Below the pieces are notes generated by a model. The model did no database searches and was not told the origin of the DNA. It saw only the letters and a list, made by a program, of their open reading frames with translations. A stretch of 64,000 nt of DNA from a virus, in IMG/VR virus record IMGVR_UViG_3300018411_000639, positions 32,001 to 96,000 of that record; one strand, given 5' to 3'. The translations under genes were made by a program, and so were the position numbers. This document shows, piece after piece, positions 1-64,000 of this stretch; the stretch's first letter is position 1, and the number at the start of each line of letters is the position of its first letter.

Positions 1-213
1 GATGTCTGAATCCGTAAGGCTGTTCTCTGCAAGGTACGCATCTATCTCCTGATAAAAGTAACTCAGGATGTACGCACTGCTTAGGATGTGAAAATTATCA
101 TAGAGGTAAGGCTCTACGGCCTGTATAGCTGTCGGAATTGACTTCTCAAACTGCTCGACTTCCCCTGTTGCCACCCGGACAACGGAGACCGTTATTTTGT
201 AGCGAATGTCCAT
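1..213 (-). CDS. Hypothetical protein, 5' part only (runs off the window edge)
   Basis: ATG at 213 preceded by a GAGGGGAA RBS; open frame MDIRYKITVSVVRVATGEVEQFEKSIPTA... to the window edge. Confidence 0.7.
   Translation of the reverse strand, partial: MDIRYKITVSVVRVATGEVEQFEKSIPTAIQAVEPYLYDNFHILSSAYILSYFYQEIDAYLAENSLTDSDI
129..144 (+). repeat. Dispersed 16-bp motif copy (CTGTCGGAATTGACTT)
   Basis: Exact 13-bp core TGTCGGAATTGAC shared with five other sites. Confidence 0.75.
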
Positions 214-239
214 AAGATACTTCCCCTCTTTAACACAAT

Positions 240-281
240 AAAAGAGGGCACCGGTTTACTAATTGTTAAACCAATGCCCTC
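240..281 (-). terminator. Rho-independent terminator
   Basis: Minus strand GAGGGCATTGGTTTA-ACAATTAG-TAAACCGGTGCCCTC followed by TTTTATT, just after the stop of 292..1395. Confidence 0.75.
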
Positions 282-291
282 CTTATGTTAA

Positions 292-1395
292 TTATGTTCG
301 TTTAAATGATCTAAATCCAACGACGCTTCCATCATACAAGGTTGGCAGAAAGGCGACTCCGGACAACTCCTTGTCGGAAATGTCCCAATAAGCCTCATCC
401 CACTTGAAATGACCCCACATAATCGGAGCCTCGGAATGAATTCTATCTCGGTAATATTTTAGCAAATCGGTTGCGGTACTGTCAACGTGAAACAGCTCGT
501 TCCGAAGCTTCAAATCCGCGTGATCATGCACTTGATGCATTTCTAGACCTGTGATGTAACTGACCTCGAGTTCGACTCCTTCGAGCCTCGGATCACCTGA
601 AAGCAGTACATGACCGGTCTCGCTCAGGAGCACTTCTTCTTCGGACAGGAGCTTCCCGTTGACTTGAACGGAATTGAGTACCACCATCGGGTCTTCGATC
701 AGGAAGTCCGAACCGCCGTTCAGCCAGACCGCCTCTTTCCGTAAGTTCAGTTCTCTGGCAATCCCGTTCATAAGTCCCTCTCGGTGAGCACCTGCAGGGT
801 TCTTGAAGACATCCATCAGGCGAGACTTGTACTCTCTGTTCCGTTCTCCGTGTATGCGCGGGCACTCCAGGATCAAACCGAACTCGTCAAAGAAATTCCA
901 GACGGGATGGACGGAGAGCGACTGTGTGTACCTCTTCCCTTTTACGGCAAAGCTGATTTGCCCGTCCGGGCAAAGAAGGTCACTGTCGTAGGGTTGGCGC
1001 ACATACAGGATGTTCCTGCTTGTATCAATGAAGTAAAGGTCATGACCATACAATTCGTTGTACTCGATACCCACCAGACCGATGCCGAAGAAGTGAGCGA
1101 GTTTCCGTGCTTTCCGCAAAGACCCCGACGACGAGAGGACTTCTTCCAACTCGTCGCTTGCAAGGTTCATTGGGATAATCGTTTTGTAGGCTATATCAAC
1201 AAAGTCGAGGTCGGCTGTTTCGATCGTTGTTTGCTCATAGGCATATTCGAGGACGTAACGAACCTCGTCCAGTTTCACTCCCGCGATGTCCAGGAACTGC
1301 GCCCCTAAACTATCGGAAGACTTCTTACGAATCTGGAACCAGTGAGGTAGCGCGTTTAGAATTTTTTCCGTATAACGAGCGAACTTGGAACTCAT
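292..1395 (-). CDS. Putative baseplate wedge protein (gpI/Mu gp48-like position)
   Basis: 367 aa; motif FDEFGLILECPRIHGERNREYKSRL resembles the LD-x-G...R-x-x-GE-x-D-x-x-YR-x-R wedge signature; lies two genes downstream of a gpJ-like gene. Confidence 0.55.
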   Translation of the reverse strand: MSSKFARYTEKILNALPHWFQIRKKSSDSLGAQFLDIAGVKLDEVRYVLEYAYEQTTIETADLDFVDIAYKTIIPMNLASDELEEVLSSSGSLRKARKLAHFFGIGLVGIEYNELYGHDLYFIDTSRNILYVRQPYDSDLLCPDGQISFAVKGKRYTQSLSVHPVWNFFDEFGLILECPRIHGERNREYKSRLMDVFKNPAGAHREGLMNGIARELNLRKEAVWLNGGSDFLIEDPMVVLNSVQVNGKLLSEEEVLLSETGHVLLSGDPRLEGVELEVSYITGLEMHQVHDHADLKLRNELFHVDSTATDLLKYYRDRIHSEAPIMWGHFKWDEAYWDISDKELSGVAFLPTLYDGSVVGFRSFKRT

Positions 1396-1408
1396 GAGGT
1401 CCCTCCTT

Positions 1409-2065
1409 TTAGATAACGATATTCTTGAACTTCAGACCTTTGAGGTCGCCGTTGATTGTTCCAAGCGATTCTTCCGCATCCTGTATTGTGTCAACAGAGA
1501 CACCAAGATAGACGTCCAGTATGACGGCAGCTCTCACGTAATCCGTGGTATAAAAAGGAGAAGAACAGATGGAGTAGATTTTGTCCTGAAGAACCTGGAT
1601 CTTATCGTGATTCCATACTGCGTACTTCTTCATCACAATCGCCATGACTTGCTGCTCTTCGTGCGTGTAGTTCTGATTCCCTATGAAGTAATTACCGTGC
1701 CGTTTCACGATAGATTCCAAAGCTTCCATGTGGGCATTATAGAGGTGTGTTGCGTTGTCGATCTCTCCGGCATCAACCTTCTTGGCCAAGACTAACAAGT
1801 GATTGTGGAAGGTGTCTAACTGGTTGGCGAGAACGTCACGGAAAACAGCTTCCTTTCCTTTGTTCGTCATAACGAAGGTCATCTGAATGTGTTGTTTCAG
1901 CATGTCGCAACGGACGAAGAAAGGATGTAACTCCAGAGCAACAGCGTGATGTAGCGGTTCTTCCTCTTTTTGTTCGGATCTCTTTTTTGTGATGATGGTA
2001 AGGAGTCCGAAAACGCCGCTAATGAAAGCGACGAGAACTCCCTCTGTTATCAAATACGATGGCAT
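1409..2065 (-). CDS. Hypothetical protein with N-terminal membrane anchor
   Basis: 218 aa; RBS AAAGAGG; hydrophobic GVLVAFISGVFGLLTII followed by the basic stretch TKKR. Confidence 0.7.
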   Translation of the reverse strand: MPSYLITEGVLVAFISGVFGLLTIITKKRSEQKEEEPLHHAVALELHPFFVRCDMLKQHIQMTFVMTNKGKEAVFRDVLANQLDTFHNHLLVLAKKVDAGEIDNATHLYNAHMEALESIVKRHGNYFIGNQNYTHEEQQVMAIVMKKYAVWNHDKIQVLQDKIYSICSSPFYTTDYVRAAVILDVYLGVSVDTIQDAEESLGTINGDLKGLKFKNIVI

Positions 2066-2081
2066 GAGTGTGGCCTCTTTT

Positions 2082-2900
2082 CTACAGGATTATAAGCGCA
2101 TCAGCGTCCGAGCTCAGCATGAAGCGCTCGTTCCACCGACAGTCTTGGTTGACAAACATAGCAGGTAATCCATTTAAACTGAAACGCTCACAGGTATAGG
2201 TCACGATGCTTGCGTTGACATTCATGACCTCCTGCGTAATCTGATCGGTGGTGATGGCTTCTCCGACTCTGCGAGTGGCGAAGAAATCCCTCAACGCCTG
2301 TCTGACGCTGTACTTGAGGTCTTGACTGACGGCGACGCTTGTTGTGTCTTTTGTCATCAGCTTGAGTGTGAGTTTGACGCTCACGGCATCAGGGCCTGTA
2401 ACCTCAAAGCGTGTTCCGTAGGCGGTCACCTTTTCCACGTTAGACTGGACAGAGGCGATGATTTCCGGAGCAGGCTCTGGGGAGTCTGTCGTGATCAGCA
2501 CAGAGAAACTGCCCGTCCCGTAGGAGTATTTCTTGAGGATGGCATCCTGAACACCGGACACACTGAGAGCAGCCAGACGAACGGCGGTTTCGTTTGCGGT
2601 CGCCGTGGTGAGGACGCTCTTGGATATCCGATAGCGATAATCCGCATCTTCTTCTCCGACTAACCTCTCGCAAGCCATCAACGCACCAACCGCTTCTAGG
2701 TAAGACCCTGTTGCGGTTGACACGAAGGACTGCACATGATTTAAAGTCAGGACATCGTAAAGGTCTGCGATGTTTCTGTTGACGAGGCCGAGGAAGAGTT
2801 TTGCGATCGAACCCGCCGAGGTGCTGAATCCGACATTCTGGAGGTTCTGTAAATCTTCTTCTTGCAGTTCTTCAAAAGTTTTCGTGTTGAGTAATATCAT
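2082..2900 (-). CDS. Baseplate J-like wedge protein
   Basis: 272 aa; ATGSYLEAVG...ERLVGEEDADYRYRI and ALSVSGVQDA motifs typical of Baseplate_J family proteins; position after a gp25-like gene. Confidence 0.75.
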   Translation of the reverse strand: MILLNTKTFEELQEEDLQNLQNVGFSTSAGSIAKLFLGLVNRNIADLYDVLTLNHVQSFVSTATGSYLEAVGALMACERLVGEEDADYRYRISKSVLTTATANETAVRLAALSVSGVQDAILKKYSYGTGSFSVLITTDSPEPAPEIIASVQSNVEKVTAYGTRFEVTGPDAVSVKLTLKLMTKDTTSVAVSQDLKYSVRQALRDFFATRRVGEAITTDQITQEVMNVNASIVTYTCERFSLNGLPAMFVNQDCRWNERFMLSSDADALIIL

Positions 2901-2905
2901 TTAGC

Positions 2906-3310
2906 TTAGCCTCCAATCTTGACGTTGATTCCTTTGATGAGATCGAGCTGAACAGAAAGCGACGTTGCGCTTAGTCCATCCAGAGTTCGCAGGTAAACCT
3001 GATACGTGACATCTGTTGCTGATTCCTGTTCGGCCTTGATGAAGATTTCCCCGTAATCGTAGAGGTCGCCTTCCATTAAGGATGCGAGTATTTTCTCTTT
3101 CCCTACCGCACGGGATGAAACATTGTTGGGTTTGCCGAGAAGCGCTTCTAGGTCAGCCCCGATGTGATCACTGAACCAACCTTTGCGGATGGACTTGATT
3201 CTGCAAAGAGCCATCTGAGTTCGGAGGTCGTCATCCATCTGTCGCGAAATGTCGTGCGTCTCTGCATCCATCAAGAATTCTCCGTTACTGTCTAGACCAA
3301 AATCAAACAT
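2906..3310 (-). CDS. Putative gp25/gpW-like baseplate protein (sheath initiator)
   Basis: 134 aa; GWFSDHIGADLEALLG motif, size, and position between the spike and J-like genes. Confidence 0.6.
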   Translation of the reverse strand: MFDFGLDSNGEFLMDAETHDISRQMDDDLRTQMALCRIKSIRKGWFSDHIGADLEALLGKPNNVSSRAVGKEKILASLMEGDLYDYGEIFIKAEQESATDVTYQVYLRTLDGLSATSLSVQLDLIKGINVKIGG

Positions 3311-4274
3311 CTTCTTCTACCTCTTCTCCGTTCAGAATCTTGATGATGTCGTCCCTGTTTGTGATGAACTCCCCATCCAGAAGGACTTGGGATCCCCTCA
3401 AAAGGATGCGATTATTTGCTTCCAGTGTGATGTTCTTTCCGCTCTTGACGTGAACATCGCCTTCGGAACTGACTGACCACTTCCCGACTTCCATGGTCGC
3501 CTCTCCAGTCTTCAGGGCGAAGGTTTCAGCCTCCACCCCAAAGTGTTTCTGGATGACAAGTTTCATGGAGTCCTCGACGGTGGCATTCAGGTTCGTCACA
3601 TGATGGTTTTCGTTCCGAGTGAAGAAGTTGATGGATTGCGTTTTGGGGTCGATGCGGATGCCCTGATCCCCTTCAACGAATATGTCAATCATCCCATTGT
3701 TGCGAAGTTTTATGGTAGAACCTGTCTTGGGATGCGTAATACCAGGCTCTTCCGCTTCATAGAAACTGGTATTCGTCATGGCAGACAGGAGCGTCTGAAT
3801 CGGGTCAACCGTCCAGTCGGCGTACTTGTTTGTGTTCTGGTTGGAGAGGTCGATCCAATCCTCATGAAGCGGAGAAAAAGAAGAGAAGTCGTACTCTTCC
3901 GCTCCGTTGGCTTCCACGAGGTTGTCCGGCAAGTAAGCGCCCTGCTTTTGATGCTGTAGTCGCTTCCTGCTGTGGATCTGGTAGCGTTCGTCAGCAAGTG
4001 CCACAATCTTTGGTTGAAGCAACGACTTGTTGGCGAAGGACACCCACACCTGATCACCTACAAAAGGGCCGGCTGAGTGGAAACCTCCGCTGCCAAGCTG
4101 AATCGGAACGTTCTCGGATGTAAGGAAACCTGCGTGCTTGGGGTCTTTGAAGCTGATGGTCGCTCGGTGCTTCAGTCCGTCGTAAGCCACCACTTCCGCT
4201 AGGACGGTATCGAACTGATTGTTGTCATGCGGTTTAAGGATCTTTTCCTGTATCGCTCGTTTGATCTGGGACAT
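3303..4274 (-). CDS. Putative baseplate central spike (gpV/gp5-like: OB-fold plus beta-helix)
   Basis: 323 aa; N-terminal GPFVGDQVWVSF OB-fold-like motif; C-terminal short beta-repeat strands; follows the hub gene. Confidence 0.6.
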   Translation of the reverse strand: MSQIKRAIQEKILKPHDNNQFDTVLAEVVAYDGLKHRATISFKDPKHAGFLTSENVPIQLGSGGFHSAGPFVGDQVWVSFANKSLLQPKIVALADERYQIHSRKRLQHQKQGAYLPDNLVEANGAEEYDFSSFSPLHEDWIDLSNQNTNKYADWTVDPIQTLLSAMTNTSFYEAEEPGITHPKTGSTIKLRNNGMIDIFVEGDQGIRIDPKTQSINFFTRNENHHVTNLNATVEDSMKLVIQKHFGVEAETFALKTGEATMEVGKWSVSSEGDVHVKSGKNITLEANNRILLRGSQVLLDGEFITNRDDIIKILNGEEVEEDV

Positions 4275-4307
4275 TCGTGTACCTCCTTTCGTCAGTGACT
4301 AATTACT

Positions 4308-7300
4308 TCACTCTGCATCGTCATCCGTTGGGGCTTCTGAGTTATAGACCGCATCACCCGTACCGCCCGGAATGATGTTTTTGCCTCCTTTTACGCCACC
4401 AACGAAAGCCTGTCCTTCCTTATCCAACGGGAAGAGCGTCACGCAGTTATTCCACTGGAACATGTCGAACAACCCCTCAAGAATGATATTCGTTACGACT
4501 TCCCCTGCGATCCATCCGGCCACGGCACCGACCCCGGGAAGGACCGTCCCTCCGGCTAAAGCTAACCCCGTCTTGAGTACGTCAGCAGCTTGCTCTGTCG
4601 TCCTAATTGCCTTGATTGCTTTGAGTCCCGTCTGTGCTGTCTTGACGTGACTCATCAGATCCAATGACTTGATGTAGTCGGCAGAGGTGCTGATGTAGCC
4701 TTTGTAGTCCTTGAATACCTTGCCGCTCTTGACCGCCTGATAGAAGTCCTTCGATAAGGAAACACCCTTTGTTGCGCCTTCGACCGCATTTGCTGCAAAG
4801 GTCCCTGAGCGCACCCCTTGGTTGATTGTCTTGAAGGCAGAGCCGCCACCGTGAATGACGGCACTAGCTGCGCCCATCGTGAGCTTGCGGGTAAAGGAGT
4901 TGGTAGAGGCGATACCGGCCCAAGCAAACATGCTCTTGATGACGTTCCCCTTTCCGGAGTTCTGTGCGTTCGACATGTTCATCAGGCCCGGTGTGATGGT
5001 TGTAACGAAACCTCCTTGAGCACTCATGGAGTGAACGACTTTCCGGACTTCGGCGACGCCGCGGATGCCCGTGTAGGCGTCATACATGTAAAATGTATCG
5101 CAGGGTTTTACGGAAGCGTCACCCAGAAGGAGTAGGCTTCCTTGGTAGGTTTCGCTCCAACTATCAAGCAGGTTTGACACCCCAATCTTGATGGCTGCCG
5201 CTTTCCCGACATCAAAGCCTAGCTTCTCGTAAAGCCAATCCCAACCGAGATAATCCTGAGATATGGTTGTGTCAATTACCGAGGTGTGTTGTTTTGACCA
5301 ATCAATCGACTTGTCGCTGTATAGAGTAGGAGTCGATTTGAGCTCTCCGCCCAGACTGTACATGGCGACAATGTTTGTCTTTACCTCTGAAGAGGAAACC
5401 TTGATTTGGTTGTCCACGATATCACACAAGGAATCGAAGTAATGGAACTGAGAAAAAGTCTTCCCTGCCTCGTAGAGTTTTTCATCCACAATGTCGTACC
5501 GGTACTTGGCAATCCATTGCGGGAGCCCGTAGAAGACACGGCTCTCGAACTGATGGTACATCGGCTGAGCAACAAACTCAGGAACACCTTGCGCCACCAT
5601 CTGCATACAATCCCAAACTGTCTTGTTGTAGATGTTGAAGTTGATGTTCTCTTCTCCGTCAGCGCCGATCAACCATCCATTTGACCCAATGAACGGTTGG
5701 CACTTGTATTTCCCAATATAGAGGTTCTTGCAAAGATCGTATTGCGACTCTTTGGCCAAGTCCGCGAACAAGCCGTTGTTCGAGTAGATTCCGAAATGTT
5801 CGATCCCGAAAGCATTAGGTTCTCCCCACTTTTCGGATAACATGTTCCCTAGTTTATTCTTGCGGGAACGCAACAGGGACGCAATGACATCCGAGGGCTC
5901 TGACCCGAACTTGAAGGCGCCGTTCTCCTGATCCTCTTTGGTGGACACTACGTCGTTGACTAATTCCGCTCCGTCGCTTTGGGCTATGATCGTAACAATG
6001 TCCCCTGCGTCTATGTCGGAAATGACACCATTGAAGCTGATTGGCAACGACATCGGGTTACTGCCATAGCCCATTCTCAGATGGATGCGACAGCCGGGCT
6101 TTACGTTCGCCGTATCGAAGATCATGTTCTTGAGGGCAATCATATTGTCCGTCACCTGCGGGCCGCCTAGCAAACTACCTGTTAGCTTGTACCAACCCAC
6201 GACAAAGGTGTCGCTGACTGCCTCTAGCGCAGTACCGACGAGCGCATCAGGGAGGCCGGCCACCACGTTTACATTATCTGGCGCATGGTCACCGACGTTT
6301 TTGTAGAAATCCCAATAGTCGCTGATGTTGTCACTCACATAAGGAGAGGGTATCTTCGGCGCCTTTGAGATTTCGTTGTAGGCGTTGCTTACCGTGATGG
6401 ATGCGGTGTGGACAGGTTGATCGTTTTCCTGAAAGACGGATACGTCAAGCAAGGAACGGTACGTGTAGAAGTTTGACCAAAGCTTTTGTCCGTCCAACCA
6501 TTCCCCGCCATCATCCACAATCAGGAACATGAACGTAGGGAAGGCCCGAAGCAGGCGACCTCTTGCGGAGTACTCCACCATATCGACCGTCATCCGGTTG
6601 AGCAACTCATCCCCTTCGGCTTCTTCCTGAAAGACTTCTTTGTTCCAGAACTGATCCGCCTTTTCGAAGACGGGCTTGCCGAAGTTATCGAAGTTAAGCG
6701 TTCCTGTCTTCGTTCCCAACGTCTTGCCTGCATCGGTTTGACTCCATGAATAAGTGGACACCGCAGGAGAAGCGGCGACAGAAGACCCCGGCGTACCGAG
6801 GGAGCTACCGTCATAGGCTTGACCTGTCAGCTGAGCGTAGTAGGCGGTCACGTTCGGAACCCAATGGACGTTTAGACCAGTCGGATCGTTAGCGGCTCCT
6901 ACGGGGCAGTATTTCGATCCAATCGCTTCGATCGTAACAAGCCCTTGGTCGATGTAACCTTTCTTCAGGTTGCTAAAGGTGAACGCAAGTCCTTCATCAA
7001 ATGTAGCAAACCGCTTGAGCGTGGACCAGTTGTTATTCCAGTCCATGATGCCGCCGGGGTTGTTGTAGTTACGGATAGCGTTGGATGTCCCGTTACCTGT
7101 TTCGTGAATTACGATAGCCGCAACGATTGCGGGGTCCACGCCGTACTGCTGCCCCAAGGAGATGAAGGTGGACCCTCTTCCCGCCAAGACACCTCCTAGT
7201 GTTTGGTTCATCGTATCCGCAGAAACCTTACTCTTTGTTTCAACGACTCTCGGTGCAGATTCGGTTCCATCGAAGGACAGGTTGCCTGTGGCCTTCCTTG

Positions 7301-9578
7301 TGCTTGTTGTCGCACTTGTCGTGCCTCCTGACGCAAACGCACGGACACGCCCGAATTGATAATAGTTCGCCCAACTCTTCTTTCCATTCGTTACGCCTTT
7401 TTGCGGATTCATCGCTTCAACCGTGTCTTCGTTCCCGAGGTAGATAGCAAGATGCCCGTCCGAAACCAACAAATCCCCTGGTTGTAGCTCGCTTTCGGAA
7501 ATCTTTTGCACACGGGCGGCGTCGTCAACCAAACCTTGATGGTTGGTGCGATACCCAGCCGGAGCAATCCCTAGCTGAATCCACAGCCAACAAATCAGAC
7601 CCGAACAGTCAAACGAGTTTGGCCCTGCCGCACCCCAGACGTAAGGCTTCCCTCTTTGGGCTTGAGCCAAGTCGATGAAGGCTTGCGTGCTTGCGTTTGC
7701 GCTTGTACTGCCTCCGATGGCACCACCTCCGCTCGACCCTCCGCTTCCGCCTGAGCTGCCAGACCAAGTCAGTGACCCGTCATCCCCTGCGATCGCTCCT
7801 TCCGGAATCTCATCGCCCCAATCCTTGTCCGGAACGGTGAAACTGTTCGGTGTCGGCTGCACATTCTTATGCAAGGTCGAGTTGGCATCTGGGTCCATGT
7901 CCTCGTATTTCATCGGGTAGAACACGTAGAAGTCCGGATCAAGGTAGACGGAGTAGTAACCGCCCGGCCCTTTGCCGGGGATGTAAGACACCTCTTTCGG
8001 ATACTCGGTGTAACCCAGAGGAGATAAACCCTTGTTCTTCCGGAAGGCTTGGATAGCAAGGATCGCCACGTTCACTTCTTTGTAAGTTGGAAGAAAGAGG
8101 TCAGGATAAAGCTCTACATGTTTCATCAGCTGTCGCTCTATTTCGTTGTCCTGTCTTGCTTTCCTTTCGAACCCGTCGTAATCCTGTGTAATGGTGTCGG
8201 CCATCGTCCCTTTTTGATTGACCGGGGAGAAGCCTTGGATACTCTCTTGTCGTTCTTGACGGGCGTTAAAGCTGATGCACTGAATTTGTATCTGGTAAAG
8301 GTCTGGGAACTCGGGAACGGTACTGACATTGATATCGTCAATCATAAGATAAGAAGTACCCGTCAGCGAGATGAGTTCGTTCTCGACCTTCACGAACCCG
8401 AAGGAGTTGAATTTCCTGTAGGTTCTTACCAGTGTCTTCGTCATGTTCTCCAGCTGCTGGAACTTGGCGATTACCTTCGCACTGGTTGTTTCCAGTGTAA
8501 AGGTGAAGGTGGTGTCCATGCCGCCCATGAATTGCATCGTGGGCGTGGACTGGTCAGCCAACTGTATCGTCGGAAGAAGGTTGGACAGACCGAACTGCAA
8601 CTCGGTCATCTGAACATTGTCCTCGTTCGTTACGATCGTAGTGAAGCTCTTGTCTTTCAGGAGGTTCTCTCCGATGGTGTAGTCTTCATCATCCACACCG
8701 GCAAGCAGGGTTTCAGGATTCAATGCCTTGAAAACGAAAGAGCCAGTGAGACTCGACTGATCTTTCCCGACAGGTTTCAGGTAGTTCGGCTCTTTTCCGT
8801 CCGAGGACATAGCCCTCTGATAGTAGTAGCGGAACAGATCCCAATCAATGTAATCCTCGAAGAAGATGCCAGGTACTTCTATATAAGGCTCCACGTTAAA
8901 CTCTTGCATAACAAGCGTTGCCTGCAGCGTATCGGGGAACCCCGGCATGGTGTTTACCGAGAACCCTGACAGAGCGACATTGAAGATGGCGTGGGTTGTG
9001 TTCAGGAAGTCATTCACGACTGGCAAGAACGGCGTGCATTTGAATTGAGCTAACAGAGGACGAAGGCCGTCCACATAATACGGACTCTTCGGAAAAGGGG
9101 ATTCCACTTCATACCCGTTGATCTGTTCGTACCCATTGAACACGAACTGGACCACAATCTCTCTTCGGGAATAACCGTGCTTCACTTTTGTCGAACCTTC
9201 TTGTCGGATGGAAACCACACTGTCGGTGGTTGAACTGGTTCTGACGGAGATGAACTCCGGAGGGATCACCAAGGAACAATCCCCTATCCGAAGTGTAAAT
9301 TCATCCGCACCGGTTCGGTGTGGGTATTCGAGGTAGTCGTAATAGTTCGGCGGCTCAACCCGTCGCTCTGGCGTGATTCGGCGAAGTCTGTCCATTACTT
9401 TCTGCGTGTCCTCGTCCTTGATACCTGTTGCCGTGGTGTCGTTGTAGCCTGGATCGGAACCTTTGAATGTTTTCTGCTTTGGCTTTAGCTTTCCGAGGAT
9501 GTCAGACAAGGCATCTGTTGTGTCCTTGCTGACTCCGATGGAAGTTAAAAATGTGTCTAGTAGATCGTCTGCCGGCAT
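4308..9578 (-). CDS. Baseplate hub / tail-associated lysin with NlpC/P60 peptidase and lysozyme-like (glucosaminidase-type) domains
   Basis: 1756 aa; GKPYVWGAAGPNSFDCSGL (Cys658) and GHLAIY (His709); AIVIHETGNG..NNPGGI..YCP..ANDP muramidase-like segment; hub-like RIHLRMGYGS and VRKVVHS..GFVTTI motifs. Confidence 0.8.
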   Translation of the reverse strand: MPADDLLDTFLTSIGVSKDTTDALSDILGKLKPKQKTFKGSDPGYNDTTATGIKDEDTQKVMDRLRRITPERRVEPPNYYDYLEYPHRTGADEFTLRIGDCSLVIPPEFISVRTSSTTDSVVSIRQEGSTKVKHGYSRREIVVQFVFNGYEQINGYEVESPFPKSPYYVDGLRPLLAQFKCTPFLPVVNDFLNTTHAIFNVALSGFSVNTMPGFPDTLQATLVMQEFNVEPYIEVPGIFFEDYIDWDLFRYYYQRAMSSDGKEPNYLKPVGKDQSSLTGSFVFKALNPETLLAGVDDEDYTIGENLLKDKSFTTIVTNEDNVQMTELQFGLSNLLPTIQLADQSTPTMQFMGGMDTTFTFTLETTSAKVIAKFQQLENMTKTLVRTYRKFNSFGFVKVENELISLTGTSYLMIDDINVSTVPEFPDLYQIQIQCISFNARQERQESIQGFSPVNQKGTMADTITQDYDGFERKARQDNEIERQLMKHVELYPDLFLPTYKEVNVAILAIQAFRKNKGLSPLGYTEYPKEVSYIPGKGPGGYYSVYLDPDFYVFYPMKYEDMDPDANSTLHKNVQPTPNSFTVPDKDWGDEIPEGAIAGDDGSLTWSGSSGGSGGSSGGGAIGGSTSANASTQAFIDLAQAQRGKPYVWGAAGPNSFDCSGLICWLWIQLGIAPAGYRTNHQGLVDDAARVQKISESELQPGDLLVSDGHLAIYLGNEDTVEAMNPQKGVTNGKKSWANYYQFGRVRAFASGGTTSATTSTRKATGNLSFDGTESAPRVVETKSKVSADTMNQTLGGVLAGRGSTFISLGQQYGVDPAIVAAIVIHETGNGTSNAIRNYNNPGGIMDWNNNWSTLKRFATFDEGLAFTFSNLKKGYIDQGLVTIEAIGSKYCPVGAANDPTGLNVHWVPNVTAYYAQLTGQAYDGSSLGTPGSSVAASPAVSTYSWSQTDAGKTLGTKTGTLNFDNFGKPVFEKADQFWNKEVFQEEAEGDELLNRMTVDMVEYSARGRLLRAFPTFMFLIVDDGGEWLDGQKLWSNFYTYRSLLDVSVFQENDQPVHTASITVSNAYNEISKAPKIPSPYVSDNISDYWDFYKNVGDHAPDNVNVVAGLPDALVGTALEAVSDTFVVGWYKLTGSLLGGPQVTDNMIALKNMIFDTANVKPGCRIHLRMGYGSNPMSLPISFNGVISDIDAGDIVTIIAQSDGAELVNDVVSTKEDQENGAFKFGSEPSDVIASLLRSRKNKLGNMLSEKWGEPNAFGIEHFGIYSNNGLFADLAKESQYDLCKNLYIGKYKCQPFIGSNGWLIGADGEENINFNIYNKTVWDCMQMVAQGVPEFVAQPMYHQFESRVFYGLPQWIAKYRYDIVDEKLYEAGKTFSQFHYFDSLCDIVDNQIKVSSSEVKTNIVAMYSLGGELKSTPTLYSDKSIDWSKQHTSVIDTTISQDYLGWDWLYEKLGFDVGKAAAIKIGVSNLLDSWSETYQGSLLLLGDASVKPCDTFYMYDAYTGIRGVAEVRKVVHSMSAQGGFVTTITPGLMNMSNAQNSGKGNVIKSMFAWAGIASTNSFTRKLTMGAASAVIHGGGSAFKTINQGVRSGTFAANAVEGATKGVSLSKDFYQAVKSGKVFKDYKGYISTSADYIKSLDLMSHVKTAQTGLKAIKAIRTTEQAADVLKTGLALAGGTVLPGVGAVAGWIAGEVVTNIILEGLFDMFQWNNCVTLFPLDKEGQAFVGGVKGGKNIIPGGTGDAVYNSEAPTDDDAE
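6013..6028 (+). repeat. Variant of dispersed motif (ATGTCGGAAATGACAC)
   Basis: 14/16 match to GTGTCGGAATTGACAC, same orientation. Confidence 0.5.
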
Positions 9579-9601
9579 CTTTTCACTCTCCTTTTATAGG
9601 G

Positions 9602-12600
9602 TTAAAACAAACCGGATAGCTTCTCTTGCAACCAGCTGTCGCTGACTTGAGAAGTGTCGTCTTGGGTATTCAGGTTCACGTTCAAGTTCGGGCCGTTGAC
9701 TTTCTCAACCGTTCGTTTGACGGCCGATAGAACAGCGGAACTGTCTTGGCTGCCTTTTGCTTTCACATGAAACTGAACGCCTTCGTTTCCGACATAAGCT
9801 TTTCTTTCTTTGGACGAAGGAGCGATGCGTGGCGAAACCGCAGGCTTCTGGTCAAACTGTCCGTTGGAGTCGGAGGACCCGCTTCCGTTCGGACGGTGAG
9901 AAGCCTTCAGAGCAGAAGGAGGAGCAGAGAACTGCATCCCTGCAAGCAGACTGGAAAGCCCTACGGCTACACCGACCCCAATCATCGTTTTCCCGAATTT
10001 ACCCATCGGCTTGCGGGCAATTTGTTCAACGGCATCCATCCCTGCACTGGCGACACTCTTTCTTTCTCCGGCACTTTGTCCTGTCTTGCGGATTGCGTCG
10101 TTGATGTCTGAGATACCACCCATGACTTCGTCCTCAAGGCCTCGGGTATTCTGTACGGTATGCCTGTCCATCGCTTGTCTTGCTTCCTCGATGGATGCGC
10201 CGTCCAGTGCTTCGAAGTAGTGGCCGATCTGTTCCGCAGTCTTTCGGGCTGCCTGTGTGTTTCTGGCACCAGAACTTCCTGCTTCGTAGATGCCACGCAA
10301 GTCATTCATGCTGACCTCGTTGATCTTGAGTCCTGCTTGATTGCCGAAAGCGATACGCGCCTCACCTAAGCCTTGGATATTCCGTTCGCTCAGGAAAGAT
10401 TGGATGATGTCGTTGCTGTTCCAATTAAGGTACTGCATCGCTTCGTCAGACTGACTGCTTGCCAAGGTGTCGAAGTCCTCGTCCAGTTGCTTCAGGATGC
10501 CTTGGTTTTGTGTAGAGGCTTGTCTCCAAGGGGTAAGCACGGTTTCTTCTTCCACCGCTTTACTTACGTTCTGATCGTTCAGGCGTTCTGCTGCGCTCTC
10601 GTCCAGGCCTCTCACCTGCTCGGCATAGCGAGTCGTTAACTGTTCGCTTACGTCATGAAGGTTGTAGAGTTGACCTCTCGCCCCTTCTGTCCGTTGGATG
10701 ATCTTCTGAATACCGACATCCCCGCTTGAAGGAGTTGGTATTGTGTCGGAATTGACACCTTTGACGGACGCAGCGTCTCTTGCCATCACGGAGTGACGGA
10801 CTTGTTCTCGTGATTCCGCACTGGCTCCTCGTTCACGGATCTGGTCATTGAACTGACGAATCAGCGAACCGGAGTCCTTGTGTCCCCTACTTCTTAACTC
10901 TCCGGCGAACTGGCTTGTGGCTTTACCTTCGTCCGTCCCGAAGAAACTTTCCTGTGCTCTTTTTGCGATTGCATGATCGTAGCCTTCGTGAGAGAGAATC
11001 GAGGATGCGACTGTTTCTCTTAGTCGATTGGCTCTCTTCCCTCTTTTCGTTACGGTAGACTCTAATACGTCTATTTTATCAGAAGGGGACTGTGATGACA
11101 ACGTCTTCGAGGCGACCAGTGCTTCGACCTGACGAAACTGAAAAGTATCGGCATCCGTCATCGCTTCATCGACAAACTGCTGAGCCCCTTTCGTTATGAT
11201 CTCTTCACGGAAGGCAGGTACATCGCTCCTTGTTCCGATACGGAAACTCTCTTGGATCTTCTGACCAAGGACTTCCATGTCAGCCCCATAGACACGCTGT
11301 TGCTTCTTCGTCTTCGTCTCCTGAAGGACAACGAATGGCTGACGGGAGCGCTCCCCTTGGCCGTAAGATTTCACTTGGTAGATACCCGGATCGTAAACAC
11401 CCTCATTTGGCATCAAGTAATTACTCTTGTCCAAGGCTACTCCGTCGATTCGGATAGCGGAGGGTTGTTTTGCTCTCCGGATGGCTTCCTGTTTTGCTCG
11501 GATAACCTCACTGCTTCCTTCTGCTGTTTCGTTCACAACAGACTTCAGGCGATCCATCAGACCTCTGGGGTTCGGTTGACTTCGGATAAGCGGAGAGTTC
11601 CAGATTTGGGTTGCACGAGGATCTTGGAACATCTTGCTCAAGGATAACAGGGATTGATTCATCGGGATATTCATATCGACTGATCCGTTCAGAATGTCAG
11701 CTGCCACAGGAGCCGTTCCTTTCGGGAAGATCGGACCTTCCATAGCGTCGATTACGTTCTGAAGACCCATCTCATGTTCTCCGTTGGCGAGTTGCGTCAG
11801 ACCTAAGCGGTACTTCGGAACCTTGGTAAGCTCTTCCCCACCATCCTTGATATGTTTAACGTCGATCGGCTTTTGTTCGGATTCATCTGTCATCTTCAAG
11901 AGATTATCTAGGTGGACTTGATCCTCTTTGCTGTCCTTAAACACTTCCTCACCGATTTCACGCAAGACATAGTTTGGTGTGGAGATGTAACCGATAGCCC
12001 CTTTGTTGTGCTTGTTCTTGATGGCGGTTGTAACGACAGCTTCGTTGTGCAGATAATTGTCTTTCAGTTTCCCTGTCGCCGTGTCCGTAGGGAGATTCTG
12101 CTCTCCCTGGATGTATGCAGCATGACGAAGGATAGCATCCCCGGCCTCATCTTCTGGATTGGAAGATCCAAACTTGATGGAGTCACCCACGTACTCGTCG
12201 ATTGCAGCAGCCATGTGGCCGTCTTTCCCTGCATTGGTAAAAGATTGCGCCTCGTAGAGTTTACGTGTCGCTAACTCAGCGGGGTCTTGTTCGTTCAACA
12301 GGCGAACGACATTGCGACCTTTCTCTTTATCGTAGCTGGATTCTAGGTTGAGGATCATGGCCTCCATATCTCCATCGACGTCGGCGTTCCAACTATTCGC
12401 TGTGTACCCTTGAAACATGAGGGTGCGACCCTTTAGTTTGTCGTTCAAGCGGACACTGACAGCTAAGTCGGAACTGGTCTTAAATACCGGGTCACGTTTA
12501 CCTGTCCCGAAAATACCGCGCTCCCTGACGTATTCCAAGCCCGCTTTCTCGAAAGCCTCGTCTGTCGCAGCAACGTAGGCGGGGGAGTTCTTCCAGTCAC

Positions 12601-15600
12601 GGGTTGCTTTCTTCAACTCTTTCTTTGTGGCGCCGGCAATCCCTTCCCGGGAAGGGTCTCCCGCTAAGACAAGCGACCCTTGCCCATCAAGAATACCCTT
12701 TCGGATCAACTGCTCTCGGAAGGCGTTGTCGTTTGCTAATCTTTCGTTTACGACTTGATCGCCGATGTCGCGGAAGTTTACACCCATCTCTTCCAGTTGC
12801 TCACGAGAGGTCTCAAGAACATCTCCGTACCCGATGCGACCATCTGCACCTCTCAGAGTCAGGCCCTTCGTGCTCTCTTTATTGGCGAAAGACAACTCAA
12901 TGCCGTTTTCGAGATCCGCTTTCGCTTTCTCTGCGGCTACAGCCAGTGACTCTCCTTTCATCATCTCTTCTGTTACAGGTGAAGTGATGACGGTACCGTG
13001 AGCGTACCCAGAGAACGGCATACGTCCAGATAGCATGAAGCGATTCATGATGCCGTCCTTATGATTCAGTTCATTCTCAAAGGAACCCATCATATCCTTG
13101 TAGGCATCGTCCATCCGCGACTGCATCTGTTTGATGCTTTCTCCGCTTCTAACTGATTGCCCATCCTCAAGGGCTTTTGCCGAGTTAAGCAGTGAGGCGA
13201 TTTTCTTCTGAGAGTCAGAGAAGAAGACCTGTCCATCTACGGCGTGCGTGCGAACCAATGGAATAACCACATCACCGACTCGTTCCCCTGTTTCCGGGTT
13301 CTTGATGGTTATGCCGCCCAAGTTGACTCGGAACGCATCCACGCCCTCGAAGCTTCCATCGTTCTCGTTGGCTACAGAGAACAGCGTCTGCATCATTTCC
13401 TCAACACTGGCTCCACTCTTAGGGATAAGCAAGTCCTCTAGGTTTACGTCCTGAACCCCTCCGGGACTCTTCTCCCCCATTACGTGAGTAAGGGATGCCA
13501 TGATTCCTCGTAAGGACTTGGCTCCCTCTGCATATTCCGGGGACCGCTGAATAATCCGCATTCTCCGGTCAAGGATCGGCTGTGCAACTTTTTCAAACCG
13601 CTCTCCGGTGAATATACGGAACTCTGCATCGCCCACATTGGAACCCAACATCTGATTGGATTTCGGTGTGACGCTGACCCCTTTTCCTGTATCGCCTTCT
13701 GCTCCTTTTGCCGAGTGCATCTCGGACATAATCATGCGACGAACAGGTACGCGGTAGGAGTTGGCTTGTTCCATCTGGCGCATTTCGGCAGCGACTTGTC
13801 TGACCTTTTCGTCGGGACTGTCTTGGATGGCTCGCACCATATCCCTGACACCTTCTAAGTGACCGGCATCAGAGGAAGGATTTCCCTCGATAAGGAGCGT
13901 CTTCTTCCCTGCCTCATCGAGCAGGAAGTCTCCCGTCTCGCTTCGGCTGTAACGTGCGTTCCAACTTGGCAGATGTTCGTCAGCAAGGCGTTCGAACTCG
14001 CCCTCTACACCTAGTTCGTCAAAGCGTTCCGCCATGTAGTTCACGGAGCTACCTGCGACCACGGAGCCGGATAAATGCTTCCCTAGTTCGAACTTACCGA
14101 CCAAGGCTGCGTCTCCGTAAGATTCTTTCCAGACGGCCTGAACGAGGTCATCGTATTCATCGCCCAAGTCGACGGTGGATGCGACAGTCTTCTCTACGCC
14201 ACTGATGCCGAGTTTGAGCTCTCTCAGCTGACCTTCGGCAACAAACCGCGCTTCGTCACCTTCTCCGACCATCTTGCCGGGGTTCACGTACATGGCGTCG
14301 TCTGCGATTTCTCCGACCTGACCACTTGCCTTGTTGTACACGATGTCGATGGTGCTTCCGTCCAACTCACGCGTACCGATGACATCACCCGTCTTCACGA
14401 AGTCACCCGGCGAAATGGTCATTTTTGCCGTTTCAAGGTCTTTGATCTTGAAGGTGTTCAATTCGTTCTTGTTCCACAAATCCTTGCGGAGAATCGGATT
14501 GACGAGCGAATGCTGCAGGTTCGTATCCGAGTAAAGACGGAACTCTTGCATGACGGCATCGAAGTCTTCGGAAGTATACTTGCCACCAAGTCCGGCCAGA
14601 ACATCTTCCTTGCGGGATTCCGTTGCGTCCAGAGCCTGCAGCATTTCATGGGTGTGCATCTGACGCACGTTCGCCATGACCGTTCCTTCGTAACTCCCCA
14701 TACCGGCGGCTTCCATCTTTCCGTAGTAGTTCTCTGCGGCTTCTCTCGTCACGACACTTTCACCGACACGGATATTCAAGGAGTCCAGTTTGGCTTCCTT
14801 GCCGACAAGATCGTCTTTGTCAAAAGATTGGAAAGACTGGAACTGCATCTGCACCGGACGAGTGAACCCGGTCATAAAGCCATACGAGTTCATGGCGACA
14901 CGATCCAACGTGGAAACAAATCCATCCGCAACTTTGTCTTCCCTCAGGATTTGATGCGCGCCTGTGTCCAGTAGGTTTTTGAACTCTGACACGGTCTGTG
15001 CGTCCGTGATTTCTTCGCCGTAATCCACTACCTTTTGGATAAGACCTTCTCCGTAAACAAGGTTCTTGACGTACCATTCCTGAACGGCGATATCCATATC
15101 CTTCATTTTCTTCAGACTGTTGTGCCCACCGTCGGTAAGTTGCTGACTCCAATTAGCCATGTAACTTGCTACCTTTTCATCGGTTCCCCCTACGACAGGG
15201 CTGAATACTTCGTTCAGCGTTTTTCTTACGCCTTCGTCCCGTTGATAGATCGCAGGCAAGAAGTTGATGGCAGAACTCATATCGACTAGATGGTTGGATG
15301 CAACGTCCGACATGTTCGGAATGACTTTCTTCAAGGCTTGCCCACCTTCTACAACGGTCTGCACCCCACTTAATCCGGGAGCAGCTAGTATCGGCTTGCT
15401 GAAGGCGCGGTTCACGGTCGCATTGACTGCTTGGAAATCACCACGGGAAACCATATCGGCGATCCGCTTGTTCTCGTAGATGTACTGCGTCAAGGATTCA
15501 TTCAACGTATCCTGATAATGTGTCACGAGCTTACCTGTATCCTTGTCCGTGTAGGCGTTCAGGCTGCCAATGATGGACTTCTCTATCCGACCTTTCGACA

Positions 15601-18600
15601 CGGATGCAACCGGGCCATCCATATTGATCTTGCTCATAGGGACGACTCCGGCAAACTCACGAATCTCATCCATTCCTTTTTCATCTGTGAGAGCTTCCAG
15701 TAATCGGTGAGAGTGTTTCTGATCTGTAAAGGCGAGCATCAAGTTATCGTCCGGCCCGTTGAATAGCTGTACGGCGTAATCGTGCGCCCCGACCATCCCC
15801 ATCTTCTTGTTGAAGAAAAGGCTCTCGACTTGCTTCAGGTGATGATCGTCGTAGTTCAGCTCTGCACGCAGTTGTTCTGCCACAGGCGCGAATCCTTTTT
15901 CGGACACCCCAATCGAAACCAGAGGGCGCGTACTGTTGATTGCTTGCTCTACGGTCTTCTGGATGTCATCCGGTGTATTGCCGATCGACGCATGGAACTC
16001 ATCCAGACTATTGCCCTTGTGTTTGAAACCGGATGTATCGAACTCGAGCATCGGTTGCGTTTCTGAATTAATGTAACCCCATAGCTTGCGGTCTTCATCG
16101 CTCAACGTTCCTTCGACGCTTTGTTCGTAAAGGGTGTCGGACGTTACGTCACCGAAATCGAAATCACGCATCTGCTCCGCACTAAAACGGGACTTCACGC
16201 TATCGACGGCTTGGAATAACTCTCCTCCGATTGCTTGTGCGATGTGGTAAGGATCGGTAGCGTCACCGATGACACTGTGCTTGAAGCCTGCAGGCAACAG
16301 CTGACGACCGACAAGATCATCGGCGATAGACTTCAAGGCTTCTACTTGCAGGAACTTTTTACGAGAAGGGAGTTTTTCATGTTTCCCAACCCCTCTTACG
16401 GCATTCAGGATGCCGGCCCCCGCCGAATTGTTCGAGGATGCATTGATCCGTGTATACCCGTTTCCGCCCACAACGTCCGCTACCTCGATGGAGTGAATGT
16501 CCGCAAAGGTCCGGTCGGCAATCCGTTTGTTTCCAGCGATAGAGTTTCCTGTTTCAGGGTCTTTCGTAAGCAAGCCCCAAGCTTTCCGTAGAGCCAATGT
16601 CTTCTGTGTTTCCATGTAGTTGCCTGCAATCTTCGGTGTCAGGTTGCTTGGCACTTGTGTCAGGGCTGCGTTCGTGCCGATGGTATTGATAGCTGTCTCC
16701 ATAGTGATATTGGTGTCTTTCAGGACATTGTAGAGTTCCTTGAATGTCGTCTTCTGTTGCGGAGATTTCAGTCTGCCTAGCACTTGATCCGCATTCAAGG
16801 TCTTGTCCAATTCACTGACAGAGCCGTTCTTCACAAGGAACGCGATATCTTCCATTCGGGCCGGTCTGCCGAAGGTTTCTCTGAAGGCGATGTTTACGTC
16901 CGAGTAAGTGCCGTACATCGTTTCAGCGTAACTGAATCCTCGCCCGTTCCCTAGTTGAAACATTCCCTCAAAGTTCCGTCGCGCGCTATCGGAAATCGTG
17001 CGGCCTACTTGTTGGTCCACCATGGCAGAAGTCACCTCTCCGGGGTTCAACGGAATGCGGTTCACAGCTTGATTGGACTCCAAAGCGCTTCGCAGTTCCG
17101 CTTTCCGTCGGTACTTGCTTCGACCCTGCAAACCAACTTGAGTGGCGTAAGAGCGCAAGCCTTTGAGTGGCATCTGGCTGAAGTCTGTCAGTTCCTCGGC
17201 TTCAACGACTGTATGGATGGAGAGGTCATTCTGGAACAAGGCTTGAATGTCGTCCGGGTTCGATCTGAAAATCGTACCTGTCACATTCTGATTTCCTTCG
17301 CCTGCTCCTCGGAACCGAAGAGCGAACAACCCTTCTGCTCCCGGTTGGTTCTTCGCGACTCGACTTGCGATGCTCCCGTCAAGTTCTGCTGTTGGGATGA
17401 ATTTCATCTCATCCACCTGATAGAACTGATTGCGGTTCAATGCGTAATCAAGGTGCGGCTGAATCTCTCCGTCAATCGCCATGAAGTCGTATCCGTCTTT
17501 GTCGATCTTAACCGCTTTGTTGGCGAACACCACGCTCTCGCCCGCATTGTCTGGTGTGACGGTTCGGTTGTTTGGGTTGGAGCGAATAGCTTCCACACCT
17601 TCGAGGACGTCTTGGTAACTTTTCTGAGCAAGAGTCATGGTCGCTTTCGTATCGGATTCCGCAAGATGGGCGTCAATGTCGATACCGAAGGCCGAAGCCC
17701 ACGAACCCAGACTACCCGGACTGCTTCCTGCACTAAAGCTTTCGATGCCTTGGTTGCTGGCGATACCGCTTAACGAAGACAACATTCTTCCTTGATTGGT
17801 TGCGCTCAGACCGGTTCTGGCATCATAGTGGTTCAGCGCCTTGACGGCAGGGATGCCTTGCTCCTGCAGCACGGCGTTCAGGAAAGGAATGTCATAGTTT
17901 GTGCCATTGTAGCTGAGAAGGGCTTTCCCCGGATTGTTGGTTTCGGTGATGGCGTTCCGTAAGGAAATAAGTTGCTGTCTTCCGACGTCTGTCTGGAGTC
18001 CTTGCTTGCGGCCTACTTTAGCAAGATTGGACAAACCTGACCTTGCCCGACGAAGATCCGTTGGGTCAGGGTCGAGCAGTTTGCCCAGAGCGAAACGTTT
18101 GGAACGAGGATTCATCACAAAGGCGTTGGGGTCAGAATAGACTGTCAGCCGTTTAATGGTGGACTGCTCAGCTGCACTCAACGTATCCCACCCATCTCCC
18201 TCTGCGCGGGCTATCAACTCTAGGAAGCCTCTTCGTTGCCGTTCTTCTACACCAAAGGTAAGGACTTCGCTGATTGGCTTATTTGCCTGAATCATACCCG
18301 AAGCATTCTTCGTTACCTGTTGCCGCACAAGAGCGACTTCCGTCATGGCCAGCAATCCTTTTTCGGACTCCGTTGCGTTTGGTCCGAAGTTCCCAAGGGT
18401 TTCCAAGTCGAAACCTGTAACGTCGCCTCCGTCCACCTCGAAGATGTTGCGGATGTTCTCTGCCTGCTTCTGGATTTCATTGAGGTCAAAACCTTTTGCT
18501 GCTTCAGGGTAAGTGGTGAACGCAAACGGCACACGGGATTGTCTGGCGAGAAGTTGGTTCAGCGTATCTCTTTGTTTCTGGTAAAGCTCCTGTGCGTCGG

Positions 18601-18676
18601 GATTATCCCACATTGTCCCAAGGTTGCTGTTGAAACTGCTTCTTGTTGTGTCTCGGTTGATGTCAGCTAAATACAT
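9602..18676 (-). CDS. Giant putative virion protein: DEDDh exonuclease + Rho_N-like module + single-chain two-barrel (beta/beta'-like) RNA polymerase + C-terminal hydrophobic helix
   Basis: 3024 aa; FDLET / YNGTNYD / HLAESD; RPVQMQFQ, PGDFVKTGDVIG, KLGISGVEK; DGIMNRFMLSGRMPFSG, KRDP, NADVDGD, all in canonical order. Confidence 0.8.
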   Translation of the reverse strand: MYLADINRDTTRSSFNSNLGTMWDNPDAQELYQKQRDTLNQLLARQSRVPFAFTTYPEAAKGFDLNEIQKQAENIRNIFEVDGGDVTGFDLETLGNFGPNATESEKGLLAMTEVALVRQQVTKNASGMIQANKPISEVLTFGVEERQRRGFLELIARAEGDGWDTLSAAEQSTIKRLTVYSDPNAFVMNPRSKRFALGKLLDPDPTDLRRARSGLSNLAKVGRKQGLQTDVGRQQLISLRNAITETNNPGKALLSYNGTNYDIPFLNAVLQEQGIPAVKALNHYDARTGLSATNQGRMLSSLSGIASNQGIESFSAGSSPGSLGSWASAFGIDIDAHLAESDTKATMTLAQKSYQDVLEGVEAIRSNPNNRTVTPDNAGESVVFANKAVKIDKDGYDFMAIDGEIQPHLDYALNRNQFYQVDEMKFIPTAELDGSIASRVAKNQPGAEGLFALRFRGAGEGNQNVTGTIFRSNPDDIQALFQNDLSIHTVVEAEELTDFSQMPLKGLRSYATQVGLQGRSKYRRKAELRSALESNQAVNRIPLNPGEVTSAMVDQQVGRTISDSARRNFEGMFQLGNGRGFSYAETMYGTYSDVNIAFRETFGRPARMEDIAFLVKNGSVSELDKTLNADQVLGRLKSPQQKTTFKELYNVLKDTNITMETAINTIGTNAALTQVPSNLTPKIAGNYMETQKTLALRKAWGLLTKDPETGNSIAGNKRIADRTFADIHSIEVADVVGGNGYTRINASSNNSAGAGILNAVRGVGKHEKLPSRKKFLQVEALKSIADDLVGRQLLPAGFKHSVIGDATDPYHIAQAIGGELFQAVDSVKSRFSAEQMRDFDFGDVTSDTLYEQSVEGTLSDEDRKLWGYINSETQPMLEFDTSGFKHKGNSLDEFHASIGNTPDDIQKTVEQAINSTRPLVSIGVSEKGFAPVAEQLRAELNYDDHHLKQVESLFFNKKMGMVGAHDYAVQLFNGPDDNLMLAFTDQKHSHRLLEALTDEKGMDEIREFAGVVPMSKINMDGPVASVSKGRIEKSIIGSLNAYTDKDTGKLVTHYQDTLNESLTQYIYENKRIADMVSRGDFQAVNATVNRAFSKPILAAPGLSGVQTVVEGGQALKKVIPNMSDVASNHLVDMSSAINFLPAIYQRDEGVRKTLNEVFSPVVGGTDEKVASYMANWSQQLTDGGHNSLKKMKDMDIAVQEWYVKNLVYGEGLIQKVVDYGEEITDAQTVSEFKNLLDTGAHQILREDKVADGFVSTLDRVAMNSYGFMTGFTRPVQMQFQSFQSFDKDDLVGKEAKLDSLNIRVGESVVTREAAENYYGKMEAAGMGSYEGTVMANVRQMHTHEMLQALDATESRKEDVLAGLGGKYTSEDFDAVMQEFRLYSDTNLQHSLVNPILRKDLWNKNELNTFKIKDLETAKMTISPGDFVKTGDVIGTRELDGSTIDIVYNKASGQVGEIADDAMYVNPGKMVGEGDEARFVAEGQLRELKLGISGVEKTVASTVDLGDEYDDLVQAVWKESYGDAALVGKFELGKHLSGSVVAGSSVNYMAERFDELGVEGEFERLADEHLPSWNARYSRSETGDFLLDEAGKKTLLIEGNPSSDAGHLEGVRDMVRAIQDSPDEKVRQVAAEMRQMEQANSYRVPVRRMIMSEMHSAKGAEGDTGKGVSVTPKSNQMLGSNVGDAEFRIFTGERFEKVAQPILDRRMRIIQRSPEYAEGAKSLRGIMASLTHVMGEKSPGGVQDVNLEDLLIPKSGASVEEMMQTLFSVANENDGSFEGVDAFRVNLGGITIKNPETGERVGDVVIPLVRTHAVDGQVFFSDSQKKIASLLNSAKALEDGQSVRSGESIKQMQSRMDDAYKDMMGSFENELNHKDGIMNRFMLSGRMPFSGYAHGTVITSPVTEEMMKGESLAVAAEKAKADLENGIELSFANKESTKGLTLRGADGRIGYGDVLETSREQLEEMGVNFRDIGDQVVNERLANDNAFREQLIRKGILDGQGSLVLAGDPSREGIAGATKKELKKATRDWKNSPAYVAATDEAFEKAGLEYVRERGIFGTGKRDPVFKTSSDLAVSVRLNDKLKGRTLMFQGYTANSWNADVDGDMEAMILNLESSYDKEKGRNVVRLLNEQDPAELATRKLYEAQSFTNAGKDGHMAAAIDEYVGDSIKFGSSNPEDEAGDAILRHAAYIQGEQNLPTDTATGKLKDNYLHNEAVVTTAIKNKHNKGAIGYISTPNYVLREIGEEVFKDSKEDQVHLDNLLKMTDESEQKPIDVKHIKDGGEELTKVPKYRLGLTQLANGEHEMGLQNVIDAMEGPIFPKGTAPVAADILNGSVDMNIPMNQSLLSLSKMFQDPRATQIWNSPLIRSQPNPRGLMDRLKSVVNETAEGSSEVIRAKQEAIRRAKQPSAIRIDGVALDKSNYLMPNEGVYDPGIYQVKSYGQGERSRQPFVVLQETKTKKQQRVYGADMEVLGQKIQESFRIGTRSDVPAFREEIITKGAQQFVDEAMTDADTFQFRQVEALVASKTLSSQSPSDKIDVLESTVTKRGKRANRLRETVASSILSHEGYDHAIAKRAQESFFGTDEGKATSQFAGELRSRGHKDSGSLIRQFNDQIRERGASAESREQVRHSVMARDAASVKGVNSDTIPTPSSGDVGIQKIIQRTEGARGQLYNLHDVSEQLTTRYAEQVRGLDESAAERLNDQNVSKAVEEETVLTPWRQASTQNQGILKQLDEDFDTLASSQSDEAMQYLNWNSNDIIQSFLSERNIQGLGEARIAFGNQAGLKINEVSMNDLRGIYEAGSSGARNTQAARKTAEQIGHYFEALDGASIEEARQAMDRHTVQNTRGLEDEVMGGISDINDAIRKTGQSAGERKSVASAGMDAVEQIARKPMGKFGKTMIGVGVAVGLSSLLAGMQFSAPPSALKASHRPNGSGSSDSNGQFDQKPAVSPRIAPSSKERKAYVGNEGVQFHVKAKGSQDSSAVLSAVKRTVEKVNGPNLNVNLNTQDDTSQVSDSWLQEKLSGLF
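10743..10758 (+). repeat. Dispersed 16-bp motif GTGTCGGAATTGACAC
   Basis: Perfect copy; identity with the copy at 25564 extends to 21 bp (TTGTGTCGGAATTGACACCTT). Confidence 0.85.
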
Positions 18677-18695
18677 GCCAACCCTCCTTCATTCG

Positions 18696-21600
18696 TTATA
18701 CGAGTTTGGATGTGCGAATCTTCTCTTCGATTTCCTGTCGCTTATCCTTCTTCATTTTTACATCTACACCCACATCGCGGGTGCTGTAGCGGTAATCTAC
18801 CTCTATATCTTCTAAGCCCATCTCGGTAAGGACATCCATAAGTTTGTTTCTCACCGTCAGGGCATTACTGCGGACATTCATTTTCGGAAGAGGGATTTCT
18901 CCTTCTGCATTGGCTTGGTCGATTTGATCCTGCCAAACATCGAACTCCCCGAAGTCCAGTCCCTGCTGCTTAATCATCTTGATTTTCACACTGTCGAGGT
19001 CTGTCTCCTCGTTCCACCCTTCCCACTCTGCATCGGGCAGAACGTTCTCCTGGAAGTACGCATCCAGAGAAGGCTTATCTTCGACAGGCATTCCCCATGT
19101 ACTCTCTAAAGCTCGTCGCAGGTACTTTGGAGCCAGACTCAGAATCTTGCCCTTCTCTTCTTCCGGAGCCTTCATAAAGTACTTCATGTACTGGCGGTCT
19201 GTCTTTGGTAACGCAGCTAGAATGTTGGCCAGAGGATCTCCACGATCATAACCGTACATCGTCTTCTCCGATTTGTTGTAGTAGTCGATGGCTTTGGTGG
19301 CATCTGAGGACAGGCGAGTGACGCTTCTGTCGCTTTGGATCTCGGTCAGCTCCTTATTGATTTGACCGACAATGAGTGACTGAGAGGCTTGCATGTCAAC
19401 GTACTTTGGCGCACCTGTCTTGAACTCGAACTGATCTCTGTCTGCGTAGTTCATCTTGATGAATTTCTTGAAGTCCATCAGATCCCGTTTGCGGGCTTTC
19501 TTGTCCTGTCCGTTGAACTCGGCACTCTTCATGAAGGCTTTCACGTCGAAGCCTTCTTCTTTGAGCGTCTTTTGTGCGTACTCCTCGTAGAGTCCGCGGT
19601 ACTTCACGTATTTCAAGGTGTCGATGTATTCGTTCAGATTGCGTTCCTTCTGGCGTGTTTCTGGTATCCAGCGTTCGCCTGTCGTAGCTTCTTTTGTTCC
19701 GACAATAGCTTTCCCGATGGCGGTGACAGAGAAACCTGTCAAGGCTCCCAATATCTTTCCGTAACGGGTAGATCCGAACGCTGACCCGAGCAACGTCCCC
19801 CAAATCAAACCACTTGGTCGGTTGATGCTTTCCCGAATGGCAGGAATCAGGAAGTCACGTACAGGATGCGTCCAGTTCTGGAAATCCTTGCCGTACACTT
19901 CTCGTTGCTCGTAACTCTCTGCCGCACTTCTTACCTGAAGGACTTTCGTATGAAACGGTGTGTTCAGATGGGACACAGCCTCCCATGCTTTCCCGAAGGC
20001 GATCTCCATCGGATTGTAGCGGGCATGGATGGATGCAGGAGTGAAGTCATCCTCTTTCTCCGTAGCAAGGCCGCGCTTCACCATGGTCTTGTTTACATTC
20101 AATCCGTTGCTGTAGACCACGGCCCGAATACTGTTGACGGTATCTTTTGTGACCTGATTGGCTTCATCCATATCGTAACCGATTCTCACGGATCGACCGG
20201 GTTTCAGCAGCTGAGCCAGTTGCTTGCTCGCTTCCTCTCCCGTTCCATCTGCCATCGCTTCGCTTACGTGTACTCCGGCTAGTTTGATTGGATTGTCGGG
20301 CATCTCGTTCGCGATAAAGGTGTTGTTGCTCAGCATCTTTTTGACGGTCACAGTCTTCATTTCAAGGTTCGCCGTTTTGAATCGGTACGGATAAATCCGC
20401 ATCGGCTCTTTGGCTTCGGTGACGCGATTGTCGATGGCAGACACTTCTTCTTGCTCTTCTGTTGTGATCTTCATCTTGGACAGCATAGCCTTTGTTTCTG
20501 CATATTCTCGCGAGTACGGAGCCACATCGCCTAATATCCTCAGGCGGTCAATCGGATCGTAAAGTTCTCCTCTGCCAATCGACCCATCCGCTATACCGTT
20601 CCGGATGTAATCACGGGCTGTCCGAAGGTTATTCAAGGACTCCTGAAGCAAATCATCGCTATATTTGAATTTTGCTGTATACGTCTGATTTGGGTCGTCC
20701 CGGTTTATATATTGAACATACCCGTTCCCCTTTTCTTGTCCTAGCGCCCACATATAATAATTCACTTGTTTGTGGTGGTCTGCTCGAGCCTCTCCTGTTT
20801 TGAGGACCTCTCTAAAGCCTTTGTCACTAATTGTCTTGATGTCGACTACACCTATCTTTGTTCTCGAAGATTCGTCATGAATGACGGCATCGTAGAAACC
20901 GAGGACGCCGTTCTCTTCGTCTTCGATCTTCCCTTCTGTATCAAGGGCGAGGCCGGACTTCAACCACATATCTTCTATTTTTTTGTGGTACTCCGTTCCT
21001 TCATCAACGATACTCTGCAAGCCTTCGTCCGTAATCGGGTCTTGGTTCAGCAAGTGCTTGATGATTTCCTCGGGTTCTTTTCCTAGAGTGGACGAACCGA
21101 CACGAAGCGCCGTAGGGTCTTTGATGTTCCACGTTCGCTCGTAGCCTTCTCCAGGTAGTCGCATCTCTCCCTTGGCTACTTTCGTATAAGGGTCACCTGT
21201 TTGGAAGTTGGTAAAGTAATCCTCGCCCGGCATCCATTCTGGCATCGTGTTCTTGATTGGGTTGATGTACGCAACATCATTCCTTCTTTTCGGCAAGAAG
21301 CGTCGGAAGATTTCCGAGAACTCTCCTCCGAGCCCGCCAGCGTTCTGATCCCAGAACTGGCGATTGAACGACATAGACCAACCCGGGGTGTCTATAACTT
21401 CTTTTTCAGCTTGCGCTTCACCGGTAACGAATCCTTGGATTGCAAAGCCGTAAATACCAGCTATATCGCCCCACTGGTTCGCCTGTTCGCTCAAGCTATG
21501 CCCTACACTGTTTGGTGAAGCAACATCCCCTATTGTAGGTTCAGGCGTTACTGGTGGAGTCGTGTCCACTCGCGTGTCCGCACTTACAGCTTTGCTTAGC

Positions 21601-24428
21601 GCATACTTCCTTAGATCGAAGTTGACTTCGGATAGGCCTAAGCTATTGTCTATGTTGATGACCTGCATTCCGCCGCTCGGCGTCTGGTAAACTTCGTAGG
21701 ATTCATCCTTCGGTCGTGCGCCTGCAGTTGTGCCAATATCGACACCCAGTTCCTGTAGTTTTGGGGTCAGCAGATCGCCTGCGACAGCCGCATCGTCGGG
21801 CATCGCTCGTGATGGAGAACCTCCCGATGAAACTTGGGCTGCAGCTTCCTCTCCGCCTTCGGTAGAAGGAGCCGAACCCTGTTGCCCAGGAATCGCCGCT
21901 TGCAGACTCGGATCGACAAGTGGTTCCGTGTAAGAGGTTGCTCCGCCCTTCTGCCAATACTCTTCATGCATCCGAAGACGCGGCTTGAGGATACGACCGA
22001 TAGTAGCGCCGAAGGCCGGCCCGATGACAGGGATATTCTCGCCCTCTGGGGAAGTCATGAGGTATGGTCTGTCGTTGTAGTGCTTGCGGTCATAATAATA
22101 CTTGTCGGTGACGAAGTGACGAATCGGAGCCAATGGCTGCGTGAGTGTCGGGAACCATGCGTTCTTGAAGTATTCTTCACGGCTTCCGAACTTACTGTCG
22201 GAGAATTCTGCGTCACCCATGATTCTTCTGTAAAGGTTGGGTTGGAAGTATTGGATCTTTCCACCTGTCAAAGGCGTATTACCCATGTCCCAATAGCGTC
22301 CCTTTCTTACTTCCGTCATACCGCTCTCGTAATATTCTTCCCGTTCCTCTGTGGTGCTGGTCCAGTCTACGACGTTGATGCCGGGAATGTCTGCGATCTG
22401 TTCCGATCCTGGAGTCAGGTCGGCAATCTCTTTGGCGACTTTGGTGATGCCCAAGGAGTCCTTTACGCGATGCCAGCCGAGGTCAAAGTTCTTAACGTTC
22501 CTTGCGGTTCGCATCGTGATGTTGTCAGGGCTTCCGTTCTCGTCCTCGTCTCCGCCCTCGGTCAGGTAGTTCAGGTATTGATACCCCTGATAGGCTCCGT
22601 AGACAGGAAGGAATCGTTTCAGGACGAGGTTCGCTGCGATGTGTCCGACAGAGGCTTTGCTTTCGTTACTCATGCCCGGACCGAACATCCCGATAGCTTG
22701 ATCCATTCGGTCAAACATGAAGTACGGCAAACTCGTTCTGGATGTGACGTTATCTCCGATGGTGTCCGGCCCGCCCTCTACCTTCTTGCGTCCGGCAACG
22801 AATTGGTGCGCCCAATCTTTCAGGTCATACCCTTTGTCTTCTTTGAAGGCATCACGGAGGTTGTGGCTGTCACGGAAGGCGACAATCAGATCCTCTCCTT
22901 CTGGTGCGTTACCGAAAGCCCCCGATAGGTCGTGCTGAGATGTGACGGACTTGGACGCATGGAACATGTTCGTCTTGCCCAACTTGCGTCCCATCTCTTC
23001 GATGTAATGGTCCGGCTTGAAGATGTCAGCAAGACCTGTTTCTTGTTGATAGAGGTGCTCAACGGCCTTATCTTGAAAGCCGAGGTCAAGTGTTTCCATC
23101 ATCTTGCCGTAAAGCCGTTGGTAGGTTTTACTTTTCTCATCGTGATGCTCGTAGTCCACCAAGTTCAGGTTTGCCATCTTCCGCATCTGATCGACTTCCC
23201 GAGGCAGCCCATACGGGCCCTGTTTCTCTTTGGGTATCTTCCAGACATGGTAGTTGCTCCCGACTTTCTCAAGACCACCCATATCATCGTTGATCCTGAA
23301 CACATTCCCGTCCGAGAAGAGGAGAGGTTTGTCACCAAAGACATCCTTTATTTTGCTGTCTGTTCTGCCTGCGAGCTTGGTAACGTGAGGTTGGTACGTG
23401 TTGGCGTGCAGAAGTCCTGAAGATAGCTTGGTCCGGTTCATCTGATCGACGTCGAACAAGCGGAGCGGATTGATGCCTACAGCCGGAATCTTGAAGTCTG
23501 TTGCAAGGGAGTGGACGAGATTATTCTTCGCCTTATCTGCCTTCCGGACGTCAATGAACTCCCCGAACTCGTCCACCATGATGTTTTTATCAAGCACGAT
23601 GTTCTTGTACTTGTTAGATGAAAGCAGTGTTTCGGTTACGCCTTCCTCTGTGGTGTAGGCTGTGTTGATAAACTGATTGATCCTGTCAAGCGTCCCATCT
23701 TTGTCATCCAGACGGATGCGGTCGGTACGGGATTGCACGCCCCCGTTCTTCGCTACATGGATAAGGTCTTCCAGTGTGGCAGAACGGTAGCCTGACCGTT
23801 TCATCTTCTTCTGCCCCTCTTCGGCTGCCTGCGTCATCTTTCTGCTGACATCCTGCATGAGTTGCGACTGGACAGGTTTCCTCGCCTGAGCGACCCCTGC
23901 TTTGTTCAGTCCATCTAAAGTTGACTTCATGCGGCCCATCTCGTACCCAAGGTCAGTGTCCGAGTAAGTATGGAGCGTAACGTCTTTTGCTGCCTCGGAT
24001 AGCTTTTTGTTTTTGCTGATGACTTCCTTGTTCAGGTTCTTGATGTCGCGTCGTGTTTCTGACATCATCTCATTGAAGTTCCGGGGATTCGTCATGCGCT
24101 TCAGGTTGGCTTTCGTAGGCTCCATCCGCAACAGACTTGCCTTCGGAGCTTCGGTATTGTTCTTGCTCCAACGACGCATGGTCTGCATCGTAGTGTCCCC
24201 GTACCCCTGAAAGTCATCTGCGTAGCGGAGCAGCTCTTTGATACCGCCTTTCAGCAAGCCCGATCGGTAAGCGGCGATACCCGCGATGCCGATAGCGGAA
24301 GCGATGAGTGTACGCTTTAGTGAGCTATTCTCTCGGGCCATACCTGTCGTATCGTCTTCCGTATAATCGCTATCTCTCGATCTGACTCTCTGTGTTCTTC
24401 GCTTTTCCCATTTGCGTTCGGATTGCAT
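18696..24428 (-). CDS. Giant tail-associated / tape-measure-position protein with PD-(D/E)xK (RecB-type) nuclease and degenerate SNase-like domain
   Basis: 1910 aa; GTEYH, GFYD, VVDIKT, QVNYY motifs; VKKMLSNNTF..IKLAGV..GEEASKQL..NVNKTMVKRGLA; several hydrophobic segments; directly follows the chaperone genes; start could alternatively be Met30 (24341). Confidence 0.7.
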   Translation of the reverse strand: MQSERKWEKRRTQRVRSRDSDYTEDDTTGMARENSSLKRTLIASAIGIAGIAAYRSGLLKGGIKELLRYADDFQGYGDTTMQTMRRWSKNNTEAPKASLLRMEPTKANLKRMTNPRNFNEMMSETRRDIKNLNKEVISKNKKLSEAAKDVTLHTYSDTDLGYEMGRMKSTLDGLNKAGVAQARKPVQSQLMQDVSRKMTQAAEEGQKKMKRSGYRSATLEDLIHVAKNGGVQSRTDRIRLDDKDGTLDRINQFINTAYTTEEGVTETLLSSNKYKNIVLDKNIMVDEFGEFIDVRKADKAKNNLVHSLATDFKIPAVGINPLRLFDVDQMNRTKLSSGLLHANTYQPHVTKLAGRTDSKIKDVFGDKPLLFSDGNVFRINDDMGGLEKVGSNYHVWKIPKEKQGPYGLPREVDQMRKMANLNLVDYEHHDEKSKTYQRLYGKMMETLDLGFQDKAVEHLYQQETGLADIFKPDHYIEEMGRKLGKTNMFHASKSVTSQHDLSGAFGNAPEGEDLIVAFRDSHNLRDAFKEDKGYDLKDWAHQFVAGRKKVEGGPDTIGDNVTSRTSLPYFMFDRMDQAIGMFGPGMSNESKASVGHIAANLVLKRFLPVYGAYQGYQYLNYLTEGGDEDENGSPDNITMRTARNVKNFDLGWHRVKDSLGITKVAKEIADLTPGSEQIADIPGINVVDWTSTTEEREEYYESGMTEVRKGRYWDMGNTPLTGGKIQYFQPNLYRRIMGDAEFSDSKFGSREEYFKNAWFPTLTQPLAPIRHFVTDKYYYDRKHYNDRPYLMTSPEGENIPVIGPAFGATIGRILKPRLRMHEEYWQKGGATSYTEPLVDPSLQAAIPGQQGSAPSTEGGEEAAAQVSSGGSPSRAMPDDAAVAGDLLTPKLQELGVDIGTTAGARPKDESYEVYQTPSGGMQVINIDNSLGLSEVNFDLRKYALSKAVSADTRVDTTPPVTPEPTIGDVASPNSVGHSLSEQANQWGDIAGIYGFAIQGFVTGEAQAEKEVIDTPGWSMSFNRQFWDQNAGGLGGEFSEIFRRFLPKRRNDVAYINPIKNTMPEWMPGEDYFTNFQTGDPYTKVAKGEMRLPGEGYERTWNIKDPTALRVGSSTLGKEPEEIIKHLLNQDPITDEGLQSIVDEGTEYHKKIEDMWLKSGLALDTEGKIEDEENGVLGFYDAVIHDESSRTKIGVVDIKTISDKGFREVLKTGEARADHHKQVNYYMWALGQEKGNGYVQYINRDDPNQTYTAKFKYSDDLLQESLNNLRTARDYIRNGIADGSIGRGELYDPIDRLRILGDVAPYSREYAETKAMLSKMKITTEEQEEVSAIDNRVTEAKEPMRIYPYRFKTANLEMKTVTVKKMLSNNTFIANEMPDNPIKLAGVHVSEAMADGTGEEASKQLAQLLKPGRSVRIGYDMDEANQVTKDTVNSIRAVVYSNGLNVNKTMVKRGLATEKEDDFTPASIHARYNPMEIAFGKAWEAVSHLNTPFHTKVLQVRSAAESYEQREVYGKDFQNWTHPVRDFLIPAIRESINRPSGLIWGTLLGSAFGSTRYGKILGALTGFSVTAIGKAIVGTKEATTGERWIPETRQKERNLNEYIDTLKYVKYRGLYEEYAQKTLKEEGFDVKAFMKSAEFNGQDKKARKRDLMDFKKFIKMNYADRDQFEFKTGAPKYVDMQASQSLIVGQINKELTEIQSDRSVTRLSSDATKAIDYYNKSEKTMYGYDRGDPLANILAALPKTDRQYMKYFMKAPEEEKGKILSLAPKYLRRALESTWGMPVEDKPSLDAYFQENVLPDAEWEGWNEETDLDSVKIKMIKQQGLDFGEFDVWQDQIDQANAEGEIPLPKMNVRSNALTVRNKLMDVLTEMGLEDIEVDYRYSTRDVGVDVKMKKDKRQEIEEKIRTSKLV

Positions 24429-25095
24429 TCATCACACCCTCATTCTGCCAATGGACGCCTCCGATGAGAGGGAAGTCCATGAAGTCTTTCTTCTGGTTAA
24501 ATTCGTCTTTGAAGTATATCATCGGATCCATTCCGTTAGCCCTCAGTTCATCCACAAACGCTTTGTTGTCAGAACCCGAGTTCTCGGCGTACTCCTCTAC
24601 TTCTTGTTGGTTGGTGGTGAGTTGGATGTTATGACCTTTCAGGTTCAGGATTCTCTCTGCCCTTGCTACCGCCAGCATCAAGCGATCCCATGTCCAGTCT
24701 TCCATCTGCTCGTAGGAGTATTCCGGCATAGCCGCCTTGACGACAGCCATACACTCCTGGTCGAATTGCTTGGTCTTTCTCTTCCCTTTCTCGTAGGCAT
24801 CCAGAACGGAACCCAAACTGGTGAAGTTTGAAGCCTCGACGATCATCGGGCACGCATACGCCGACACCCCCGCAAGAGGGTAGTTCTCGAAGTCAATGTC
24901 TGCGGGCTCAAGGATGGCCGCTTGGCAGATGGCATCTTCCATGTCGTGGTCATCCTGCGTCAAGTTGGTGATGTCCCGATACTCTTTTCGCGTCAGGGTC
25001 CGAAAGACGAATTCTTTATTCTGAAAAAGGACATAAATCACTTTATGTCCTTCATGTGCTTCTTTGTGGTAAAACAAATCATAGATGGAGATCAT
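24370..25095 (-). CDS. Putative tail assembly chaperone (paralogue 2)
   Basis: 241 aa; FVFRTLTRKEY..EDAICQ motif shared with the upstream gene; position before the giant tail genes. Confidence 0.55.
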   Translation of the reverse strand: MISIYDLFYHKEAHEGHKVIYVLFQNKEFVFRTLTRKEYRDITNLTQDDHDMEDAICQAAILEPADIDFENYPLAGVSAYACPMIVEASNFTSLGSVLDAYEKGKRKTKQFDQECMAVVKAAMPEYSYEQMEDWTWDRLMLAVARAERILNLKGHNIQLTTNQQEVEEYAENSGSDNKAFVDELRANGMDPMIYFKDEFNQKKDFMDFPLIGGVHWQNEGVMNAIRTQMGKAKNTESQIER

Positions 25096-25106
25096 TGCAT
25101 TGCCCC

Positions 25107-25712
25107 CTATAATATCTGGATGGAGTAGTCTTTTGTGAATCCGCTATTCTCCATGACGATCTGTGCATAGGTTGACGGGATGCCCGCTTTTCCGATAGCC
25201 ATCTTACGGAAGTCGTACTTGCTTGGCCAAAGCGTACAGGTCTCACAAATGATTTCTTCTCTCTGCAGAGGGTCAAGGTTTGGGATAGCTGCGAGCTGTT
25301 TGTACTCGAAGCGGTTCAGAGTGCGGAAGACGAAGTACTGTCCCATGATTTCGATAGCCATAAGGTTGTAGTCTTCCCATTGGCGCTTCCACGTTTCGAC
25401 TTGTGTGATGGTAGGTCCACCCACAAAGAGGGGTTCGTCATAAGCGTAGAGTTCAGGGTTGTCGCCGAGTTCTCCTTCTTCCGGCTCGCTTCTCAGCGTA
25501 GGTAGGTCTTCCCACTCTTCCGGTTCGTTCTGCAGATGAACACTTTCCTCGGTTTCTTCGCTTGTGTCGGAATTGACACCTTCAACTACTTCATTGTCAT
25601 CTCGGAACGATGCGTACAGGTCTTCGTTTGCTGCAGGTTCCTCACTGATTTGCTTGGATAGTTTTTCTTTGGCTTGCTTTGCTAATTGATCTAGGTTTCC
25701 TCCGCTGAACAT
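25107..25712 (-). CDS. Putative tail assembly chaperone (paralogue 1)
   Basis: 201 aa; acidic N-terminus; FVFRTLNRFEY..EEIICE motif; position after the tube genes. Confidence 0.6.
   Translation of the reverse strand: MFSGGNLDQLAKQAKEKLSKQISEEPAANEDLYASFRDDNEVVEGVNSDTSEETEESVHLQNEPEEWEDLPTLRSEPEEGELGDNPELYAYDEPLFVGGPTITQVETWKRQWEDYNLMAIEIMGQYFVFRTLNRFEYKQLAAIPNLDPLQREEIICETCTLWPSKYDFRKMAIGKAGIPSTYAQIVMENSGFTKDYSIQIL
25564..25579 (+). repeat. Dispersed 16-bp motif GTGTCGGAATTGACAC
   Basis: Perfect copy inside the chaperone gene. Confidence 0.85.
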
Positions 25713-25731
25713 TTACATTCCTCACTCTCTC

Positions 25732-26247
25732 TTAGTCCGTGCTTTCCTCAATATCCTGTGCAATGAAATCGTAGGTCTTGAAAAGGGGGTTCCCTGACGC
25801 ATCCACTTCCACACCTGAACTACGCAAGAACACGCGCTTTAAGGTTGTGTTCAAGGGATGGTTCGCTCCAAAGTCCACTCGGATCTCCAGATCGTTCCCT
25901 CTCAATGCTTCCGTGTTACCTTCTTTGAAGAAGGGTGTATGTTTGGGTGTCCCATCGTACTTAGGAACGCCGCCCGCTTCCTCTTCTTGTTCATATCCGG
26001 CCATAGCGTTCGTAACCAGAGCACCGTACTCTTCTTCCAGTTTAGCCTTTGTGTTGGCGTCCAGTCTCCCTGTTGCGGTCAGACCTTTCTTGGTCTGGTA
26101 AGCTTTAACGGCTTCCTCGTAAGCAAGGGTGTACTCTTTCCCGATCGCATACCCGTTCAAAGCCCCGACAGCGTTCAACATAATGCCCACTTCCTGAACC
26201 TCATCTGAGATATAAGGACTTCCGGGGACATACTTTAGTTCTGACAT
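25732..26247 (-). CDS. Peptidoglycan-binding-domain tail protein
   Basis: 171 aa; EEAVKAYQTKKGLTATGRLDANT is a PG_binding_1 signature; C-terminal YDFIAQDI resembles the tube-protein C-terminus. Confidence 0.7.
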   Translation of the reverse strand: MSELKYVPGSPYISDEVQEVGIMLNAVGALNGYAIGKEYTLAYEEAVKAYQTKKGLTATGRLDANTKAKLEEEYGALVTNAMAGYEQEEEAGGVPKYDGTPKHTPFFKEGNTEALRGNDLEIRVDFGANHPLNTTLKRVFLRSSGVEVDASGNPLFKTYDFIAQDIEESTD

Positions 26248-26271
26248 AATAGCACCTCTTTTATCTTCTCC

Positions 26272-26300
26272 ATTTTACCATTTAACTTTGACCTTCACAA
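26272..26300 (-). promoter_or_regulatory. SigmaA-type promoter (extended -10)
   Basis: TTGTGA-17 bp-TAAAAT with a TG extension, intergenic, upstream of the AGAGGTG RBS of 25732..26247. Confidence 0.6.
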
Positions 26301-26301
26301 T

Positions 26302-27165
26302 CTAGGCTTTGGGGATATATACGCCAGGTTCACCTGTTTTGGAGATGTACCCTTTTGTTCCGTTGCTGAGCTGGACATAGTACCAATCCGATACAGTGCG
26401 CAGAATCCTTACGTTAGTGGATTGCTCCAGTGTTGTGATGGTTGGGTAAGTCATACCCGGACCTGTCCGTATCGCCGTATCAGGAGCCACAAATAAGTTT
26501 GCGAACGACCCTGTGTTCAATCCTTGGATGACCGCAAGTGTTTCGGTATCGAGCACGCCGGATTGATTCAAGTTGTAGTCACTCTGGATTTGACGGACGA
26601 CACCCTTTGTCTTCGTGTCGTAGAACCCGTTGATCTCGACAGCATAACCCAACTTCAGGAGTTGCGTCTGTGTTTTCCGTAATTCGTCGCTGAACTCTTT
26701 GTCCTCCAAAGACTGCAGGGAATTCAGTCTGCTTTCCTCTGCAGAGCTTGGACGGGATGAAGCTTTCCACGTAGAGCCGGACAAAGGCTGCAGGTGAGAT
26801 AAGGCGCTCTCCACCCATCCGGGGTAATTGTTCTTCTTCGCTTCCTCTGCAACTTCTTCATTCACTGAATCAACAATGGCTTCGATTTCTCTTGTGCTGT
26901 TCTCTTCGGGATTGTGGATCGGCACGCGCAACATCCCCACGACAATCCGATTCCCGATAGCGACATCATCAAAGGTACGAGAAGCGTAGCCAAAGATCGG
27001 TTTCAGTTGCTCCTGTATCTGATAACTCAAGCCAGAGATATGCGTCAGCTTTTCCCCGTTGACGTAAATAGCGACGTCGGCGCCTGAAAAGTATTCCTCG
27101 GTAAAGATGTTATGCTCCCGCGTATCGCCAGAGTTGTACTTTAAGGTAAGGCGGTCATCTGCCAT
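26302..27165 (-). CDS. Tail-tube-like protein with PG-binding and SH3b domains
   Basis: 287 aa; YFSGADV..QEQLKPIFGYAS..GNRIVVG resembles the tube; TQLLKLGY..NGFYD..T..VRQIQ..SGVLD; IRTGPG..Y..WYYVQ..GTKGYISK. Confidence 0.75.
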   Translation of the reverse strand: MADDRLTLKYNSGDTREHNIFTEEYFSGADVAIYVNGEKLTHISGLSYQIQEQLKPIFGYASRTFDDVAIGNRIVVGMLRVPIHNPEENSTREIEAIVDSVNEEVAEEAKKNNYPGWVESALSHLQPLSGSTWKASSRPSSAEESRLNSLQSLEDKEFSDELRKTQTQLLKLGYAVEINGFYDTKTKGVVRQIQSDYNLNQSGVLDTETLAVIQGLNTGSFANLFVAPDTAIRTGPGMTYPTITTLEQSTNVRILRTVSDWYYVQLSNGTKGYISKTGEPGVYIPKA

Positions 27166-28823
27166 CAGTTATTCCTCCTTGTTTCAATGGTCCACTTCCA
27201 CGGCGTTTCTCCTTGAGGGTAAACAATCAGCTCCACTTGAGTCGGTTCGCTTCCTTGGTCGGGATTGTAGAGGAGCGCATCCTGTACGTCCTGCAGCGTC
27301 ATCGAACGCGAGGAGTTGGCCGGAATGATGATAGTCTTCGTAAAGACCTCCTTCTTGCCGTTAGCGTACTTGGCGATGGCGGAAACCTTCACCACTTGCG
27401 GTACGTCTTGGGTTACGCAGTCCATACCGAAAGTCTGACTGACCTCTTGCATGTTGTCCTGATAGATCAAAGTAGACTTACCTGGTTGCTTTAAGAAGAG
27501 GTACTGTGTGCCGTTCACCTGCTCTTGTTTCTCTAGTCCGGCTTCGCTTTCCAATGTCTGCCACAACTCCCGATCGACAACGCCATCAGCAGTCAGGCCG
27601 CTTTGTCGCTGAGCCTCTTTTACTGTGAGGATGGTAGCTTCATCCATTAGACCATTCACGACCACACGCCCTGCGATATACTCACGGTCAGCTAGGCTGT
27701 TGAGTGCCTTCTGTAGGACGGAAACCAAGGCCCCTTTATCGCCTTCCCTGAGTTCAGGGTAAGTACTCTCTTCTCTCTGATTCCTGTAAGCATAGACATC
27801 ATATTTGGACACGTAGCCCATCCTTGTTTCGTACCAGTCGCCTTCTTCTCCTGCTATAACCAGATCCTCTTTGTACGGATAGACAGTCAATGGTACAGAC
27901 AGAACCGAAGGACTCTCGTAAACGAGTGCGCCGCTTTTATTTGTCACGACAGCTGACGGATTGATTGGCGCGCCCCCGGCCTCATAAGACTGTAGCAACA
28001 GATAGGTTTCATCGTCCACACCGCCACTGACGCGCAAGCCCTGGCTGGATTGGAAGGCACGAACCGCATCATAAGTACGGGTGTCGTAAATGCCAGTAGA
28101 GACCAAACTGTCGTGCCCTGCAGCCCGCAGAAGGTCTTGCACTCTTCTGACATCCTGGCCACTCAAGGTGTTGGCCGGGTCCAGTGAGAGGTTTCGCTTC
28201 AAGTCCGTGCGGTAAGAGCGAAGATTCTCTGCATTCAAATCTTTGTCATAACGGATATCGAAGTCCGTCAAGGTTCGGATTGTGGCAGACCCTTGCCCCT
28301 CTGTACTGTTTCCGAACGCTTCTCCTGTGAAATTCGTCAGATCCCTTGCAACAAAGCTGAAGGTGTTCTCTGTGAAGATATCCTCTATGGAAAGAACTTG
28401 TCCTTCGTCTGTAATATCCACACCGTAAATGAACATCTGGACAGCTGAACCGTACTCATTAGCGCAGATGATCATGAGATCAAACAGAGGAAGTTCATCC
28501 GCCTTCAGTTTCCCGAACTTCTTGAGCCATGGTGCTTGGTCCAGTAACTCGTTTACCCAATGCTGATTGATAAGTGTAAAGACCATCGTGCCTGCATAGA
28601 TTCGCGTCCCACGGGTAAACCCGCCAACGTTGACCTTTCCGATCAATGGAACAGGCTTCTTGTCTCGGAACATGGAATAGGAGAAGGTAGTCAGAGAACC
28701 CAGTACGATTGGCTTTGTTTGTGGCAGTAAGGCAAACACCAGAGCATCCGTACCAGAGAAGGTTCGGTAGTATTTCGGAATAGATGAATCGGTCATTCGG
28801 CTCGCTTCGTTGTATTCTGGCAA
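27165..28823 (-). CDS. Tail-tube-like protein with two PG-binding domains and an SH3-like domain
   Basis: TFSGTD..RDKKPV..GFTRGTRIYAGTMVF..LPLFD..ANEYG tube motifs; two PG_binding_1 repeats; TTG start at 28823 chosen from the AAAGGAG RBS (ORF track starts at 28847). Confidence 0.75.
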   Translation of the reverse strand: MPEYNEASRMTDSSIPKYYRTFSGTDALVFALLPQTKPIVLGSLTTFSYSMFRDKKPVPLIGKVNVGGFTRGTRIYAGTMVFTLINQHWVNELLDQAPWLKKFGKLKADELPLFDLMIICANEYGSAVQMFIYGVDITDEGQVLSIEDIFTENTFSFVARDLTNFTGEAFGNSTEGQGSATIRTLTDFDIRYDKDLNAENLRSYRTDLKRNLSLDPANTLSGQDVRRVQDLLRAAGHDSLVSTGIYDTRTYDAVRAFQSSQGLRVSGGVDDETYLLLQSYEAGGAPINPSAVVTNKSGALVYESPSVLSVPLTVYPYKEDLVIAGEEGDWYETRMGYVSKYDVYAYRNQREESTYPELREGDKGALVSVLQKALNSLADREYIAGRVVVNGLMDEATILTVKEAQRQSGLTADGVVDRELWQTLESEAGLEKQEQVNGTQYLFLKQPGKSTLIYQDNMQEVSQTFGMDCVTQDVPQVVKVSAIAKYANGKKEVFTKTIIIPANSSRSMTLQDVQDALLYNPDQGSEPTQVELIVYPQGETPWKWTIETRRNN

Positions 28824-28851
28824 AGCATAACACTCCTTTCGTATCATATAG

Positions 28852-28876
28852 AAAAAGGCCGACCAAATGGCCGGCC
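28852..28876 (-). terminator. Rho-independent terminator after the tail tube gene
   Basis: GGCCGGCC-ATTT-GGTCGGCC followed by TTTTT. Confidence 0.75.
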
Positions 28877-28887
28877 CTGTTCTATGT

Positions 28888-29685
28888 CTATAAGCTTGCG
28901 CTTGTAGGTTGAACGCCTTTCAGCGAGCCACCCATTTCGCGACTGTAAACGCCACGAACTAGCGGAGACAATCGTCTAGCGATGTAAGTCATCTGTCTTT
29001 CCATCACTACCGTATCTACAGACACACCGGAACTTTCGTTCAAGATGTCGATGTCATAGATTTTTTGGAATGCGGTTTGACCGTACTCATTCGCAAAAGT
29101 CAGCGTTGCATCGAACGGAGGCAATGTATCAGCGTACAAGATGTTTTCTCCACGAATCGGAGAGAACCCAGCCGGAACGTATACGTCCGCAGCGTCTTCA
29201 TAGCTTTCAACAAAGTAACCTGTGTCGTCGAAGTTCGGTTTGCCGTTACTTCCGGGTTGAGCGTTCGCCACGATTTGGCTTGTTCCGCTGAATCCGTATC
29301 CTGGGTTGTTCAGGTTAGCAGCAGCACTAGCGTTCACATTCCATTTCAGCATATTTAAAGCATCCGTAAATGCTTCGGATTTTGCTTGCACCGCGTTGCC
29401 GGCAGCTGTAAACATTGCAGCAGGAGCCACTTTGTCCCAGATAGATTGCATAGCAGTGATCAAGGAATCGTGATCGAAGACTGCGAAGACCATAGAGCCA
29501 GCAATTCCGCGTTTTCCGCGAGAAAACGAACGAGCATCAGCAGATCCCAATGTGAATACCGGAGCTTTTTCACGCTGGATCGCATAAGAGATTTGTTGCA
29601 ATTCACCTACGACTTGGTTTGCGAAGCTGACAACTAGGTCGGCACCACTGAAAGACGTTAAAGTGTTAATGGTTGGGCTTGCCAT
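28888..29685 (-). CDS. Tail tube protein
   Basis: 265 aa directly after the sheath gene; SFSGADL..QREKAPV..RSFSRGKRGIAGSMVF..LPPFD..FANEYG; strong RBS. Confidence 0.75.
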   Translation of the reverse strand: MASPTINTLTSFSGADLVVSFANQVVGELQQISYAIQREKAPVFTLGSADARSFSRGKRGIAGSMVFAVFDHDSLITAMQSIWDKVAPAAMFTAAGNAVQAKSEAFTDALNMLKWNVNASAAANLNNPGYGFSGTSQIVANAQPGSNGKPNFDDTGYFVESYEDAADVYVPAGFSPIRGENILYADTLPPFDATLTFANEYGQTAFQKIYDIDILNESSGVSVDTVVMERQMTYIARRLSPLVRGVYSREMGGSLKGVQPTSASL

Positions 29686-29760
29686 TGAGATTCCTCCTTT
29701 GTTTATGTGGCCTGACTATTGCCGGGGCTTTTACACCCCGGATTGGTCGGCGTTGCTAGA

Positions 29761-32124
29761 TTAAGAAGCTTTTAATCCTACAACAGTTGTGATGCGACGC
29801 AATTCTTGAGGAGGAACGATCGTTAATTCGATACGAGCCTGACCTAAGACTTGGTCTTGGACGCTTGATGTTACGATGAAGTCGTAATCTAAGATCACGC
29901 CTTTTTCTTTCAAGAGACCTAATCGTTTGCTGATAGCAGCAGACAATGCGTTCATTTGTTCAGTTGTGTTCGCTTCACCGATGTAAGGCTCGGATACGTC
30001 GCGGATTTGGTCAACGGTTTCACGGATTACTTTCGTTGTCGTCAAGCGCGCGTAGTCGGAACCAGCTGCGGCAGAGGTGATGCCATCTACAACGTAAGCA
30101 GCCCCTGCGTTTGCACCTTGTTGGTCAAACTTAGTTTTGAACACTACGATTCGGTTGCCCAAGATAGCGTTCATTTGTGGGTTAGACAAGCGGTAACGCA
30201 AGCCTCTTACACCCGCAAGGCGTTTGTTCGCTGGAGCAGAATGAACCGGGATAACAGCGTTCAAGCCAACGTAAGCGACAGCAGGAGATCCGTAAGAACG
30301 TCCCAATGCTCTGCTTTGGTAAACTGGCTCAGGAGAACCGACTACTGTCAGGAAGCTACCCAAGTCGATTGGCTTACCATCGTTGTCGATGATGATGTTA
30401 CCCACTTCATCGCGCATCAGGTACGTGTTTGGCATGTTCGCCAATTTGTTCGCGTGAGCCTGAATGCCTGCCAAAGAAGTGTCTGTTGCAGGACGAACGT
30501 CGATTGCGCCCAAGGTAATCTTGCTGCGGTACGAAAGCACCGTGCAGAACAAACCTAGTTCGTAAGCGAAGTTCTGGTAGCGGCCAGGAAGAACGTCGTC
30601 AGCGTAAACGCCTAGAGGAACAACCCAATCCGTTTGGTAATCTTCTAGCAACTGGTAAGCCCCTTGTACGCTGACAAAGCCTTCACTATCACGGACACCA
30701 GATAGCGCCTCGAACAATTTAGTCTTGTCTGTCGTAATGCCGTTGTCGCCACCGATGAAGTTTACGCCATCAGCGCCGCCCTCTGCCAAGTTAGAAACCA
30801 ATTCTGATACCAAAGCGTCAGGGAAGACTGTTTTCGCGCGGTAGACGCTGTTGCTGTAGTCGCCGTTGATTGCTTCTACTAACTGACCGAAAGTAGGGTA
30901 GTCGATTGAAGTGAACACCATTGGTTGCTCAGCGACTTGTTTTCTCTTCGACAACGGTTTGATGATTTTCACAGTTTTACCTGCGACATCTCCGTTCGCG
31001 TCCAAGATATCCTCGACGATGACCGTACTCTGGTTGTAGACTTCACCTGCGAAGTAAGAGGAGATTTCGATGTTGCGCTCTACCAACTGTACATCTTCGT
31101 AGCTGTACGTTACGGCAACTTGAGACCCTAGTGGGTAGAATTTCTTCTCCAATTTTACGGTTTTCGCTGTAGCGTCTACGATGAAAGCAATCGGGTTTGT
31201 CATCTCAACGCCATTCACGTAAACATGAACCGATCCGCTAACTGGTGTGTGTGCGATGGTTTTGCTTTGCAAGCTAGTTGCAGCTGTGTAAGGTGTTACG
31301 CCGTCGCCTGTTTCAGTCGCATGGAATACGTCGGTTGTGATACCTGTGTAGTCCACTTTGATTTCGTCGCCCGCTTGTGCTGGGTTTCCGACTGCGTAAG
31401 TTGTGATTTTCACTGTGCGGTCTGTGACTTGGTAGCCGCCTTCAGCAATTTCCAATCCGCCGACAAACACATGGATAGCACCCTTTGGCTTGTAAGCTAA
31501 CTCTAAGCTAGTTTCTTCATCCAACAAGTGCGTTTCCTTTACAACTTCGGTAGTACGGTAGTGATCGTATTGCACTTGCAAGGAAGCCCCTGCGTCGCAC
31601 ACATTAGGAGCCAAGATGACTTGACCATCCGTTTCGTTTACGGTCACACCACCAGTGATCAATACACCTTTAGCGTAAACTTTAGTAGAAGCCTGTACGA
31701 TGGTACCGTTTTGCAACTGGATAGTAGTCAGGTCGTTACCCTCTGCATAGCCTAATTCTTCCGTTGACGTTTCTACGGTAGTAAGTGTTTCTGGCGTCTT
31801 CTTCAAAGACGTTTTTGCACGTGTACCAGTTACACGCATCAAGCGAATATCTCGTACCCCGTTCTCGTATAACTCTTTTGCAGCCTTAACTAAGGTTGAT
31901 CCGTTAGGGGCTCCGTTTGCGTTGATCTCTTTACCGAAGACTGTCTCCAGTGTGTTGATGTCAATCGCGACAGGTTCCATTACGGGACCGTCTACTGCTG
32001 TTCCCAGCAATAGCACGCTATCTGTCTGAGCTGCAGAGATGTCACTGCGTAGAGCCAACCCACCATCTTTAAATTCAACCAGATGGCCCGGTAAGTTCGG
32101 GTATTGGTTCGTCATGCCAGCCAT
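29761..32124 (-). CDS. Tail sheath protein (with inserted beta-sandwich repeats)
   Basis: 787 aa; LLGTAVDGPVMEPV N-terminus; FIGGDNG; C-terminal SEPYIGEANT...IELTIVPPQELRRI sheath signature. Confidence 0.85.
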   Translation of the reverse strand: MAGMTNQYPNLPGHLVEFKDGGLALRSDISAAQTDSVLLLGTAVDGPVMEPVAIDINTLETVFGKEINANGAPNGSTLVKAAKELYENGVRDIRLMRVTGTRAKTSLKKTPETLTTVETSTEELGYAEGNDLTTIQLQNGTIVQASTKVYAKGVLITGGVTVNETDGQVILAPNVCDAGASLQVQYDHYRTTEVVKETHLLDEETSLELAYKPKGAIHVFVGGLEIAEGGYQVTDRTVKITTYAVGNPAQAGDEIKVDYTGITTDVFHATETGDGVTPYTAATSLQSKTIAHTPVSGSVHVYVNGVEMTNPIAFIVDATAKTVKLEKKFYPLGSQVAVTYSYEDVQLVERNIEISSYFAGEVYNQSTVIVEDILDANGDVAGKTVKIIKPLSKRKQVAEQPMVFTSIDYPTFGQLVEAINGDYSNSVYRAKTVFPDALVSELVSNLAEGGADGVNFIGGDNGITTDKTKLFEALSGVRDSEGFVSVQGAYQLLEDYQTDWVVPLGVYADDVLPGRYQNFAYELGLFCTVLSYRSKITLGAIDVRPATDTSLAGIQAHANKLANMPNTYLMRDEVGNIIIDNDGKPIDLGSFLTVVGSPEPVYQSRALGRSYGSPAVAYVGLNAVIPVHSAPANKRLAGVRGLRYRLSNPQMNAILGNRIVVFKTKFDQQGANAGAAYVVDGITSAAAGSDYARLTTTKVIRETVDQIRDVSEPYIGEANTTEQMNALSAAISKRLGLLKEKGVILDYDFIVTSSVQDQVLGQARIELTIVPPQELRRITTVVGLKAS

Positions 32125-32141
32125 TATGTTTCCTCCTGTCT

Positions 32142-32909
32142 CTATAAATCATAAGTAATGTCTGAAGCTTTATAAATATCGGGTTCAGCCCCTATATCTA
32201 CCGTAGGTTCGGCATTGACCTCTAAGTCAATGCGCTTGATGGTACTGAGTCGCACGGCACTAATCCGTTCCAGACGGATGTAGTACATCAGACTTCGCAT
32301 CGGGATACCATCTAAGAAGTGCATGGATTGACGAGGATTTACTTCCTTGAGGAAGAAGATCTCGCTGATGCCCTGTCTTTTCAGATATCCTGCGTAAGCT
32401 CCGATTAGTCCTTCGAACCGAGCCATCAGCTTGCGGGTCTCTAGGTTGGTCCTGCCCCAAAAGTTGAACTCCACAATGCAATCGAACCACTGTCGGTATA
32501 GATTGAATGCGTCACCCGTCTTCTGTCCGGCCACCACTTCGAAAACCGTATCTGTTAGCGTGGGCTTGATGGATGTTTTTTCAGCAACCTCTCTGCTGTT
32601 CACATCGAAGGTAATCTGAGGAAGAACCAGTTTGTCCGGATCTTCCCCTCTCGGATAGTCCAGTGAGAGGACCCCCCACCCGTCACCCCATGCTGCGTTG
32701 AGAACTCTACGCAACAAAATCCCAAGCTGTTCGATATCGTCGATGTTTTCATCGGCTGCCATGCGAGCCTTCTCGCTCTCAACCGAACTTTCATCCGACT
32801 GAATGTAAGAGATGGCTTCCGGAGCCTTCTTTCGTGTCGGAATTGACACATCTGACGAAGGCTTTCCGAAATAGCTATCGTAAGCTACCTGATCTATCCC
32901 ACTGGACAT
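32142..32909 (-). CDS. Putative tail terminator/completion protein
   Basis: 255 aa; QWFDCIVEFNFWG..SLMYYIRLE motif; position immediately before the sheath gene. Confidence 0.5.
   Translation of the reverse strand: MSSGIDQVAYDSYFGKPSSDVSIPTRKKAPEAISYIQSDESSVESEKARMAADENIDDIEQLGILLRRVLNAAWGDGWGVLSLDYPRGEDPDKLVLPQITFDVNSREVAEKTSIKPTLTDTVFEVVAGQKTGDAFNLYRQWFDCIVEFNFWGRTNLETRKLMARFEGLIGAYAGYLKRQGISEIFFLKEVNPRQSMHFLDGIPMRSLMYYIRLERISAVRLSTIKRIDLEVNAEPTVDIGAEPDIYKASDITYDL
32834..32849 (+). repeat. Dispersed 16-bp motif GTGTCGGAATTGACAC
   Basis: Perfect copy; read as VSIPT, a different frame from the GVNSDT copies. Confidence 0.85.
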
Positions 32910-32926
32910 TCCTTTCCCTCCTTGCT

Positions 32927-34492
32927 TTATGTGGTCTGGATGGCGAAGCCACCCTCCACTTTTACGCCCTCAATCATGTATTGCGTCTGCAACACGAGAA
33001 TGAAGCGCAATTCTCCTTCTTCCCAGTTGACACGAAAATCCACTTCAAAAGAGAGGAGGACATCTTTCGTAGCCAAGATGTTCAGAATGTACTCAACGTC
33101 TTTCCGCAAGACACCGTTTTCGATGACGCCCGTGATATCTTCCCCGATGTAACCCTCTAATGTTTTTCGGACATAAGAGATCACCAGTTGCACCATCCGC
33201 ACATTGCACAAAAGATGCAAATCCGTCTTGGCACTCTCGGCAGGCGTTACACCGCTAAAGACCACGACCCGCTCAAAGAACGGGCTATGACGAAAAGAGA
33301 CAACACCCATATCCGCCAACCGGCGAAGCGTACCCTCTTCCATTTCGTTGAAGAGAAGAATGCTTTCCGGTAATGGGACGTTGGTTGTATTGCTCGGAAC
33401 GCTCAGACTGGCTATCAATCCGGCATAAGCGGTGCACCCATTGGATACGCTCTGCCCGTACCGATACCCTAGGTCCCCTGCCACAATCGAGACCAAGAAA
33501 CGCAGGTCTTCGTATGTAGTGTCCTGGAAGTTCAGAGCAAGACTTGCCTCGACCACGCGGAAGGTGTACTCGTCTTCCTGTCCGAAAAGGCTCGGGTCAT
33601 ACGTGGGATTGAATCCCATTACACCATGTGTGATCAGACCGAAGCGCATCTGCCTTGCACAGAAGTCAAGCAGCTGACCATAGTAGGTCAACAGTGGGCT
33701 CCCGTCCTTCGTTGTCAGGTAATCTCGGTCATCCTGATAAAACAAAGTGCCGTATTCCGCTTGACCGTAAGAGTACCTTTCCGGTGCAACGTCATCCATG
33801 TACGCTTCGACTGGCACAATCACGTCAACATCCGAACCCTCCAGTAAATCATAGCTCTGTTGGAGTGCATGATAGTATTGGTTCTTCTTGTAACTCAGAC
33901 CGCTATCCCCTCCGTAGAGGAAGACCTCTTCTGGATTACAAGGAGCAAGGCTCCCCAACAAGGGGGTGGATGGATCGACCAGGCACTGTGCGTGAATCAG
34001 GTTCAATCCATTTTCGGTGTCGGTATTGATTGCGGAGACCAGTTGCCCGAACAGTTCGTATTCCTCGAAACGGTAGATTCGGACTTGTGACCCGAACTCT
34101 ACTGGAAAGTGGAACGTCAGCTCTTCTTCGTGAAGCGTGATCTTCACGTTATTATATGCCTCATTGGACTCACTGGCCTTCAGTACGAATCCGTCCTCCA
34201 TGATGCCACCGTCGCTGATGTTTACGTTGAAGTACGTGATCGCATGAGTCCCGGTAGTCTTTACAACATATACGTCATTTTCTTGAGAAGCCTCTTTTAC
34301 AGATTGGAAGGCGTCAATCAAGCTCCCTTTCAACCCGAAGCGCTTTTGCAGCTGCCCTAAACTCTTGATCAGAACAGGTCGGTTAGTGGGTCCAAACTCG
34401 GAAGAGCCTAGCAGGTAAATTTTACGCCCATGAAGTTCACTGTTCAGTATCTCCTGAGCAATCTCTTCTGTTAGCTTTTTTGTGCCGGCCAT
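32927..34492 (-). CDS. Second tail-sheath-like protein
   Basis: 521 aa; LLGSSEFGPTNRPV, LYGGDSG, YDLLEGSDVDVIVPV, AYAGLIA and LEGYIGE motifs parallel the 787-aa sheath. Confidence 0.75.
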   Translation of the reverse strand: MAGTKKLTEEIAQEILNSELHGRKIYLLGSSEFGPTNRPVLIKSLGQLQKRFGLKGSLIDAFQSVKEASQENDVYVVKTTGTHAITYFNVNISDGGIMEDGFVLKASESNEAYNNVKITLHEEELTFHFPVEFGSQVRIYRFEEYELFGQLVSAINTDTENGLNLIHAQCLVDPSTPLLGSLAPCNPEEVFLYGGDSGLSYKKNQYYHALQQSYDLLEGSDVDVIVPVEAYMDDVAPERYSYGQAEYGTLFYQDDRDYLTTKDGSPLLTYYGQLLDFCARQMRFGLITHGVMGFNPTYDPSLFGQEDEYTFRVVEASLALNFQDTTYEDLRFLVSIVAGDLGYRYGQSVSNGCTAYAGLIASLSVPSNTTNVPLPESILLFNEMEEGTLRRLADMGVVSFRHSPFFERVVVFSGVTPAESAKTDLHLLCNVRMVQLVISYVRKTLEGYIGEDITGVIENGVLRKDVEYILNILATKDVLLSFEVDFRVNWEEGELRFILVLQTQYMIEGVKVEGGFAIQTT

Positions 34493-35034
34493 ACATACCG
34501 CTTCCTCTCTGCCAAGATGCGTTTCGCTTTCAACGGCAGCCTCTGGATGGTAGTCCTTACTTGCCCCAATAGATCCGGCTTCATTTTGACAGAAGCGTCA
34601 TAGAACTCCACCCGTCCATCGTCCCCCCGAACTTCGTTGATCCCGGAAATCTCGTAGACCCGTTTCACATCAGCAGGTCTGCCGTCCTTGTCCCACCCCA
34701 CCACGATAATGATGTCCCGGCTTTTCGGCCGGATTTGGTAGTCAAGAAAAAACTGCTCGATTGATTGTGATACGGCTCCGACATCCGTGATGCGAAGCTT
34801 ATTGGAGGAACTGGCTGAGGATGGCTTCGTTTGAATGCCCCTGATCTTTTCGATGCTGGACAAATGACCGTTTCCGAAACAGACGGGACAGCTTGCATCG
34901 CCCGAATTGTAGAGGGGAGAGAAACACCTACAACGAATGTATCTCGTCGCCCTCACATACAATATATCCATCGAAAAGGCGTTTTGTAATACGTTGAACT
35001 CTTTTCTTAGGTCAATTCCACGATCGCCCAGCAT
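34471..35034 (-). CDS. Putative neck / head-closure protein with Cys4 Zn-finger-like motif
   Basis: 187 aa; CRC...CPVCFGNG; RGDDGRVEFY; position between the adaptor and tail genes. Confidence 0.55.
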   Translation of the reverse strand: MLGDRGIDLRKEFNVLQNAFSMDILYVRATRYIRCRCFSPLYNSGDASCPVCFGNGHLSSIEKIRGIQTKPSSASSSNKLRITDVGAVSQSIEQFFLDYQIRPKSRDIIIVVGWDKDGRPADVKRVYEISGINEVRGDDGRVEFYDASVKMKPDLLGQVRTTIQRLPLKAKRILAERKRYVWPAQKS

Positions 35035-35876
35035 TAGAAGCTATCCCTTGTGGCTCGAGGGTACGCATAACTCGTCCCCGCCTTCACAAAACTAAGGGAC
35101 AATGCGGGCGCCGCTTGAAACATTCCTTCCAGTGGAGCAAAGAGCGCCTTGAATCGGGCAAGCATCTCACCCAACTTCGGAAGGGTGACCTCGTCTTCGA
35201 TTTGAATCTCGCTGATGCGTTTGGAACGTGATCCGGAAAGACCTGCCAACGAGAGATAGATGGCATTGATAAGATCAAGGTTCGTCTTGTAGCGCACCCA
35301 TTTCTTCAACCTTCTTTCGAAAGATACTTCGTTGTCGATGGTATTCTCTTCCAAGAACTCATCCTTGTTCTCGTCGGCTTCCTTGCTGTTGAAGTAGATG
35401 ACGCGCCCGATCTCTTCGTCCGTCGCGCCGTTCAGAAGGTCGCCTGTATCGGATCGGATCTTGCTGATGCTTGCGTGGAAGGGATCGCACTTGGACACGA
35501 AGCTCCACGAAACATCGCCACGTCTTGTAGCGATGAAAACCTGAAACACGCTGTTAGGTGCTAACTTTTCCACTGACCCATACTTCGTGTAAATCGCATG
35601 GATGTTTTTCGGATTGCTAGAGATAACATCCACCACCAGTTGATCACTGGCAAACATGGACGCAATGATGAGTCGGTCGCCTTCCTCCAGTTCGTAATTG
35701 AACAGGATGGTCCGGCTGTCCACCTCGATGTAATCTGATTCTTCCCCACCCACAACCAGAATCCCGTTAAGGTAGACCATCAGTGTTCCTCCGATGTAAG
35801 GCTTGGATGTCCGGAAAACTCTTTGGCCGACTGTTGCGGTTAAGTGGTCATAGATGAAATATCCTTCTTCTGTCAT
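35034..35876 (-). CDS. Putative head-tail adaptor with N-terminal repeat domain
   Basis: 280 aa; N-terminal GQRVF..YLNG..DYIE..I.F..L.EGD module; C-terminal helical region with a SRSKRISEIQI adaptor-like motif. Confidence 0.5.
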   Translation of the reverse strand: MTEEGYFIYDHLTATVGQRVFRTSKPYIGGTLMVYLNGILVVGGEESDYIEVDSRTILFNYELEEGDRLIIASMFASDQLVVDVISSNPKNIHAIYTKYGSVEKLAPNSVFQVFIATRRGDVSWSFVSKCDPFHASISKIRSDTGDLLNGATDEEIGRVIYFNSKEADENKDEFLEENTIDNEVSFERRLKKWVRYKTNLDLINAIYLSLAGLSGSRSKRISEIQIEDEVTLPKLGEMLARFKALFAPLEGMFQAAPALSLSFVKAGTSYAYPRATRDSF

Positions 35877-35893
35877 GTTTTCACCTCGGCTTC

Positions 35894-35922
35894 ATTATAC
35901 TATAGGGTGTCGGAATTGACAA
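35894..35922 (-). promoter_or_regulatory. SigmaA-type promoter overlapped by the dispersed motif and a 9-bp inverted repeat
   Basis: TTGTCA-17 bp-TATAAT then GAGGTG RBS and ATG at 35876; ATAGGGTGT/ACACCCTAT inverted repeat at 35902-35931. Confidence 0.75.
35907..35922 (+). repeat. Dispersed motif copy GTGTCGGAATTGACAA (only intergenic copy)
   Basis: 15/16 match; covers the -35 box of the promoter. Confidence 0.85.
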
Positions 35923-35971
35923 ACACCCTATTGAACTCACTTGCTCAGAAAGAGCGACACGCCAACCAATT

Positions 35972-36202
35972 TCAGTGGGTCGGCACAACGGCCTTCCACT
36001 CCAAGGGGAGTGTCCTCGGTTTCGAGATGGGTACCTTCTCTACTTCTTTTGTGGACAGACTGTAACCGTAACTTACCTTCGCAACTCTGCCTCCCCCGAC
36101 AGATCCCGGAAAGAGGTTCACCACTCCGGGTCTAGGCACTACAGGTTTGACGCCCACTTTTACGTCTGGTGCGGACCTTGTTAGTCCCTGATAAATTGCC
36201 AT
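35972..36202 (-). CDS. Small hypothetical protein
   Basis: 76 aa; AGAAGG RBS; fills the gap in the operon. Confidence 0.6.
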   Translation of the reverse strand: MAIYQGLTRSAPDVKVGVKPVVPRPGVVNLFPGSVGGGRVAKVSYGYSLSTKEVEKVPISKPRTLPLEWKAVVPTH

Positions 36203-36217
36203 CTTTAAACCTTCTTT

Positions 36218-37366
36218 CTAAGCTATCTGGATTGCAAACGCACTCGTAGAGAATGATGTAGTCAAATAGGACTGAGCAAAGAAAACTTGAAACTGCTTAG
36301 CCCCCTCCTGAATGATGTCTCCGCTCAATATGTTCTGGGTGGGCAAAGTAAAGATACCCGTAAGCTTCCCTCTCATTCCACTAAAGGCGCTTCCGTAATA
36401 CATCTCGGAAAGAATGTACTTGCCTGCGGCGTTGGGGTTTTTTGGGGTAAGAGAGGATTGAACGGTCTCTGCGACAGAGACCGAGGAAGGCGTGTACTCG
36501 CTAGGGAAGTCCGTGACAGCCACGGAAGTTGCGCCTGGCCCTGCGCAAGAGACCGCAAACAGCAGCCCGTTCGACCCTCCTTCTGCGCTATAGACTTCAT
36601 CAGGTATTCCGATATAGTACAGCGCCCGACCTAAATTCAACTCCGAGGGGTACTCTAACATCAAGATGAGACGATTAGCATTAACGTGGTATTTGTAATT
36701 GATAACGACAGTCTCTCTGTTGAGGACTGTGGTTGCAGCGGCGGGGACGAGGTGTACGACCCTCCAAGCTTCGCCCGTCCTTCTTGGCGAAGTCCCGGCG
36801 CTGGTTACGGGCTCCACCCGTGTCGTAACGCTTGCTCCTGTACCTGTGACTGTCGGAGTGGTTGCTCCTTCGTAGGTCGGCCTTTGTGTCAAACTTATCT
36901 TCGTCGCGTCTACGACCGCCGCCGTGTACTGGAGACCTAGAGTGGCGCTATGGATAACGTTAATGAGATTGACCAGATGTTCCGCCGTCCTCCAGTTAGA
37001 CGTTCCATTCCCACTTGCAGAATAAGTGAGGGAGAGGTTGTTGAGTGTAACAGTTGCAGCTCCAAAAGTAAGCTCGTAAACGCCCGCAGTGATGTTGGTC
37101 GCAGGCACGTATTCTTTTATCAGGCGCAGCCCCATGATGTGGCCGTCCGTAGTTCTGACGTCCGTAGCGACGTCCCCTCCGTTGTTAGGTCTTAGTTGCA
37201 AGATGAGATTTCGATTCCCTTCCGTGCCAGGAGACGACAGAACAACCGAATCGAGCCTCTCGTTCGTGGAGATGTTTGTCCAACCGTTATTCGTAAACAG
37301 GTTCAGTATGGTGTCGTACAAGTTCTTTTTCAGGCAAGAGCCTGATGAAAAAATATAGTCAGTCAC
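36218..37366 (-). CDS. Putative tail fibre / appendage protein
   Basis: 382 aa; GTG start with GGAGG RBS; beta-rich; C-terminal GMRGKLTGIF..SGDII motif. Confidence 0.55.
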   Translation of the reverse strand: MTDYIFSSGSCLKKNLYDTILNLFTNNGWTNISTNERLDSVVLSSPGTEGNRNLILQLRPNNGGDVATDVRTTDGHIMGLRLIKEYVPATNITAGVYELTFGAATVTLNNLSLTYSASGNGTSNWRTAEHLVNLINVIHSATLGLQYTAAVVDATKISLTQRPTYEGATTPTVTGTGASVTTRVEPVTSAGTSPRRTGEAWRVVHLVPAAATTVLNRETVVINYKYHVNANRLILMLEYPSELNLGRALYYIGIPDEVYSAEGGSNGLLFAVSCAGPGATSVAVTDFPSEYTPSSVSVAETVQSSLTPKNPNAAGKYILSEMYYGSAFSGMRGKLTGIFTLPTQNILSGDIIQEGAKQFQVFFAQSYLTTSFSTSAFAIQIA

Positions 37367-37380
37367 TGTAAATTCCTCCT

Positions 37381-37626
37381 TTACCCGATTCCGTATCTAA
37401 ATTTTAATTGCTTGACAACGCTCGTCTCTGTTACGGCGAACAGTTGCTCTTTGATGTTTTCAATCGTGGCTTCGTTTACTACCTTCTTTTCGTTTTCGGA
37501 GATGCCATCCAGATATAGCCCTGCGGAAAAATAATCCTTAAACGCATTGAGCTCTTCTTCTGTTATTGCATCCACGCTAACCCCATATATCTTTCCAACG
37601 AAAGATAGTACTAGCTCTTTATTCAT
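37381..37626 (-). CDS. Hypothetical protein
   Basis: 81 aa; GGAGGG RBS. Confidence 0.7.
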   Translation of the reverse strand: MNKELVLSFVGKIYGVSVDAITEEELNAFKDYFSAGLYLDGISENEKKVVNEATIENIKEQLFAVTETSVVKQLKFRYGIG

Positions 37627-37636
37627 GTGAACCCTC

Positions 37637-38296
37637 CTACGCCAGACTGGTCAACTTGATACTTAGATCCAAGTTAACTGTGCCGGCCCCGTTGTTTTCG
37701 ATTGTGATATGTATCTTGTCTGTTGCATCCTTGTCTTCGCACGGTGCGTTTACGATGTCATACGCGCTCACTGCGTCCAGACTTTGGTAAACCGTGAAGC
37801 CACCGGTCGATTGGTCCTTAATTTTAAGAGTAACCAGTCCCGTCGAACCGAAGTACACGGTTCGGATGTCGTACTTGCTGAATCCTACATCCAGATGCAC
37901 TTCTTTAGATGTTCTCGCCAGCAATGTGTCTGTGTGATTCACTTCTTTTAATTTCGGCACCCCTAGCTCTCCCTCCATGAGTCCAGTCATCAACTCTTTC
38001 AGTATGTTCTCGACGCTCTTTGTTTCGGAAGAGAATAGATTACCTGCATCCGCAACGATGATACTGCTCGCGTCACTGATAGCTATCTCCGTTCCGTTAT
38101 ACAGCAAGGCCCCTGTTCCAGAGACGGTCAAGCCGTCGAGTGTAGCGAGGTTCCCGTGATCATGAGTCGTGCCGGCAATTTGAAGAGCCTGTTCTATTTT
38201 CGTCATGTCGGCAGGAGCCACAAACTGCCTGTCCTGCGTTTCGACGATCATGTCAGCCGGAATGGCGTCCAGCATCTTAGGGGGTATCTTGCTCAC
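37637..38296 (-). CDS. Putative fibre/structural protein
   Basis: 219 aa; IVETQDRQFV and THDHGNLATLD fibre-hinge motifs; N-terminus similar to that of 38385..39179. Confidence 0.6.
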   Translation of the reverse strand: MSKIPPKMLDAIPADMIVETQDRQFVAPADMTKIEQALQIAGTTHDHGNLATLDGLTVSGTGALLYNGTEIAISDASSIIVADAGNLFSSETKSVENILKELMTGLMEGELGVPKLKEVNHTDTLLARTSKEVHLDVGFSKYDIRTVYFGSTGLVTLKIKDQSTGGFTVYQSLDAVSAYDIVNAPCEDKDATDKIHITIENNGAGTVNLDLSIKLTSLA

Positions 38297-38317
38297 TTCA
38301 ACCCCTCCTTCGTATTT

Positions 38318-38350
38318 AAAAAGAGGAAAGGAGTTACCCCTCCCTCTCTT
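38318..38350 (-). terminator. Rho-independent terminator
   Basis: AAGAGAGGGAGGGG-TAA-CTCCTTTCCTCTT followed by TTT. Confidence 0.6.
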
Positions 38351-38384
38351 CTGATGGATGAAACTCTAGATCAATACGTGTAGC

Positions 38385-39179
38385 TTATCCGATCTGTGTG
38401 AATGCGATGGTGATTTCGTCAGTGGCTTCCAATGCGAAGCTACGGTCTGTCCAAGTCACGATCAATTCATTTGCAACAAAGGCTATTGTGTAGTCTTTGT
38501 CTGCGCCCACTTGTTGGATGAAACCATTGACGGCCAAAATAATATCCGTGAAAGTGGAGAAGTGTGCGCCCGTGCCATCGTTCTTGATTCCTGTGCTGAT
38601 GGTTGTTGCGTTGTCCAACACATTAACCGCAATGGTTTTAGAGTACGCCTGAGGGGCTGTGATAGGGAATTCAACCCAAGAAGTCGTAGTCAGGTCGTAG
38701 CGGAAGACTTTGTTCGTGTCAGCGATGGTTACCATCCAACCTTCCTCTGGTGTCGGGTAAGCCGTCACAATATCAGCGAAAGTTGCTACAGGTGTCTTCC
38801 ATGTCAGGCCCGCGATAGCATTCGTGATTTGAGAAGACAATGTTGTTTGGATCGAGTCAGCGTAAGCCTTAGCCGCCGTTTCAGCTGCCCCCGCTTTTGT
38901 CGCTGCATCCGAAGCCGCCGCCGCGATAGCTGCCGCCTCTGCCGCTGTTGCTTTTGCTTCCGCGTCTGCCGCCGCTGTTGCGATAGCCTCTGCTTCAGCT
39001 GTATTAGCGTAGCCTTTAGCGGTAGTCAGCGCAGTAGAGATGCTTGTGTCTGCCTCCGCTTTCGTGTACTTGTCCGCCAGAGACGCTTTTTCTGCATCAG
39101 TGACGAAGCGCTTCTCAGTTGTTTCAACGATTTTAGCTGCTGCTACGTTCTGGAGTTGCTTGGATTTGATTAAGGCCAT
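38385..39179 (-). CDS. Putative coiled-coil fibre protein
   Basis: Ala-rich heptad region; GLTWKTPVAT..YPTPEEGWMV knob motif; C-terminal repeat-like domain; start MALIK (ORF track starts at 39188). Confidence 0.65.
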   Translation of the reverse strand: MALIKSKQLQNVAAAKIVETTEKRFVTDAEKASLADKYTKAEADTSISTALTTAKGYANTAEAEAIATAAADAEAKATAAEAAAIAAAASDAATKAGAAETAAKAYADSIQTTLSSQITNAIAGLTWKTPVATFADIVTAYPTPEEGWMVTIADTNKVFRYDLTTTSWVEFPITAPQAYSKTIAVNVLDNATTISTGIKNDGTGAHFSTFTDIILAVNGFIQQVGADKDYTIAFVANELIVTWTDRSFALEATDEITIAFTQIG

Positions 39180-39198
39180 AATGTACAATTCCCCTTTG

Positions 39199-39708
39199 CT
39201 ATCTGAATTTTAGTATGTCGTAAATGACATAGATTGTGTCATCCGCTTCAAGAGCGAAATCTTTTGACACCCACCGGATCTGCATCTTGCCTATGTCGGT
39301 TGGGTTTTCTTCTGGGATGTAATCGGCGGTTGGGTACTGCCATTGTCCGTTGATCACAATACCAACCGACTTCAGGTCAACCACGCCTCCGTCAATCCCG
39401 ATACCGATAGGAGTCAGCAATACGCCCAGATGTTCGTCCGATGAAGTCAGAAGCGTCATACGGCGCTCTGCCGTGGCGATCTGTTTTCTCCTCCACCCCG
39501 CCACTAGTTCGTCCCAGACATAGATGGTAGCCTCATCAAGCACTACCCGCATCTGTCCGTTGACATCCCCTCGGACTGGAAGAAGTGACCGCGTCGCAAC
39601 CGGGGCTTCGAGGTGCTTGGCTCCCGCAAGCAGGACCTCCAATTCTTTTTGGAGGTTTTCTTGGGTGATGCCGGAGACCTGACGAGCCTTCAGTAATTGT
39701 TGTCTCAT
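39199..39708 (-). CDS. Putative fibre-associated protein
   Basis: 169 aa; PVATRSLLP..GQMRVVLDE..YVWD; C-terminal INGQWQ..DY..W....FALEADD resembles that of the neighbouring gene. Confidence 0.6.
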   Translation of the reverse strand: MRQQLLKARQVSGITQENLQKELEVLLAGAKHLEAPVATRSLLPVRGDVNGQMRVVLDEATIYVWDELVAGWRRKQIATAERRMTLLTSSDEHLGVLLTPIGIGIDGGVVDLKSVGIVINGQWQYPTADYIPEENPTDIGKMQIRWVSKDFALEADDTIYVIYDILKFR

Positions 39709-39728
39709 GGTCGATCCTACTTTCTTAC

Positions 39729-39998
39729 TTAGGCGACGCTAACCGTCACCCTTGTTACGTTTTTCGTTGCCGGGTCATAGGTGTAAGTCTTTGTGGTTGT
39801 ACGTCCACCTTCCACGGTTGTTTCCGTTTCGATGTTATCGTCAACATCGTAAGTGTATGCCGTGTTTCGTTCGATTGCGCCAGTCAGGGTTTCTGTGATG
39901 ATGTGACCCTGTACGTCGTATTCGTAATCTACAGCATACGCGCCTTCGGTTACGCCGGCAAAGATTTCCAATGACCGCAGTCGTTTAAGTGCTCTCAT
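39729..39998 (-). CDS. Small YD/RHS-repeat-like protein
   Basis: 89 aa; YEYDVQGHIITET, YTYDVDDNIETET, YTYDPAT. Confidence 0.65.
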   Translation of the reverse strand: MRALKRLRSLEIFAGVTEGAYAVDYEYDVQGHIITETLTGAIERNTAYTYDVDDNIETETTVEGGRTTTKTYTYDPATKNVTRVTVSVA

Positions 39999-40089
39999 AC
40001 TGTCACGCTCCTATTGTGTTTGATGGGACTTGCTTACGTTAGTGAGCCAGGAGCCGAAGCCCCTATTCCACTAAACGAGAGTGCTGTCC

Positions 40090-41430
40090 TTACGGTGCCA
40101 CTACGGTCAAGCTAACTGAAGCTGTTTTAGTTTCTCCGTCCAACTCAGCCGTTACAGTTACTTCAACCGTTCCTTCAGCTAAAGCCGTGAATAGACCTGA
40201 TGCATCGACTGAGCCGATAGAAGCATTGTCTACGCCGAACGAGAAGCTTGCAGGGGCGACTGTTGTATCCTGGTACTCTGCCGAAGCTGTCAGCTGTTCT
40301 GTTGCTCCGATCAAGATAGTCCCTGATCCTGCGCGACTAAGAAGTACCGTCTGAAGGAATCGAATCAACTCAGCAATCAAGCTGCCACTCGTCACCTTTA
40401 GGTTGTACTCCCACCCTGTAACAGTGTCCACTAGGGGGGCGAATGCCGGAGCGGGCGCTTCCTCTAGAACAGTTACACGGCCACTCAAGTCAGTCACGCT
40501 CTGTGTGCTTGCTTTGGCTGCTACCTCTGTTTCGACTGTTCCCACTCTTCCAGAAAGAGCTGTCAAATCAGCTTCTTCGGCTTTGTTCTTTACATCTCCA
40601 CTCAAGGCCGTCAGTGTTGCTCCGAGAGCGTCCACTACAGACTGTTCAGCCTTGTTTGTGATCAGCGTTGTCAAGCCTCCGTCTGCCAATTCCCATTGCG
40701 CCTTCAAGTCAGTCAGCGCATCAAGGATCTGACCGTCGGCATCTGCATCCAGGACGGCAAGGATGTTCGTTACCTTTGTTTGCAGGCCAGTGATGTCGGT
40801 TCTGGCTAACCCCAAGGTTTCCTCTATCGCCGTGATACTGGCTTGAACCTCTGTGTCACTGTACGCTGCAGGAATCAAAGCAACAATCGCATCCAGACGA
40901 GCTTGCAGGCTTTCGCTTGCACCTCTTGCTCCTGTCAACTCAGCGATGACCGCATCCACCACAGCCTGCTCCACCTTGTTGTTGATCAAAGTAGCTAGGC
41001 TTCCGTCTGCGCCTTCCCATTGCGCCTTGATGTTTGCGATGGTATCAAGGATAGAGCCGTCTCCATCTTCATCCATTGCAGCTACGATGCCCGCCACTTT
41101 GTCACGCAACTCCGTGTCGTCGTAAGCGGGGTTGTTCACCGTAAAGCGCGGGATGCCGACAACTTCTGTCGTAGCAAGAACAATATCCCCACTGGTCAAA
41201 CCTTTCGTAAACACGATAGTCTGCCCGTCTTGCAGTGTGTAATCCGTCCCATGGATTGCAAGGACTCCGTCCACGAACACTTTGAGAAGGTGGCCGGTTG
41301 TACTGAATACGCCAGATGTAATAAAAGTGGTCTGACCACTTGTTGCCGTAAATGTTTCATAGATACCACCGTACTCGGTATCCATTCGTTTACGGACTTT
41401 GTTTGCGATTTGCATAGATAATACGTCCAT
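40090..41430 (-). CDS. Fibre protein with internal repeat and C-terminal Ig-like (Big_2) domain
   Basis: 446 aa; N-terminal repeat module; two DxDxDG-containing repeats; TEQLTA..SVDASGLFTALAEGTVEVTVTA. Confidence 0.7.
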   Translation of the reverse strand: MDVLSMQIANKVRKRMDTEYGGIYETFTATSGQTTFITSGVFSTTGHLLKVFVDGVLAIHGTDYTLQDGQTIVFTKGLTSGDIVLATTEVVGIPRFTVNNPAYDDTELRDKVAGIVAAMDEDGDGSILDTIANIKAQWEGADGSLATLINNKVEQAVVDAVIAELTGARGASESLQARLDAIVALIPAAYSDTEVQASITAIEETLGLARTDITGLQTKVTNILAVLDADADGQILDALTDLKAQWELADGGLTTLITNKAEQSVVDALGATLTALSGDVKNKAEEADLTALSGRVGTVETEVAAKASTQSVTDLSGRVTVLEEAPAPAFAPLVDTVTGWEYNLKVTSGSLIAELIRFLQTVLLSRAGSGTILIGATEQLTASAEYQDTTVAPASFSFGVDNASIGSVDASGLFTALAEGTVEVTVTAELDGETKTASVSLTVVAP

Positions 41431-41548
41431 AAAATCACCTCACTCTTTTACTAGAACAATCCTATTGCAGGACTACCCTGCATTAACCATATACCAGAAG
41501 ACGAGCTGCATTTGTAGCAACCCGTCCATGGCTCTTCTTGGTTTCCCT

Positions 41549-44500
41549 CTAAAGAAGGATGACTTTGAAGCGTTTCTTTGTTCCTGATTTATTTTGGAGA
41601 ATCATCCGCTTGTCGTTCTCGTAATAACGAAGTCCCGCCGTAGAGGGGTCAATGATATCGAAGTGACGAGTGGATTCGGACTCGGTATGAAGAAACGACA
41701 CGCTTCTCAGTACCGGTGTCTTGAATATGTCCGTCGTCTCAAAGATGGCACGAATATATAGCGTCCCTTTGTTCAGCAGATCTAGTTGCGTTTTAGTCAG
41801 GGAGAGCAGTGTTTCGATGCTCATGGAACTCGCTATGGTTGGGTTCGCCGTGGTGACCCATGTCGCGCCGCTCCAATACTTCCATGCGCTTGCGTTAGGA
41901 GAGTCAGATAGAGCAAAGCGCATTTCAGCGGGATTGTGGTCGATAAAGCGATCAACTTGGATTTGGCTGAATTCGCTCCAATTGGAGGTGTCGATCCCGG
42001 TTTTGTTCTGGATGTACCCCTCTGAGTTGTGAACGTAACGAACGGGGCAGTAGAGGATGTTCACGTTCTTGAACGTAACTATCCCCTTACCTTTGCTGCT
42101 CGAGTACGGTCGCTCTAACCGAATCCGGACAAACCTAAGTTCTTTCTTGAAATCTACATTTATCCCCAGTTTCGAGTAGGCAGAAGTCCCGTTTTGCGTA
42201 TAGAGTGTCTCATATTCTTTTCCATCCAAGGACCACGCAAAAGACGTAATCTGCTGAGCTATCACATAGGCATCCGTGAAGCTGCCCTCATTTCTCCTGA
42301 AACCGAACTGAACATTGGACAACTTATCAATGTAGACGTTGTTCCTGAAGTCGATAACGATATCAACCCATCTCTGGTCCTCTCCAGGGAGATCCCAGTA
42401 TACGGTGTCATGCTTAGTAACGTACCACATCTCATCACGATCGCCTGTCGTCGATCCGTGCTCACCTTGGTTATCCAGGATTCTCTGGAACGGGGCAGTG
42501 CCGAAACGTGGATCTACCGTGTTACTGGGAGCTAGAGTGGAGGATACGTCAAACATGTGTGTAGAAAATGACAACGTAGAATATGACAGAATGTCCTCGG
42601 GCGCCATGTACGGGTTGTCTCTGTCGTAGTCTGACGCCAGTAAACCTCCGTCATTTTCAATTACCGTCTGGTAGGCGAGAAAACGATCCTTTGTGCTTTC
42701 GTTCAAGAGCAGGTGCTCGCTATAAGGGACATAGGCGTCTTTTGACTCCCACACTTGTACACCTCTAAGTTTCTCTACGCTCTCAATGGCGAAGGTGTCG
42801 TCCGGCTCCACCCAGTCGCTCTCGAACTCCTTTATGTCCGGAAGAAGTACCGTAGGAAGGTCAACTGGAACAGATCCTGTATTGACGAAGGATTCGTGGA
42901 GGAGGCCCACGTTCTGCTGAAGCAGTTTAGCGAAGCCCAGCGTTTCTTTTTGCTGTTCTGTCAGGCTCAAGACTTCGTCCTTCAGGCTGTCTGTTGTGTC
43001 GATTACACCTGTCCGGTTTTCAATCAGAGTCCGAACGACACGAAGAATGACCGGCTCGGTCGTCAGGTTTTCGTACGAGAGCGCGCGATAGCCTACGTCA
43101 TACTCCTTGATTGTCACGTTATCTATTTCCTGCCAACGCACATCTCGCCAGTTCAAGACATCGTGACCGCTCACGGCGTATCGCTCGCTTGGGATGTAGT
43201 TGCTCATGGATGTCGCAAGATAAAAGAACCTCGTTTGAGACAGAACGTCGGCTCGGAGCGTGCCAGGTTTCATTCTTTGGAGAGAAGGGAGCGTCATGCC
43301 CTTCGACTGAACCTCACCCTCTTCGATCACAACGAAAGCGTCCGACTGCATCTGTACATCAATTTGGGACACCTCGGAGTTGACCTCGTAGAAGATAATC
43401 TTCAGATAAAGCCATTCGCTCCCGTGACGGATCTTTTCGAAGGCTCCTTCGGGAATGGACGTGAGTGCCTGGGATGTCATTTGAGCTACCGCAAAAGGAA
43501 CCCATGTGTCGGTTTCTACATCAAACACGTAGTAGGCATCCCCATCAAAAGATAGCGCGTAACGAATAGCATCCGGAGTCAGAGCAACCTCTCTTGGGGA
43601 GATGTTGCTGATTTTTTGGTTTGCGATATAGGTCTTCGTCTCATAGGTCTTCGTCGGAGAAAAGACGGGATTGCGGCTCTCTGAGAAGAAAGCTTGCAGA
43701 TGAGAATCCACAGCATCCTCTAAGTGAGAAGTGTCGGTTGCCAGAAAGACAGTTGCGGGCAGACCGCAGTTCTTCTTTGTGCCGTACCTCTTTTGCAATC
43801 GGACGGCGTTCGTGATGTCTTCGTTGTCGTAAGCCGAAGAATAACGGCCTGCGTATACATCTTTTCCGATGATAGTTCCGGCAAACCCAGAGACACTTCG
43901 ATTGAACGGAGAGTAATTGTAAATGGCTTGCCCTTGTTCGTTCTCGTGATAATCATAGGTCCGGTAATCCGACCCGAACGCGAAAGTCTGGATGGAGCGA
44001 TCTTTGGTGTCGATCGTCTTGTAACTTACGGATGTACTGCTGTCGGTCTGCGTATAGATGGTCGTCTCTTCTTGACGCAACGGAGCATGGAAGACAATGC
44101 TGATGTCTTCCGCTATGATGTCTTGACCTGTTTGTATGGGCAGGATGTCAACTCGCAGAGATTGTTCTCCGGACACAAGGATTCGGACCTTGAGTTCCAC
44201 TCCTCCGACAGTCACAATGTAAGACCCATTCAGGTTCGCCTCGCTGATAGCAACGACATGCCTTGTCCCGTTCAGCTTGAACTCCACGCCCATCGCAACT
44301 TGATCGTCTGTTTGCCAAGCGTTCGCCACATCTTCAGCATAAGTAGCTCGGTCGATTGAGACAGTTCCAACTTCCCCCGATAAAGTTAGACCGGTGGACT
44401 CCACGTCAAGGAATCGCGCGCACAGTTTCGCGTTGAGGTCACGCAAGTGCCGACTGGACAAAGTGTTCTCGCTTGGACTCATACCACTCTCGTCCCTGAA

Positions 44501-45703
44501 AAGATTAGGTGTGACAGCGATAATCTCAGGGATGTAAGACAGGGTCTCTCTTTCGTCGCGCTCGCTGCTCCATACAGAAAGAGCGTAGCGCGCATCCGAA
44601 TGAAGAGAAGGCATTACATCTGCTCTCGGTTGGATCAGGATATCCTCTTCCGAGTGTGTTGCAATGACGGGCTTTGTTGAGACAATCAAACCCGACTTGC
44701 TTTCGTACTGAAGGGTTTTAATTTGAAGGTTGCTCAAGGTGATCGTCTTGCCGGTCTCTCCTGCTGCTGTCGTGAGCTCTATCCTAAGATACGACATTTT
44801 TAGGGCGTTGAAGAAAGAGGCGACCAAATTCCCTGTCCCTGTTTTTGCTTCCGTCCAAAGAGCGCCGTCTTGGGAGTACTGAACCTTGTACTGTAAAGTG
44901 CTGGAGGTTGAGGTGATATTCAAGAGAACCTCCTTCACCTGAACAGACCCTTGGAAGGAGAAGTCCAGACGAATATTGCCATTCGCAACAACCCAAGCGA
45001 GATTGCTGTTGAAGATGTTTGCGAGATGACCAGCGCCCGCCTTTGATGTGTAGTTCGCCACTGCGCTCAGGTGACCGGGTACGGCGACAGCGTCCATGGA
45101 ACTAACCTCTGACCGTATTCGCTCGGCTGTCTCGAGAGGTATCGAGAAGAGATCTGACGCAATCCTTGCACGAACAGCGCCATCCACGACTTGCGATTTG
45201 TTTTCGTCAAAAGCAGCTTTTTCAGTGCTGTCAAAAAGAATAGAGCTCACGGGAACAATGCTGTCGGTTGTTTTCACGTAGGCTTTCGAAATGTAATCCA
45301 TTCCCAATCCCGGAAGCAGAGCTGTCTGGTTAGGTCCGACGCTGAGGAAGTCTTCCCTTGTTCGGACTTTGTTTTCCAGAGAAATCAACATCTCTTTGGA
45401 TGCATCCCGGATGACCTCGGTAACGTTCTCCGGCATCCGAGCCAAGATCTCTAGTTTTGTCTGCTCAACGTTTTCCAGAACCATGTTCGTATCTACGGCG
45501 TGCGTGTTGACGATGCTCTCCATTGAACGAAGACGGTCATCAATGCTCTGATGACCGCCCCTTGCTCCAATGATTTCGCCGTTTCCGCCAACTTGCTGAA
45601 GAACAGTCTCCTCGATCGCGTCTTGGAGCGTCGCCCGTTCCCCTTTGAAGTTCTTGATCTCGTTATAGATATTTGCGATGATCGTGTATAGCTTATTCTG
45701 CAC
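41549..45703 (-). CDS. Large fibre / receptor-binding-like protein with discoidin-like domains
   Basis: 1384 aa; N-terminal coiled coil with GARGG..SIDDRL; YKVQYSQDGALWT..YLRIE and AWSLDGKEY..RFVRI F5/8-type motifs. Confidence 0.6.
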   Translation of the reverse strand: MQNKLYTIIANIYNEIKNFKGERATLQDAIEETVLQQVGGNGEIIGARGGHQSIDDRLRSMESIVNTHAVDTNMVLENVEQTKLEILARMPENVTEVIRDASKEMLISLENKVRTREDFLSVGPNQTALLPGLGMDYISKAYVKTTDSIVPVSSILFDSTEKAAFDENKSQVVDGAVRARIASDLFSIPLETAERIRSEVSSMDAVAVPGHLSAVANYTSKAGAGHLANIFNSNLAWVVANGNIRLDFSFQGSVQVKEVLLNITSTSSTLQYKVQYSQDGALWTEAKTGTGNLVASFFNALKMSYLRIELTTAAGETGKTITLSNLQIKTLQYESKSGLIVSTKPVIATHSEEDILIQPRADVMPSLHSDARYALSVWSSERDERETLSYIPEIIAVTPNLFRDESGMSPSENTLSSRHLRDLNAKLCARFLDVESTGLTLSGEVGTVSIDRATYAEDVANAWQTDDQVAMGVEFKLNGTRHVVAISEANLNGSYIVTVGGVELKVRILVSGEQSLRVDILPIQTGQDIIAEDISIVFHAPLRQEETTIYTQTDSSTSVSYKTIDTKDRSIQTFAFGSDYRTYDYHENEQGQAIYNYSPFNRSVSGFAGTIIGKDVYAGRYSSAYDNEDITNAVRLQKRYGTKKNCGLPATVFLATDTSHLEDAVDSHLQAFFSESRNPVFSPTKTYETKTYIANQKISNISPREVALTPDAIRYALSFDGDAYYVFDVETDTWVPFAVAQMTSQALTSIPEGAFEKIRHGSEWLYLKIIFYEVNSEVSQIDVQMQSDAFVVIEEGEVQSKGMTLPSLQRMKPGTLRADVLSQTRFFYLATSMSNYIPSERYAVSGHDVLNWRDVRWQEIDNVTIKEYDVGYRALSYENLTTEPVILRVVRTLIENRTGVIDTTDSLKDEVLSLTEQQKETLGFAKLLQQNVGLLHESFVNTGSVPVDLPTVLLPDIKEFESDWVEPDDTFAIESVEKLRGVQVWESKDAYVPYSEHLLLNESTKDRFLAYQTVIENDGGLLASDYDRDNPYMAPEDILSYSTLSFSTHMFDVSSTLAPSNTVDPRFGTAPFQRILDNQGEHGSTTGDRDEMWYVTKHDTVYWDLPGEDQRWVDIVIDFRNNVYIDKLSNVQFGFRRNEGSFTDAYVIAQQITSFAWSLDGKEYETLYTQNGTSAYSKLGINVDFKKELRFVRIRLERPYSSSKGKGIVTFKNVNILYCPVRYVHNSEGYIQNKTGIDTSNWSEFSQIQVDRFIDHNPAEMRFALSDSPNASAWKYWSGATWVTTANPTIASSMSIETLLSLTKTQLDLLNKGTLYIRAIFETTDIFKTPVLRSVSFLHTESESTRHFDIIDPSTAGLRYYENDKRMILQNKSGTKKRFKVILL

Positions 45704-45722
45704 GGTATCACTTTCTTTCTGC

Positions 45723-46688
45723 TTAGTATTTGACTGTTATAGAGAATCCGTCGATCAGCGGAATAAGGAAGACAATCTTCCCGTTCGTGATCAGGTAATC
45801 ATTTCCATGCTCGAGCATCAAGCCATCAATGTAGACGACCGAGTTACTCGTAACACTTTCCGGAAGATAGTAAGTGTCCTCCGAAGACGTCACATCAAAC
45901 TCATGCTCTTTATAGGAGAGAGTTATCCGGTTCTCCAATTCCTGAAGTTTGTCTGTGATGTAAGGCAGGGTAATCAGGTTCGGAAGGTTAGCCGGCAATA
46001 GCTGCTCCAGATTCCCGACACGAGAGGACATTTCCTGAACAAAAGCCATCAGAGTTTCTGCTGTTGCGCTTTCCAGAATCCCTGCAGTCTTTACAAAATC
46101 AAGGGCTTCGATCTTGGCCAGACGAAAAGCCAACTCGTTCGTAATACCTGAGTTCGTCACAACCTGAAGGACTTCGCCACCTGAAGAACTTGACCGCAAT
46201 AACTGGCCAAGCCCGTCGTACTCGTACTCCTTCTGTCCGATCAAAAGTCCCTCGGTATCGTAGAAGGCTTCTTTTGTGATATTTCCTTGTCCATCGTAGG
46301 TGTAGTGGGTGTCATAATTCAGCTCACCACGAACCGTCTCCTTGGTTATGTCTCCGTTGGGATTGTATTCGTAGGTGCGAGCAACCGTCAACCTCTCCAA
46401 TACCTCGGTAGCACGGAACAGATCCATGTTCGTCAGTCGTTCATTCAGCGAAGCATTGAACCCTCTCGCGTCAGCAATCTCTTGCTCGAGCGCCTCTGTG
46501 GAAAGGGCCGCTCCGTCGATTGTTTCCTGTACGGCAGCTTGCACGGTAGCCATCCGGCCTTCCAGTTCGATGACTTTTCCTGCGTTCGCCTCCGTCTCGA
46601 CATGGAGACCTCGAATTTCTTCTCCGAGGTCTTTGTACTGAGGATCGGTAGCTTTGATGTACTTTAGCTTATTCGTTGTAGCGGGCAA
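45723..46688 (-). CDS. Fibre-associated protein with YD repeats
   Basis: 321 aa; coiled coil, three YxYD/N-x-x-G repeats, C-terminal repeat module. Confidence 0.65.
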   Translation of the reverse strand: MPATTNKLKYIKATDPQYKDLGEEIRGLHVETEANAGKVIELEGRMATVQAAVQETIDGAALSTEALEQEIADARGFNASLNERLTNMDLFRATEVLERLTVARTYEYNPNGDITKETVRGELNYDTHYTYDGQGNITKEAFYDTEGLLIGQKEYEYDGLGQLLRSSSSGGEVLQVVTNSGITNELAFRLAKIEALDFVKTAGILESATAETLMAFVQEMSSRVGNLEQLLPANLPNLITLPYITDKLQELENRITLSYKEHEFDVTSSEDTYYLPESVTSNSVVYIDGLMLEHGNDYLITNGKIVFLIPLIDGFSITVKY

Positions 46689-46698
46689 TTACGCTCAC

Positions 46699-46848
46699 CT
46701 ACCTCTCGCTCGATTTAACAGACTTTGTAGCCCTTTTCTGTTTGGGGGAGGTTGCTGCCTTCAAGGATTCATTCTCTTTCCTGAGGGCCTCGTTTTCTTT
46801 CTTGAGAGCGACTGACACGCTCTCTATGGTTTCGAACTTAAATCCCAT
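46699..46848 (-). CDS. Small basic coiled-coil protein (49 aa, not in the ORF track)
   Basis: GAGGTG RBS; MGFKFETIESVSVALKKENEALRKENESLKAATSPKQKRATKSVKSSER; fills the intergenic gap. Confidence 0.65.
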   Translation of the reverse strand: MGFKFETIESVSVALKKENEALRKENESLKAATSPKQKRATKSVKSSER

Positions 46849-46863
46849 ATCTTCTCACCTCTC

Positions 46864-49854
46864 TTATAGACTATACAGGAACGCCATAGCGCTTAGTGCT
46901 GCATCTGGAGACAGTAACTCTGCTTTCAGGATAAGCTCGGTGCTTTGGTTCCCGAATGTGTGCAGACTGTCTGCGTTAACCGGATCAAAGTCCTCTCCAC
47001 CATCGCCGTTATCGACGTAGAAACTTACATCGCCGATGGTCTGTGCCGTAAGGATGATGTGTTGGTACATCTCCAGCGTCAGCTCACGGAAAACCACGGC
47101 TCCCGGCTTGGACTTGTCAATCAATCGCATCAAGTGAAGGTTCCCGTCGTAGTAGACATTGTGGCTTCCGGTTGTATTAAATTCAGGCGGAGAGATATCC
47201 GATGCCGCCTTTCCGTCATCCAGAATGACCTGACCCTCTGTGACGAAAGTAGGAGTTTCGTAAATCTTCTTGAAATCGCCCAGGTTCTCGGACGTCATGA
47301 GTTTGATGTTGGTGACTTCGATACGTTCGCCGTTGGAACTGGAGAAGAAGATCACGCGGAACTTCAGTGCGTTGACCTCATCGAAAGTAAGGGCAATGTG
47401 ATTATTCCACACATTGTTGTCGTAAACGACATTGCTCACGATTGATCCCGTAAAGTCTGAGGGAATACCTTGCTCTCCTATCCGCAGATCTGTAACAGGT
47501 AACCACAGAGGGTTTGCGTAGGCGTCGTTGACTTTCGCTAACGGGTCGCTTGCATACTGCAAGGCAAAACTCTTGCCCGCCGTTCTTTGCTTCCCAAAGA
47601 ACAACAGTACCTTGTTTAGCGACTCAACTGTAGGCGTTGCAATCAGGAGAGACTTCGGTTGTGTCACGGTAGGCGCAACGTCGGAATGCCCGAAGGTGGC
47701 TGTGTTCGCGATTATGTTGGAGGCTCCTTGCCCGCCTGTTGACCACTCAATCGTCGTCCCTGCTACTTGGCCAAAAACATTCTTCGTCTTCGACATCACG
47801 ATGTTGTCGATATAGAGTTCCTGATCTACCAAGAGATTATCAAACCTCATCAGGATATTCTGGATACTTTCTGCGTTTGTCCCTCCTGGAATCGGCAGAT
47901 AGTGTCGATGCCAACGGTCGAGGGCTTCGTCATCGAAGTAGTCCAAATCGAACCCGCTCGCATCGCTCTTACCTAACTGCAAGGCACTCACGAGGTAAGC
48001 TGTATTGTCTAGGCTCACGATGTCCGTTGTTGCAATACTACCCAACCAGTCTTCGCCTTCAAGCCCTCTCCCCAGATTACTGTCAACGTGCCAACTGAAA
48101 GCAACACTGGTACCCGAGAGGAGATGCATTACTCTCCCGAAAGCCACAGTGAAGGTGATGACGTAACTGCCGAACGCATCAGGAGGGAACGTTATAGGTA
48201 TCCAGTCACTCGTTTGGACTGCCGTGGTCGGCGTACCCTCGTAGCCGTTCTTCCCGCCAAATGTAATCGGGACCGGCCTGTTGAACGCAGGATAAGCGGA
48301 ATCCACGGCACCTACTCCCGCAGATACGTTGTCTAGGTGCAAATGAAAGTTCTCAATCTTCACATACTCCCCGACAGGAAGGCTAATGGAGATCCTGAAG
48401 CGATCGTGTTCCGGTCTTACTGTCGGAGTCGCCTCACGGACACGTGTTCGAATCGTCCTCCCTGTCATGTCGATAGCTGTTGGCAGATTTGTTGCCCATT
48501 CTGAGAGGACGGAAGCCACGGCTTCGTTCGAGCGCATCAGAGCCATTTTGGCTTTTTGGTGGTTCTGGTTGGACTTCACATCAACCTTTAACGTGCCGTA
48601 ACTGGACATGTTTAATGGTGAGGCAAATTCTTTCCGGACAGTAGCGTGCACAGAACTGCGTTCGCTCCATAAGCGCAGGTTTACCAGATTACAGAATTGA
48701 GGCGTTCTGTTGATGACGACTTTGATGCCGGTGATGTTTGCGACAGCGCTGAACAAGAATACGTTGGTTGGGCGGGTGTTGTCTGTGATTGCGCCGTCAG
48801 ATGACACTTGACCATCTGTAGCGATGTTCAGTTCCTCACCTCTTAGCGTCTTCGGTTTGACCAGTGATTCGAATCGCTTCCAGCCCAGTCCGGTGTACTC
48901 TGTTACGAAAGTATCGGTTGTATAGAAGATCTCGTAGTCAGCAGGCACGTTCGCAGGGCTCTTATCCCAAACAAGGTCCAGTCTGTTCGTGTTGCCTTTG
49001 TTGTTGATGCCGATCACATAAGCGATGGCGTTGCTGTTCGGAATAGCCGTGCTGAGCGGAGATGAACCTGTCACGACTCGTTTGCCGATACCGGCAGCCA
49101 AGTCTCTTCGTCCAATGAAAGTCGAGCCACTGATAGGCCGACCTTTAAGGTTCAGCTTCAGGGATCCGTGACCGGATGTTTTGTCCGAGCCTTCGACTGT
49201 TATCTTCATGTTCTCCGGGTTCTGCCATTCCGTCAGGCTTTCGTTCTCGACAAGCAGGCGTTCCGCATCCCCTTCGGTACGGTAGATGACAGCCCCCTCG
49301 TTTCCTGCAGGGATATTCTTCAGCTTCAATTCAACCGAGTTGTTCGCGCCTGCGCCAGTTGTGATTGTTTCAGCGTTTGCGATGTTCGTCTCTCCGTACT
49401 TACTCTTGTACGTTACGCCATAGGAGTAGCGTTTATTGGGTTGGAGCGTGCCTAGTTCGGGCCCATTCGTGATGTTCGTCAGTTCCGGAACCGATCCTGA
49501 TCGCATTCCGTAGTCGATGGAACTGTCGTCGTCAAACTCCTCTTTGACGGATTTATCTAAGCCGTATTTTGTAGAGTTGACCAACATGCCTAGCTTCAGC
49601 AACTGAACGTCGCGCTCTTCGTTTGTGTAGATACCTTGCGGGCCGCCACCACCTCCCGTATGGAAGTGCAGGTGGTCAGCGTTCCCCATCTGCGTTAATG
49701 TGTTTCGTTGCGAAAGAGTTAGGTCCGCCTCGTTGCTGTGAGTCGGATGGTCTAGCACCATCTTGTCTTCGTTTAAGCGGAAGCTCGGATGCAAGTGTTT
49801 TTCTTCTACCTGCCCGTCACCGATACGATGTCCTTTTACTTTTGACGATACCAT
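46864..49854 (-). CDS. Large beta-rich structural / receptor-binding-like protein
   Basis: 996 aa; FN3-like YSYGVTYKSKYGET..IYRT; carbohydrate-binding-like LYIDNI and discoidin-like segments. Confidence 0.6.
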   Translation of the reverse strand: MVSSKVKGHRIGDGQVEEKHLHPSFRLNEDKMVLDHPTHSNEADLTLSQRNTLTQMGNADHLHFHTGGGGGPQGIYTNEERDVQLLKLGMLVNSTKYGLDKSVKEEFDDDSSIDYGMRSGSVPELTNITNGPELGTLQPNKRYSYGVTYKSKYGETNIANAETITTGAGANNSVELKLKNIPAGNEGAVIYRTEGDAERLLVENESLTEWQNPENMKITVEGSDKTSGHGSLKLNLKGRPISGSTFIGRRDLAAGIGKRVVTGSSPLSTAIPNSNAIAYVIGINNKGNTNRLDLVWDKSPANVPADYEIFYTTDTFVTEYTGLGWKRFESLVKPKTLRGEELNIATDGQVSSDGAITDNTRPTNVFLFSAVANITGIKVVINRTPQFCNLVNLRLWSERSSVHATVRKEFASPLNMSSYGTLKVDVKSNQNHQKAKMALMRSNEAVASVLSEWATNLPTAIDMTGRTIRTRVREATPTVRPEHDRFRISISLPVGEYVKIENFHLHLDNVSAGVGAVDSAYPAFNRPVPITFGGKNGYEGTPTTAVQTSDWIPITFPPDAFGSYVITFTVAFGRVMHLLSGTSVAFSWHVDSNLGRGLEGEDWLGSIATTDIVSLDNTAYLVSALQLGKSDASGFDLDYFDDEALDRWHRHYLPIPGGTNAESIQNILMRFDNLLVDQELYIDNIVMSKTKNVFGQVAGTTIEWSTGGQGASNIIANTATFGHSDVAPTVTQPKSLLIATPTVESLNKVLLFFGKQRTAGKSFALQYASDPLAKVNDAYANPLWLPVTDLRIGEQGIPSDFTGSIVSNVVYDNNVWNNHIALTFDEVNALKFRVIFFSSSNGERIEVTNIKLMTSENLGDFKKIYETPTFVTEGQVILDDGKAASDISPPEFNTTGSHNVYYDGNLHLMRLIDKSKPGAVVFRELTLEMYQHIILTAQTIGDVSFYVDNGDGGEDFDPVNADSLHTFGNQSTELILKAELLSPDAALSAMAFLYSL

Positions 49855-49859
49855 TTTAA

Positions 49860-50855
49860 TCAGTACCTCCTCTTACATATAGTCAGATTGCAGTTAGCGG
49901 GCATTGGTAACACCATTTGGATCTGATGTTCGCCTACTTCCAAAAAGTCTTCCCCGGCTTGAAGCAACAGCCCATCTTCGTAGACAACCAGTTCATCAAG
50001 CCCTGGTGTGTACGAGAAGACAGTGTCAACTGCCGTCTGGTCTGCCACACTCTTCATCCGGTAAATCCAGTCGTAAAGTCTGCCGGCATTTGTTCCGATG
50101 ACACGAAGTTTCGTTCCCGCAGGGAGAACTTCGTTCAAGAGAACACTGGTGCCATTTACCTCTGTGTAGTCGTTATCTGCTCCTGGCATAAGGAGCAAAG
50201 GTCCTTCATAAATCATAAGCGAGCCATCTCCTAAGCGATAAGGGTTCGGCAGAATAATCTCTTGTTGGTTCTCCTGCAGTTCAATAGTGGTTTCCCACGT
50301 GCTCATCGCCTGAATGGTGATGTCACCCGTTCCGATCTCACCCGTTCCGCTTCCGGCGCTAGCTAGACTGTTCAGCTTGGATGTCAGCGTAGTGAAGTCC
50401 CCTTTGGCGTTACTAATGTCTTCGTAAAGAATGTCGAGGTCTTTATGGCCTCTTACCCCTGCGTGACTGTTGATCTTGTCGTCAAGGCTTATCTGGATGG
50501 CATCCAGTGCCGCCTTTAAAGAGACCTCGTCCCCGACAGCTTCTCCGACAAGATCAACCAACTCGTCCACGGCAGTCTTGCTGGCTTTGCCTTTCAGTGT
50601 GTTCTGGAGAGTCAAGCCCTCTTCTCGCGCATTGGCGATTTCCATGATGGCGAGAACAACGTCTTTCAAGTCGAGTTCCTTCACTAGCTGCGGGTTCGTG
50701 TTCTTGATCAGATCCAACGTCGCTTTGTTCTCGTGGTTGTGTGTCCCGTGATTCAACTGAATATTTCTTTCCGGAATGCGGAGGTCATTACTTAGATGCT
50801 CCGTCTTGATGGACTTGTGCGCCAAGCGATTGCCACCCAATTTCGTTCTGGACAT
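49860..50855 (-). CDS. Structural protein with two repeat modules
   Basis: 331 aa; N-terminus similar to that of the 996-aa protein; two Y-x-x-G...L-x-V/I-Y...DY/F-x-E modules. Confidence 0.65.
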   Translation of the reverse strand: MSRTKLGGNRLAHKSIKTEHLSNDLRIPERNIQLNHGTHNHENKATLDLIKNTNPQLVKELDLKDVVLAIMEIANAREEGLTLQNTLKGKASKTAVDELVDLVGEAVGDEVSLKAALDAIQISLDDKINSHAGVRGHKDLDILYEDISNAKGDFTTLTSKLNSLASAGSGTGEIGTGDITIQAMSTWETTIELQENQQEIILPNPYRLGDGSLMIYEGPLLLMPGADNDYTEVNGTSVLLNEVLPAGTKLRVIGTNAGRLYDWIYRMKSVADQTAVDTVFSYTPGLDELVVYEDGLLLQAGEDFLEVGEHQIQMVLPMPANCNLTICKRRY

Positions 50856-50859
50856 TCCG

Positions 50860-52140
50860 TCACCTCCTCTTGTAAACTGTGATCCTTGAGCCGAATGGCG
50901 GCTCTTCCAAAAGTTGGATAACGCGGTTGCTTAGTTCTGCATAGTCTTCGTCTACCGTTAGTTGCAGTCCGTTTTCGTAGACGAGAATATCGTTTCTGCC
51001 GGTATAGAACACGTTCGTCAGATTGAAGACCGTCTGACCTTCCACACTGACGAATCGCTCATTCCAGTTAAGAAGAGCAGCGATACAAGTAACCTTGATT
51101 TGTTCCCCTTCTTCCAGAGGATAATTGAAGCGGATCTGCTTCTCGTCCACTTCCATGTAATCGAAGCCTTTCCCTAGCCACTGCACAAGGCCGCTTGCGC
51201 TAACCAGAAGCATATTGGCGCCGGGGATATAGGTTTCCGAAAGATCGAAGATGGTCTGACCTTCTGTCGCCACAAAGTCTAGCGACCAGGACTGTTGCTG
51301 ATAGTCGTGTCCGTGATAAAGGACTTGTCCGGCCGCCTGCACTCCTTCTTGTCGAAAGACGAACTTCGTTGCTGCGGGATAAGGGGCTCTCAGTAATCTG
51401 ACGCGATAAGCATCCAGTTCTTCGTAGTCATCTCCTTCGGTCAACCGCAAGCCATTTACAAAGACAGAGAGGGAGTGATCACCCCTCATGTATTTGTTCT
51501 GAACAATGAAATCGGTTTGACCATCCGAGCTGATAACTTCTTCATGAAGCGGAGAGAAGACAGTGTGCGTTGTTTCTGTCAAGAAAGACAGGTACACTTC
51601 CGGCTCCAGAGGATAGAGCATCCTCACGTGCGTATCTGATACTTCCGTGTAATCCAGATCAGGCGTCAAGAGTTCTCCATCACGGAATACGCGCAGGTGC
51701 TGATTGTCAGCCACAAATGTATGCAGGAGATGGAAGTCCACCTCTTCGCCTTCCGTCAGGAACTCTTCACGGAAACCGGAACGGTAAGCGAAGCTGATTG
51801 TCGCATCCCCTTCTGTCCCTTCCATTCCCTCCCCGCTAGCGCTCAACGCATCCTTTATCGCCTGTACGTCTGCAGCAATCTGAGTAATATCTCCGTCGAT
51901 AACGAGGATCTTTTCATCTGTGCTGCTGACGACTTCAGACAGGTCGTCCTGCGTAACCACCGAGAAACTCAAGTCCGAGGAAGGGATCCCTGTCATCGGT
52001 TTTGTATACTTCTCACTTAACGCTTCCTGTAGTCCTGTGATGGATTCAATAGGATGCTGATTAGCCAATCCTCTATTGAAGAGGAGATTATGATCGTTAT
52101 TGATGTTGGTATTGCCTTTTCGCACAATGCGGATTGCCAT
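50860..52140 (-). CDS. Structural protein with four repeat modules
   Basis: 426 aa; HNLLFNRGLANQHPIESITGL fibre motif; four GQTxF..Y..G...L.V..N/D/SGL..G.DY.E-type modules. Confidence 0.7.
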   Translation of the reverse strand: MAIRIVRKGNTNINNDHNLLFNRGLANQHPIESITGLQEALSEKYTKPMTGIPSSDLSFSVVTQDDLSEVVSSTDEKILVIDGDITQIAADVQAIKDALSASGEGMEGTEGDATISFAYRSGFREEFLTEGEEVDFHLLHTFVADNQHLRVFRDGELLTPDLDYTEVSDTHVRMLYPLEPEVYLSFLTETTHTVFSPLHEEVISSDGQTDFIVQNKYMRGDHSLSVFVNGLRLTEGDDYEELDAYRVRLLRAPYPAATKFVFRQEGVQAAGQVLYHGHDYQQQSWSLDFVATEGQTIFDLSETYIPGANMLLVSASGLVQWLGKGFDYMEVDEKQIRFNYPLEEGEQIKVTCIAALLNWNERFVSVEGQTVFNLTNVFYTGRNDILVYENGLQLTVDEDYAELSNRVIQLLEEPPFGSRITVYKRR

Positions 52141-52151
52141 AGCTTCTCCTC

Positions 52152-53243
52152 CTATTCGAGAATGATTTTAAATCGGTAACTGTCTGCGAAGGCCGGTCCG
52201 AACTGCGTGATGTCTCTGTCTATCTTAATCAGGAAATCGTAGCTGACATTAGGGAGCAAGTCAGGTAGTTCCAGTTTCGTCTGGTACGTCGGCGTGTCGC
52301 TCGCAAAGGCCAGCGTAACTTGATCGCCTCCGCGATAATAAGACACAGGCGCCACAGACAAAGCGATACCTCTAAGTGGTTCCGCTTCTCTGCTGATGAT
52401 GGTTACAGGAAGAACTGTTTCCTTGCCGGTAACCCTGCCGAGATCAAAGATATTGGCGTTAAGTACCGCTTGCTCTGCTATCAGGACTTCGACGTTGTAC
52501 GCGTAATCGTACACATCCCCTCCGCACAACGTAACGTCTTCAAGTCCACCAATCTCAATTCCGTCTGCACCCACAACCGACAATCTTGCGCTCGTCAGAG
52601 GGAGTAGTACTGTAGTCAGATCAACCAGTGCTTTCCCGTTGGAGTTCTTTACGGCGTCCTGATTCGCAAGGACATTTACGCCATTTTGGTCATAGATGCG
52701 AACGGTCGCATCGCTCGGAACGTTATTGACCGACAGTAGGTTAGATTTGTAGAAAGATACACCCAAGACTCGCAGCATATCTGAAACATAGGTCTGGACT
52801 CCATCAATGAAGAATCCGACTTCGTTCGCATCGTTCATTTCGGAATTACCTGCGTTCACCCAAGTCAGTCCGTCGCGCGAGATACAGAAAGTATGTACGC
52901 CCTTTTCTACGCACAGTTTGATGTAACGAAAGAGACTAAGCTCTTTCGCTCCTGTAAAGTAGTGTTGGCATTCAATCTGGTTCCCTGTATTCGACAAAAC
53001 CACAAGACCCGAAACGTCAGATAACGTCTCGGGGTTGTGGTAGATCTGGGCTTGCATGACATAATCGTGAGAAGGTGTCGGAATTGACATGGTGAGACGT
53101 TCTTCTCCATGCTCCAACCCAACATACCCCGCCTCAAAGACCACCCGACTGTAATCGTTGGGCGACAGGTTCCATAGCAAATTGCTGCTCGCAAAGTCAT
53201 CTTCGAACAGGTATCCACTGGAAACTTTCGTCAAAGTAGCCAT
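52152..53243 (-). CDS. Putative ConA-like lectin/glucanase-fold virion protein
   Basis: 363 aa; FEDDF..W..SGLVV..YIKL..SRDGLTW pattern. Confidence 0.5.
   Translation of the reverse strand: MATLTKVSSGYLFEDDFASSNLLWNLSPNDYSRVVFEAGYVGLEHGEERLTMSIPTPSHDYVMQAQIYHNPETLSDVSGLVVLSNTGNQIECQHYFTGAKELSLFRYIKLCVEKGVHTFCISRDGLTWVNAGNSEMNDANEVGFFIDGVQTYVSDMLRVLGVSFYKSNLLSVNNVPSDATVRIYDQNGVNVLANQDAVKNSNGKALVDLTTVLLPLTSARLSVVGADGIEIGGLEDVTLCGGDVYDYAYNVEVLIAEQAVLNANIFDLGRVTGKETVLPVTIISREAEPLRGIALSVAPVSYYRGGDQVTLAFASDTPTYQTKLELPDLLPNVSYDFLIKIDRDITQFGPAFADSYRFKIILE
53075..53090 (+). repeat. Dispersed motif copy GTGTCGGAATTGACAT
   Basis: 15/16 match; read as MSIPT. Confidence 0.85.
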
Positions 53244-53253
53244 GTTGCACTCC

Positions 53254-53688
53254 TTACTCTAGGCCAACAGTGATATCCATTGGAACGTTCTTGACAACTT
53301 TAACGTTCTCTTTCCCTAACGAACGGATCAACGGCTCTGCTGACTTCATTGCGGATTGTAGAGAAGCGTGGGAAGAACTAGAGAACCAGCACTCGCCTTT
53401 TGCACGAGCATATTTCTCTACGATGATATGGGAAGTCAGGGTACCGGATGTCTCTGCAATCAGAGAGTTGATTTCCTCTACTCCGTCAAACAGGAAGACC
53501 ATGTCGTATTTTGGATTGGATGCTTGTTGCTCAACGAGCATCTCAGCAGAATCGACCCCCGCCGTTTTTCCGTATGCGCGGATGAATTTCGAGTTGAAGT
53601 CGTAGACCGACGTTGCGGTATTGGATACCGGTTTCTTTGTTGTTGGGTGAATGTAACGGTAAAGCACGTTGTATTGTACTGATGCCAT
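53254..53688 (-). CDS. Hypothetical protein
   Basis: 144 aa; AGGAAAG RBS; tightly packed in the operon. Confidence 0.7.
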   Translation of the reverse strand: MASVQYNVLYRYIHPTTKKPVSNTATSVYDFNSKFIRAYGKTAGVDSAEMLVEQQASNPKYDMVFLFDGVEEINSLIAETSGTLTSHIIVEKYARAKGECWFSSSSHASLQSAMKSAEPLIRSLGKENVKVVKNVPMDITVGLE

Positions 53689-53706
53689 GAATGTTCACTT
53701 TCCTTC

Positions 53707-56700
53707 CTAGGTTTGTCTGATGGTCTTTCTTTTGCCTTTCGACTTCTTGTTGTGGTGCAAGTCGAAGTAATCCTCGAGGCGCTGAATAAGATCCGTGATC
53801 GCCAGATTTCCGTGAACCGCATCTTCAAAGAACGATTCATTGTTCTGGTAAAGGTCTTCGTAGATAGCAAGTTTCTTTATCAGTTCGTCTAGGACTCGGT
53901 TTCCACTCCCCACCACGGGGTGATACTCTGTAATGATGTCCGCCTTAACCATGTCGGAAATGACAACGTTGGCTATGTTTATTATACCACTGCCTTCGCC
54001 ATGGTAAAGCAATTTCAATTCGTTTTTCAGTCCATCTCCGGGCTTCAGCAAATCAAAGCTCAGATCCAGAGGAGAACCTTGGAATGCACCCTGTTGTTCT
54101 CCGTTCAAGAAGACCTCAAAAGCCCCTCCTGTCTGATAGGCTTTCATCTTGATAGACGTATTGGCCGGGTTCTCGATGAAGAAGGTAACGGAGCTTTCTT
54201 CGGTTACTACCGTATTCGTTAGGGTGTATTTAGATGTGTCGATGTGCATATTGGTTTTCTCGCAAGGGATAGCACTCTCTCCAGTATGGAAGCCCCCTTG
54301 AAGAGGTTCGTAGATATAGCTGACACGGTACCGCGAGTTCTTCAGGATAGAAGCCTCTCCGTACCACCTAATCAAGCGTAAGACACGATAGGCTTGTTGC
54401 TGTAGGCCTGGCGGAATCTCTAGCTGAATGTAGGCGTCCATGAACTCGAGCATCTTAGCGACCGAGTCCCGCATATCCATTGCTCCGAACTTGAAGATGT
54501 TCTCCTGCCACGTTTTGTTGTAAATCAAAATCATGTGACGGAGCAGGCTGACGTTTACATCCAGATACTCTCTGGCGATACCCTTGTACTCCGGCAAAGG
54601 GTGTGAGATCGGTCGCTCAACCAAGAAGGAGCCATCGGCCAATGTGTTGACAAGTTTCAGCGGCTTCAACGTATCCGGATCAATCAGACCTTCTTTATAA
54701 GAGGAATAGTCGTAATCCAACTGAGGAAGCAGTAGTTCATCGACACCTCCCGCTGTCAAGTTGAGCAAGTCATCATGATCGCTTGCGTTGTACACCCATT
54801 CGGTCTTGGGCGTGTAGCGGAGATCTTTCAGCACTTTAGCTAGGCCGACGTACTTCTCAAGTTCTGGATGCGTCTCAATAGATCTCTTGTCGACCAAGTA
54901 CCTGCTCGAATTCCGGTCATAATTGGTGGCGCGGTCTTTCTGCTCAAGTAAGAGGCTACCACCTTCGTCAAGGATACGATAAAGTTTGACCAAAGGAACG
55001 TCGCTTTGATGTCTGAAGATATTCTTCTCAATCTTGAGCGACAGAGAGGCTTGGGTCAGCGTTGTGCTTTTCTCGGCCTTGACCTCCAAGCCGACATCTT
55101 CTGGCTTGGGAACTTCAACGGTCCCCGACACGACCTTAGCTGCTCTCGTGCCATCCTGAAAAACATCCGTACTCTTTTGAGGTGACCCCAAGCGAAGCCC
55201 ATCCTCTTTGTCTCGAGCATCGTTGACGACACCATCAAAGCGGGTATCGAGGTCAGCTTCCGTTGTTTCTTTGGAATAACGTCCGAGGCTGATGTCGCTC
55301 TCATGGATGCCTGTCGTCTTGAAAATCGCATCCACTGATGTATCTTTTGTTTCGAATACGGACCGGCCTCTCTGATCTACTTCGATATACAGTCCTTCAC
55401 AGTTTAGCCCGTTTACGGTCGCATCAATCGCAACCATCTCTTTGGCCAGAGCAATAACGTACTCTCTTTTGTCCAGGAAAGAACCGTTGAGTGAGACAGG
55501 GTTCATCTTTCGACCTCTCGCCTGAAGAGTAATTATTCCTTCTTGAATCCCGACAGCCAGTAGCTTCGACAAGTTCTTCTGCTGACTCTCTGTCCAAGCC
55601 GCGCCCATCCCTCGACCAAAAGAGATATCCTGGAACGGAACATCTATGTCGACTTCCAGTTTTTGGTAGCGAAGACTGAACAGCTCGGAGATGCCCGCTG
55701 ACAAAGAACTTTTCCCAGCCGAGACATTTTCCTCCAAGCCGAAGGTCGGCAAGTCTTTCGACAGGAACTGGCCTTCTTCTCCGTACATGAATTGATGTTC
55801 AGACCGGGAGGCGGATTGCACAGCATCTCTGGAAACACCATAAGACTCCTTCCAGAGAGATGTCATCGCGTCAGATGGATCGTTCTGGAATGTTTTCCTG
55901 TCTCGGGATGCACTCTGGAATGGCCGGCCTTCGTAGAGATCCATGAGGCGACCGAACCAATTCTCCTCTGGTGACAACAGGTCTGCTTGATAGGCGTCTT
56001 TCGATAGAATCTGCACGCCTTCGATTGACTGCACGCCGTAGGCTTCCTTTTCCAGTATCCAGTCGATAGCACTTACAAGAGCCTGCTTTTCAGGAGAGGA
56101 CAACCCAACGAAGTTCAGGTCGTAGAAGTCTTTCGGATCTTTTGTAATCTTCGAGATAAAACTGGCAGCATTGGCAGCATAGACTTCTTTGACGTTACTG
56201 TCGCTTGCTATCTGGTTTTCTTGTACGAGAGCTGACTTGCTTTCTCCTGACGTGAATCGGACAGTTTCCGAACCCAAGTCTTTGTACTCCTTGGACGCAC
56301 TGTCTTTGTCCGTCATGTCTGTGACGTTCTCGCTCATCTCTTTTTTGTTCGCATCCATTTGACAGTCGGAGGAAGATTCAACGCCTTTTGTTCCTGACCC
56401 CGCAGAGATTTCATCCCACTCGAGGAAGAGAGAGAGAAAGAACTTCTCCAGGGCTAGACTTTCCCGAACCAGAGCTGATAATTCCCGAGTGTCCCAAAAA
56501 GTAGCCTCAGAGCTTGACGCTTCTTTTGGTCTCCCGGGTTCTAGGCTTTGAGGGCCGGAGGAAAAAGCTTCGGGTACGTCTTTTTCGAGGATATGAGTTT
56601 CTTCGACACGAGACCCCTGTGAGTCCTTCCCTCCGAACAGAGAGGCAGATTCGCCGATCTCAAGGTCGCTCTTTGAAAGAGATGTAGGTGACCCATTGAG

Positions 56701-57459
56701 AAGAATGCCTTCTCTTCTCTTTTCTGCTCCGTCTGAGCTTAACTCTCTCAACAGGAGATCCTCTCTGCGTACCTGAAGACCTTCCTCTACCCTCATGTTT
56801 CTTTTGTGGTCAATCTCTGCGCTCTTTAGGTGACTGCTCGGTAGCGAGGTGTTTTTTAAAACCTCCACGAAGACAGCGTAGGCCCATTCACGGAAGTCAG
56901 AAGAAGATATCCGTTGAACAAGTTTTTCGCTCTCTGGTCTGGAGAGATTTATCTGTCTGCCGAGAAACGCCCCCGAGCTTCTTCTTATGCTTTTTGTGTT
57001 TTCTTTTGATAAAGATTTCCCTCCATCCTCGCCCGGGAAGCGAGTCTCCCGGTACAGGATAGCAGGAAGAGAGGAAGGAAACGGATCTGATGGAATCCAT
57101 CGACCAGAAGAGAAACTCTTCGGTTTACCAACCGAGACCCCTTTCTCTCTACTGTTGTCTGCACCAGACAACACACCCTCCGGAACATGCACAGAAGCCC
57201 CTGCGCCAAAAGAAGCGAAGGCTGTCTCGTTCTGCGCCTTCGCTTCTTTTAACGACTTATGAAAAGGGGTGTGCGCATCATGCAGCTGATAGGAGCTCTT
57301 TCCCAGTGATGCGAACAAACCTGTCTTGAACAACTCGGTCTGAAAGATCAAATTGTTCAAGTAAGAGAATGTTCTCTCGTAGGGGTGTTGGAGCTCTTCG
57401 TACTTTACGTCGTAAGCGGCGAATCGGTCTAGCAAGTAATTGATAACCACCTCTGCCAT
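53707..57459 (-). CDS. Large structural protein with degenerate 15-16-aa periodic region
   Basis: 1250 aa; Ser/Glu/Lys-rich central region with recurring (L/A/G)-x-(K/R) triplets; globular C-terminus. Confidence 0.65.
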   Translation of the reverse strand: MAEVVINYLLDRFAAYDVKYEELQHPYERTFSYLNNLIFQTELFKTGLFASLGKSSYQLHDAHTPFHKSLKEAKAQNETAFASFGAGASVHVPEGVLSGADNSREKGVSVGKPKSFSSGRWIPSDPFPSSLPAILYRETRFPGEDGGKSLSKENTKSIRRSSGAFLGRQINLSRPESEKLVQRISSSDFREWAYAVFVEVLKNTSLPSSHLKSAEIDHKRNMRVEEGLQVRREDLLLRELSSDGAEKRREGILLNGSPTSLSKSDLEIGESASLFGGKDSQGSRVEETHILEKDVPEAFSSGPQSLEPGRPKEASSSEATFWDTRELSALVRESLALEKFFLSLFLEWDEISAGSGTKGVESSSDCQMDANKKEMSENVTDMTDKDSASKEYKDLGSETVRFTSGESKSALVQENQIASDSNVKEVYAANAASFISKITKDPKDFYDLNFVGLSSPEKQALVSAIDWILEKEAYGVQSIEGVQILSKDAYQADLLSPEENWFGRLMDLYEGRPFQSASRDRKTFQNDPSDAMTSLWKESYGVSRDAVQSASRSEHQFMYGEEGQFLSKDLPTFGLEENVSAGKSSLSAGISELFSLRYQKLEVDIDVPFQDISFGRGMGAAWTESQQKNLSKLLAVGIQEGIITLQARGRKMNPVSLNGSFLDKREYVIALAKEMVAIDATVNGLNCEGLYIEVDQRGRSVFETKDTSVDAIFKTTGIHESDISLGRYSKETTEADLDTRFDGVVNDARDKEDGLRLGSPQKSTDVFQDGTRAAKVVSGTVEVPKPEDVGLEVKAEKSTTLTQASLSLKIEKNIFRHQSDVPLVKLYRILDEGGSLLLEQKDRATNYDRNSSRYLVDKRSIETHPELEKYVGLAKVLKDLRYTPKTEWVYNASDHDDLLNLTAGGVDELLLPQLDYDYSSYKEGLIDPDTLKPLKLVNTLADGSFLVERPISHPLPEYKGIAREYLDVNVSLLRHMILIYNKTWQENIFKFGAMDMRDSVAKMLEFMDAYIQLEIPPGLQQQAYRVLRLIRWYGEASILKNSRYRVSYIYEPLQGGFHTGESAIPCEKTNMHIDTSKYTLTNTVVTEESSVTFFIENPANTSIKMKAYQTGGAFEVFLNGEQQGAFQGSPLDLSFDLLKPGDGLKNELKLLYHGEGSGIINIANVVISDMVKADIITEYHPVVGSGNRVLDELIKKLAIYEDLYQNNESFFEDAVHGNLAITDLIQRLEDYFDLHHNKKSKGKRKTIRQT
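53951..53966 (+). repeat. Variant of dispersed motif (ATGTCGGAAATGACAA)
   Basis: 13/16 match, same orientation; same core variant as the 6013 copy. Confidence 0.45.
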
Positions 57460-57477
57460 AGCTTACACCCCTTTCCG

Positions 57478-58551
57478 CTACGCTTGTTTGATGATTGTCA
57501 TCGGGAATGACTTGTTCTGAGAATACTCTGGCCCTGCTGATGCATTCGAGCTTGCTACCAACTGAAGAACTGTCTCTGCGTTGGTCTCGCCAACGGCTGG
57601 ACGTGTAACTTGCGCTACGAAGTGAGTCCCCGCATCCACAACCTTCAGGTTCGGGTTGGTTGGGTCTGCCGCTCCGCCGGCCGTCATAACTGCCCATGCG
57701 AGTGACACAGTAGCTGCCTCTGGTGAGATAGATACTACATTCTTCGGCAAGATCATGTTTTCCACGACTTGATTCAAGGAAACGTTGTCGCCTTTAATCA
57801 CAGATGCATCAACCACAGAGATAGAGCGGACTACAGCTTCTAAGTTTGTGATAGGAAGTTTCATGACCTTGTTTGCCATAAAGTAGACTGTCTTGGTGAC
57901 GTCTCCTTTTGACACGAAACCGGTTAGTGACACTGTACGATCTCCCTCAGAGAAGGATGGGCGCACGACTTTACCAGTAGCAGAGATAGCATCGGCTGCT
58001 GTACTTGTCCACGCGATCAGGGAGCCGTGAGCTCCTTTGGTAGGAAGCGTCAAGTCTGTGTTGATTTCAGTCCGGATCGCGTTTAGTCCTTTGATGGACT
58101 CCCACGAGATTGCTGTAAGGTCCAAGTCAACCTCTTCTTCGTTCGTCCACGCAACGACGCTCAGCGGGATAACTTTTGTTTCAGTGATGATGCCCTTTTT
58201 GATAGTTGCTGTCATCGTTACTGCGGTAGCTGCCGATCCATTTGCCGGACGTACCACTGTACCGATGTTGTCAACCGTAAGAGGGGCGCTCGATACCCAT
58301 GTAATGACTGACCCATTTGGTCCGACCGATTGCAAGAATAGATTGCGGCGTACCGCTTCTTTTCCTGCAATATCTAGCCAAGTTTTGTCTGCCATGACGA
58401 CCTGTGTGTCTGTCATACCGGCTTGCTTTACGCTAGCTGGGTATGTTTTGCTTTTTGTTACTGTACCTTTGGTTACAGTAGCGGTGAGGGATAAAACCCC
58501 GTCACCGTTACCATAAGCAGGTCTTGTCACTTTGCCTTTAACCATCGTCAC
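57478..58551 (-). CDS. Tandem bacterial Ig-like (atrophied Ig) repeat protein
   Basis: 357 aa; repeated L-x-LP..G..GS.I.W.S....I...G.V.RP..GD..V.LT..V.KG units; start probably ATG at 58545 after GGAGG. Confidence 0.75.
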   Translation of the reverse strand: MTMVKGKVTRPAYGNGDGVLSLTATVTKGTVTKSKTYPASVKQAGMTDTQVVMADKTWLDIAGKEAVRRNLFLQSVGPNGSVITWVSSAPLTVDNIGTVVRPANGSAATAVTMTATIKKGIITETKVIPLSVVAWTNEEEVDLDLTAISWESIKGLNAIRTEINTDLTLPTKGAHGSLIAWTSTAADAISATGKVVRPSFSEGDRTVSLTGFVSKGDVTKTVYFMANKVMKLPITNLEAVVRSISVVDASVIKGDNVSLNQVVENMILPKNVVSISPEAATVSLAWAVMTAGGAADPTNPNLKVVDAGTHFVAQVTRPAVGETNAETVLQLVASSNASAGPEYSQNKSFPMTIIKQA

Positions 58552-58568
58552 AAACCTCCGTTAGTGTT

Positions 58569-61106
58569 TTAAATTTCTGTAATCAGGATCAATTCTTCGC
58601 TTGAAGATGTCCAGTTAACAGCTAAGTTATTTGTCGAAGTAGCTGGAAGAACAACGTCTGTTGTTAAACTATGCAAACTACCCACCAGGATATCCAGTCC
58701 GTCTATCGCCTCATTGACAGCTTCTTCATCCGTGATTGCTTTCGGTCTACGAACAGCCTTCTTGACAGCAAAGCCATACGTCGCATTAGGAGAGCCTGCA
58801 AACGGAGAGAAAGGAGCTGTGATCGGGAAGAAGATGTAAGTTTCCTCTTCTTTTGTCGCATCTTTCTTGAAGTCACGGTTTACGATCAATTCGTCAAACG
58901 CGTACAAGGAAGATGTGTCGATTGCCAAGCAATCTGCCAAGACTCCACGAGGGCCGTCATTTCCGTGAGTAATCTTCAGTTTATCTGCGTAGTACTCGCC
59001 AGTGTAAGCTGACTTACCGTACTGCTCTTTGGACATGTACTCTTCCGTGCTTGTGAACATCAGGTGATGCTTCTGGAAGTACGCCTTAGAACGCGTATGC
59101 AGCATAGAGATGTCAACCACGCCAGTCGCAGTGTTCTTGCCGTAGGTGTCCGGTAGGACGATGTCGATTACGTTACCAAATCCATCGCGCGTGATACCTT
59201 TTACGGTTTCATACTTTTCAGTATAGTAATCGTAATTTAGTGTCAGTTGGACCGTTTCAGAAGGAGCGGAGAACAGAGTTACATCTGCCGTCTTTCTGTC
59301 AGCAGAGATGGAAACGATACAACTTGTCCCATTTGGTAATTCGCTGACAACACCTGTCTGTAAGTCTTCGTGTGTGACGCTGAACGCTCCTAGCGGATCA
59401 AACAACTTGCCGCCCTCCTGGATGACATAAGAGAATTGTGTGGTCTCCCCTGTCCCCATTGCCATCGGCACACTGTCGCTCATCGTGATGCGCTTCTTCT
59501 CGGTGGAGGCTGCGCACGGCGTTGTAGAGGACGAAGTGAACAACGCAAAGTTGCCGGCAGTGTCGTTGATCGAGTTTTCAAACGATTCGATCTGCCCTAA
59601 GTAAGCCGCTGAAATCAGGTGGCGGTTTCTTCCGAAGTCCAATGAGGGGTTCCCCATGACAACTAACGCCATGCGGTCGTTGTTCGTGTTGATCCAGAAG
59701 CGGATACGCGTATCCCCGTTCAAGCCCGGAGTTTCTACCGGCAGCCACAGCATGCCATCCGTTAGATCGCTTTCGCCGACATCTCCATCCAGTTCGTCAA
59801 TGCGAACTTCTTCAAAATCTTGATACCAGGACAGCTTCGACCATTCTGATATATGGGATTTGAGTTGAAGGATATCGCCCGTGTTTTCGTCGATGACGTT
59901 TGGCATAGGTCCGTTGCCGTCCGAGTTGATCGCATCATACATGCGTGCGTAGATATAATGATTATTGTAAAGCAGTTTCTTGGCTGCAATTACACTTTGC
60001 TCTTTTTCGTACGTGTAAGTTAACACAGGCTGACCAATGGACGCCACTGATCCTGATACGGTTTTCAGTATTTTCAACGTAAAAGTAGAGCGATCATAAG
60101 ACCACGAGTCGCCAGACAGAGGTGTTGATGATCCGCTGTTGTTCAATGACAAGGTTACGGACTCCGCATTGACTTTATCCAGTTCAGGGAGTTGATATTC
60201 GAACCCGACATCTATGATATAGGATTCATTTATCGCTTTAAGTGTGACGTCAATGCAGAGCGTACTATTTCTGCTAACGTACATGAATACGGTCATGCTG
60301 TCCTGCAATAGAACAGCTTCCTCTGACATGGCCAACTCTTCTGCTGCCATCTTCAGAAACAAAGACCCTTTTAGTTTGAGCATGCTCTCTTTTGACGTAA
60401 TCCTCTCTGTGATATTCCAGAGTCCTGTCGGAGTGATGGCAGGGTAAGAAATACCGAGAGCTGTTGCCAGAGAGTTAGTTAGAGATTTGTACGCAGTGTA
60501 ATCCGACCTATAGAACTCCTTGGTCATCACCTTTGTTGTTACAGGGTACTGTGTCGTGTTTTTCGGATGAGATATCGTACGAAGGCTGATTTCTTTTTCC
60601 GCCGTGCGATTGGCGAACTCTTGGTAAATCCCTCGAGTGATAACGTAAGGCATGATACCTTTTCTCTCGCTCTCAGGATGGTACTGCTCAGGGTCAGCCA
60701 AATATTTTGGCTTATACAGTTCCACATACATCTCAACAGACTCTTTGTTTAAGTCGTTTTCGATGCCGATATCATCTACTTGGAAGACGCCACTTAGATC
60801 TTTGGTTGAGGTCGTTGTCTTCAGAATGATAGTATTTCCCGATTGAGAAAGTTGGTTCTCGATCTTCGTAGCAAATTCTGCCGGAGTAAGAGCTGACCAG
60901 TCCATTACATTCAGAAGCTCACGCTGAGGTTTTGGATATACGATATCCCAGTTCTTGTCAATGATGATTTCACGGTCACGAATGACCTGCCCATTCGTAT
61001 CTAGGACCGCTTCCGTCTTAACCGCAGTAGATAGGACTTTTGCAAGGTCTTTGATAAAGGTGTTGGCCGAAGATGTACCTTCGTAATAGCGCCAAGCGTT
61101 ACTCAT
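58569..61106 (-). CDS. Large virion structural protein ending in half an Ig-like repeat
   Basis: 845 aa; GGAGG-like RBS; C-terminal DEEAVNEAIDGLDI..DVVLP..VNWTSS. Confidence 0.65.
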   Translation of the reverse strand: MSNAWRYYEGTSSANTFIKDLAKVLSTAVKTEAVLDTNGQVIRDREIIIDKNWDIVYPKPQRELLNVMDWSALTPAEFATKIENQLSQSGNTIILKTTTSTKDLSGVFQVDDIGIENDLNKESVEMYVELYKPKYLADPEQYHPESERKGIMPYVITRGIYQEFANRTAEKEISLRTISHPKNTTQYPVTTKVMTKEFYRSDYTAYKSLTNSLATALGISYPAITPTGLWNITERITSKESMLKLKGSLFLKMAAEELAMSEEAVLLQDSMTVFMYVSRNSTLCIDVTLKAINESYIIDVGFEYQLPELDKVNAESVTLSLNNSGSSTPLSGDSWSYDRSTFTLKILKTVSGSVASIGQPVLTYTYEKEQSVIAAKKLLYNNHYIYARMYDAINSDGNGPMPNVIDENTGDILQLKSHISEWSKLSWYQDFEEVRIDELDGDVGESDLTDGMLWLPVETPGLNGDTRIRFWINTNNDRMALVVMGNPSLDFGRNRHLISAAYLGQIESFENSINDTAGNFALFTSSSTTPCAASTEKKRITMSDSVPMAMGTGETTQFSYVIQEGGKLFDPLGAFSVTHEDLQTGVVSELPNGTSCIVSISADRKTADVTLFSAPSETVQLTLNYDYYTEKYETVKGITRDGFGNVIDIVLPDTYGKNTATGVVDISMLHTRSKAYFQKHHLMFTSTEEYMSKEQYGKSAYTGEYYADKLKITHGNDGPRGVLADCLAIDTSSLYAFDELIVNRDFKKDATKEEETYIFFPITAPFSPFAGSPNATYGFAVKKAVRRPKAITDEEAVNEAIDGLDILVGSLHSLTTDVVLPATSTNNLAVNWTSSSEELILITEI

Positions 61107-61848
61107 TAGTGTTGCCTCCTTCTAGTAAACTTTCTTTTTCTGTCAACATTCGGATGCCGAGCCAGAGGATCTTGCTTGTCCCGCTGTCGTTAAAAAACTC
61201 CAACTTGAGGCGCGTTCCCGGTGCGGCCCGATAAACATAAGTGGAGGAGCCTAAGAATAGACCTTCCTTCACCTCTTGCAAGTACCAGTTCTTGAACCAG
61301 AGCTGATCATCACAGTAAAGATCGTACTTGTCACTTTCGCCGTAGCCGGTGGCTGTGACCGTAAGCCCGAGGATTTCAACGGGTTTGTCTAAGGGGGTGA
61401 CGTATTCAACGGAGTACATCCCTGCTATTGCGGGGACAGCCAGTTGAACCATTTCGTTATAAGGCTGAGTGAATTGCGCGAACCCGTCAATAGAGCCGAT
61501 ACGCTCGACTTCGTTCACGGTGTTCAGTGTTCCGCCTGCCAGATTTCCGACATTATCAACCTGTTTTACGAGGTCAATCGTACCGCCTTGGATGTTCCCA
61601 ATTTCTTCTACGAGCCTTACATTCTCAATATTCTGAACATTCTCTAGGTTTGTAACATTGTCAACTTGGCCCAGCTTTTCCAACATCTCAATCCGCTTGA
61701 CCAACTCAACAACGGTTACTTCGTCAATGACGCCACCAAGGATGGTATCGACTTGCTTCACTCTATCTAGGACACCGCCGAGGATTGCTTTGAGGCTTTT
61801 TACCTCATCAATGACACCGCCGGCATTGTAGTTTACATTAAAGCCCAT
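61099..61848 (-). CDS. Structural protein with GG-x-(I/L)-D-x-V beta-repeats
   Basis: 249 aa; five GG(V/T)(I/L)(D/N)xV repeats and V/I-x-x periodicity. Confidence 0.65.
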   Translation of the reverse strand: MGFNVNYNAGGVIDEVKSLKAILGGVLDRVKQVDTILGGVIDEVTVVELVKRIEMLEKLGQVDNVTNLENVQNIENVRLVEEIGNIQGGTIDLVKQVDNVGNLAGGTLNTVNEVERIGSIDGFAQFTQPYNEMVQLAVPAIAGMYSVEYVTPLDKPVEILGLTVTATGYGESDKYDLYCDDQLWFKNWYLQEVKEGLFLGSSTYVYRAAPGTRLKLEFFNDSGTSKILWLGIRMLTEKESLLEGGNTNE

Positions 61849-61851
61849 CTG

Positions 61852-62856
61852 CTAGACACCTCTCTCAACTGGAGAGAATACAAGGTAGCTGACATCACGT
61901 GCTTCGTCGTAGATAAGAGTCCACTCGCCCGCTACAGGTCCTTGTGGTTCGTCCTCGTCTTCTTCGTCAAAGGGACTCCCATATAGGTAGGAGTTCTCGA
62001 AGTCAACGTCCGAAGTCCCTATCCTTCCTACCATCTTGATATAGACGACATTCGTCTTCAAGCTGACACCAAAGCTTTTGTCATCCGGGAACATTTCCAA
62101 AACCTCAATCGGAGCCACGAAGCTCGCATCCAGATCGCCTAAAAATAGGTCCTCATAGGCGTCTTCTCGGCTGACGACCTCTTGGACTTCCCTCTTGATA
62201 AAGAACTGAATAGGGTCGCTCCAGTGACCATTCACGGCCTTCACCCTTGCGTAGTACAATCCTTCTGTCAGGTTCAACGAGGGGAGGTATTCACTTTTCG
62301 CGTATTCACCTACGTTGTTGATCAGAAGTTCGTCACACAAGAGCGTCTCGAAAGTTTCCTCTCGCGACAACTGGAAGGTGTATGCCTTCGTTTGCTCGTC
62401 ACCCCACGTGAAGACAGGAATCTCTGACGAGATCGTGCCGAAGCGAGGTGAGAGGAATGTCGGCTTAGCCCCTGTTGCGCTGCTCTCCGTATAGAAGATG
62501 CCCACAAAATCAGTTGCCAACCCTCTCCCAAGAACATCCGTTAGCCCTCCTGCCCGAATGAACACAAGGTATCGCCTATTCTCCGCTAAAGGATTCGTAG
62601 GACTGAAGATGATTGTCCGATCATCATACGAGGCTTTCCCTTGTACCGTTTCGTACTGAGAACGGTCCATCGAAGCGAGGTTCACAAAATGCAAACCCGG
62701 ATCGGAGAGGACAACAAGATTGCCAATGATGGAACCTGTGTCTAGGTCAGAGTTAAAGCGGATGCGAATGTCCTCATGTACATCCACGCCAATCGACTGC
62801 ATTGCCGGGGTCATTGACTCCACCCGAAGGCCCATCGTTTCGACAGAACTCTTCAT
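61852..62856 (-). CDS. Ig-like (Big_5/FN3-type) domain protein
   Basis: 334 aa; TPA...IRIRFNSDLD..IFSPTNPLAENRRY..GLTDVLGRGL; LYYARVKA..GHWS. Confidence 0.7.
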   Translation of the reverse strand: MKSSVETMGLRVESMTPAMQSIGVDVHEDIRIRFNSDLDTGSIIGNLVVLSDPGLHFVNLASMDRSQYETVQGKASYDDRTIIFSPTNPLAENRRYLVFIRAGGLTDVLGRGLATDFVGIFYTESSATGAKPTFLSPRFGTISSEIPVFTWGDEQTKAYTFQLSREETFETLLCDELLINNVGEYAKSEYLPSLNLTEGLYYARVKAVNGHWSDPIQFFIKREVQEVVSREDAYEDLFLGDLDASFVAPIEVLEMFPDDKSFGVSLKTNVVYIKMVGRIGTSDVDFENSYLYGSPFDEEDEDEPQGPVAGEWTLIYDEARDVSYLVFSPVERGV

Positions 62857-62884
62857 GCAATATCACCTACTTCCGAGGTTATTC

Positions 62885-63334
62885 TTATTCCTTTTTAGCA
62901 GCAGCTTTTTTGGCCGGAGCTTTCTTTGCAGGAGCGGCTTCAACTACTTCTTCTGTAGTTTCAACTACTTCTTCAACTACTTCTTCTGTAGTTTCTTCCG
63001 CAGTTTCAACCGTTTCAATGGTCTCTTCAACTTTTTCTTCTGCAATTTCAACTACTTCCACTTCTTCAACTACTTCTAGTTCTTTCAGTGCTTCAGCCAT
63101 AGCTGCTTGTTTCTCTGCAGTCTCAGCTGTTTCGGTTTTCAGTTCACCGGCTTTGATGTCTACAACACCATTCACGTCAATCAATGTCTTTCCTCTTAGT
63201 CCTCTCAGAATAGAAGCGCTAAGCCGAGGGGAAGACCCCCTCGGCTTGAGTACGCTTAAATGGAGAGGAGCCTCTGGACAAAAGAACACGTAATTATCTC
63301 GAACCGCTGGGTTCAGTTGTAATACAATACTCAT
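62885..63334 (-). CDS. Hypothetical protein after the capsid gene, with acidic low-complexity tail and basic PAKK end
   Basis: 149 aa; GGAGG RBS; E/V/T-rich repeats; ends PAKKAPAKKAAAKKE. Confidence 0.75.
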   Translation of the reverse strand: MSIVLQLNPAVRDNYVFFCPEAPLHLSVLKPRGSSPRLSASILRGLRGKTLIDVNGVVDIKAGELKTETAETAEKQAAMAEALKELEVVEEVEVVEIAEEKVEETIETVETAEETTEEVVEEVVETTEEVVEAAPAKKAPAKKAAAKKE

Positions 63335-63369
63335 CGTCTAGGCCTCCATTCCTTTAGTCTTGTTTGTGA

Positions 63370-64000
63370 TTATTGTGTGATGTTGATAGAACGTTCTGCT
63401 TGAGGGTAACCTTTCGCCATGGAAATGTTTCTACCTACACAGATTGCGCGTCCTTCGTTGTAAGTACCGAAGCCGTAACGTTCGATGACTTTCAGGTTAC
63501 GCAAGTCGCGTGATGGGTCACGGAACTCTTCAGTTGTCAGGTCATCTTTCACGATGTTTACGCCGACGTTGTTTGCATCTACAGAGAAGATGTCGAATGT
63601 TTTGTTCACTTTGTCGATTGGTGCGAATGGTGACAAGTTAACGTTGAATCCGAATGGAATACGTCCTTGGATGCTTTCTGGTCCCAATTTGAATTGAGCA
63701 TTCGGCATGTCGCGTTTTGCTTCGCGATCGAAAGGAGCGCTTAAAGCACCAGTTAGGCCATTCTTGGCGAATGTCGTCCAAGCAAGTGGATGCATTACCA
63801 AATCTGTGGGAGTGTACTCGTTGTTGTAGACTGCGATCAGCAAGTCCAACAAGTCGTCGATTGACATTGTGTCATTCAAGTTATTGTAGAAATCGACACC
63901 AGTCGTTCCTGCATCCTTGAAGCGGATTGGGTCTTGTTTGCGCAAGTTGTTATCGAAGACAACCCATCCATGAGTCAAGAACTCGTTGAAGGCTTTTTGT
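63370..64000 (-). CDS. Major capsid protein, 3' part (frame open to the window edge)
   Basis: PTDLVMHPLAW, FNVNLSPFAP, RDLRNLKVIERYGFG HK97-fold-like C-terminal pattern; upstream of the head/tail genes; no stop codon up to 64000. Confidence 0.75.
   Translation of the reverse strand, partial: QKAFNEFLTHGWVVFDNNLRKQDPIRFKDAGTTGVDFYNNLNDTMSIDDLLDLLIAVYNNEYTPTDLVMHPLAWTTFAKNGLTGALSAPFDREAKRDMPNAQFKLGPESIQGRIPFGFNVNLSPFAPIDKVNKTFDIFSVDANNVGVNIVKDDLTTEEFRDPSRDLRNLKVIERYGFGTYNEGRAICVGRNISMAKGYPQAERSINITQ

Follow-up and report, generated by a model that had tools for sequence, protein, structure and literature searches.

A 16-bp element is dispersed, in one orientation, along the genome of the virus studied here, and we infer that it forms a DNA-level system of putative protein-binding sites. 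We tentatively read it, with a confidence slightly short of even, as the operator or roadblock ("stoperator"-like) site of a putative repressor. The window, which is the whole stretch of 64,000 nucleotides that was analyzed, corresponds to positions 32001-96000 of a 112.6-kb contig. The phage is a jumbo myophage with a distant relationship to Bacillus phage 0305phi8-36, and the contig makes up its structural arm. Because nearly all of the genes of the contig lie on the minus strand, the sense form of the 16-mer is GTGTCAATTCCGACAC.

The exact 13-mer TGTCGGAATTGAC was found six times in the window, at positions 130, 10744, 25565, 32835, 35908 and 53076, always on the plus strand, and had no match across 100 dinucleotide shuffles. 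When up to three mismatches to the 16-mer were allowed, the window yielded nine matches against 0.75 expected, two of which are the TGTCGGAAATGACA variants (6013 and 53951). At 21730 there is a weak match on the minus strand that is probably due to chance, and eight sites in the window were considered good. The six exact cores and two variants listed in the initial annotation were thus all recovered, as was their orientation on a single strand. The annotation had also proposed a scan of the whole genome, and on the whole contig the enrichment held. The 13-mer occurred 12 times (11 on the plus strand and 1 on the minus strand), about 20 sites matched the 16-mer with no more than three mismatches, and TCAATTCCGACA, with 14 copies against 0.02 expected, was the most over-represented word of the contig. 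About 19 of the 20 sites are co-oriented with the genes and so follow transcription; the single inverted site is located within a divergent control region, 15 nt past a weak rightward promoter match recognized by eye. The sites are spread across 105 kb and are often paired or tripled at distances of 100-900 bp, with one copy near a promoter and the rest in the first gene.

Conservation is limited to the 16 bp, and neither flanking conservation nor a partner element was observed. The right half, TTCCGACA, is invariant and is the most conserved part, followed by TGTCA; the variable positions are 1, 7, 8 and 16. The central AATTCC lacks symmetry, and conservation is weaker in the left half of the site than in the right. 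The same 16-mer is present in four related metagenomic contigs, partly at orthologous positions, and 0305phi8-36 carries the variant TGTCAATTCTGACA. The exact 16-mer is a marker of the clade fragments that have been found to date, and it picked out a related contig from IMG/VR.

In the contig, 12 of 19 sites fall inside ORFs whose coding status was confirmed by homologues, and six of these are located 60-270 nt past a confirmed start codon. In the window, seven of the eight sites are in ORFs and are read in two frames, as (V)NSDT/ISD and as SIPT, while the third frame is never used, which agrees with the seven intragenic copies in two frames described previously. A codon-aware null was obtained by shuffling synonymous codons within each ORF while keeping the proteins. 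Under this null, about 0.18 intragenic sites with at most one mismatch were expected and 8 were seen, and about 0.01 sites with no mismatch were expected and 4 were seen. Therefore, protein coding alone fails to explain the intragenic copies, and the proposed conservation at the DNA level was borne out.

All of the sites in the window are on the minus strand in their sense form. The site at 129..144 (AAGTCAATTCCGACAG, with the exact 13-mer core) occupies codons 24-29 (KSIPTA) of a 1729-aa ORF, and a sister site at contig position 31933, just beyond the window, is located 196 bp downstream. This region is preceded by a promoter-like match, TTGACA-18-TAAAAT (11/12; 456..485, minus strand), after which come a strong hairpin with a T-run (~234-283), the ORF start at 213 and then the two sites. 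The variant at 6013..6028 (GTGTCATTTCCGACAT) encodes the peptide GVISDI within a 1756-aa lysin-domain virion protein; because this peptide is conserved in relatives, the sequence of this site may partly reflect protein constraint. The perfect site at 10743..10758 encodes GVNSDT in the 3024-aa RNAP-like ORF, 315 nt downstream of a promoter-like match, TTGTCA-17-TAAAAT (10/12; 11073..11101, minus strand), inside the same giant ORF. Another perfect site (25564..25579) covers codons 45-50 of a 201-aa ORF, within an acidic linker that homologues either lack or have in a different form. The perfect site at 32834..32849 covers codons 21-26 of a 255-aa ORF directly upstream of the major sheath gene and has a counterpart at the same protein position in the relatives L138 and L152; the L138 counterpart is read in the other frame, so its conservation is at the nucleotide level. 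At 53075..53090, ATGTCAATTCCGACAC forms codons 52-57 (MSIPTP) of a 363-aa ORF, where homologues have other residues. The variant TTGTCATTTCCGACAT (53951..53966), near the 3' end of a 1250-aa ORF, is located 14 nt downstream of a sigma-A-type promoter match, TTTACC-16-TATAAT (10/12; 53981..54008, minus strand). The only non-coding site of the window, TTGTCAATTCCGACAC (35907..35922), precedes the start of a tail-region gene (280 aa) by 30 nt. It overlaps a sigma-A-type match, TTGTCA-17-TATAAT (11/12; 35894..35922, minus strand), whose -35 is the first six bases of the site and which is the best promoter match between 25 and 37 kb of the window.

The coupling to promoters was evaluated with the 12 best sigma-A-type matches on the gene (minus) strand; the other strand has only 4. 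At five of the 12, a site overlaps the promoter or lies no more than 40 nt downstream of the -10 (random mean 0.15), and at nine a site is found within 600 nt (random mean 1.1). Neither count was reached in any of 20,000 random placements. Two sites, at window position 35907 and contig position 109054, overlap a -35, and the latter is also 14 nt downstream of a perfect TTGACA-18-TATAAT promoter. The site-linked promoters include the conserved promoter of the endolysin-holin cassette, that of the replication operon and the consensus promoters heading the arm. In the endolysin (Amidase_2, LysM and SH3)/holin cassette, the order promoter, site and ribosome-binding site is kept in three phages with ~68-70% nucleotide identity, and conservation in the leader is mostly confined to the motif, with 12 of 16 columns invariant, and the hexamers of the promoter. 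All three phages have a further site within the endolysin gene, in its variable linker; these sites are matched by position, as the local alignment is poor. The densest cluster, three sites in 400 bp with spacings of 111 and 273 bp, is at and inside the first gene of the replication operon, which encodes proteins of 220 aa (ORF220) and 260 aa (ORF260), a primase and a helicase.

Under the operator reading, the 16-bp element would be the recognition site of a sequence-specific DNA-binding regulator, a repressor of transcription by the host's sigma-A RNA polymerase. Primary copies would act from about +3 to +40 of sigma-A-type promoters or by overlapping the -35, and the units controlled would be the endolysin-holin cassette, the replication operon, tail genes and the genes at the beginning of the 105-kb leftward arm. 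Copies located hundreds of bases downstream or deep in long genes would serve as auxiliary operators or as orientation-dependent elongation roadblocks, as for the stoperators of cluster A phages. Because the site-linked promoters are near consensus, they need negative rather than positive control, and the lysis cassette, which is behind such a promoter, must be held off. The regulator would then be a lysogeny or timing repressor. It is plausible that the phage is temperate, since the contig encodes a XerD-like recombinase (XerD match E 6e-35, with LRH..A, LLGH and IY.H visible by eye in the alignment) and relatives of the sheath are found on 136-260-kb plasmids of Clostridium, Paenibacillus and Bacillus; to our knowledge, 0305phi8-36 is not known to be temperate.

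Among the analogies offered initially, the operator or stoperator fits best with the orientation of the sites and their sigma-A-type promoters, while the centromere does not fit and the guidance of an RNA polymerase is not supported. In cluster A mycobacteriophages (L5 gp71, TipsytheTRex repressor), more than 20 short asymmetric sites are dispersed over promoters and other parts of the genome with an orientation that strikingly tracks transcription, and the target is the host RNA polymerase (PMC9283540). Similarly, about 20 copies of one short asymmetric site are present here in 112.6 kb, and the orientation of about 19 of the 20 follows transcription. However, the site described here is a 16-bp quasi-palindrome in a jumbo myophage with a Firmicute host, its binding and elongation block are predictions, it is strongly associated with promoters and yet mostly intragenic, and no gp71-like repressor was found on this half-genome. 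What we take to be the L5 consensus shares only TGTCAA with the motif. Auxiliary operators within genes are known from lac O1/O2, where DNA looping is involved, and Bacillus phage phi105 has asymmetric, directly repeated operators. The arrangement of one site beside a promoter and one or two 100-900 bp downstream in the first gene resembles these systems, although looping operators do not need a fixed orientation and looping leaves the lone copies deep in 5-9-kb genes unexplained. In the large temperate Bacillus phage SPbeta, the 15-bp SPBRE is present in about ten promoter regions, and the master repressor MrpR, which binds it, keeps lytic genes off (PMC10516654). SPBRE is confined to promoter regions, whereas the motif here is also intragenic. 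MrpR resembles tyrosine recombinases but is no longer catalytic, and a dead recombinase of this type was rejected as a binder encoded on the contig because the only recombinase there keeps the conserved XerD motifs.

Several observations weigh against a repressor. First, the location of 12 of 19 sites in ORFs would be atypical, as described stoperators are mostly in short intergenic spaces. Second, in 0305phi8-36 the variant stands before the major head gene but no sigma-A promoter is visible there, and two of its three exact copies in that phage are antisense. Third, the 600 nt upstream of six sites contain no promoter match. In addition, no repressor gene was found with Pfam or PHROGs among ~65 ORFs scanned on this half-genome. 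The sole helix-turn-helix candidate in these ORFs is an 86-aa ORF adjoining the site at contig position 108749, and its recognition helix is also conserved in relatives without the motif. The gene for the binding protein may belong to the host or to the half of the phage genome that is missing.

An unlikely alternative is that the motif acts in RNA, where a hairpin, GUGUC-AAUUCC-GACAC, would be bound by a phage protein for antiterminator loading (nut/boxB-like), processing or stability. The sites are in sense orientation and at four promoters fall within the first ~25 nt of the predicted transcripts; the core hairpin has about -6.4 kcal/mol, and the stem in the endolysin leader is longer by 4 bp here and by 3 bp, with different bases, in L015. 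Moreover, a helical, very basic protein of 89 aa is encoded by the gene that comes first behind the consensus promoter P1, and strong intrinsic terminators are located within the arm (contig 108281, 70322, 60855 and 32242). At the endolysin promoter, the site follows the -10 at variable distances (9, 13 and 44 nt) but precedes the start codon by a fairly constant 22-41 nt, and this suits a promoter or leader-RNA element at least as well as an operator. Lambda nut (boxB, a hairpin with a 5-bp stem) and ops/RfaH are likewise short, orientation-dependent elements in the leaders of long operons, but they have one or two copies rather than about 20, and no boxA-like partner, covariation or N-like or NusG-like factor was found here. 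Of 17 sites that differ from G1/C16, only 3 still pair or wobble, a number that does not exceed chance, and at least one extra flanking pair is formed at 7 of 30 sites against 7.5 expected. The inner 4 bp never vary and hence are uninformative on covariation. A conserved RNA hairpin received no support, and a structured RNA element was disfavoured for want of compensatory pairing. No Rfam family matched; at the strongest promoter, the site points against the leftward transcript, and the antisense copies in 0305phi8-36 also speak against RNA. Because positions 1 and 16 vary without compensation and the flanks do not extend the stem, recognition of sequence is favoured over recognition of structure.

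We consider it improbable that an RNA polymerase encoded by the phage, either the giant two-barrel enzyme or a YonO-like enzyme on the missing arm, uses the motif as a self-contained promoter, with transcription restarted every few kb along the 105-kb one-directional arm. The giant gene (window 9602-18676) encodes a 3024-aa protein that, judged from its modelled fold, is a two-barrel RNA polymerase: its DxDGD motif is invariant, the model has a pLDDT of 79, and all 50 of the PDB fold matches listed are RNA polymerase entries. A 165.8-kb contig on record encodes the same 3024-aa protein. Like T7 class II/III promoters and those of the N4 virion RNAP, which form hairpins, the motif is compact, conserved, dispersed and co-oriented with the genes, and it has no partner element. 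Between the end of its non-coding copies and the start codon there are 22-41 nt in this phage, L015, L161 and 0305phi8-36, where one copy precedes the major head gene. A phage-specific promoter class was proposed for 0305phi8-36 (PMC2147016). However, that phage has a different element, nnnnCGTTCGCACGnnnn followed by a TTTGTA-like element, in 19 copies with a covarying outer stem, and this is most likely the 21-bp candidate promoter meant by Hardies et al. No site is present in the spacers upstream of the major capsid, sheath and tube genes. In addition, the motif does not travel with the giant RNAP: the giant-RNAP relatives G001-G003 and G006 have no comparable motif, and 0305phi8-36 and G004 have a motif variant with no detectable giant-RNAP homologue. 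On these grounds a phage RNAP promoter class was disfavoured, and the earlier suggestion that the sites guide the encoded polymerase was not sustained. The many intragenic sites, six of them shortly past a start codon, also disagree with a promoter, which would leave the coupling to sigma-A promoters, including the two -35 overlaps, unexplained.

A broader version, which we regard as doubtful to much the same degree, is that the motif is a signal of phage-specific transcription machinery (a promoter or an ops- or nut-like signal for processivity or antitermination re-loading) for the giant virion-type two-barrel RNAP or a partner factor; if so, transcription would be carried through the 105-kb one-directional arm despite its intrinsic terminators.

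A role in DNA metabolism, as replication-initiator boxes, a centromere, partition or condensation site, or a strand-specific nicking site, is very improbable: the cluster in the replication operon, the location of all but one site on one physical strand (as for the nick sites of T5-like and phiKMV-like phages) and the plasmid life of relatives would suit it, but the 111- and 273-bp spacings do not resemble those of iterons, the sites extend across 105 kb without clustering by partition genes, the only ParB-like match in the scanned ORFs is a marginal PHROG (E 0.009) on the 86-aa ORF mentioned above, and the promoter and gene-start coupling would have no role. The genome-organizing function suggested earlier was therefore abandoned, and a parS-type centromere, which is palindromic, orientation-independent and near a ParB-type gene, was rejected for these dispersed and oriented sites.

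If the operator reading is true, stoperator-like control would reach beyond actinobacteriophages, from which it has been described, to a lineage of ~200-kb Firmicute phages and phage-plasmids, with one regulator and with sites at promoters and along genes that all face the direction of transcription. This would explain how the lysis cassette, the replication operon and the 105-kb virion arm are kept silent despite promoters that look constitutive for the host polymerase.

The core of the 16-bp site, TTCCGACA, recurs in this genome well beyond chance. Six exact copies of the 13-mer TGTCGGAATTGAC are present in the window, always on the plus strand as the initial annotation had described, and 100 dinucleotide-preserving shuffles yielded none. 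When up to three mismatches to GTGTCGGAATTGACAC were allowed, nine matches were found in the window against 0.75 expected, including two TGTCGGAAATGACA variants at window positions 6013 and 53951; a weak minus-strand match at window 21730 is probably due to chance. The window spans bases 32001-96000 of a contig of 112,616 bp. Across this whole contig, the exact 13-mer is found 12 times and sites with at most three mismatches number about 20; the most over-represented word of the contig is the 12-mer TCAATTCCGACA (14 copies versus 0.02 expected). A codon-aware null was also applied, in which synonymous codons were shuffled inside every ORF while the protein and codon usage of each were kept. 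Eight intragenic sites with at most one mismatch were observed, compared with approximately 0.18 under this null; the motif is therefore enriched over a codon-aware background, where the initial annotation had named a lack of such enrichment as grounds for refutation.

Conservation stops abruptly at 16 bp, and neither flank carries a partner element. Positions 4-6 and 9-15 are invariant, while positions 1, 7, 8 and 16 vary. A search of both strands revealed no -10 partner at a fixed spacing from the motif. Two candidate elements were rejected: TAGATAC, which follows two sites, does not recur, and the motif's antisense TTGACA lacks a -10 and so was not accepted as an antisense promoter, the exception being the -35 of promoter P2 (contig 109054). 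To our knowledge, none of the Firmicute regulator boxes Spo0A, CcpA, TnrA, PurR, CodY, ComA and parS fits the motif.

The contig, an IMG/VR viral record, was estimated by CheckV to be about 51% complete. Tail-sheath searches group the contig with Bacillus phage 0305phi8-36 (37% identity) and with Moorella phage MTATph1 (33%), and, from the best match of each ORF and the 0305phi8-36 gene table, the gene order is that of the left (virion-gene) arm of 0305phi8-36, reversed. Neither the sheath as a single-protein query in IMG/VR nor megablast against phages returned a match. A 98%-identical relative (P0001) came from a 47.9-kb contig, and a protein identical to the 3024-aa RNA-polymerase-like protein of this phage (P0121) is encoded on a 165.8-kb contig. 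Sheath relatives were found on 136-260-kb plasmids of Clostridium, Paenibacillus and Bacillus, and thus the lineage appears to include plasmid prophages. One relative, G006 (IMGVR_UViG_2645727757_000001), encodes a YonO-like ORF in addition to a giant RNAP-like one; its sheath is 42% identical to that of this phage, as is that of Clostridium baratii str. Sullivan plasmid NZ_CP006906.1, and the two records, each of 185,364 bp, are probably one and the same jumbo phage-plasmid.

Between about 109 kb and 3.6 kb of the contig, nearly all genes lie on the minus strand, and the motif therefore reads GTGTCAATTCCGACAC on the gene strand. The far end of the arm encodes two ORFs of no assigned function (220 aa, in a 675-bp region with three sites, and 260 aa), an AEP-type primase, a DnaB-like helicase, a PD-(D/E)XK nuclease, RuvC and a beta-lactamase-like protein. 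In the region of contig 2547-4618 (L135:2547-4618), a XerD-like tyrosine recombinase, whose conserved motifs were recognised by eye in a XerD alignment, is encoded on the plus strand, opposite to the genes of the arm; it adjoins a class-A beta-lactamase / D-Ala-D-Ala carboxypeptidase-like gene whose start is preceded by a motif site at a distance of 41 nt. A Pistol self-cleaving ribozyme was matched over its full length outside the window (72 bits; gathering score, 34.5), on the plus strand at contig 111689-111759 (L137:15689-15759), directly after a 188-aa plus-strand ORF in a rightward gene block. RHS-repeat matches were present in two virion-region proteins (window 45723-46688 and 39729-39998, minus strand).

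The main new result is the link of the motif to host-type promoters. With a criterion of at least 10 of 12 matches to TTGACA-(16-18)-TATAAT, 12 promoter matches were found on the gene strand versus 4 on the other. A site overlapped the promoter or lay within 40 nt downstream of its -10 in 5 of the 12 gene-strand matches (random mean 0.15), and a site was found within 600 nt of 9 (random mean 1.1); in 20,000 random placements, neither value was ever attained. At the head of the arm, P1 is a perfect TTGACA-18-TATAAT with a site (contig 109054) 14 nt after the -10, and P2 (TTGACA-17-TATTAT) takes as its -35 the TTGACA within that same site. The endolysin promoter (TTGCAC-17-TATAAT) has a site 9 nt after its -10, and the replication-operon promoter (TTGACT-17-TATACT) has one 16 nt after its -10 and two more within the first gene. 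At window 35894-35922, the first six bases of a site form the -35 of TTGTCA-17-TATAAT, a promoter that an independent scanner also ranked best of its region, and the promoter at window 53981-54008 has a site 14 nt downstream.

Downstream of the endolysin promoter lies a gene for a protein with Amidase_2, LysM and two SH3 domains, and after it a holin gene. This pair is located between the terminase and portal genes on the minus strand (contig 101217-102613; L137:5217-6613) and has its own conserved sigma-A promoter. The first gene after P1 (contig 108764-109033, minus strand; L137:12764-13033) lies between two motif copies and encodes a very basic helical protein of 89 aa, for which no relatives were detectable. 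A strong terminator-like hairpin at window 234-283, downstream of an 11/12 promoter match and just about 20 nt ahead of a 1729-aa ORF, suggests a regulated leader.

Among 19 good sites, 7 are non-coding and end 22-41 nt ahead of a start codon with a good ribosome-binding site. The other 12 fall within ORFs, mostly in N-terminal parts or variable linkers, and their coding status is confirmed by homologues that align over them. They are read as V-N-S-D-T or S-I-P-T and never in the third frame, in agreement with the two frames initially proposed.

A search of IMG/VR with the exact 15-mer returned 57 single matches, among them ten larger contigs with one copy each; by our estimate, the matches other than L015 are consistent with chance singletons. 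L015 is a true relative, with about 68% nucleotide identity and collinear with contig 95.4-105 kb, and contains four copies, all sense-oriented. Related contigs also carry the motif: L161, obtained from a portal search, contains the form with A at position 8 three times, and two copies occur in L138 and one in L152. In the endolysin leader, compared among three phages, the -35, the -10 and the motif are kept (12 of 16 motif columns invariant), while the rest mostly is not, and the distance from the -10 to the site is 9, 13 and 44 nt. The endolysin linker contains a site in all three phages, which correspond by position only because the alignment there is poor. A site in the N-terminal linker of the pre-sheath gene is shared, and L138 reads it in another frame; the constraint therefore acts on DNA. 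L015 and L161 both have a further site, at a fourth position, for which this phage uses other codons to encode similar amino acids. In 0305phi8-36, the variant TGTCAATTCTGACA occurs in three exact copies, one of them 37 nt ahead of the major head gene, with 6 matches at up to one mismatch versus 0 for the reversed control and 26 versus 3 at up to two; its orientation is not strict. No comparable motif was found in the closer sheath relatives G001-G003 and G006, nor any motif in five more distant Paenibacillus and Bacillus phage-plasmids. In genome contigs, the matches listed for the exact 16-mer were only singletons in unrelated taxa, which point to no host.

The site could form a hairpin whose 5-bp stem is closed by a 6-nt loop (about -6.4 kcal/mol), and a protein-binding element at the RNA level was weighed. 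The endolysin leader is the sole suggestive case, its stem being lengthened by different bases in two phages. However, only 3 of the 17 sites departing from G1/C16 are still paired or wobble, at least one extra flanking pair is present in 7 of 30 sites versus 7.5 expected (a random level), and an Rfam search of the sites matched no family. The inner four pairs, which never vary, say nothing on pairing either way. Together, these observations favour recognition of the motif as a sequence more than as a structure, and an RNA element appears unlikely.

The initial annotation had also proposed, as one option, that the motif guides the encoded RNA polymerase. The 3024-aa protein (window 9602-18676, minus strand), which has a DEDD-like exonuclease motif at its N-terminus, has 36 relatives, nearly all giant proteins; when 21 of them were aligned with this protein, D-x-D-G-D was invariant, an R-x-P lay some 36 residues ahead of that sequence, and lysines were conserved. 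A sequence search against PDB found nothing. A model of residues 1230-2330 (mean pLDDT 79, pTM 0.78) matched, in Foldseek against PDB, RNA polymerase entries in all 50 matches listed, mostly bacterial beta' chains, all with probability 1.0, the low TM-scores being expected for a multi-domain model. Judged by this predicted fold, the central two-barrel RNA polymerase core is real, and this part of the proposal stands; guidance by the motif is not supported, since the two distributions do not match. G001-G003 and G006 have a giant RNAP homologue but no motif, while 0305phi8-36 and G004 have a motif variant but no detectable homologue. Given this mismatch and the absence of the motif from the spacers upstream of the capsid, sheath and tube genes, where other hairpins occur, a phage-RNAP promoter is quite improbable.

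GC-rich hairpins (e.g. GGGGGAG-gctt-CTCCCCC) precede the capsid and tube genes at contig 96552-96610 and 61686-61760. The contig had no match to the RdRP/YonO family or to sigma-70 region 2. A 21-bp promoter class has been proposed for 0305phi8-36 (Hardies et al., PMC2147016). In that phage (L073-L083), we found 19 co-oriented hairpins in which an outer stem, variable and covarying, encloses CGTTCGCACG; a TTTGTA-like element comes next and, after it, a ribosome-binding site (e.g. record positions 144270, 164700, 181417 and 205126). This combination is probably the published class, distinct from the motif; its hairpin nature recalls the N4 virion-RNAP promoters.

A putative operator/stoperator-like site of a repressor is the reading to which we give a nearly even chance. 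Cluster A mycobacteriophages have an operator/stoperator system whose block is lost when a site is inverted (PMC9283540). As in that system, the sites here are uniformly oriented, their two halves are unequally conserved, and extra copies lie a few hundred bases downstream and deep within long genes. The large Bacillus phage SPbeta, with one repressor and a repeated element (PMC10516654), is a second precedent. The weak points of an operator are the many intragenic sites (12/19), the rather constant distance from site to start codon, the copies in 0305phi8-36 that are not strictly oriented, and the failure to identify a binding protein; the sole HTH candidate, an 86-aa HTH/zinc-ribbon ORF, is unlikely as the binder, given that motif-free relatives share its recognition helix. 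Under the operator/stoperator reading, the near-consensus sigma-A promoters of the lysis cassette, the replication operon and the first virion-arm genes would need to be held off, and the repressor would act at the conserved site, which separates promoter from gene or lies on the -35.

Follow-up and report, generated by a model that had tools for sequence, protein, structure and literature searches.

The window, a 64,000-nucleotide stretch (positions 32,001 to 96,000) of the IMG/VR virus record IMGVR_UViG_3300018411_000639, comes from a jumbo myophage of ~200 kb, which is a relative of Bacillus phage 0305phi8-36, and covers about half of its genome. Three consecutive giant open reading frames, all on the minus strand like every feature described below, are found exactly where the earlier note had placed them: gene 1 (18696–24428, protein P0001 of 1910 aa), gene 2 (9602–18676, P0002, 3024 aa) and gene 3 (4308–9578, P0003, 1756 aa). 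The spacers between them are 20–24 nt long. As described in the same note, the trio is preceded by tail chaperone genes; baseplate genes follow it. The chaperones are orthologues of 0305phi8-36 gp143 (25107–25712; BLASTP 35% identity, E 2e-34; phrog_29362) and gp144 (24370–25095; 29% identity, E 4e-27; phrog_29368). The pair lies directly before gene 1, not gene 2, and the gp144-type gene overlaps the annotated start of gene 1 by 59 nt. A synteny search for the trio, suggested at the outset, recovered a conserved block in 0305phi8-36, where gp145, gp146 and gp147 occupy the corresponding positions right behind the two chaperone genes. The trio is best read as the conserved set of tail-core genes in a jumbo myophage of the 0305phi8-36 kind. 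According to the record notes, gp145 and gp146 of 0305phi8-36 were seen in virions by mass spectrometry; the note on gp147 describes domain content only. Genomic contexts of the relatives discussed here were taken from IMG/VR loci.

Gene 3 is the orthologue of gp147 (BLASTP E 2e-97 and 3e-69 in two blocks; phrog_20474, 1025 bits) and encodes an enlarged gp27-type hub, gp147 having been described as homologous to gp27 (PMC2147016). Both wall hydrolases that had been read from the sequence reside in this protein and score above the Pfam cut-offs, namely, an NlpC/P60 peptidase (residues 643–730, 7389–7652; PF00877, 51.7 bits) and a glucosaminidase (residues 804–878, 6945–7169; PF01832, 33.1 bits). 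A C-terminal Gly/Ala-rich hydrophobic segment (residues 1672–1700, 4479–4565) aligns with the matching part of gp147; segments of this kind had been attributed to all three giants and are indeed present in each.

Gene 1 is the orthologue of the virion protein gp145 (tblastn aligned 87% of the query at 34% identity). P0001 has more than 291 homologues, which are 43–59% identical across residues 1080–1600, and the mean column identity in an alignment of 32 sequences is 52%. A PD-(D/E)xK nuclease domain of the Cas4/RecB-like type (residues 1137–1279, 20592–21020; phrog_1706 E 4e-14, PDDEXK_1 E 7e-4) contains the catalytic D, D/E and K together with QxxxY. Residues H1148, D1180, D1196, K1198, Q1221 and Y1225 show little or no variation in the 32 sequences and, judged by them, the nuclease is intact. 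The SNase-like (OB-fold) domain further downstream (residues 1397–1457, 20058–20240) is matched by PF00565 when a sub-fragment of the protein is searched (22.1 bits, E 2e-4). The Asp of its GxDxPE-type motif is swapped for H, R or S in the P0001 family, and the domain is degenerate and probably non-catalytic. Of the up to three nuclease folds suggested for the trio, the PD-(D/E)xK and SNase-like domains of P0001 and a DEDDh domain of P0002 were all recovered, although the SNase-like one looks inactive. Paired Gly-rich hydrophobic segments, detected by a Kyte-Doolittle scan at residues 1538–1577 (19698–19817), include the invariant glycines G1548, G1552 and G1565; the hydropathy threshold is passed here by 26 of the 40 family members scanned. 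Searches of PDB sequences with phmmer gave no match for either gene 1 or gene 2. Since gene 1 adjoins the chaperones, it was considered as the true tape measure. This is unlikely, since tape-measure proteins diverge fast, whereas the P0001 family shows an unusual degree of conservation and has hundreds of positions without any variation.

Canonical tape-measure Pfam domains (PF10145, PhageMin_Tail, and PF06791, TMP_2) have no match in the whole contig, the three giant proteins included, or in the complete relative G001, in line with what the earlier note had seen; control genomes did give matches in the same search. There is also no other giant gene at the tail-core position of G001. The 4158-aa ORF of that genome was evaluated as a hidden tape measure and rejected, since it sits past the baseplate genes and carries C-terminal invasin/Big_1 domains. 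What has to be abandoned is the idea of a cassette that replaces the tape-measure gene: the polymerase-bearing giant itself lies at the tape-measure position and has a C-terminal anchor in common with gp146, the putative tape-measure protein of 0305phi8-36.

That giant is gene 2, located between the chaperones plus the gp145-like gene on one side and the hub gene on the other. Its assignment to the tape-measure position follows from synteny with gp146 and from homology, which is limited to the C-terminal part of P0002. The P0002 family comprises about 40 giants of 2800–3400 aa. An exhaustive protein search with the polymerase region retrieved 41 relatives, whereas a word-index search gave only one. 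For gene 2, neither megablast nor tblastn retrieved anything from 50,697 phage records, and a related-locus search using the polymerase alignment or the polymerase region alone was equally empty; family members in cultured phages were detected only with the family HMM. The C-terminal tail (9605–9928; BLASTP to gp146) is common to gp146 and all variants of the position-2 gene, and family HMM positions 2731–2879 match gp146, KLEB27-3 gp034, Edson 0920 and MTATph1 CDS0031. This tail probably docks on the hub. It is preceded by residues 2894–2916 (9929–9997), the one segment of P0002 that a hydropathy scan showed to be strongly hydrophobic. At a stricter threshold, 23 of 33 family members have the segment 117–136 residues before the C-terminus; of ten polymerase-free positional homologues that were scanned, six have it 108–139 residues from the end. 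Its position, C-terminal to the polymerase in P0002, is thus conserved.

The N-terminal part of P0002, from residue 1 to ~2300–2330, is predicted by the models to be globular and to consist of compact alpha/beta domains rather than extended helices. Searches of the ESM Atlas yielded no usable match for residues 1500–2650 or 370–1230, and the structural match list for the N-terminal model was filled by its exonuclease domain. The latter is a DEDDh (DnaQ-like) 3'-5' exonuclease at residues ~65–366 (17579–18484), where the model has a pLDDT of about 90. In the VIA comparison, Z values of 13–14.6 were obtained with proteins that include ExoI (14.2) and Pol III epsilon (13.2), and Foldseek matched RNase T and TREX. 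The domain has the Exo I–III motifs with the four acidic residues and the His on an RNase H-like fold; residues D90, E92, N257, D262, H337 and D342 are kept in 32–33 of 33 relatives, and the RNase_H_2 profile scores 21.7 bits, just below its 22-bit cut-off. By its motifs and model, the exonuclease is intact and predicted to be active. The presence of this fused exonuclease is a point against the transcription model set out below.

The RNA polymerase proposed in the earlier note was recognized in the AlphaFold2 model of a region further along the chain (pLDDT 80, pTM 0.81), which matches beta and beta' subunits; the protein that contains it ends in the conserved hydrophobic segment described above. 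Model residues 22–430 resemble beta/Rpb2 (Z 13.3–10) and residues ~500–1100 resemble beta'/Rpb1 (Z 9.4–7.7). The beta-like half (P0002 residues ~1251–1660, 13697–14926) is closest in the VIA comparison to plastid RNAP beta (Z 13.3), followed by the phiKZ and AR9 nvRNAPs (12.5 and 12.2). It contains a barrel-sandwich hybrid insert (~1404–1480), with lipoyl/biotinyl-type matches to model residues 173–254, and a beta-type insert of this kind is typical of cellular-type RNAPs (PMC7824862). Conserved residues in this half are R1273, K1488, E1495, K1496 and H1534, and in the alignment each member of the basic pair, K1488 and K1496, is kept in 32 of 33 relatives. For the beta'-like half (residues ~1730–2330, 11687–13489), Foldseek returned more than 300 matches; among the matches listed all are RNAP largest subunits (bacterial beta' and one Pol I), with E about 1e-5. 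This half carries the metal-binding motif DVDGD (residues 2099–2103, 12368–12382) within NADVDGD (residues 2096–2103), which we take to be the counterpart of NADFDGD in RNAP beta'. Of 33 family members, 32 have the three aspartates, D2099, D2101 and D2103, and PF00623 gives a weak match at the correct profile positions. Overall, the catalytic residues are kept in 31–33 of the 33 relatives, although the sequences are merely 20–31% identical. Single-chain enzymes match across both halves, namely, QDE-1 (Z 9.3), P74-26 gp62 (8.5), crAss phi14:2 (6.5) and P23-45 gp96 (6.3). The enzyme does not belong to the YonO-type class: it possesses the hybrid-barrel insert, and PF05183 (YonO/RdRP-type) has no match in the contig. 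Profile comparison with the PF05183 protein of G001 likewise revealed no similarity. Model and motifs concur that P0002 holds a complete, single-chain beta-beta' two-barrel RNA polymerase.

The exonuclease-polymerase module is present in about half of 27 related loci, and the others encode a shorter product that ends in the same anchor. Within one lineage, the position-2 protein measures ~2450 to >3330 aa when it bears the polymerase and 1237–2706 aa when it is plain. Three cultured Bacillus phages are of particular relevance. KLEB27-3 gp034 and a protein of phage Edson are members of the P0002 family, whereas WH1 gp095 (2515 aa), encoded at the same position, is a candidate member and probably of the polymerase type. 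The GenBank labels 'structural protein' (KLEB27-3 gp034) and 'virion structural protein' (WH1 gp095) may stem from homology alone, and our literature search found no paper on KLEB27-3 or WH1. A second polymerase, of the PF05183 family, is encoded by all six complete genomes with the polymerase-type giant and by none of the three with the plain type, counts which are not independent given that the genomes are related. KLEB27-3 and Edson, however, are without a PF05183 gene and 0305phi8-36 has one in the absence of a polymerase giant, indicating that a two-polymerase cascade is not universal. A search for a promoter-like repeated motif at both ends of the complete G001 genome produced, apart from a tandem repeat in coding sequence, no more than pairs at the level expected by chance.

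Taken together, the folds, motifs, conservation, synteny and comparative distribution lead us to infer a virion location, ejection, membrane anchoring and RNA synthesis for P0002, as well as an order of events. We consider it probable, by roughly two to one, that P0002 is a tail-core protein with a lineage-wide C-terminal anchor and a folded exonuclease/polymerase part, acting as a virion RNA polymerase. Under this model, P0002 would be built into the tail core and pushed out when the sheath contracts, while the hydrophobic helix that lies ~125 residues before its C-terminus stays in the membrane. It would then transcribe the first phage genes during DNA entry, by analogy with what has been proposed for P23-45 gp96, and the YonO/RdRP-type polymerase of the closest complete relatives would likely come next in a cascade that does not depend on the host. 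The gene 1 protein with its PD-(D/E)xK nuclease would probably be co-ejected, and the gene 3 product is the baseplate hub, which also bears both wall-cutting enzymes. In the entry scheme envisaged by the earlier note, the three proteins would act in concert, form a membrane conduit and pull in the genome by transcription; for a genome of such size, the last was judged probably too slow to suffice alone (Hardies et al., PMC2147016). In addition, we would not expect a folded core of about 120 kDa to enter the lumen of the tail tube unless it is partly unfolded, so that P0002 could be located in the head or baseplate instead.

A further possibility, which we put forward tentatively and regard as rather unlikely, is that the position-2 protein is a modular delivery vehicle, in which a conserved C-terminal membrane/hub anchor is combined with exchangeable N-terminal cargo and the unusually long tail is partly a cargo hold. 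The cargo would here be the first two-barrel RNAP with its own DEDDh exonuclease, for RNA 3'-end editing or processing of the entering DNA end, co-injected with the PD-(D/E)xK protein. If true, this would allow the phage to start in full independence of its host and also arm it against host nucleic acids.

The best-surviving alternative, to which we assign a chance of somewhat under one in three, is that gene 2 encodes a length-determining tape measure over all of its 3024 residues, with the enzyme domains being secondary passengers. The gene does lie after the chaperones and before the hub, gp146 of 0305phi8-36 was assigned as tape measure from the correlation between its length and that of the tail (PMC2147016), the lengths of the P0002 family cluster at 2800–3400 aa, and the fused protein of P23-45 is regarded as a ruler (PMC10770324). 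Residues 1–2330, however, are modeled as compact rather than extended, the positional homologues span 1237 to >3333 aa in one lineage, and the chaperones adjoin gene 1 rather than gene 2. The content of helix formers, a crude index that provides a weak indication, is 38–46% per 200-aa window versus 46–68% in most of gp96. It is improbable that the polymerase is non-structural and merely housed in the tail operon, being made late and left unpackaged for late or middle transcription. Folded enzymes of such size would be awkward cargo for a tail tube, but the C-terminal module is homologous to gp146, noted as detected in virions, the hydrophobic segment and tail are common to the polymerase-free positional homologues, gene 2 is only 20–24 nt from its tail-core neighbors, and the genomes carry a separate non-tail polymerase gene. 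Archaeal PolD is a two-barrel enzyme too, and we are aware of no report of a DEDDh domain fused to a two-barrel RNAP, nor did a literature search find one. A PolD-like enzyme that synthesizes DNA or primers at the incoming genome ends, rather than a DNA-dependent RNAP, would fit the fused 3'-5' exonuclease, as such a fusion is a hallmark of replicative DNA polymerases and the best matches of the exonuclease domain include polymerase proofreading domains, but is very improbable, considering that the best structural matches of the core are RNAP beta, beta' and QDE-1-type enzymes with no PolD chain among the 50 matches listed, that NADVDGD mirrors the beta' motif NADFDGD, and that the beta-type hybrid-barrel insert is of the cellular RNAP kind.

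If the virion RNA polymerase reading of P0002 is confirmed, it would add a second, independent example of phages whose first enzyme of transcription travels in the tail core. So far, tape-measure-linked virion RNAPs have been described from a single small group of Thermus siphoviruses, and the present case would represent an independent origin in jumbo phages that have contractile tails and infect Firmicutes-type hosts, from another polymerase lineage and with an exonuclease added. Tail-core enzymes would then be a recurring strategy, not a curiosity. Polymerase-bearing and plain proteins with the same anchor constitute a natural experiment on how tail length is set and how large folded proteins cross the tail tube, and both questions are open to direct experiment, given that the polymerase-type gene occurs in Bacillus phages in culture (KLEB27-3, Edson and probably WH1). 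In addition, the fusion of exonuclease and polymerase may expose a novel way of processing transcripts or template ends.

Among known systems, 0305phi8-36 has the same three-gene block behind the same two chaperones, with gp145 and gp147 as clear orthologues. Unlike P0002, its gp146 is without the DxDxD motif, exonuclease or polymerase core, and the sole two-barrel RNAP of this phage is the non-structural orf99 (Thomas et al. 2007; Hardies et al. 2007, PMC2147016). The RNAPs of phiKZ-like and AR9-like jumbo phages, which have separate virion and non-virion enzymes, are among the best matches to the beta-like half (see above). They consist of several subunits and are packaged in the head, whereas P0002 unites both halves in one chain of a tail-module protein. 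Virion RNAPs of crAss-like (phi14:2 gp66) and N4-like phages resemble P0002 in that the polymerase is embedded in a very large protein, which in those phages is delivered with the DNA to start transcription. Both are capsid-packaged podovirus proteins that are not encoded at the tape-measure position and have no DEDDh domain; moreover, the N4 enzyme is T7-like, and that of phi14:2 reaches only Z 6.5 against the P0002 model.

The closest parallel is gp96 of Thermus phage P23-45, an experimentally studied virion RNA polymerase fused to a tape measure, the fused protein being taken as the ruler (Chaban et al. 2024, PMC10770324). Like gp96, P0002 is a giant at the tape-measure position with a two-barrel RNAP containing DxDGD located N-terminal to a membrane segment. 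P23-45 also encodes a second, non-virion two-barrel RNAP elsewhere, as do the six close complete relatives here, although in the latter it belongs to the unrelated family PF05183 and is not a paralogue. Profile alignment of P0002 and gp96 by hhalign covered only the R-x-P...DxDGD stretch with an insignificant E of 0.094, and VIA gave Z 6.3 and 5.9 to 8h2m and 8h2n; the likeness is thus architectural. The polymerase of P0002 is internal (~1250–2330), behind the exonuclease and about 860 further residues, carries the beta-type hybrid-barrel insert and is nearer to the multisubunit beta/beta' enzymes (Z 13) than to gp96 (Z 6.3). In contrast to gp96, no metallopeptidase domain was found in P0002, and it is flanked by a nuclease-bearing giant. 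P23-45 is a siphovirus with a genome of about 84 kb, whereas the present phage is contractile-tailed, with about 200 kb. New relative to gp96 are the contractile tail, the different polymerase lineage and the extra exonuclease.

The three giant ORFs described in the earlier note have exactly the positions given there, and all are minus-strand genes. P0001 (24428..18696, 1910 aa) is transcribed first, followed by P0002 (18676..9602, 3024 aa) and P0003 (9578..4308, 1756 aa), with intergenic gaps of 20 and 24 nt; the Gly/Ala-rich hydrophobic segments quoted in that note are present in the trio proteins. The source is a 112.6-kb IMG/VR virus contig with an estimated completeness of 51%, and the window covers its bases 32001–96000. 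PHROG matches in the window identify a contractile-tail module: upstream of the trio lie tube paralogues and a pair of sheath paralogues, and downstream of it baseplate genes. In tblastn searches, P0001 matches ORF145 of Bacillus phage 0305phi8-36 (34% identity, 87% of the query covered) and, more weakly, Bacillus phages KLEB27-3, Edson and WH1 and Moorella phage MTATph1. The annotated region of 0305phi8-36 has the gene order of the window: sheath/tube, gp143, gp144, ORF145, ORF146, ORF147, a P2 gpV-like gene and baseplate genes. There, gp143 and gp144 are annotated as ‘tail chaperonin’, ORF145 as a component of virions identified by mass spectrometry, ORF146, also detected in virions, as ‘hypothetical tape measure protein’, and ORF147, which has wall-degrading domains, as ‘endolysin’. 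P0001 is preceded by the orthologues of these two chaperone genes, gp143 and gp144. Thus, judging by gene order and orthology, the trio does not replace the tail-core module but is that module itself. The sheath paralogues (29761–32124 and 32927–34492, minus strand; 787 and 521 aa) are two in number, as in 0305phi8-36 (gp139 and gp137). The tube gene is separated from the chaperones by three genes (25732–28847, minus strand) that have tail-tube-like N-terminal parts (phrog_9206, phrog_34314) and endolysin-type cell-wall-binding segments (phrog_1493, 1224, 2649), which suggests tube paralogues bearing wall-binding domains. Three ORFs of the structural region, of 1384, 996 and 280 aa (41549–45703, 46864–49854 and 35034–35876, minus strand), had no PHROG match at E <= 0.001.

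The RNA polymerase proposed within the trio is found in P0002, residues 1230–2330 of which are modelled as a two-barrel beta-beta' polymerase with conserved catalytic residues. An exhaustive HMMER search with residues 1500–2650 yielded 41 relatives, mostly of 2800–3400 aa; the 33 longest were aligned and show 20–31% identity to P0002 in the core region. Kept in 31–33 of these 33 are R1273, K1488, E1495, K1496, K1533 and H1534 of the beta-like half and R2061, P2063, D2099, D2101, D2103, K2225, G2229, S2232, E2267, Q2268 and K2274 of the beta'-like half. The metal motif, NADVDGD, is close to NADFDGD of beta'. The AlphaFold2 model, built from 35 family sequences (pLDDT 80.1, pTM 0.81), has more than 300 Foldseek matches in the PDB at E <= 0.001, and among the matches listed all are RNAP largest subunits (bacterial beta' and one yeast Pol I chain). 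Model residues 22–430 match beta/Rpb2-type subunits, namely, those of plastid PEP (Z 13.3), phiKZ nvRNAP (Z 12.5), AR9 nvRNAP (Z 12.2) and Pol IV, Pol I, ASFV and vaccinia (Z 10–11.6), while residues ~500–1100 match Rpb1/beta' (Z 9.4–7.7). Single-chain enzymes span both halves: QDE-1 (Z 9.3), P74-26 gp62 (Z 8.5), RDR2 (Z 8.5), crAss phi14:2 (Z 6.5) and P23-45 gp96 (Z 6.3). Structure matches, with a weak Pfam RnfC_N match, place a lipoyl/biotinyl-type barrel-sandwich hybrid insert at model residues ~173–254. Such an insert characterizes beta subunits of the cellular type, and enzymes of the YonO/RdRP type lack it (Iyer et al., PMC7824862). Based on the structural matches and this insert, the P0002 polymerase is predicted to belong to the cellular-type branch, with beta and beta' fused in one enzyme.

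Up to three nuclease folds had been claimed for the trio, and the model of P0002 residues 1–1200 (pLDDT 78.6) contains one: a DEDDh exonuclease at ~65–366, with D90, E92, N257, D262, H337 and D342 kept in 31–33 of the 33 relatives. It matches ExoI (Z 14.2) and Pol III epsilon (Z 13.2), and in Foldseek also RNase T and TREX1/2. The exonuclease may edit transcript 3' ends, process the incoming DNA end or attack host nucleic acids. Residues ~370–1230 are modelled as folded alpha/beta domains, with no family assigned. By these domain models, ~2300 of the 3024 residues are predicted to be globular enzyme rather than extended helix.

P0002 and gp146, the putative tape measure protein of 0305phi8-36, share only the C-terminal hydrophobic segment with the tail behind it and, weakly, residues 2431–2633; gp146 has no DxDxD motif, and its family HMM match is confined to positions 2317–2496 and 2731–2879. 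The one strongly hydrophobic segment of P0002 is at 2894–2916, and under a stricter threshold 23 of 33 family members have such a segment 117–136 residues from the C-terminus. We inspected the gene directly downstream of the gp145-like gene in 27 IMG/VR loci, all related and some near-duplicates. In 13 loci it is of polymerase type, with exonuclease and polymerase modules (2456 to >3333 aa, DxD[GA]D motif), in 12, including 0305phi8-36, of plain type, lacking both modules (1237–2706 aa), and in two it is truncated by contig ends. The hydrophobic segment lies 108–139 residues from the C-terminus in six of the 10 plain proteins scanned, and several plain proteins also match the C-terminal family HMM positions. 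Family HMM members include KLEB27-3 gp034 (2434 aa, annotated as ‘structural protein’, motif ADYDGD) and Edson 0920 (2515 aa, ADHDGD). WH1 annotates all three trio counterparts as virion structural proteins, its middle gene being a probable family member. The picture from these comparisons is of a conserved, putative C-terminal membrane/hub anchor bearing variable N-terminal content. In MTATph1 (L015, 21858–29214) the position-2 gene seems to be fragmented into a 1309-aa ORF and, beyond a transposase gene, several small ORFs, of which only the last (313 aa) matches the conserved C-terminal tail.

Two long stretches of P0003 (E 2e-97 and 3e-69) align with gp147, an enlarged T4 gp27-type hub (Hardies et al., PMC2147016). 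The two wall hydrolases of the earlier note are its NlpC/P60 and glucosaminidase domains, both exceeding Pfam cut-offs and both present in its counterpart in G001, a complete relative. Two further nuclease folds lie in P0001. Its PD-(D/E)xK domain (phrog_1706, E 4e-14; PDDEXK_1 also matched) keeps H1148, D1180, D1196, K1198, Q1221 and Y1225, which are invariant or nearly so across the family and retained in gp145 except Y1225 (Phe there). The SNase-like domain that follows (PF00565, 22.1 bits) is present, but the Asp of its GxDxPE-type motif is replaced in the family by H, R or S, so that its role is probably in binding and not in nucleolytic cleavage. Two adjoining Gly-rich hydrophobic segments (1538–1577) contain invariant glycines. 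As annotated, gene 1 begins inside the upstream chaperone gene and shares 59 nt with it (window 24370–24428); the ORF144/145 overlap is 53 nt. A second in-frame Met at residue 30 would abolish the overlap, which makes the real start uncertain. The KLEB27-3 annotation divides the gp145-like gene (L016, 13535–20688) into two structural-protein genes, gp031 and gp033, and the 211-aa ORF between them may be an intervening mobile element.

Gene 1 lies directly after the chaperones and was considered as the ruler. Its family has 52% mean column identity (32 sequences) and hundreds of invariant positions, and several homologues, such as P0059, P0065, P0069 and P0152, have 300–900 extra residues and contain intein and LAGLIDADG domains (PF14528, PF14890), which fits a highly conserved, probably essential product. 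This identity and the inteins, unlike fast-diverging tape measures, disfavour it. A separate canonical tape measure was also sought: PF10145 and PF06791 matched control genomes and nothing in the contig or in G001 (199.8 kb, terminal repeats), where the trio measures 1872, 2902 and 1923 aa. The sole other giant ORF of G001 (4158 aa; L020, 151496–163972) is located past the baseplate genes and has invasin D3/Big_1 Ig-like domains at its end, and is therefore probably a giant fibre or adhesin.

A second polymerase, of the RdRP/YonO type (PF05183), is encoded by six of six complete polymerase-type relatives (G001–G006), is matched weakly, below cut-off, in a seventh (G010), and is absent from all three complete plain-type genomes (G007–G009). 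It is present in plain-type 0305phi8-36 (orf99) and absent from polymerase-type KLEB27-3 and Edson; none was found in our polymerase-type contig, which represents about half a genome. Counted among related genomes, the co-occurrence is suggestive only. The P0002 polymerase and the G001 PF05183 protein have no profile similarity, which argues that they are not recent paralogues. In G004 (IMGVR_UViG_3300010163_000003) PF05183 matches at two places, 3307–4038 and 204718–206898, and this genome may encode two YonO/RdRP-type polymerases besides the tail giant.

Beyond this anatomy, we infer, by analogy with P23-45 gp96, a possible course of entry. P0002 would become part of the tail core, its C-terminal tail seated on the hub, P0003; contraction would expel it once the two hydrolases of P0003 have opened the wall; its hydrophobic helix would hold it at the membrane, where it could transcribe the first genes of the entering DNA, and P0001 would probably be co-ejected as a nuclease. 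By our own estimate the folded ~120 kDa polymerase core is wider than the tail-tube lumen, so P0002 would have to be kept in a partly unfolded state or at another place in the virion. Transcription-driven entry of the whole genome, as the earlier note envisaged, is unsupported; Hardies et al. (PMC2147016) judged this route, by itself, probably too slow with so large a genome.

The closest studied system is gp96 of Thermus phage P23-45. This tape measure has 5002 residues, of which the N-terminal 1200 make up a two-barrel RNAP with the motif DFDGD. The protein occurs in virions and transcribes pre-early genes, including that of a second, non-virion RNAP, and the enzyme is proposed to stay attached to the tape-measure pore during DNA entry (PMC10770324). 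Full-text searches, of non-exhaustive coverage, found a tape-measure-linked two-barrel polymerase only in that paper, and the available portions of its supplementary files do not list KLEB27-3, WH1 or 0305phi8-36. Both proteins embody the same principle, a two-barrel polymerase in the tape-measure position. However, the P0002 lineage consists of contractile-tailed jumbo phages, and its polymerase belongs to a different branch, carries an added DEDDh exonuclease, shows modular presence and absence on a shared anchor, and is accompanied by a conserved nuclease-bearing partner, P0001.

Follow-up and report, generated by a model that had tools for sequence, protein, structure and literature searches.

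The window analysed here, a 64,000-nucleotide stretch of the viral record IMGVR_UViG_3300018411_000639, belongs to an uncultured giant phage whose contig is only about 51% complete. It contains a cluster of tail genes, which are described below by comparison with phage 0305phi8-36:

24370..25712, minus strand: two tail chaperonin genes, homologues of gp143 and gp144 (BLASTP, E 2e-34 and 4e-27)
18696..24428, minus strand: upstream neighbour of 1,910 aa, homologue of gp145 (BLASTP, 32% identity, full length)
9602..18676, minus strand: P0001 gene, a single ORF of 3,024 aa (ORF list and translation; 35 homologues of similar length)
4308..9578, minus strand: downstream neighbour of 1,756 aa, baseplate hub with NlpC/P60 and glucosaminidase domains, homologue of gp147 (Pfam, PHROG, tblastn)

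The P0001 gene is co-oriented and tightly packed with the tail chaperonin, gp145 and hub genes, filling the slot of 0305phi8-36 gp146, a "hypothetical tape measure", between the homologues of gp143/144/145 and that of the gp147 hub. Together with the presence of a tail sheath gene, this homology bears out the location proposed in the preliminary description, in a contractile-tailed phage with the tail chaperones on one side of the gene and the baseplate hub on the other. The gp145-like neighbour carries a Cas4-like PD-(D/E)XK region and weak SNase-like matches (PHROG 1706/1990, Pfam SNase), and gp145 itself is a virion protein of 0305phi8-36. An exhaustive HMMER search recovered 35 relatives of P0001, mostly of 2,800–3,300 aa and 24–33% identical. 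The Bacillus phages KLEB27-3, WH1 and Edson, which are in culture, encode family members whose annotation, as had been anticipated, goes no further than structural or hypothetical protein; the closest relatives in culture have Bacillus and Moorella as hosts.

From the N- to the C-terminus, P0001 is predicted to comprise an exonuclease, a stretch of ~830 aa, a single-chain RNA polymerase (RNAP) core and a C-terminal tail/membrane module, with the following features:

17579..18436, minus strand: DEDDh (DnaQ-like) 3'-5' exonuclease domain, residues ~81–366 (family profile, fold, conservation)
13712..15079, minus strand: beta-like module, residues ~1200–1655 (VIA-align fold matches)
14189..14215, minus strand: K1488-x7-K1496, candidate NTP/RNA-binding lysine pair of the beta-type barrel (conservation, E. 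coli beta spacing)
11777..13492, minus strand: beta'-like module, residues ~1729–2300 (VIA-align and Foldseek matches)
12368..12499, minus strand: catalytic stretch from KRDP (R2061, P2063) to NADVDGD (N2097, D2099, D2101, D2103) (PF00623, hhalign, conservation)
11942..12043, minus strand: bridge-helix-like helices, residues 2212–2245 (model helices H1013–1028 and H1030–1046)
9617..10003, minus strand: C-terminal module, residues 2892–3020 (BLASTP against gp146, hydropathy scan, family profile)

The N-terminal domain is a predicted DNA/RNA-trimming exonuclease, with the motifs D90-x-E92, N257...D262 and H337...D342, whose catalytic residues are conserved at ≥85% in the family and retained in KLEB27-3 and WH1. 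The family profile matches TREX1 and ExoI sequences (E 8e-5 to 1e-3), and the predicted fold resembles those of the PolC exonuclease 9qpc_A (Z 14.4, rmsd 3.1 over 179), ExoI (Z 14.3), Pol III epsilon (Z 13.7) and the exonucleases of family A/B polymerases. Fusion of a polymerase to a DEDDh exonuclease is not known from other virion RNAPs. At the opposite end, the C-terminal module has one hydrophobic segment (residues 2894–2917, nt 9926–9997) and a conserved ...SDxWL end; it is homologous to residues 2403–2525 of 0305phi8-36 gp146 (BLASTP, E 2e-6), and the family profile matches the C-termini of KLEB27-3 gp034, WH1 gp095 and Moorella CDS0031.

The preliminary description had read seven RNAP-like motifs in this protein, and all seven were found in the one ORF at the residue and nucleotide positions given for them: the beta-like RPVQMQFQ (residues 1273–1280, nt 14837–14860), TNLQHSLV (1385–1392), PGDFVKTGDVIG (1423–1434) and KLGISGVEK (1488–1496, with the K-x7-K spacing of E. 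coli beta K1065/K1073), followed by the beta'-like KDGIMNRFMLSGRMPFSG (1873–1890), KRDP (2060–2063) and NADVDGD (2097–2103, nt 12368–12388). In the family alignment of about 33 homologues, 57 of the 3,024 positions reach the conservation cut-off of ≥85%, and this best-conserved set includes R1273, Q1278, K1488, E1495, K1496, K1873, S1889, R2061, P2063, D2099, D2101 and D2103. Since the catalytic residues are nearly invariant across homologues only 24–33% identical, the motif resemblances exceed chance.

The fold of residues 1200–2300 was predicted with AlphaFold2 without templates (pLDDT 85.1, pTM 0.84), yielding a beta-like and then a beta'-like module in one chain, and a single rigid superposition spans both barrels of known single-chain two-barrel RNAPs. 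Whole-model matches obtained with VIA-align include P74-26 gp62 (Z 9.0, 327 aligned), QDE-1 (Z 8.7, 368 aligned), P23-45 gp96 (Z 7.2, 332 aligned, over the entire core) and phi14:2 gp66 (Z 6.8, 386 aligned); RDR2 also matched (Z 8.2). In Foldseek searches against the PDB, beta' chains account for 49 of the 50 best hits among the matches listed (E about 1e-5), at least 318 hits having E ≤ 1e-3, and the matches in BFVD include jumbo-phage, NCLDV and crAss-like RNAPs.

The beta'-like module comprises a clamp-like part, a switch-2-like K1873...GR...SG motif, a double-psi barrel (DPBB) bearing R2061-x-P2063 and D2099-x-D-G-D2103, and bridge-helix-like and trigger-loop-like helices. It aligns in VIA-align with Rpb1 of Pol II (9mu7_A, Z 11.9), the vaccinia (6rfl_A, Z 11.7) and archaeal (2pmz_A, Z 11.3) enzymes and Mtb beta' (Z 9.7), while DPBB domains match model residues 689–950 (Z 7–9). 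Residues 2212–2245, in which K2225, G2229, S2232 and N2235 are conserved, would correspond to the bridge helix in the model, and the alignments to Rpb1 extend to about residue 1132. At the sequence level, a sub-threshold PF00623 match (window 12347–12496, E 3.7e-3) and a sub-threshold hhalign match of residues 2057–2109 to E. coli beta' 421–470 (E 4e-3), one of two colinear matches (the other at E 7e-3), coincide with the R-x-P...DxDGD stretch; PF00623 also matches the equivalent site in KLEB27-3 (7e-5) and WH1 (5.4e-4), and weak profile hits of the family comprise many beta' chains and phiKZ gp55. The hhalign alignment pairs R2061 and N2097 with E. coli beta' R425 and N458, which touch the NTP ribose in bacterial RNAP.

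The beta-like module has R1273-P-x3-Q1278 and K1488-x7-K1496 as its motifs, together with a barrel that carries a lipoyl/SBHM-like insert (PGDFVKTGDVIG). K1488, E1495 and K1496 hardly vary within the family. Its best VIA-align matches are plastid beta 8qma_A (Z 12.9, rmsd 3.6 over 212), AR9 7s00_C (Z 12.5), phiKZ 7ogp_C (Z 12.5) and Pol I A135 (Z 11.7), and lipoyl/biotinyl-type domains match model residues 203–282 (Z 6.0–6.7). For this half, PF00562 gave no match, nor did hhalign against rpoB give a significant one. The proposed likeness of TNLQHSLV to YNxEDS is a weak point, the acidic pair being absent: the family consensus at the equivalent site is T-x-E-Q, and the mostly acidic position is Leu1388 in P0001 and Gln in its closest subclade. 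The beta-side acidic residue (Rpb2 D837) is regarded as invariant in two-barrel RNAPs (PMC2919709), and the P0001 family alignment has no conserved counterpart of it.

Fold prediction, fold searches and the sub-threshold sequence matches together support the earlier claim of a single-chain two-barrel RNAP, and P0001 very probably contains a genuine core of this type. An RNAP core and an exonuclease in a tape-measure-position protein imply that the phage probably brings a transcription enzyme of its own into the cell it infects. The beta-type barrel would supply K1488 and K1496, and the beta'-type barrel downstream in the same chain R2061 and three aspartates for Mg binding (D2099, D2101 and D2103); N2097 would stand at the ribose-reading position of bacterial RNAP. 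With its C-terminal module P0001 would be built into the tail beside the hub; sheath contraction would expel it along with the gp145-like nuclease protein, and it would then, like P23-45 gp96, transcribe the first genes of the phage off the incoming DNA without needing the host polymerase. The odds favour P0001 being an injected early-transcription enzyme, if not strongly, and we consider likely the account as a whole, that of a gp146-slot protein of a 0305phi8-36-like jumbo myophage with a complete single-chain RNAP core, tail-borne, injected and early-transcribing. Catalysis, the use of a DNA template, packaging, injection, an early-gene role and any ruler function are properties that we infer for P0001, which may not be a tape measure at all, since a folded core of ~1,100 residues with an exonuclease is unlike an extended ruler in the tail tube.

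An active two-barrel polymerase could instead serve another purpose, making primers, acting as a transcription-driven motor that pulls in the ~220-kb genome, or processing nucleic-acid ends with the exonuclease. The fusion of exonuclease and polymerase, conserved together across the family, speaks for such a role, and a polymerase role in 0305phi8-36 injection was raised by Hardies et al. (PMC2147016); however, every characterised phage-packaged RNAP (N4, phiKZ-like, phi14:2, P23-45) transcribes early genes according to the literature, and the sequence holds nothing specific to priming, which leaves this option unlikely. Less probable again is a real but unpackaged RNAP, one that is synthesised after infection as non-virion RNAPs are and whose gene simply happens to lie within the tail operon. 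The "structural protein" labels in KLEB27-3 and WH1 may indeed reflect gene position only, but the tight co-oriented packing of the locus argues against this option, as does the homology of the C-terminal module to gp146, found in 0305phi8-36 virions by mass spectrometry; moreover, a late tail-operon product would be useless for early transcription unless carried over in the particle.

Lower still we place a relic without catalytic activity, in which the ancestral RNAP fold would survive only to give a tail or ejection protein bulk or a scaffold. The Leu and Gln at the beta-side position would fit such a relic, as would the loss of DxDGD in P0029, the one member in which the catalytic stretch is not invariant, and the occupation of the same slot by gp146, which has no DxDxD anywhere. 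Against it, K-x6-E-K, R-x-P, DxD[GA]D and the switch-2-like motif are kept almost without exception at 24–33% identity, which indicates selection on catalysis. A two-barrel DNA polymerase with a proofreading DEDDh domain, analogous to PolD (a two-barrel enzyme; PMC10770324), is very improbable: DnaQ-type exonucleases typically partner DNA polymerases, and the best N-terminal fold matches include such partners, but the strong core matches all lead to RNAP beta and beta'/Rpb1 and extend to the bridge-helix, trigger-loop and clamp-like regions, and P0001 retains the counterparts of beta' R425 and N458.

Among known systems, 0305phi8-36 gp146 occupies the same slot as P0001 and shares the C-terminal ~130 residues, with weak similarity at residues 2431–2633, but has no detectable relation to the exonuclease or polymerase parts. 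KLEB27-3 and WH1 have the fused RNAP, whereas 0305phi8-36, the type phage of the lineage, lacks the motifs and instead encodes gp99, a YonO/QDE-1 family enzyme (PF05183) that shares the two-barrel fold and is a non-structural gene of the right arm rather than of the tail region. PF05183 had no match on the P0001 contig (about 51% complete), in KLEB27-3 or in WH1, and P0001 appears to have an SBHM-like insert, a feature that YonO-like enzymes are said to lack (PMC7824862).

Each half of the core finds its best structural matches among jumbo-phage non-virion RNAPs (phiKZ 7ogp, AR9 7s00) and cellular beta/beta', and the order of conserved motifs is identical to that of multisubunit beta followed by beta'. 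P0001 differs from these enzymes in being one polypeptide fused to tail-protein modules, in its sub-threshold or absent matches to the Pfam beta/beta' models and in not keeping the beta-side acidic pair. The crAss-like phi14:2 gp66 (PDB 6vr4) is likewise a giant virion-type protein with a single-chain two-barrel core, though without sequence similarity to P0001; phi14:2 is podovirus-like, and gp66 has a DFDxD loop and QDE-1-like features and lacks an exonuclease.

A tape-measure-fused virion RNAP is already known from the Thermus phage P23-45 (gp96), and also from P74-26, G20c and TSP4 (Chaban et al., 2024, PMC10770324; PDB 8h2m/8h2n). Like P0001, gp96 combines a single-chain two-barrel RNAP with DxDGD in a giant tape-measure-slot protein, has a membrane-type segment elsewhere and was missed by annotation, yet no sequence similarity between the two was detected, and no metallopeptidase domain such as that of gp96 was found in P0001. 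P23-45 is a siphovirus, in contrast to the contractile-tailed jumbo phage studied here, and the polymerase is N-terminal in gp96 but central in P0001, where the exonuclease and ~830 residues precede it. Finally, gp96 is clamp-less and flat, whereas P0001 appears to have a clamp-like part besides the SBHM-like insert, and its core is closer to cellular and jumbo-phage beta/beta' (Z ~12–13) than to gp96.

The stretch belongs to an IMG/VR virus record of 112.6 kb, with an estimated completeness of ~51%, and derives from a phage distantly related to Bacillus phage 0305phi8-36. The minus strand carries all large genes of the window, including P0001, the giant protein under study, and its neighbours:

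9602-18676, minus strand: P0001 ORF, with a translation of 3024 aa
18696-24428, minus strand: upstream neighbour, 1910 aa, full-length homologue of the virion protein gp145 (32% identity)
Two genes upstream of the gp145 homologue, minus strand: tail chaperonin homologues, matching the split gp143 (E 2e-34) and gp144 (E 4e-27)
Downstream neighbour, minus strand: 1756 aa, gp147-type baseplate hub with NlpC/P60 and glucosaminidase domains

A tail sheath gene comes after the chaperonin homologues. Because its flanking genes are homologues of 0305phi8-36 gp143/gp144/gp145 and gp147, P0001 occupies the slot of gp146, and the order of chaperonins, gp145 homologue, P0001 and hub places it in the tape-measure slot, as would be expected of a fused RNA polymerase (RNAP). 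The gp145 homologue separates the chaperonins from P0001, an arrangement also seen in 0305phi8-36 and consistent with a tape-measure position. The "hypothetical tape measure protein" gp146 was detected in 0305phi8-36 virions by mass spectrometry, its assignment coming mainly from tail length. Its similarity to P0001 is confined to the final ~130 residues (E 2e-6) and a weakly similar stretch at 2431-2633, and a scan of the gp146 sequence found no DxDxD motif anywhere. Elsewhere in the window (26302-28847, minus strand), two genes past the tail tube paralogues have tube-like N-terminal parts (PHROG 9206/34314) and also show repeated matches to endolysin families.

The preliminary description had reported seven RNAP-like motifs within this single ORF, and each was confirmed at its residue and nucleotide position, as was, from the MG1655 sequence, the agreement of the K-x7-K spacing with E. 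coli beta K1065/K1073. Relatives were sought by an exhaustive HMMER search over 1.8 billion representatives, which returned 35 proteins, mostly of 2800-3300 aa and 24-33% identical to P0001, all metagenomic and without informative names. A nearly identical copy of 3027 aa lies on a contig of 188 kb. Lack of conservation in homologues had been named in advance as an argument against the polymerase reading; the lysine pair, R-x-P and the metal loop proved instead to be nearly invariant, D2099-V-D-G-D2103 being kept in 31 of the 32 aligned family members. Across the full-length family alignment, 57 of the 3024 positions are conserved at ≥85%, and these include R1273, Q1278, K1488, E1495 and K1496 on the beta side of the polymerase, K1873, S1889, R2061, P2063, D2099, D2101 and D2103 on the beta' side, and a further block formed by K2225, G2229, S2232, N2235, E2267, Q2268 and K2274. 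The family HMM also picked up a protein of a cultured Bacillus phage, gp034 of vB_BauM_KLEB27-3 (E 1e-49; loop DYDGD), and tblastn with gp034 led to gp095 of vB_BceM_WH1 (DHDGD) and to a protein of phage Edson. These cultured-phage proteins retain the exonuclease motifs described below, R-x-P and DxDGD. As anticipated, such proteins have been annotated in uninformative terms, the relatives being labelled "structural protein", "virion structural protein" or "hypothetical protein".

The family HMM and the hub gene were the sole routes to the cultured relatives. No match was obtained by tblastn of P0001 residues 1200-2300 against 50,697 phage records or by phmmer of P0001 against PDB sequences; a word-indexed protein search with P0001 returned nothing beyond itself, and a related-locus search with this single protein found no relative. 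Pfam and PHROGs gave a weak RNase_H_2 match on P0001, no PHROG and nothing for the polymerase region. In Moorella phage MTATph1 (L003:11724-19080), the equivalent slot is fragmented, with small ORFs and a transposase gene accompanying an ORF of 1309 aa; DxDGD was not found in this slot, and its last ORF, CDS0031, retains the family C-terminal module (E 8e-9).

Several hallmarks of two-barrel RNAPs could be located in P0001. In these enzymes an invariant R-x-P precedes the metal loop by ~35-40 residues (Rpb1 R446/P448; PMC2919709), and the beta-type barrel carries two invariant lysines in a K-x7-K arrangement (Rpb2 K979/K987). In P0001, the nearly invariant R2061/P2063 align with beta' R425/P427 by hhalign, and K1488/K1496, also nearly invariant, lie in a region that folds like the C-terminal half of beta (Z 12.9), so that the lysine pair is recognised by sequence and overall fold. 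A beta'-type barrel with a DxDxD metal loop is indicated by motif conservation, a double-psi barrel (DPBB) fold, hhalign and a sub-threshold match to PF00623, the beta' barrel family. The latter was the sole PF00623 match on the contig (window 12347-12496, E 3.7e-3, 13.7 bits, below cut-off); in KLEB27-3 (7e-5) and WH1 (5.4e-4), whose genomes are complete, the sole matches fell in the homologous place, and neither 0305phi8-36 nor Acinetobacter phage vB_AbaM_ME3 gave any PF00623 match. Aligning the family with E. coli beta' by hhalign produced two colinear local alignments, pairing residues 1859-1902 with beta' 320-361 (KQGRFRQNLLGKRVDYSG; E 7e-3) and residues 2057-2109 with beta' 421-470 (NRAP...NADFDGD; E 4e-3), and the family profile gave weak, one-directional matches (E 0.015-0.2), which reach phiKZ gp55 as well as dozens of beta' chains and fall on the DxDGD and switch-2-like regions. 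For the beta half, hhalign against E. coli rpoB was not significant and PF00562 returned nothing. The eight residues listed as invariant in two-barrel RNAPs (PMC2919709) include an acidic one on the beta side (Rpb2 D837, E. coli beta D814); no conserved counterpart of it could be assigned from the family alignment, the candidate motif reading T-x-E-Q in the family, T-F-[DE]-G in the Bacillus phages and Leu1388-Gln-His in P0001.

The fold comparison proposed in the preliminary description was carried out on an AlphaFold2 model of P0001 residues 1200-2300, built from the family alignment and no templates (mean pLDDT 85.1, pTM 0.84), and it matched RNAP beta and beta' as well as the phage enzymes of P23-45 and phi14:2 (gp66). 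Foldseek against the PDB gave at least 318 matches at E ≤ 1e-3, with RNAP beta' chains making up 49 of the best 50 listed (E ~1e-5). VIA-align, searched over 48,161 representative chains, splits the model into two halves. The first (model residues 1-456, protein 1200-1655) resembles the C-terminal half of the second-largest RNAP subunit, the matches including plastid beta 8qma_A (Z 12.9, rmsd 3.6 over 212), AR9 7s00_C (Z 12.5), phiKZ 7ogp_C (Z 12.5) and Pol I A135 (Z 11.7). The second (model residues ~530-1101, protein 1729-2300) resembles the part of the largest subunit that begins at the N-terminus and reaches roughly the trigger loop, as in Pol II Rpb1 (Z 11.9), vaccinia Rpo147 (Z 11.7), archaeal RpoA' (Z 11.3) and Mtb beta' (Z 9.7), and isolated double-psi barrels align with model residues 689-950. 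Single superpositions over both halves (model residues 1-1100) were obtained with every solved type of single-chain two-barrel RNAP, with 307-386 residues aligned: P74-26 gp62 (Z 9.0), QDE-1 (8.7), RDR2 (8.2), P23-45 gp96 (7.2) and phi14:2 gp66 (6.8). The two barrels are therefore predicted to be packed against each other as in known two-barrel enzymes. Among the 50 VIA-align matches listed, PolD and other two-barrel DNA polymerases were absent, which leaves room for some similarity to them. Fold matches in BFVD included two viral proteins, unannotated or named "minor tail protein" (E ~1e-15); RNAP subunits of jumbo phages and giant viruses, crAss-like giant proteins and a protein of ME3 also appeared among them.

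Two further elements of the model were assigned tentatively, as their Z of 6-7 lies in the range where VIA-align warns of common arrangements. Model residues 514-679 matched a clamp domain (Z 6.8), and residues 203-282 matched lipoyl/biotinyl-type domains (Z 6.0-6.7). The SBHM insert is present in cellular and jumbo-phage beta barrels and absent from YonO-like enzymes (PMC7824862), and the lipoyl/biotinyl-type region may correspond to it. Overall, the initial sequence observation is confirmed and its interpretation as a single-chain polymerase supported; the predicted activity of P0001 would be templated RNA synthesis.

At the N-terminus, residues 81-366 form a DEDDh (DnaQ-like) 3'-5' exonuclease domain of RNase H-like fold with Exo I (DxE), Exo II (NxxxxD) and Exo III (HxxxxD) motifs, whose catalytic residues D90, E92, N257, D262, H337 and D342 are all conserved across the family and belong to the ≥85% set. 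The family profile matched TREX1 and ExoI (E 8e-5 to 1e-3). In a second model, covering residues 1-1200 (pLDDT 79), the domain matched the PolC exonuclease, ExoI, the DinG exonuclease and Pol III epsilon at Z 13.7-14.4 (listed range down to 13.6). The exonuclease domain accounted for all the matches listed in this search, and the ESM Atlas gave no usable match for residues 400-1200. Residues ~370-1200, which might correspond to the N-terminal half of beta, thus received no fold assignment.

It seems improbable, though worth stating, that the conserved exonuclease and the polymerase act together in one injected protein. In such an arrangement the DEDDh domain might trim the RNA 3' end, a form of proofreading by a separate exonuclease domain that coronavirus nsp14 reportedly performs and that is not known for two-barrel RNAPs; or else it might cut back the end of the incoming genome, or nucleic acids of the host, allowing the polymerase to start. 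The neighbouring gp145 homologue has a Cas4/RecB-like PD-(D/E)XK match at residues 1137-1279 (PHROG 1706, E 4e-14) and a weak SNase match at residues 1397-1457, so that a second nuclease-bearing giant protein adjoins the exonuclease-polymerase protein. P0001, the gp145-like nuclease protein and the wall-degrading hub might make up an injected 'take-over' cassette of three proteins, characteristic of jumbo phages related to 0305phi8-36.

Packaging of P0001 in the virion is something we infer from its gene position, the C-terminal module common with gp146 and the annotations of its relatives. An enzyme of the gp96 type would be carried in virions and transcribe pre-early genes, and for P0001 the virion protein gp146 and the labels of its relatives bear on this indirectly. 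A tape measure is expected to be an extended, mostly helical chain whose length scales with that of the tail. Residues 1-2300 of P0001 are predicted to be largely globular in the two models, which argues against a simple ruler and makes such a role for P0001 doubtful.

Other polymerases of the lineage were surveyed with PF05183 (YonO/QDE-1-like), which had no match on the P0001 contig and recovered gp99 of 0305phi8-36 as a control (E 1e-20). That phage (record L001; W01:209484-211547) carries the YonO-like gp99 and no polymerase motifs in gp146; KLEB27-3 and WH1 carry the fused polymerase, with neither a PF05183 match nor a second PF00623 match. This complementary pattern is only suggestive given the few genomes, and the two kinds of enzyme may be different ways of serving one need. 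In ME3, the 1603-aa hypothetical protein gp036 (L007:10467-15278) lies in the same slot between gp145-like and hub genes and has R-E-P followed ~45 residues on by DHDQD; the ME3 protein among the BFVD matches is not necessarily gp036. As ME3 has a Gram-negative host, gp036 may represent a more distant analogue, perhaps a polymerase that has diverged, outside phages of Gram-positive bacteria. No second copy (paralogue) of the polymerase was found on the 112.6-kb contig, itself ~51% complete.

The 13-mer TGTCGGAATTGAC occurs eight times in the window at ≤1 mismatch, against 0.19 expected (130, 6014, 10744, 25565, 32835, 35908, 53076 and 53952), always on the plus strand and antisense to the genes. 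Most copies lie within coding sequence, that at 35908 being in the gap upstream of the gene starting at 35876. A connection with the phage polymerase is only a guess.

An injected polymerase would explain how transcription starts in these phages and would raise the question of how a folded enzyme of ~1100 residues passes through the tail tube. Since the family has cultured members in Bacillus phages KLEB27-3, WH1 and Edson, the idea is directly testable, and it gives reason to re-annotate giant tail proteins labelled "structural/hypothetical".

The only published polymerase-tape measure fusion is gp96 of P23-45 (PMC10770324), so far reported from a single phage group, Thermus P23-45 and its relatives; the supplements of that paper do not include KLEB27-3 or WH1. 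P0001 resembles gp96 in outline, with a polymerase inside a protein of the tape-measure slot. However, phmmer and the family profile detected no sequence similarity between gp96 (PDB chains) and P0001, and the polymerase is N-terminal in gp96 but central in P0001. The gp96 core is clamp-less and flat, whereas that of P0001 is of cellular type, with a probable clamp (match at Z 6.8) and SBHM; moreover, P0001 has a fused exonuclease and belongs to a myophage, both unlike gp96. Given the lack of a sequence match, the central polymerase and the clamp match, P0001 is an analogue of gp96 rather than a member of its family. The P0001 family is a distinct lineage of fused polymerases with cultured members. 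It shows the same fusion strategy in contractile-tailed jumbo phages, a line that is ancient and separate; the polymerase core is nearer to the beta/beta' of cells and jumbo phages, and a 3'-5' exonuclease is permanently joined to it.
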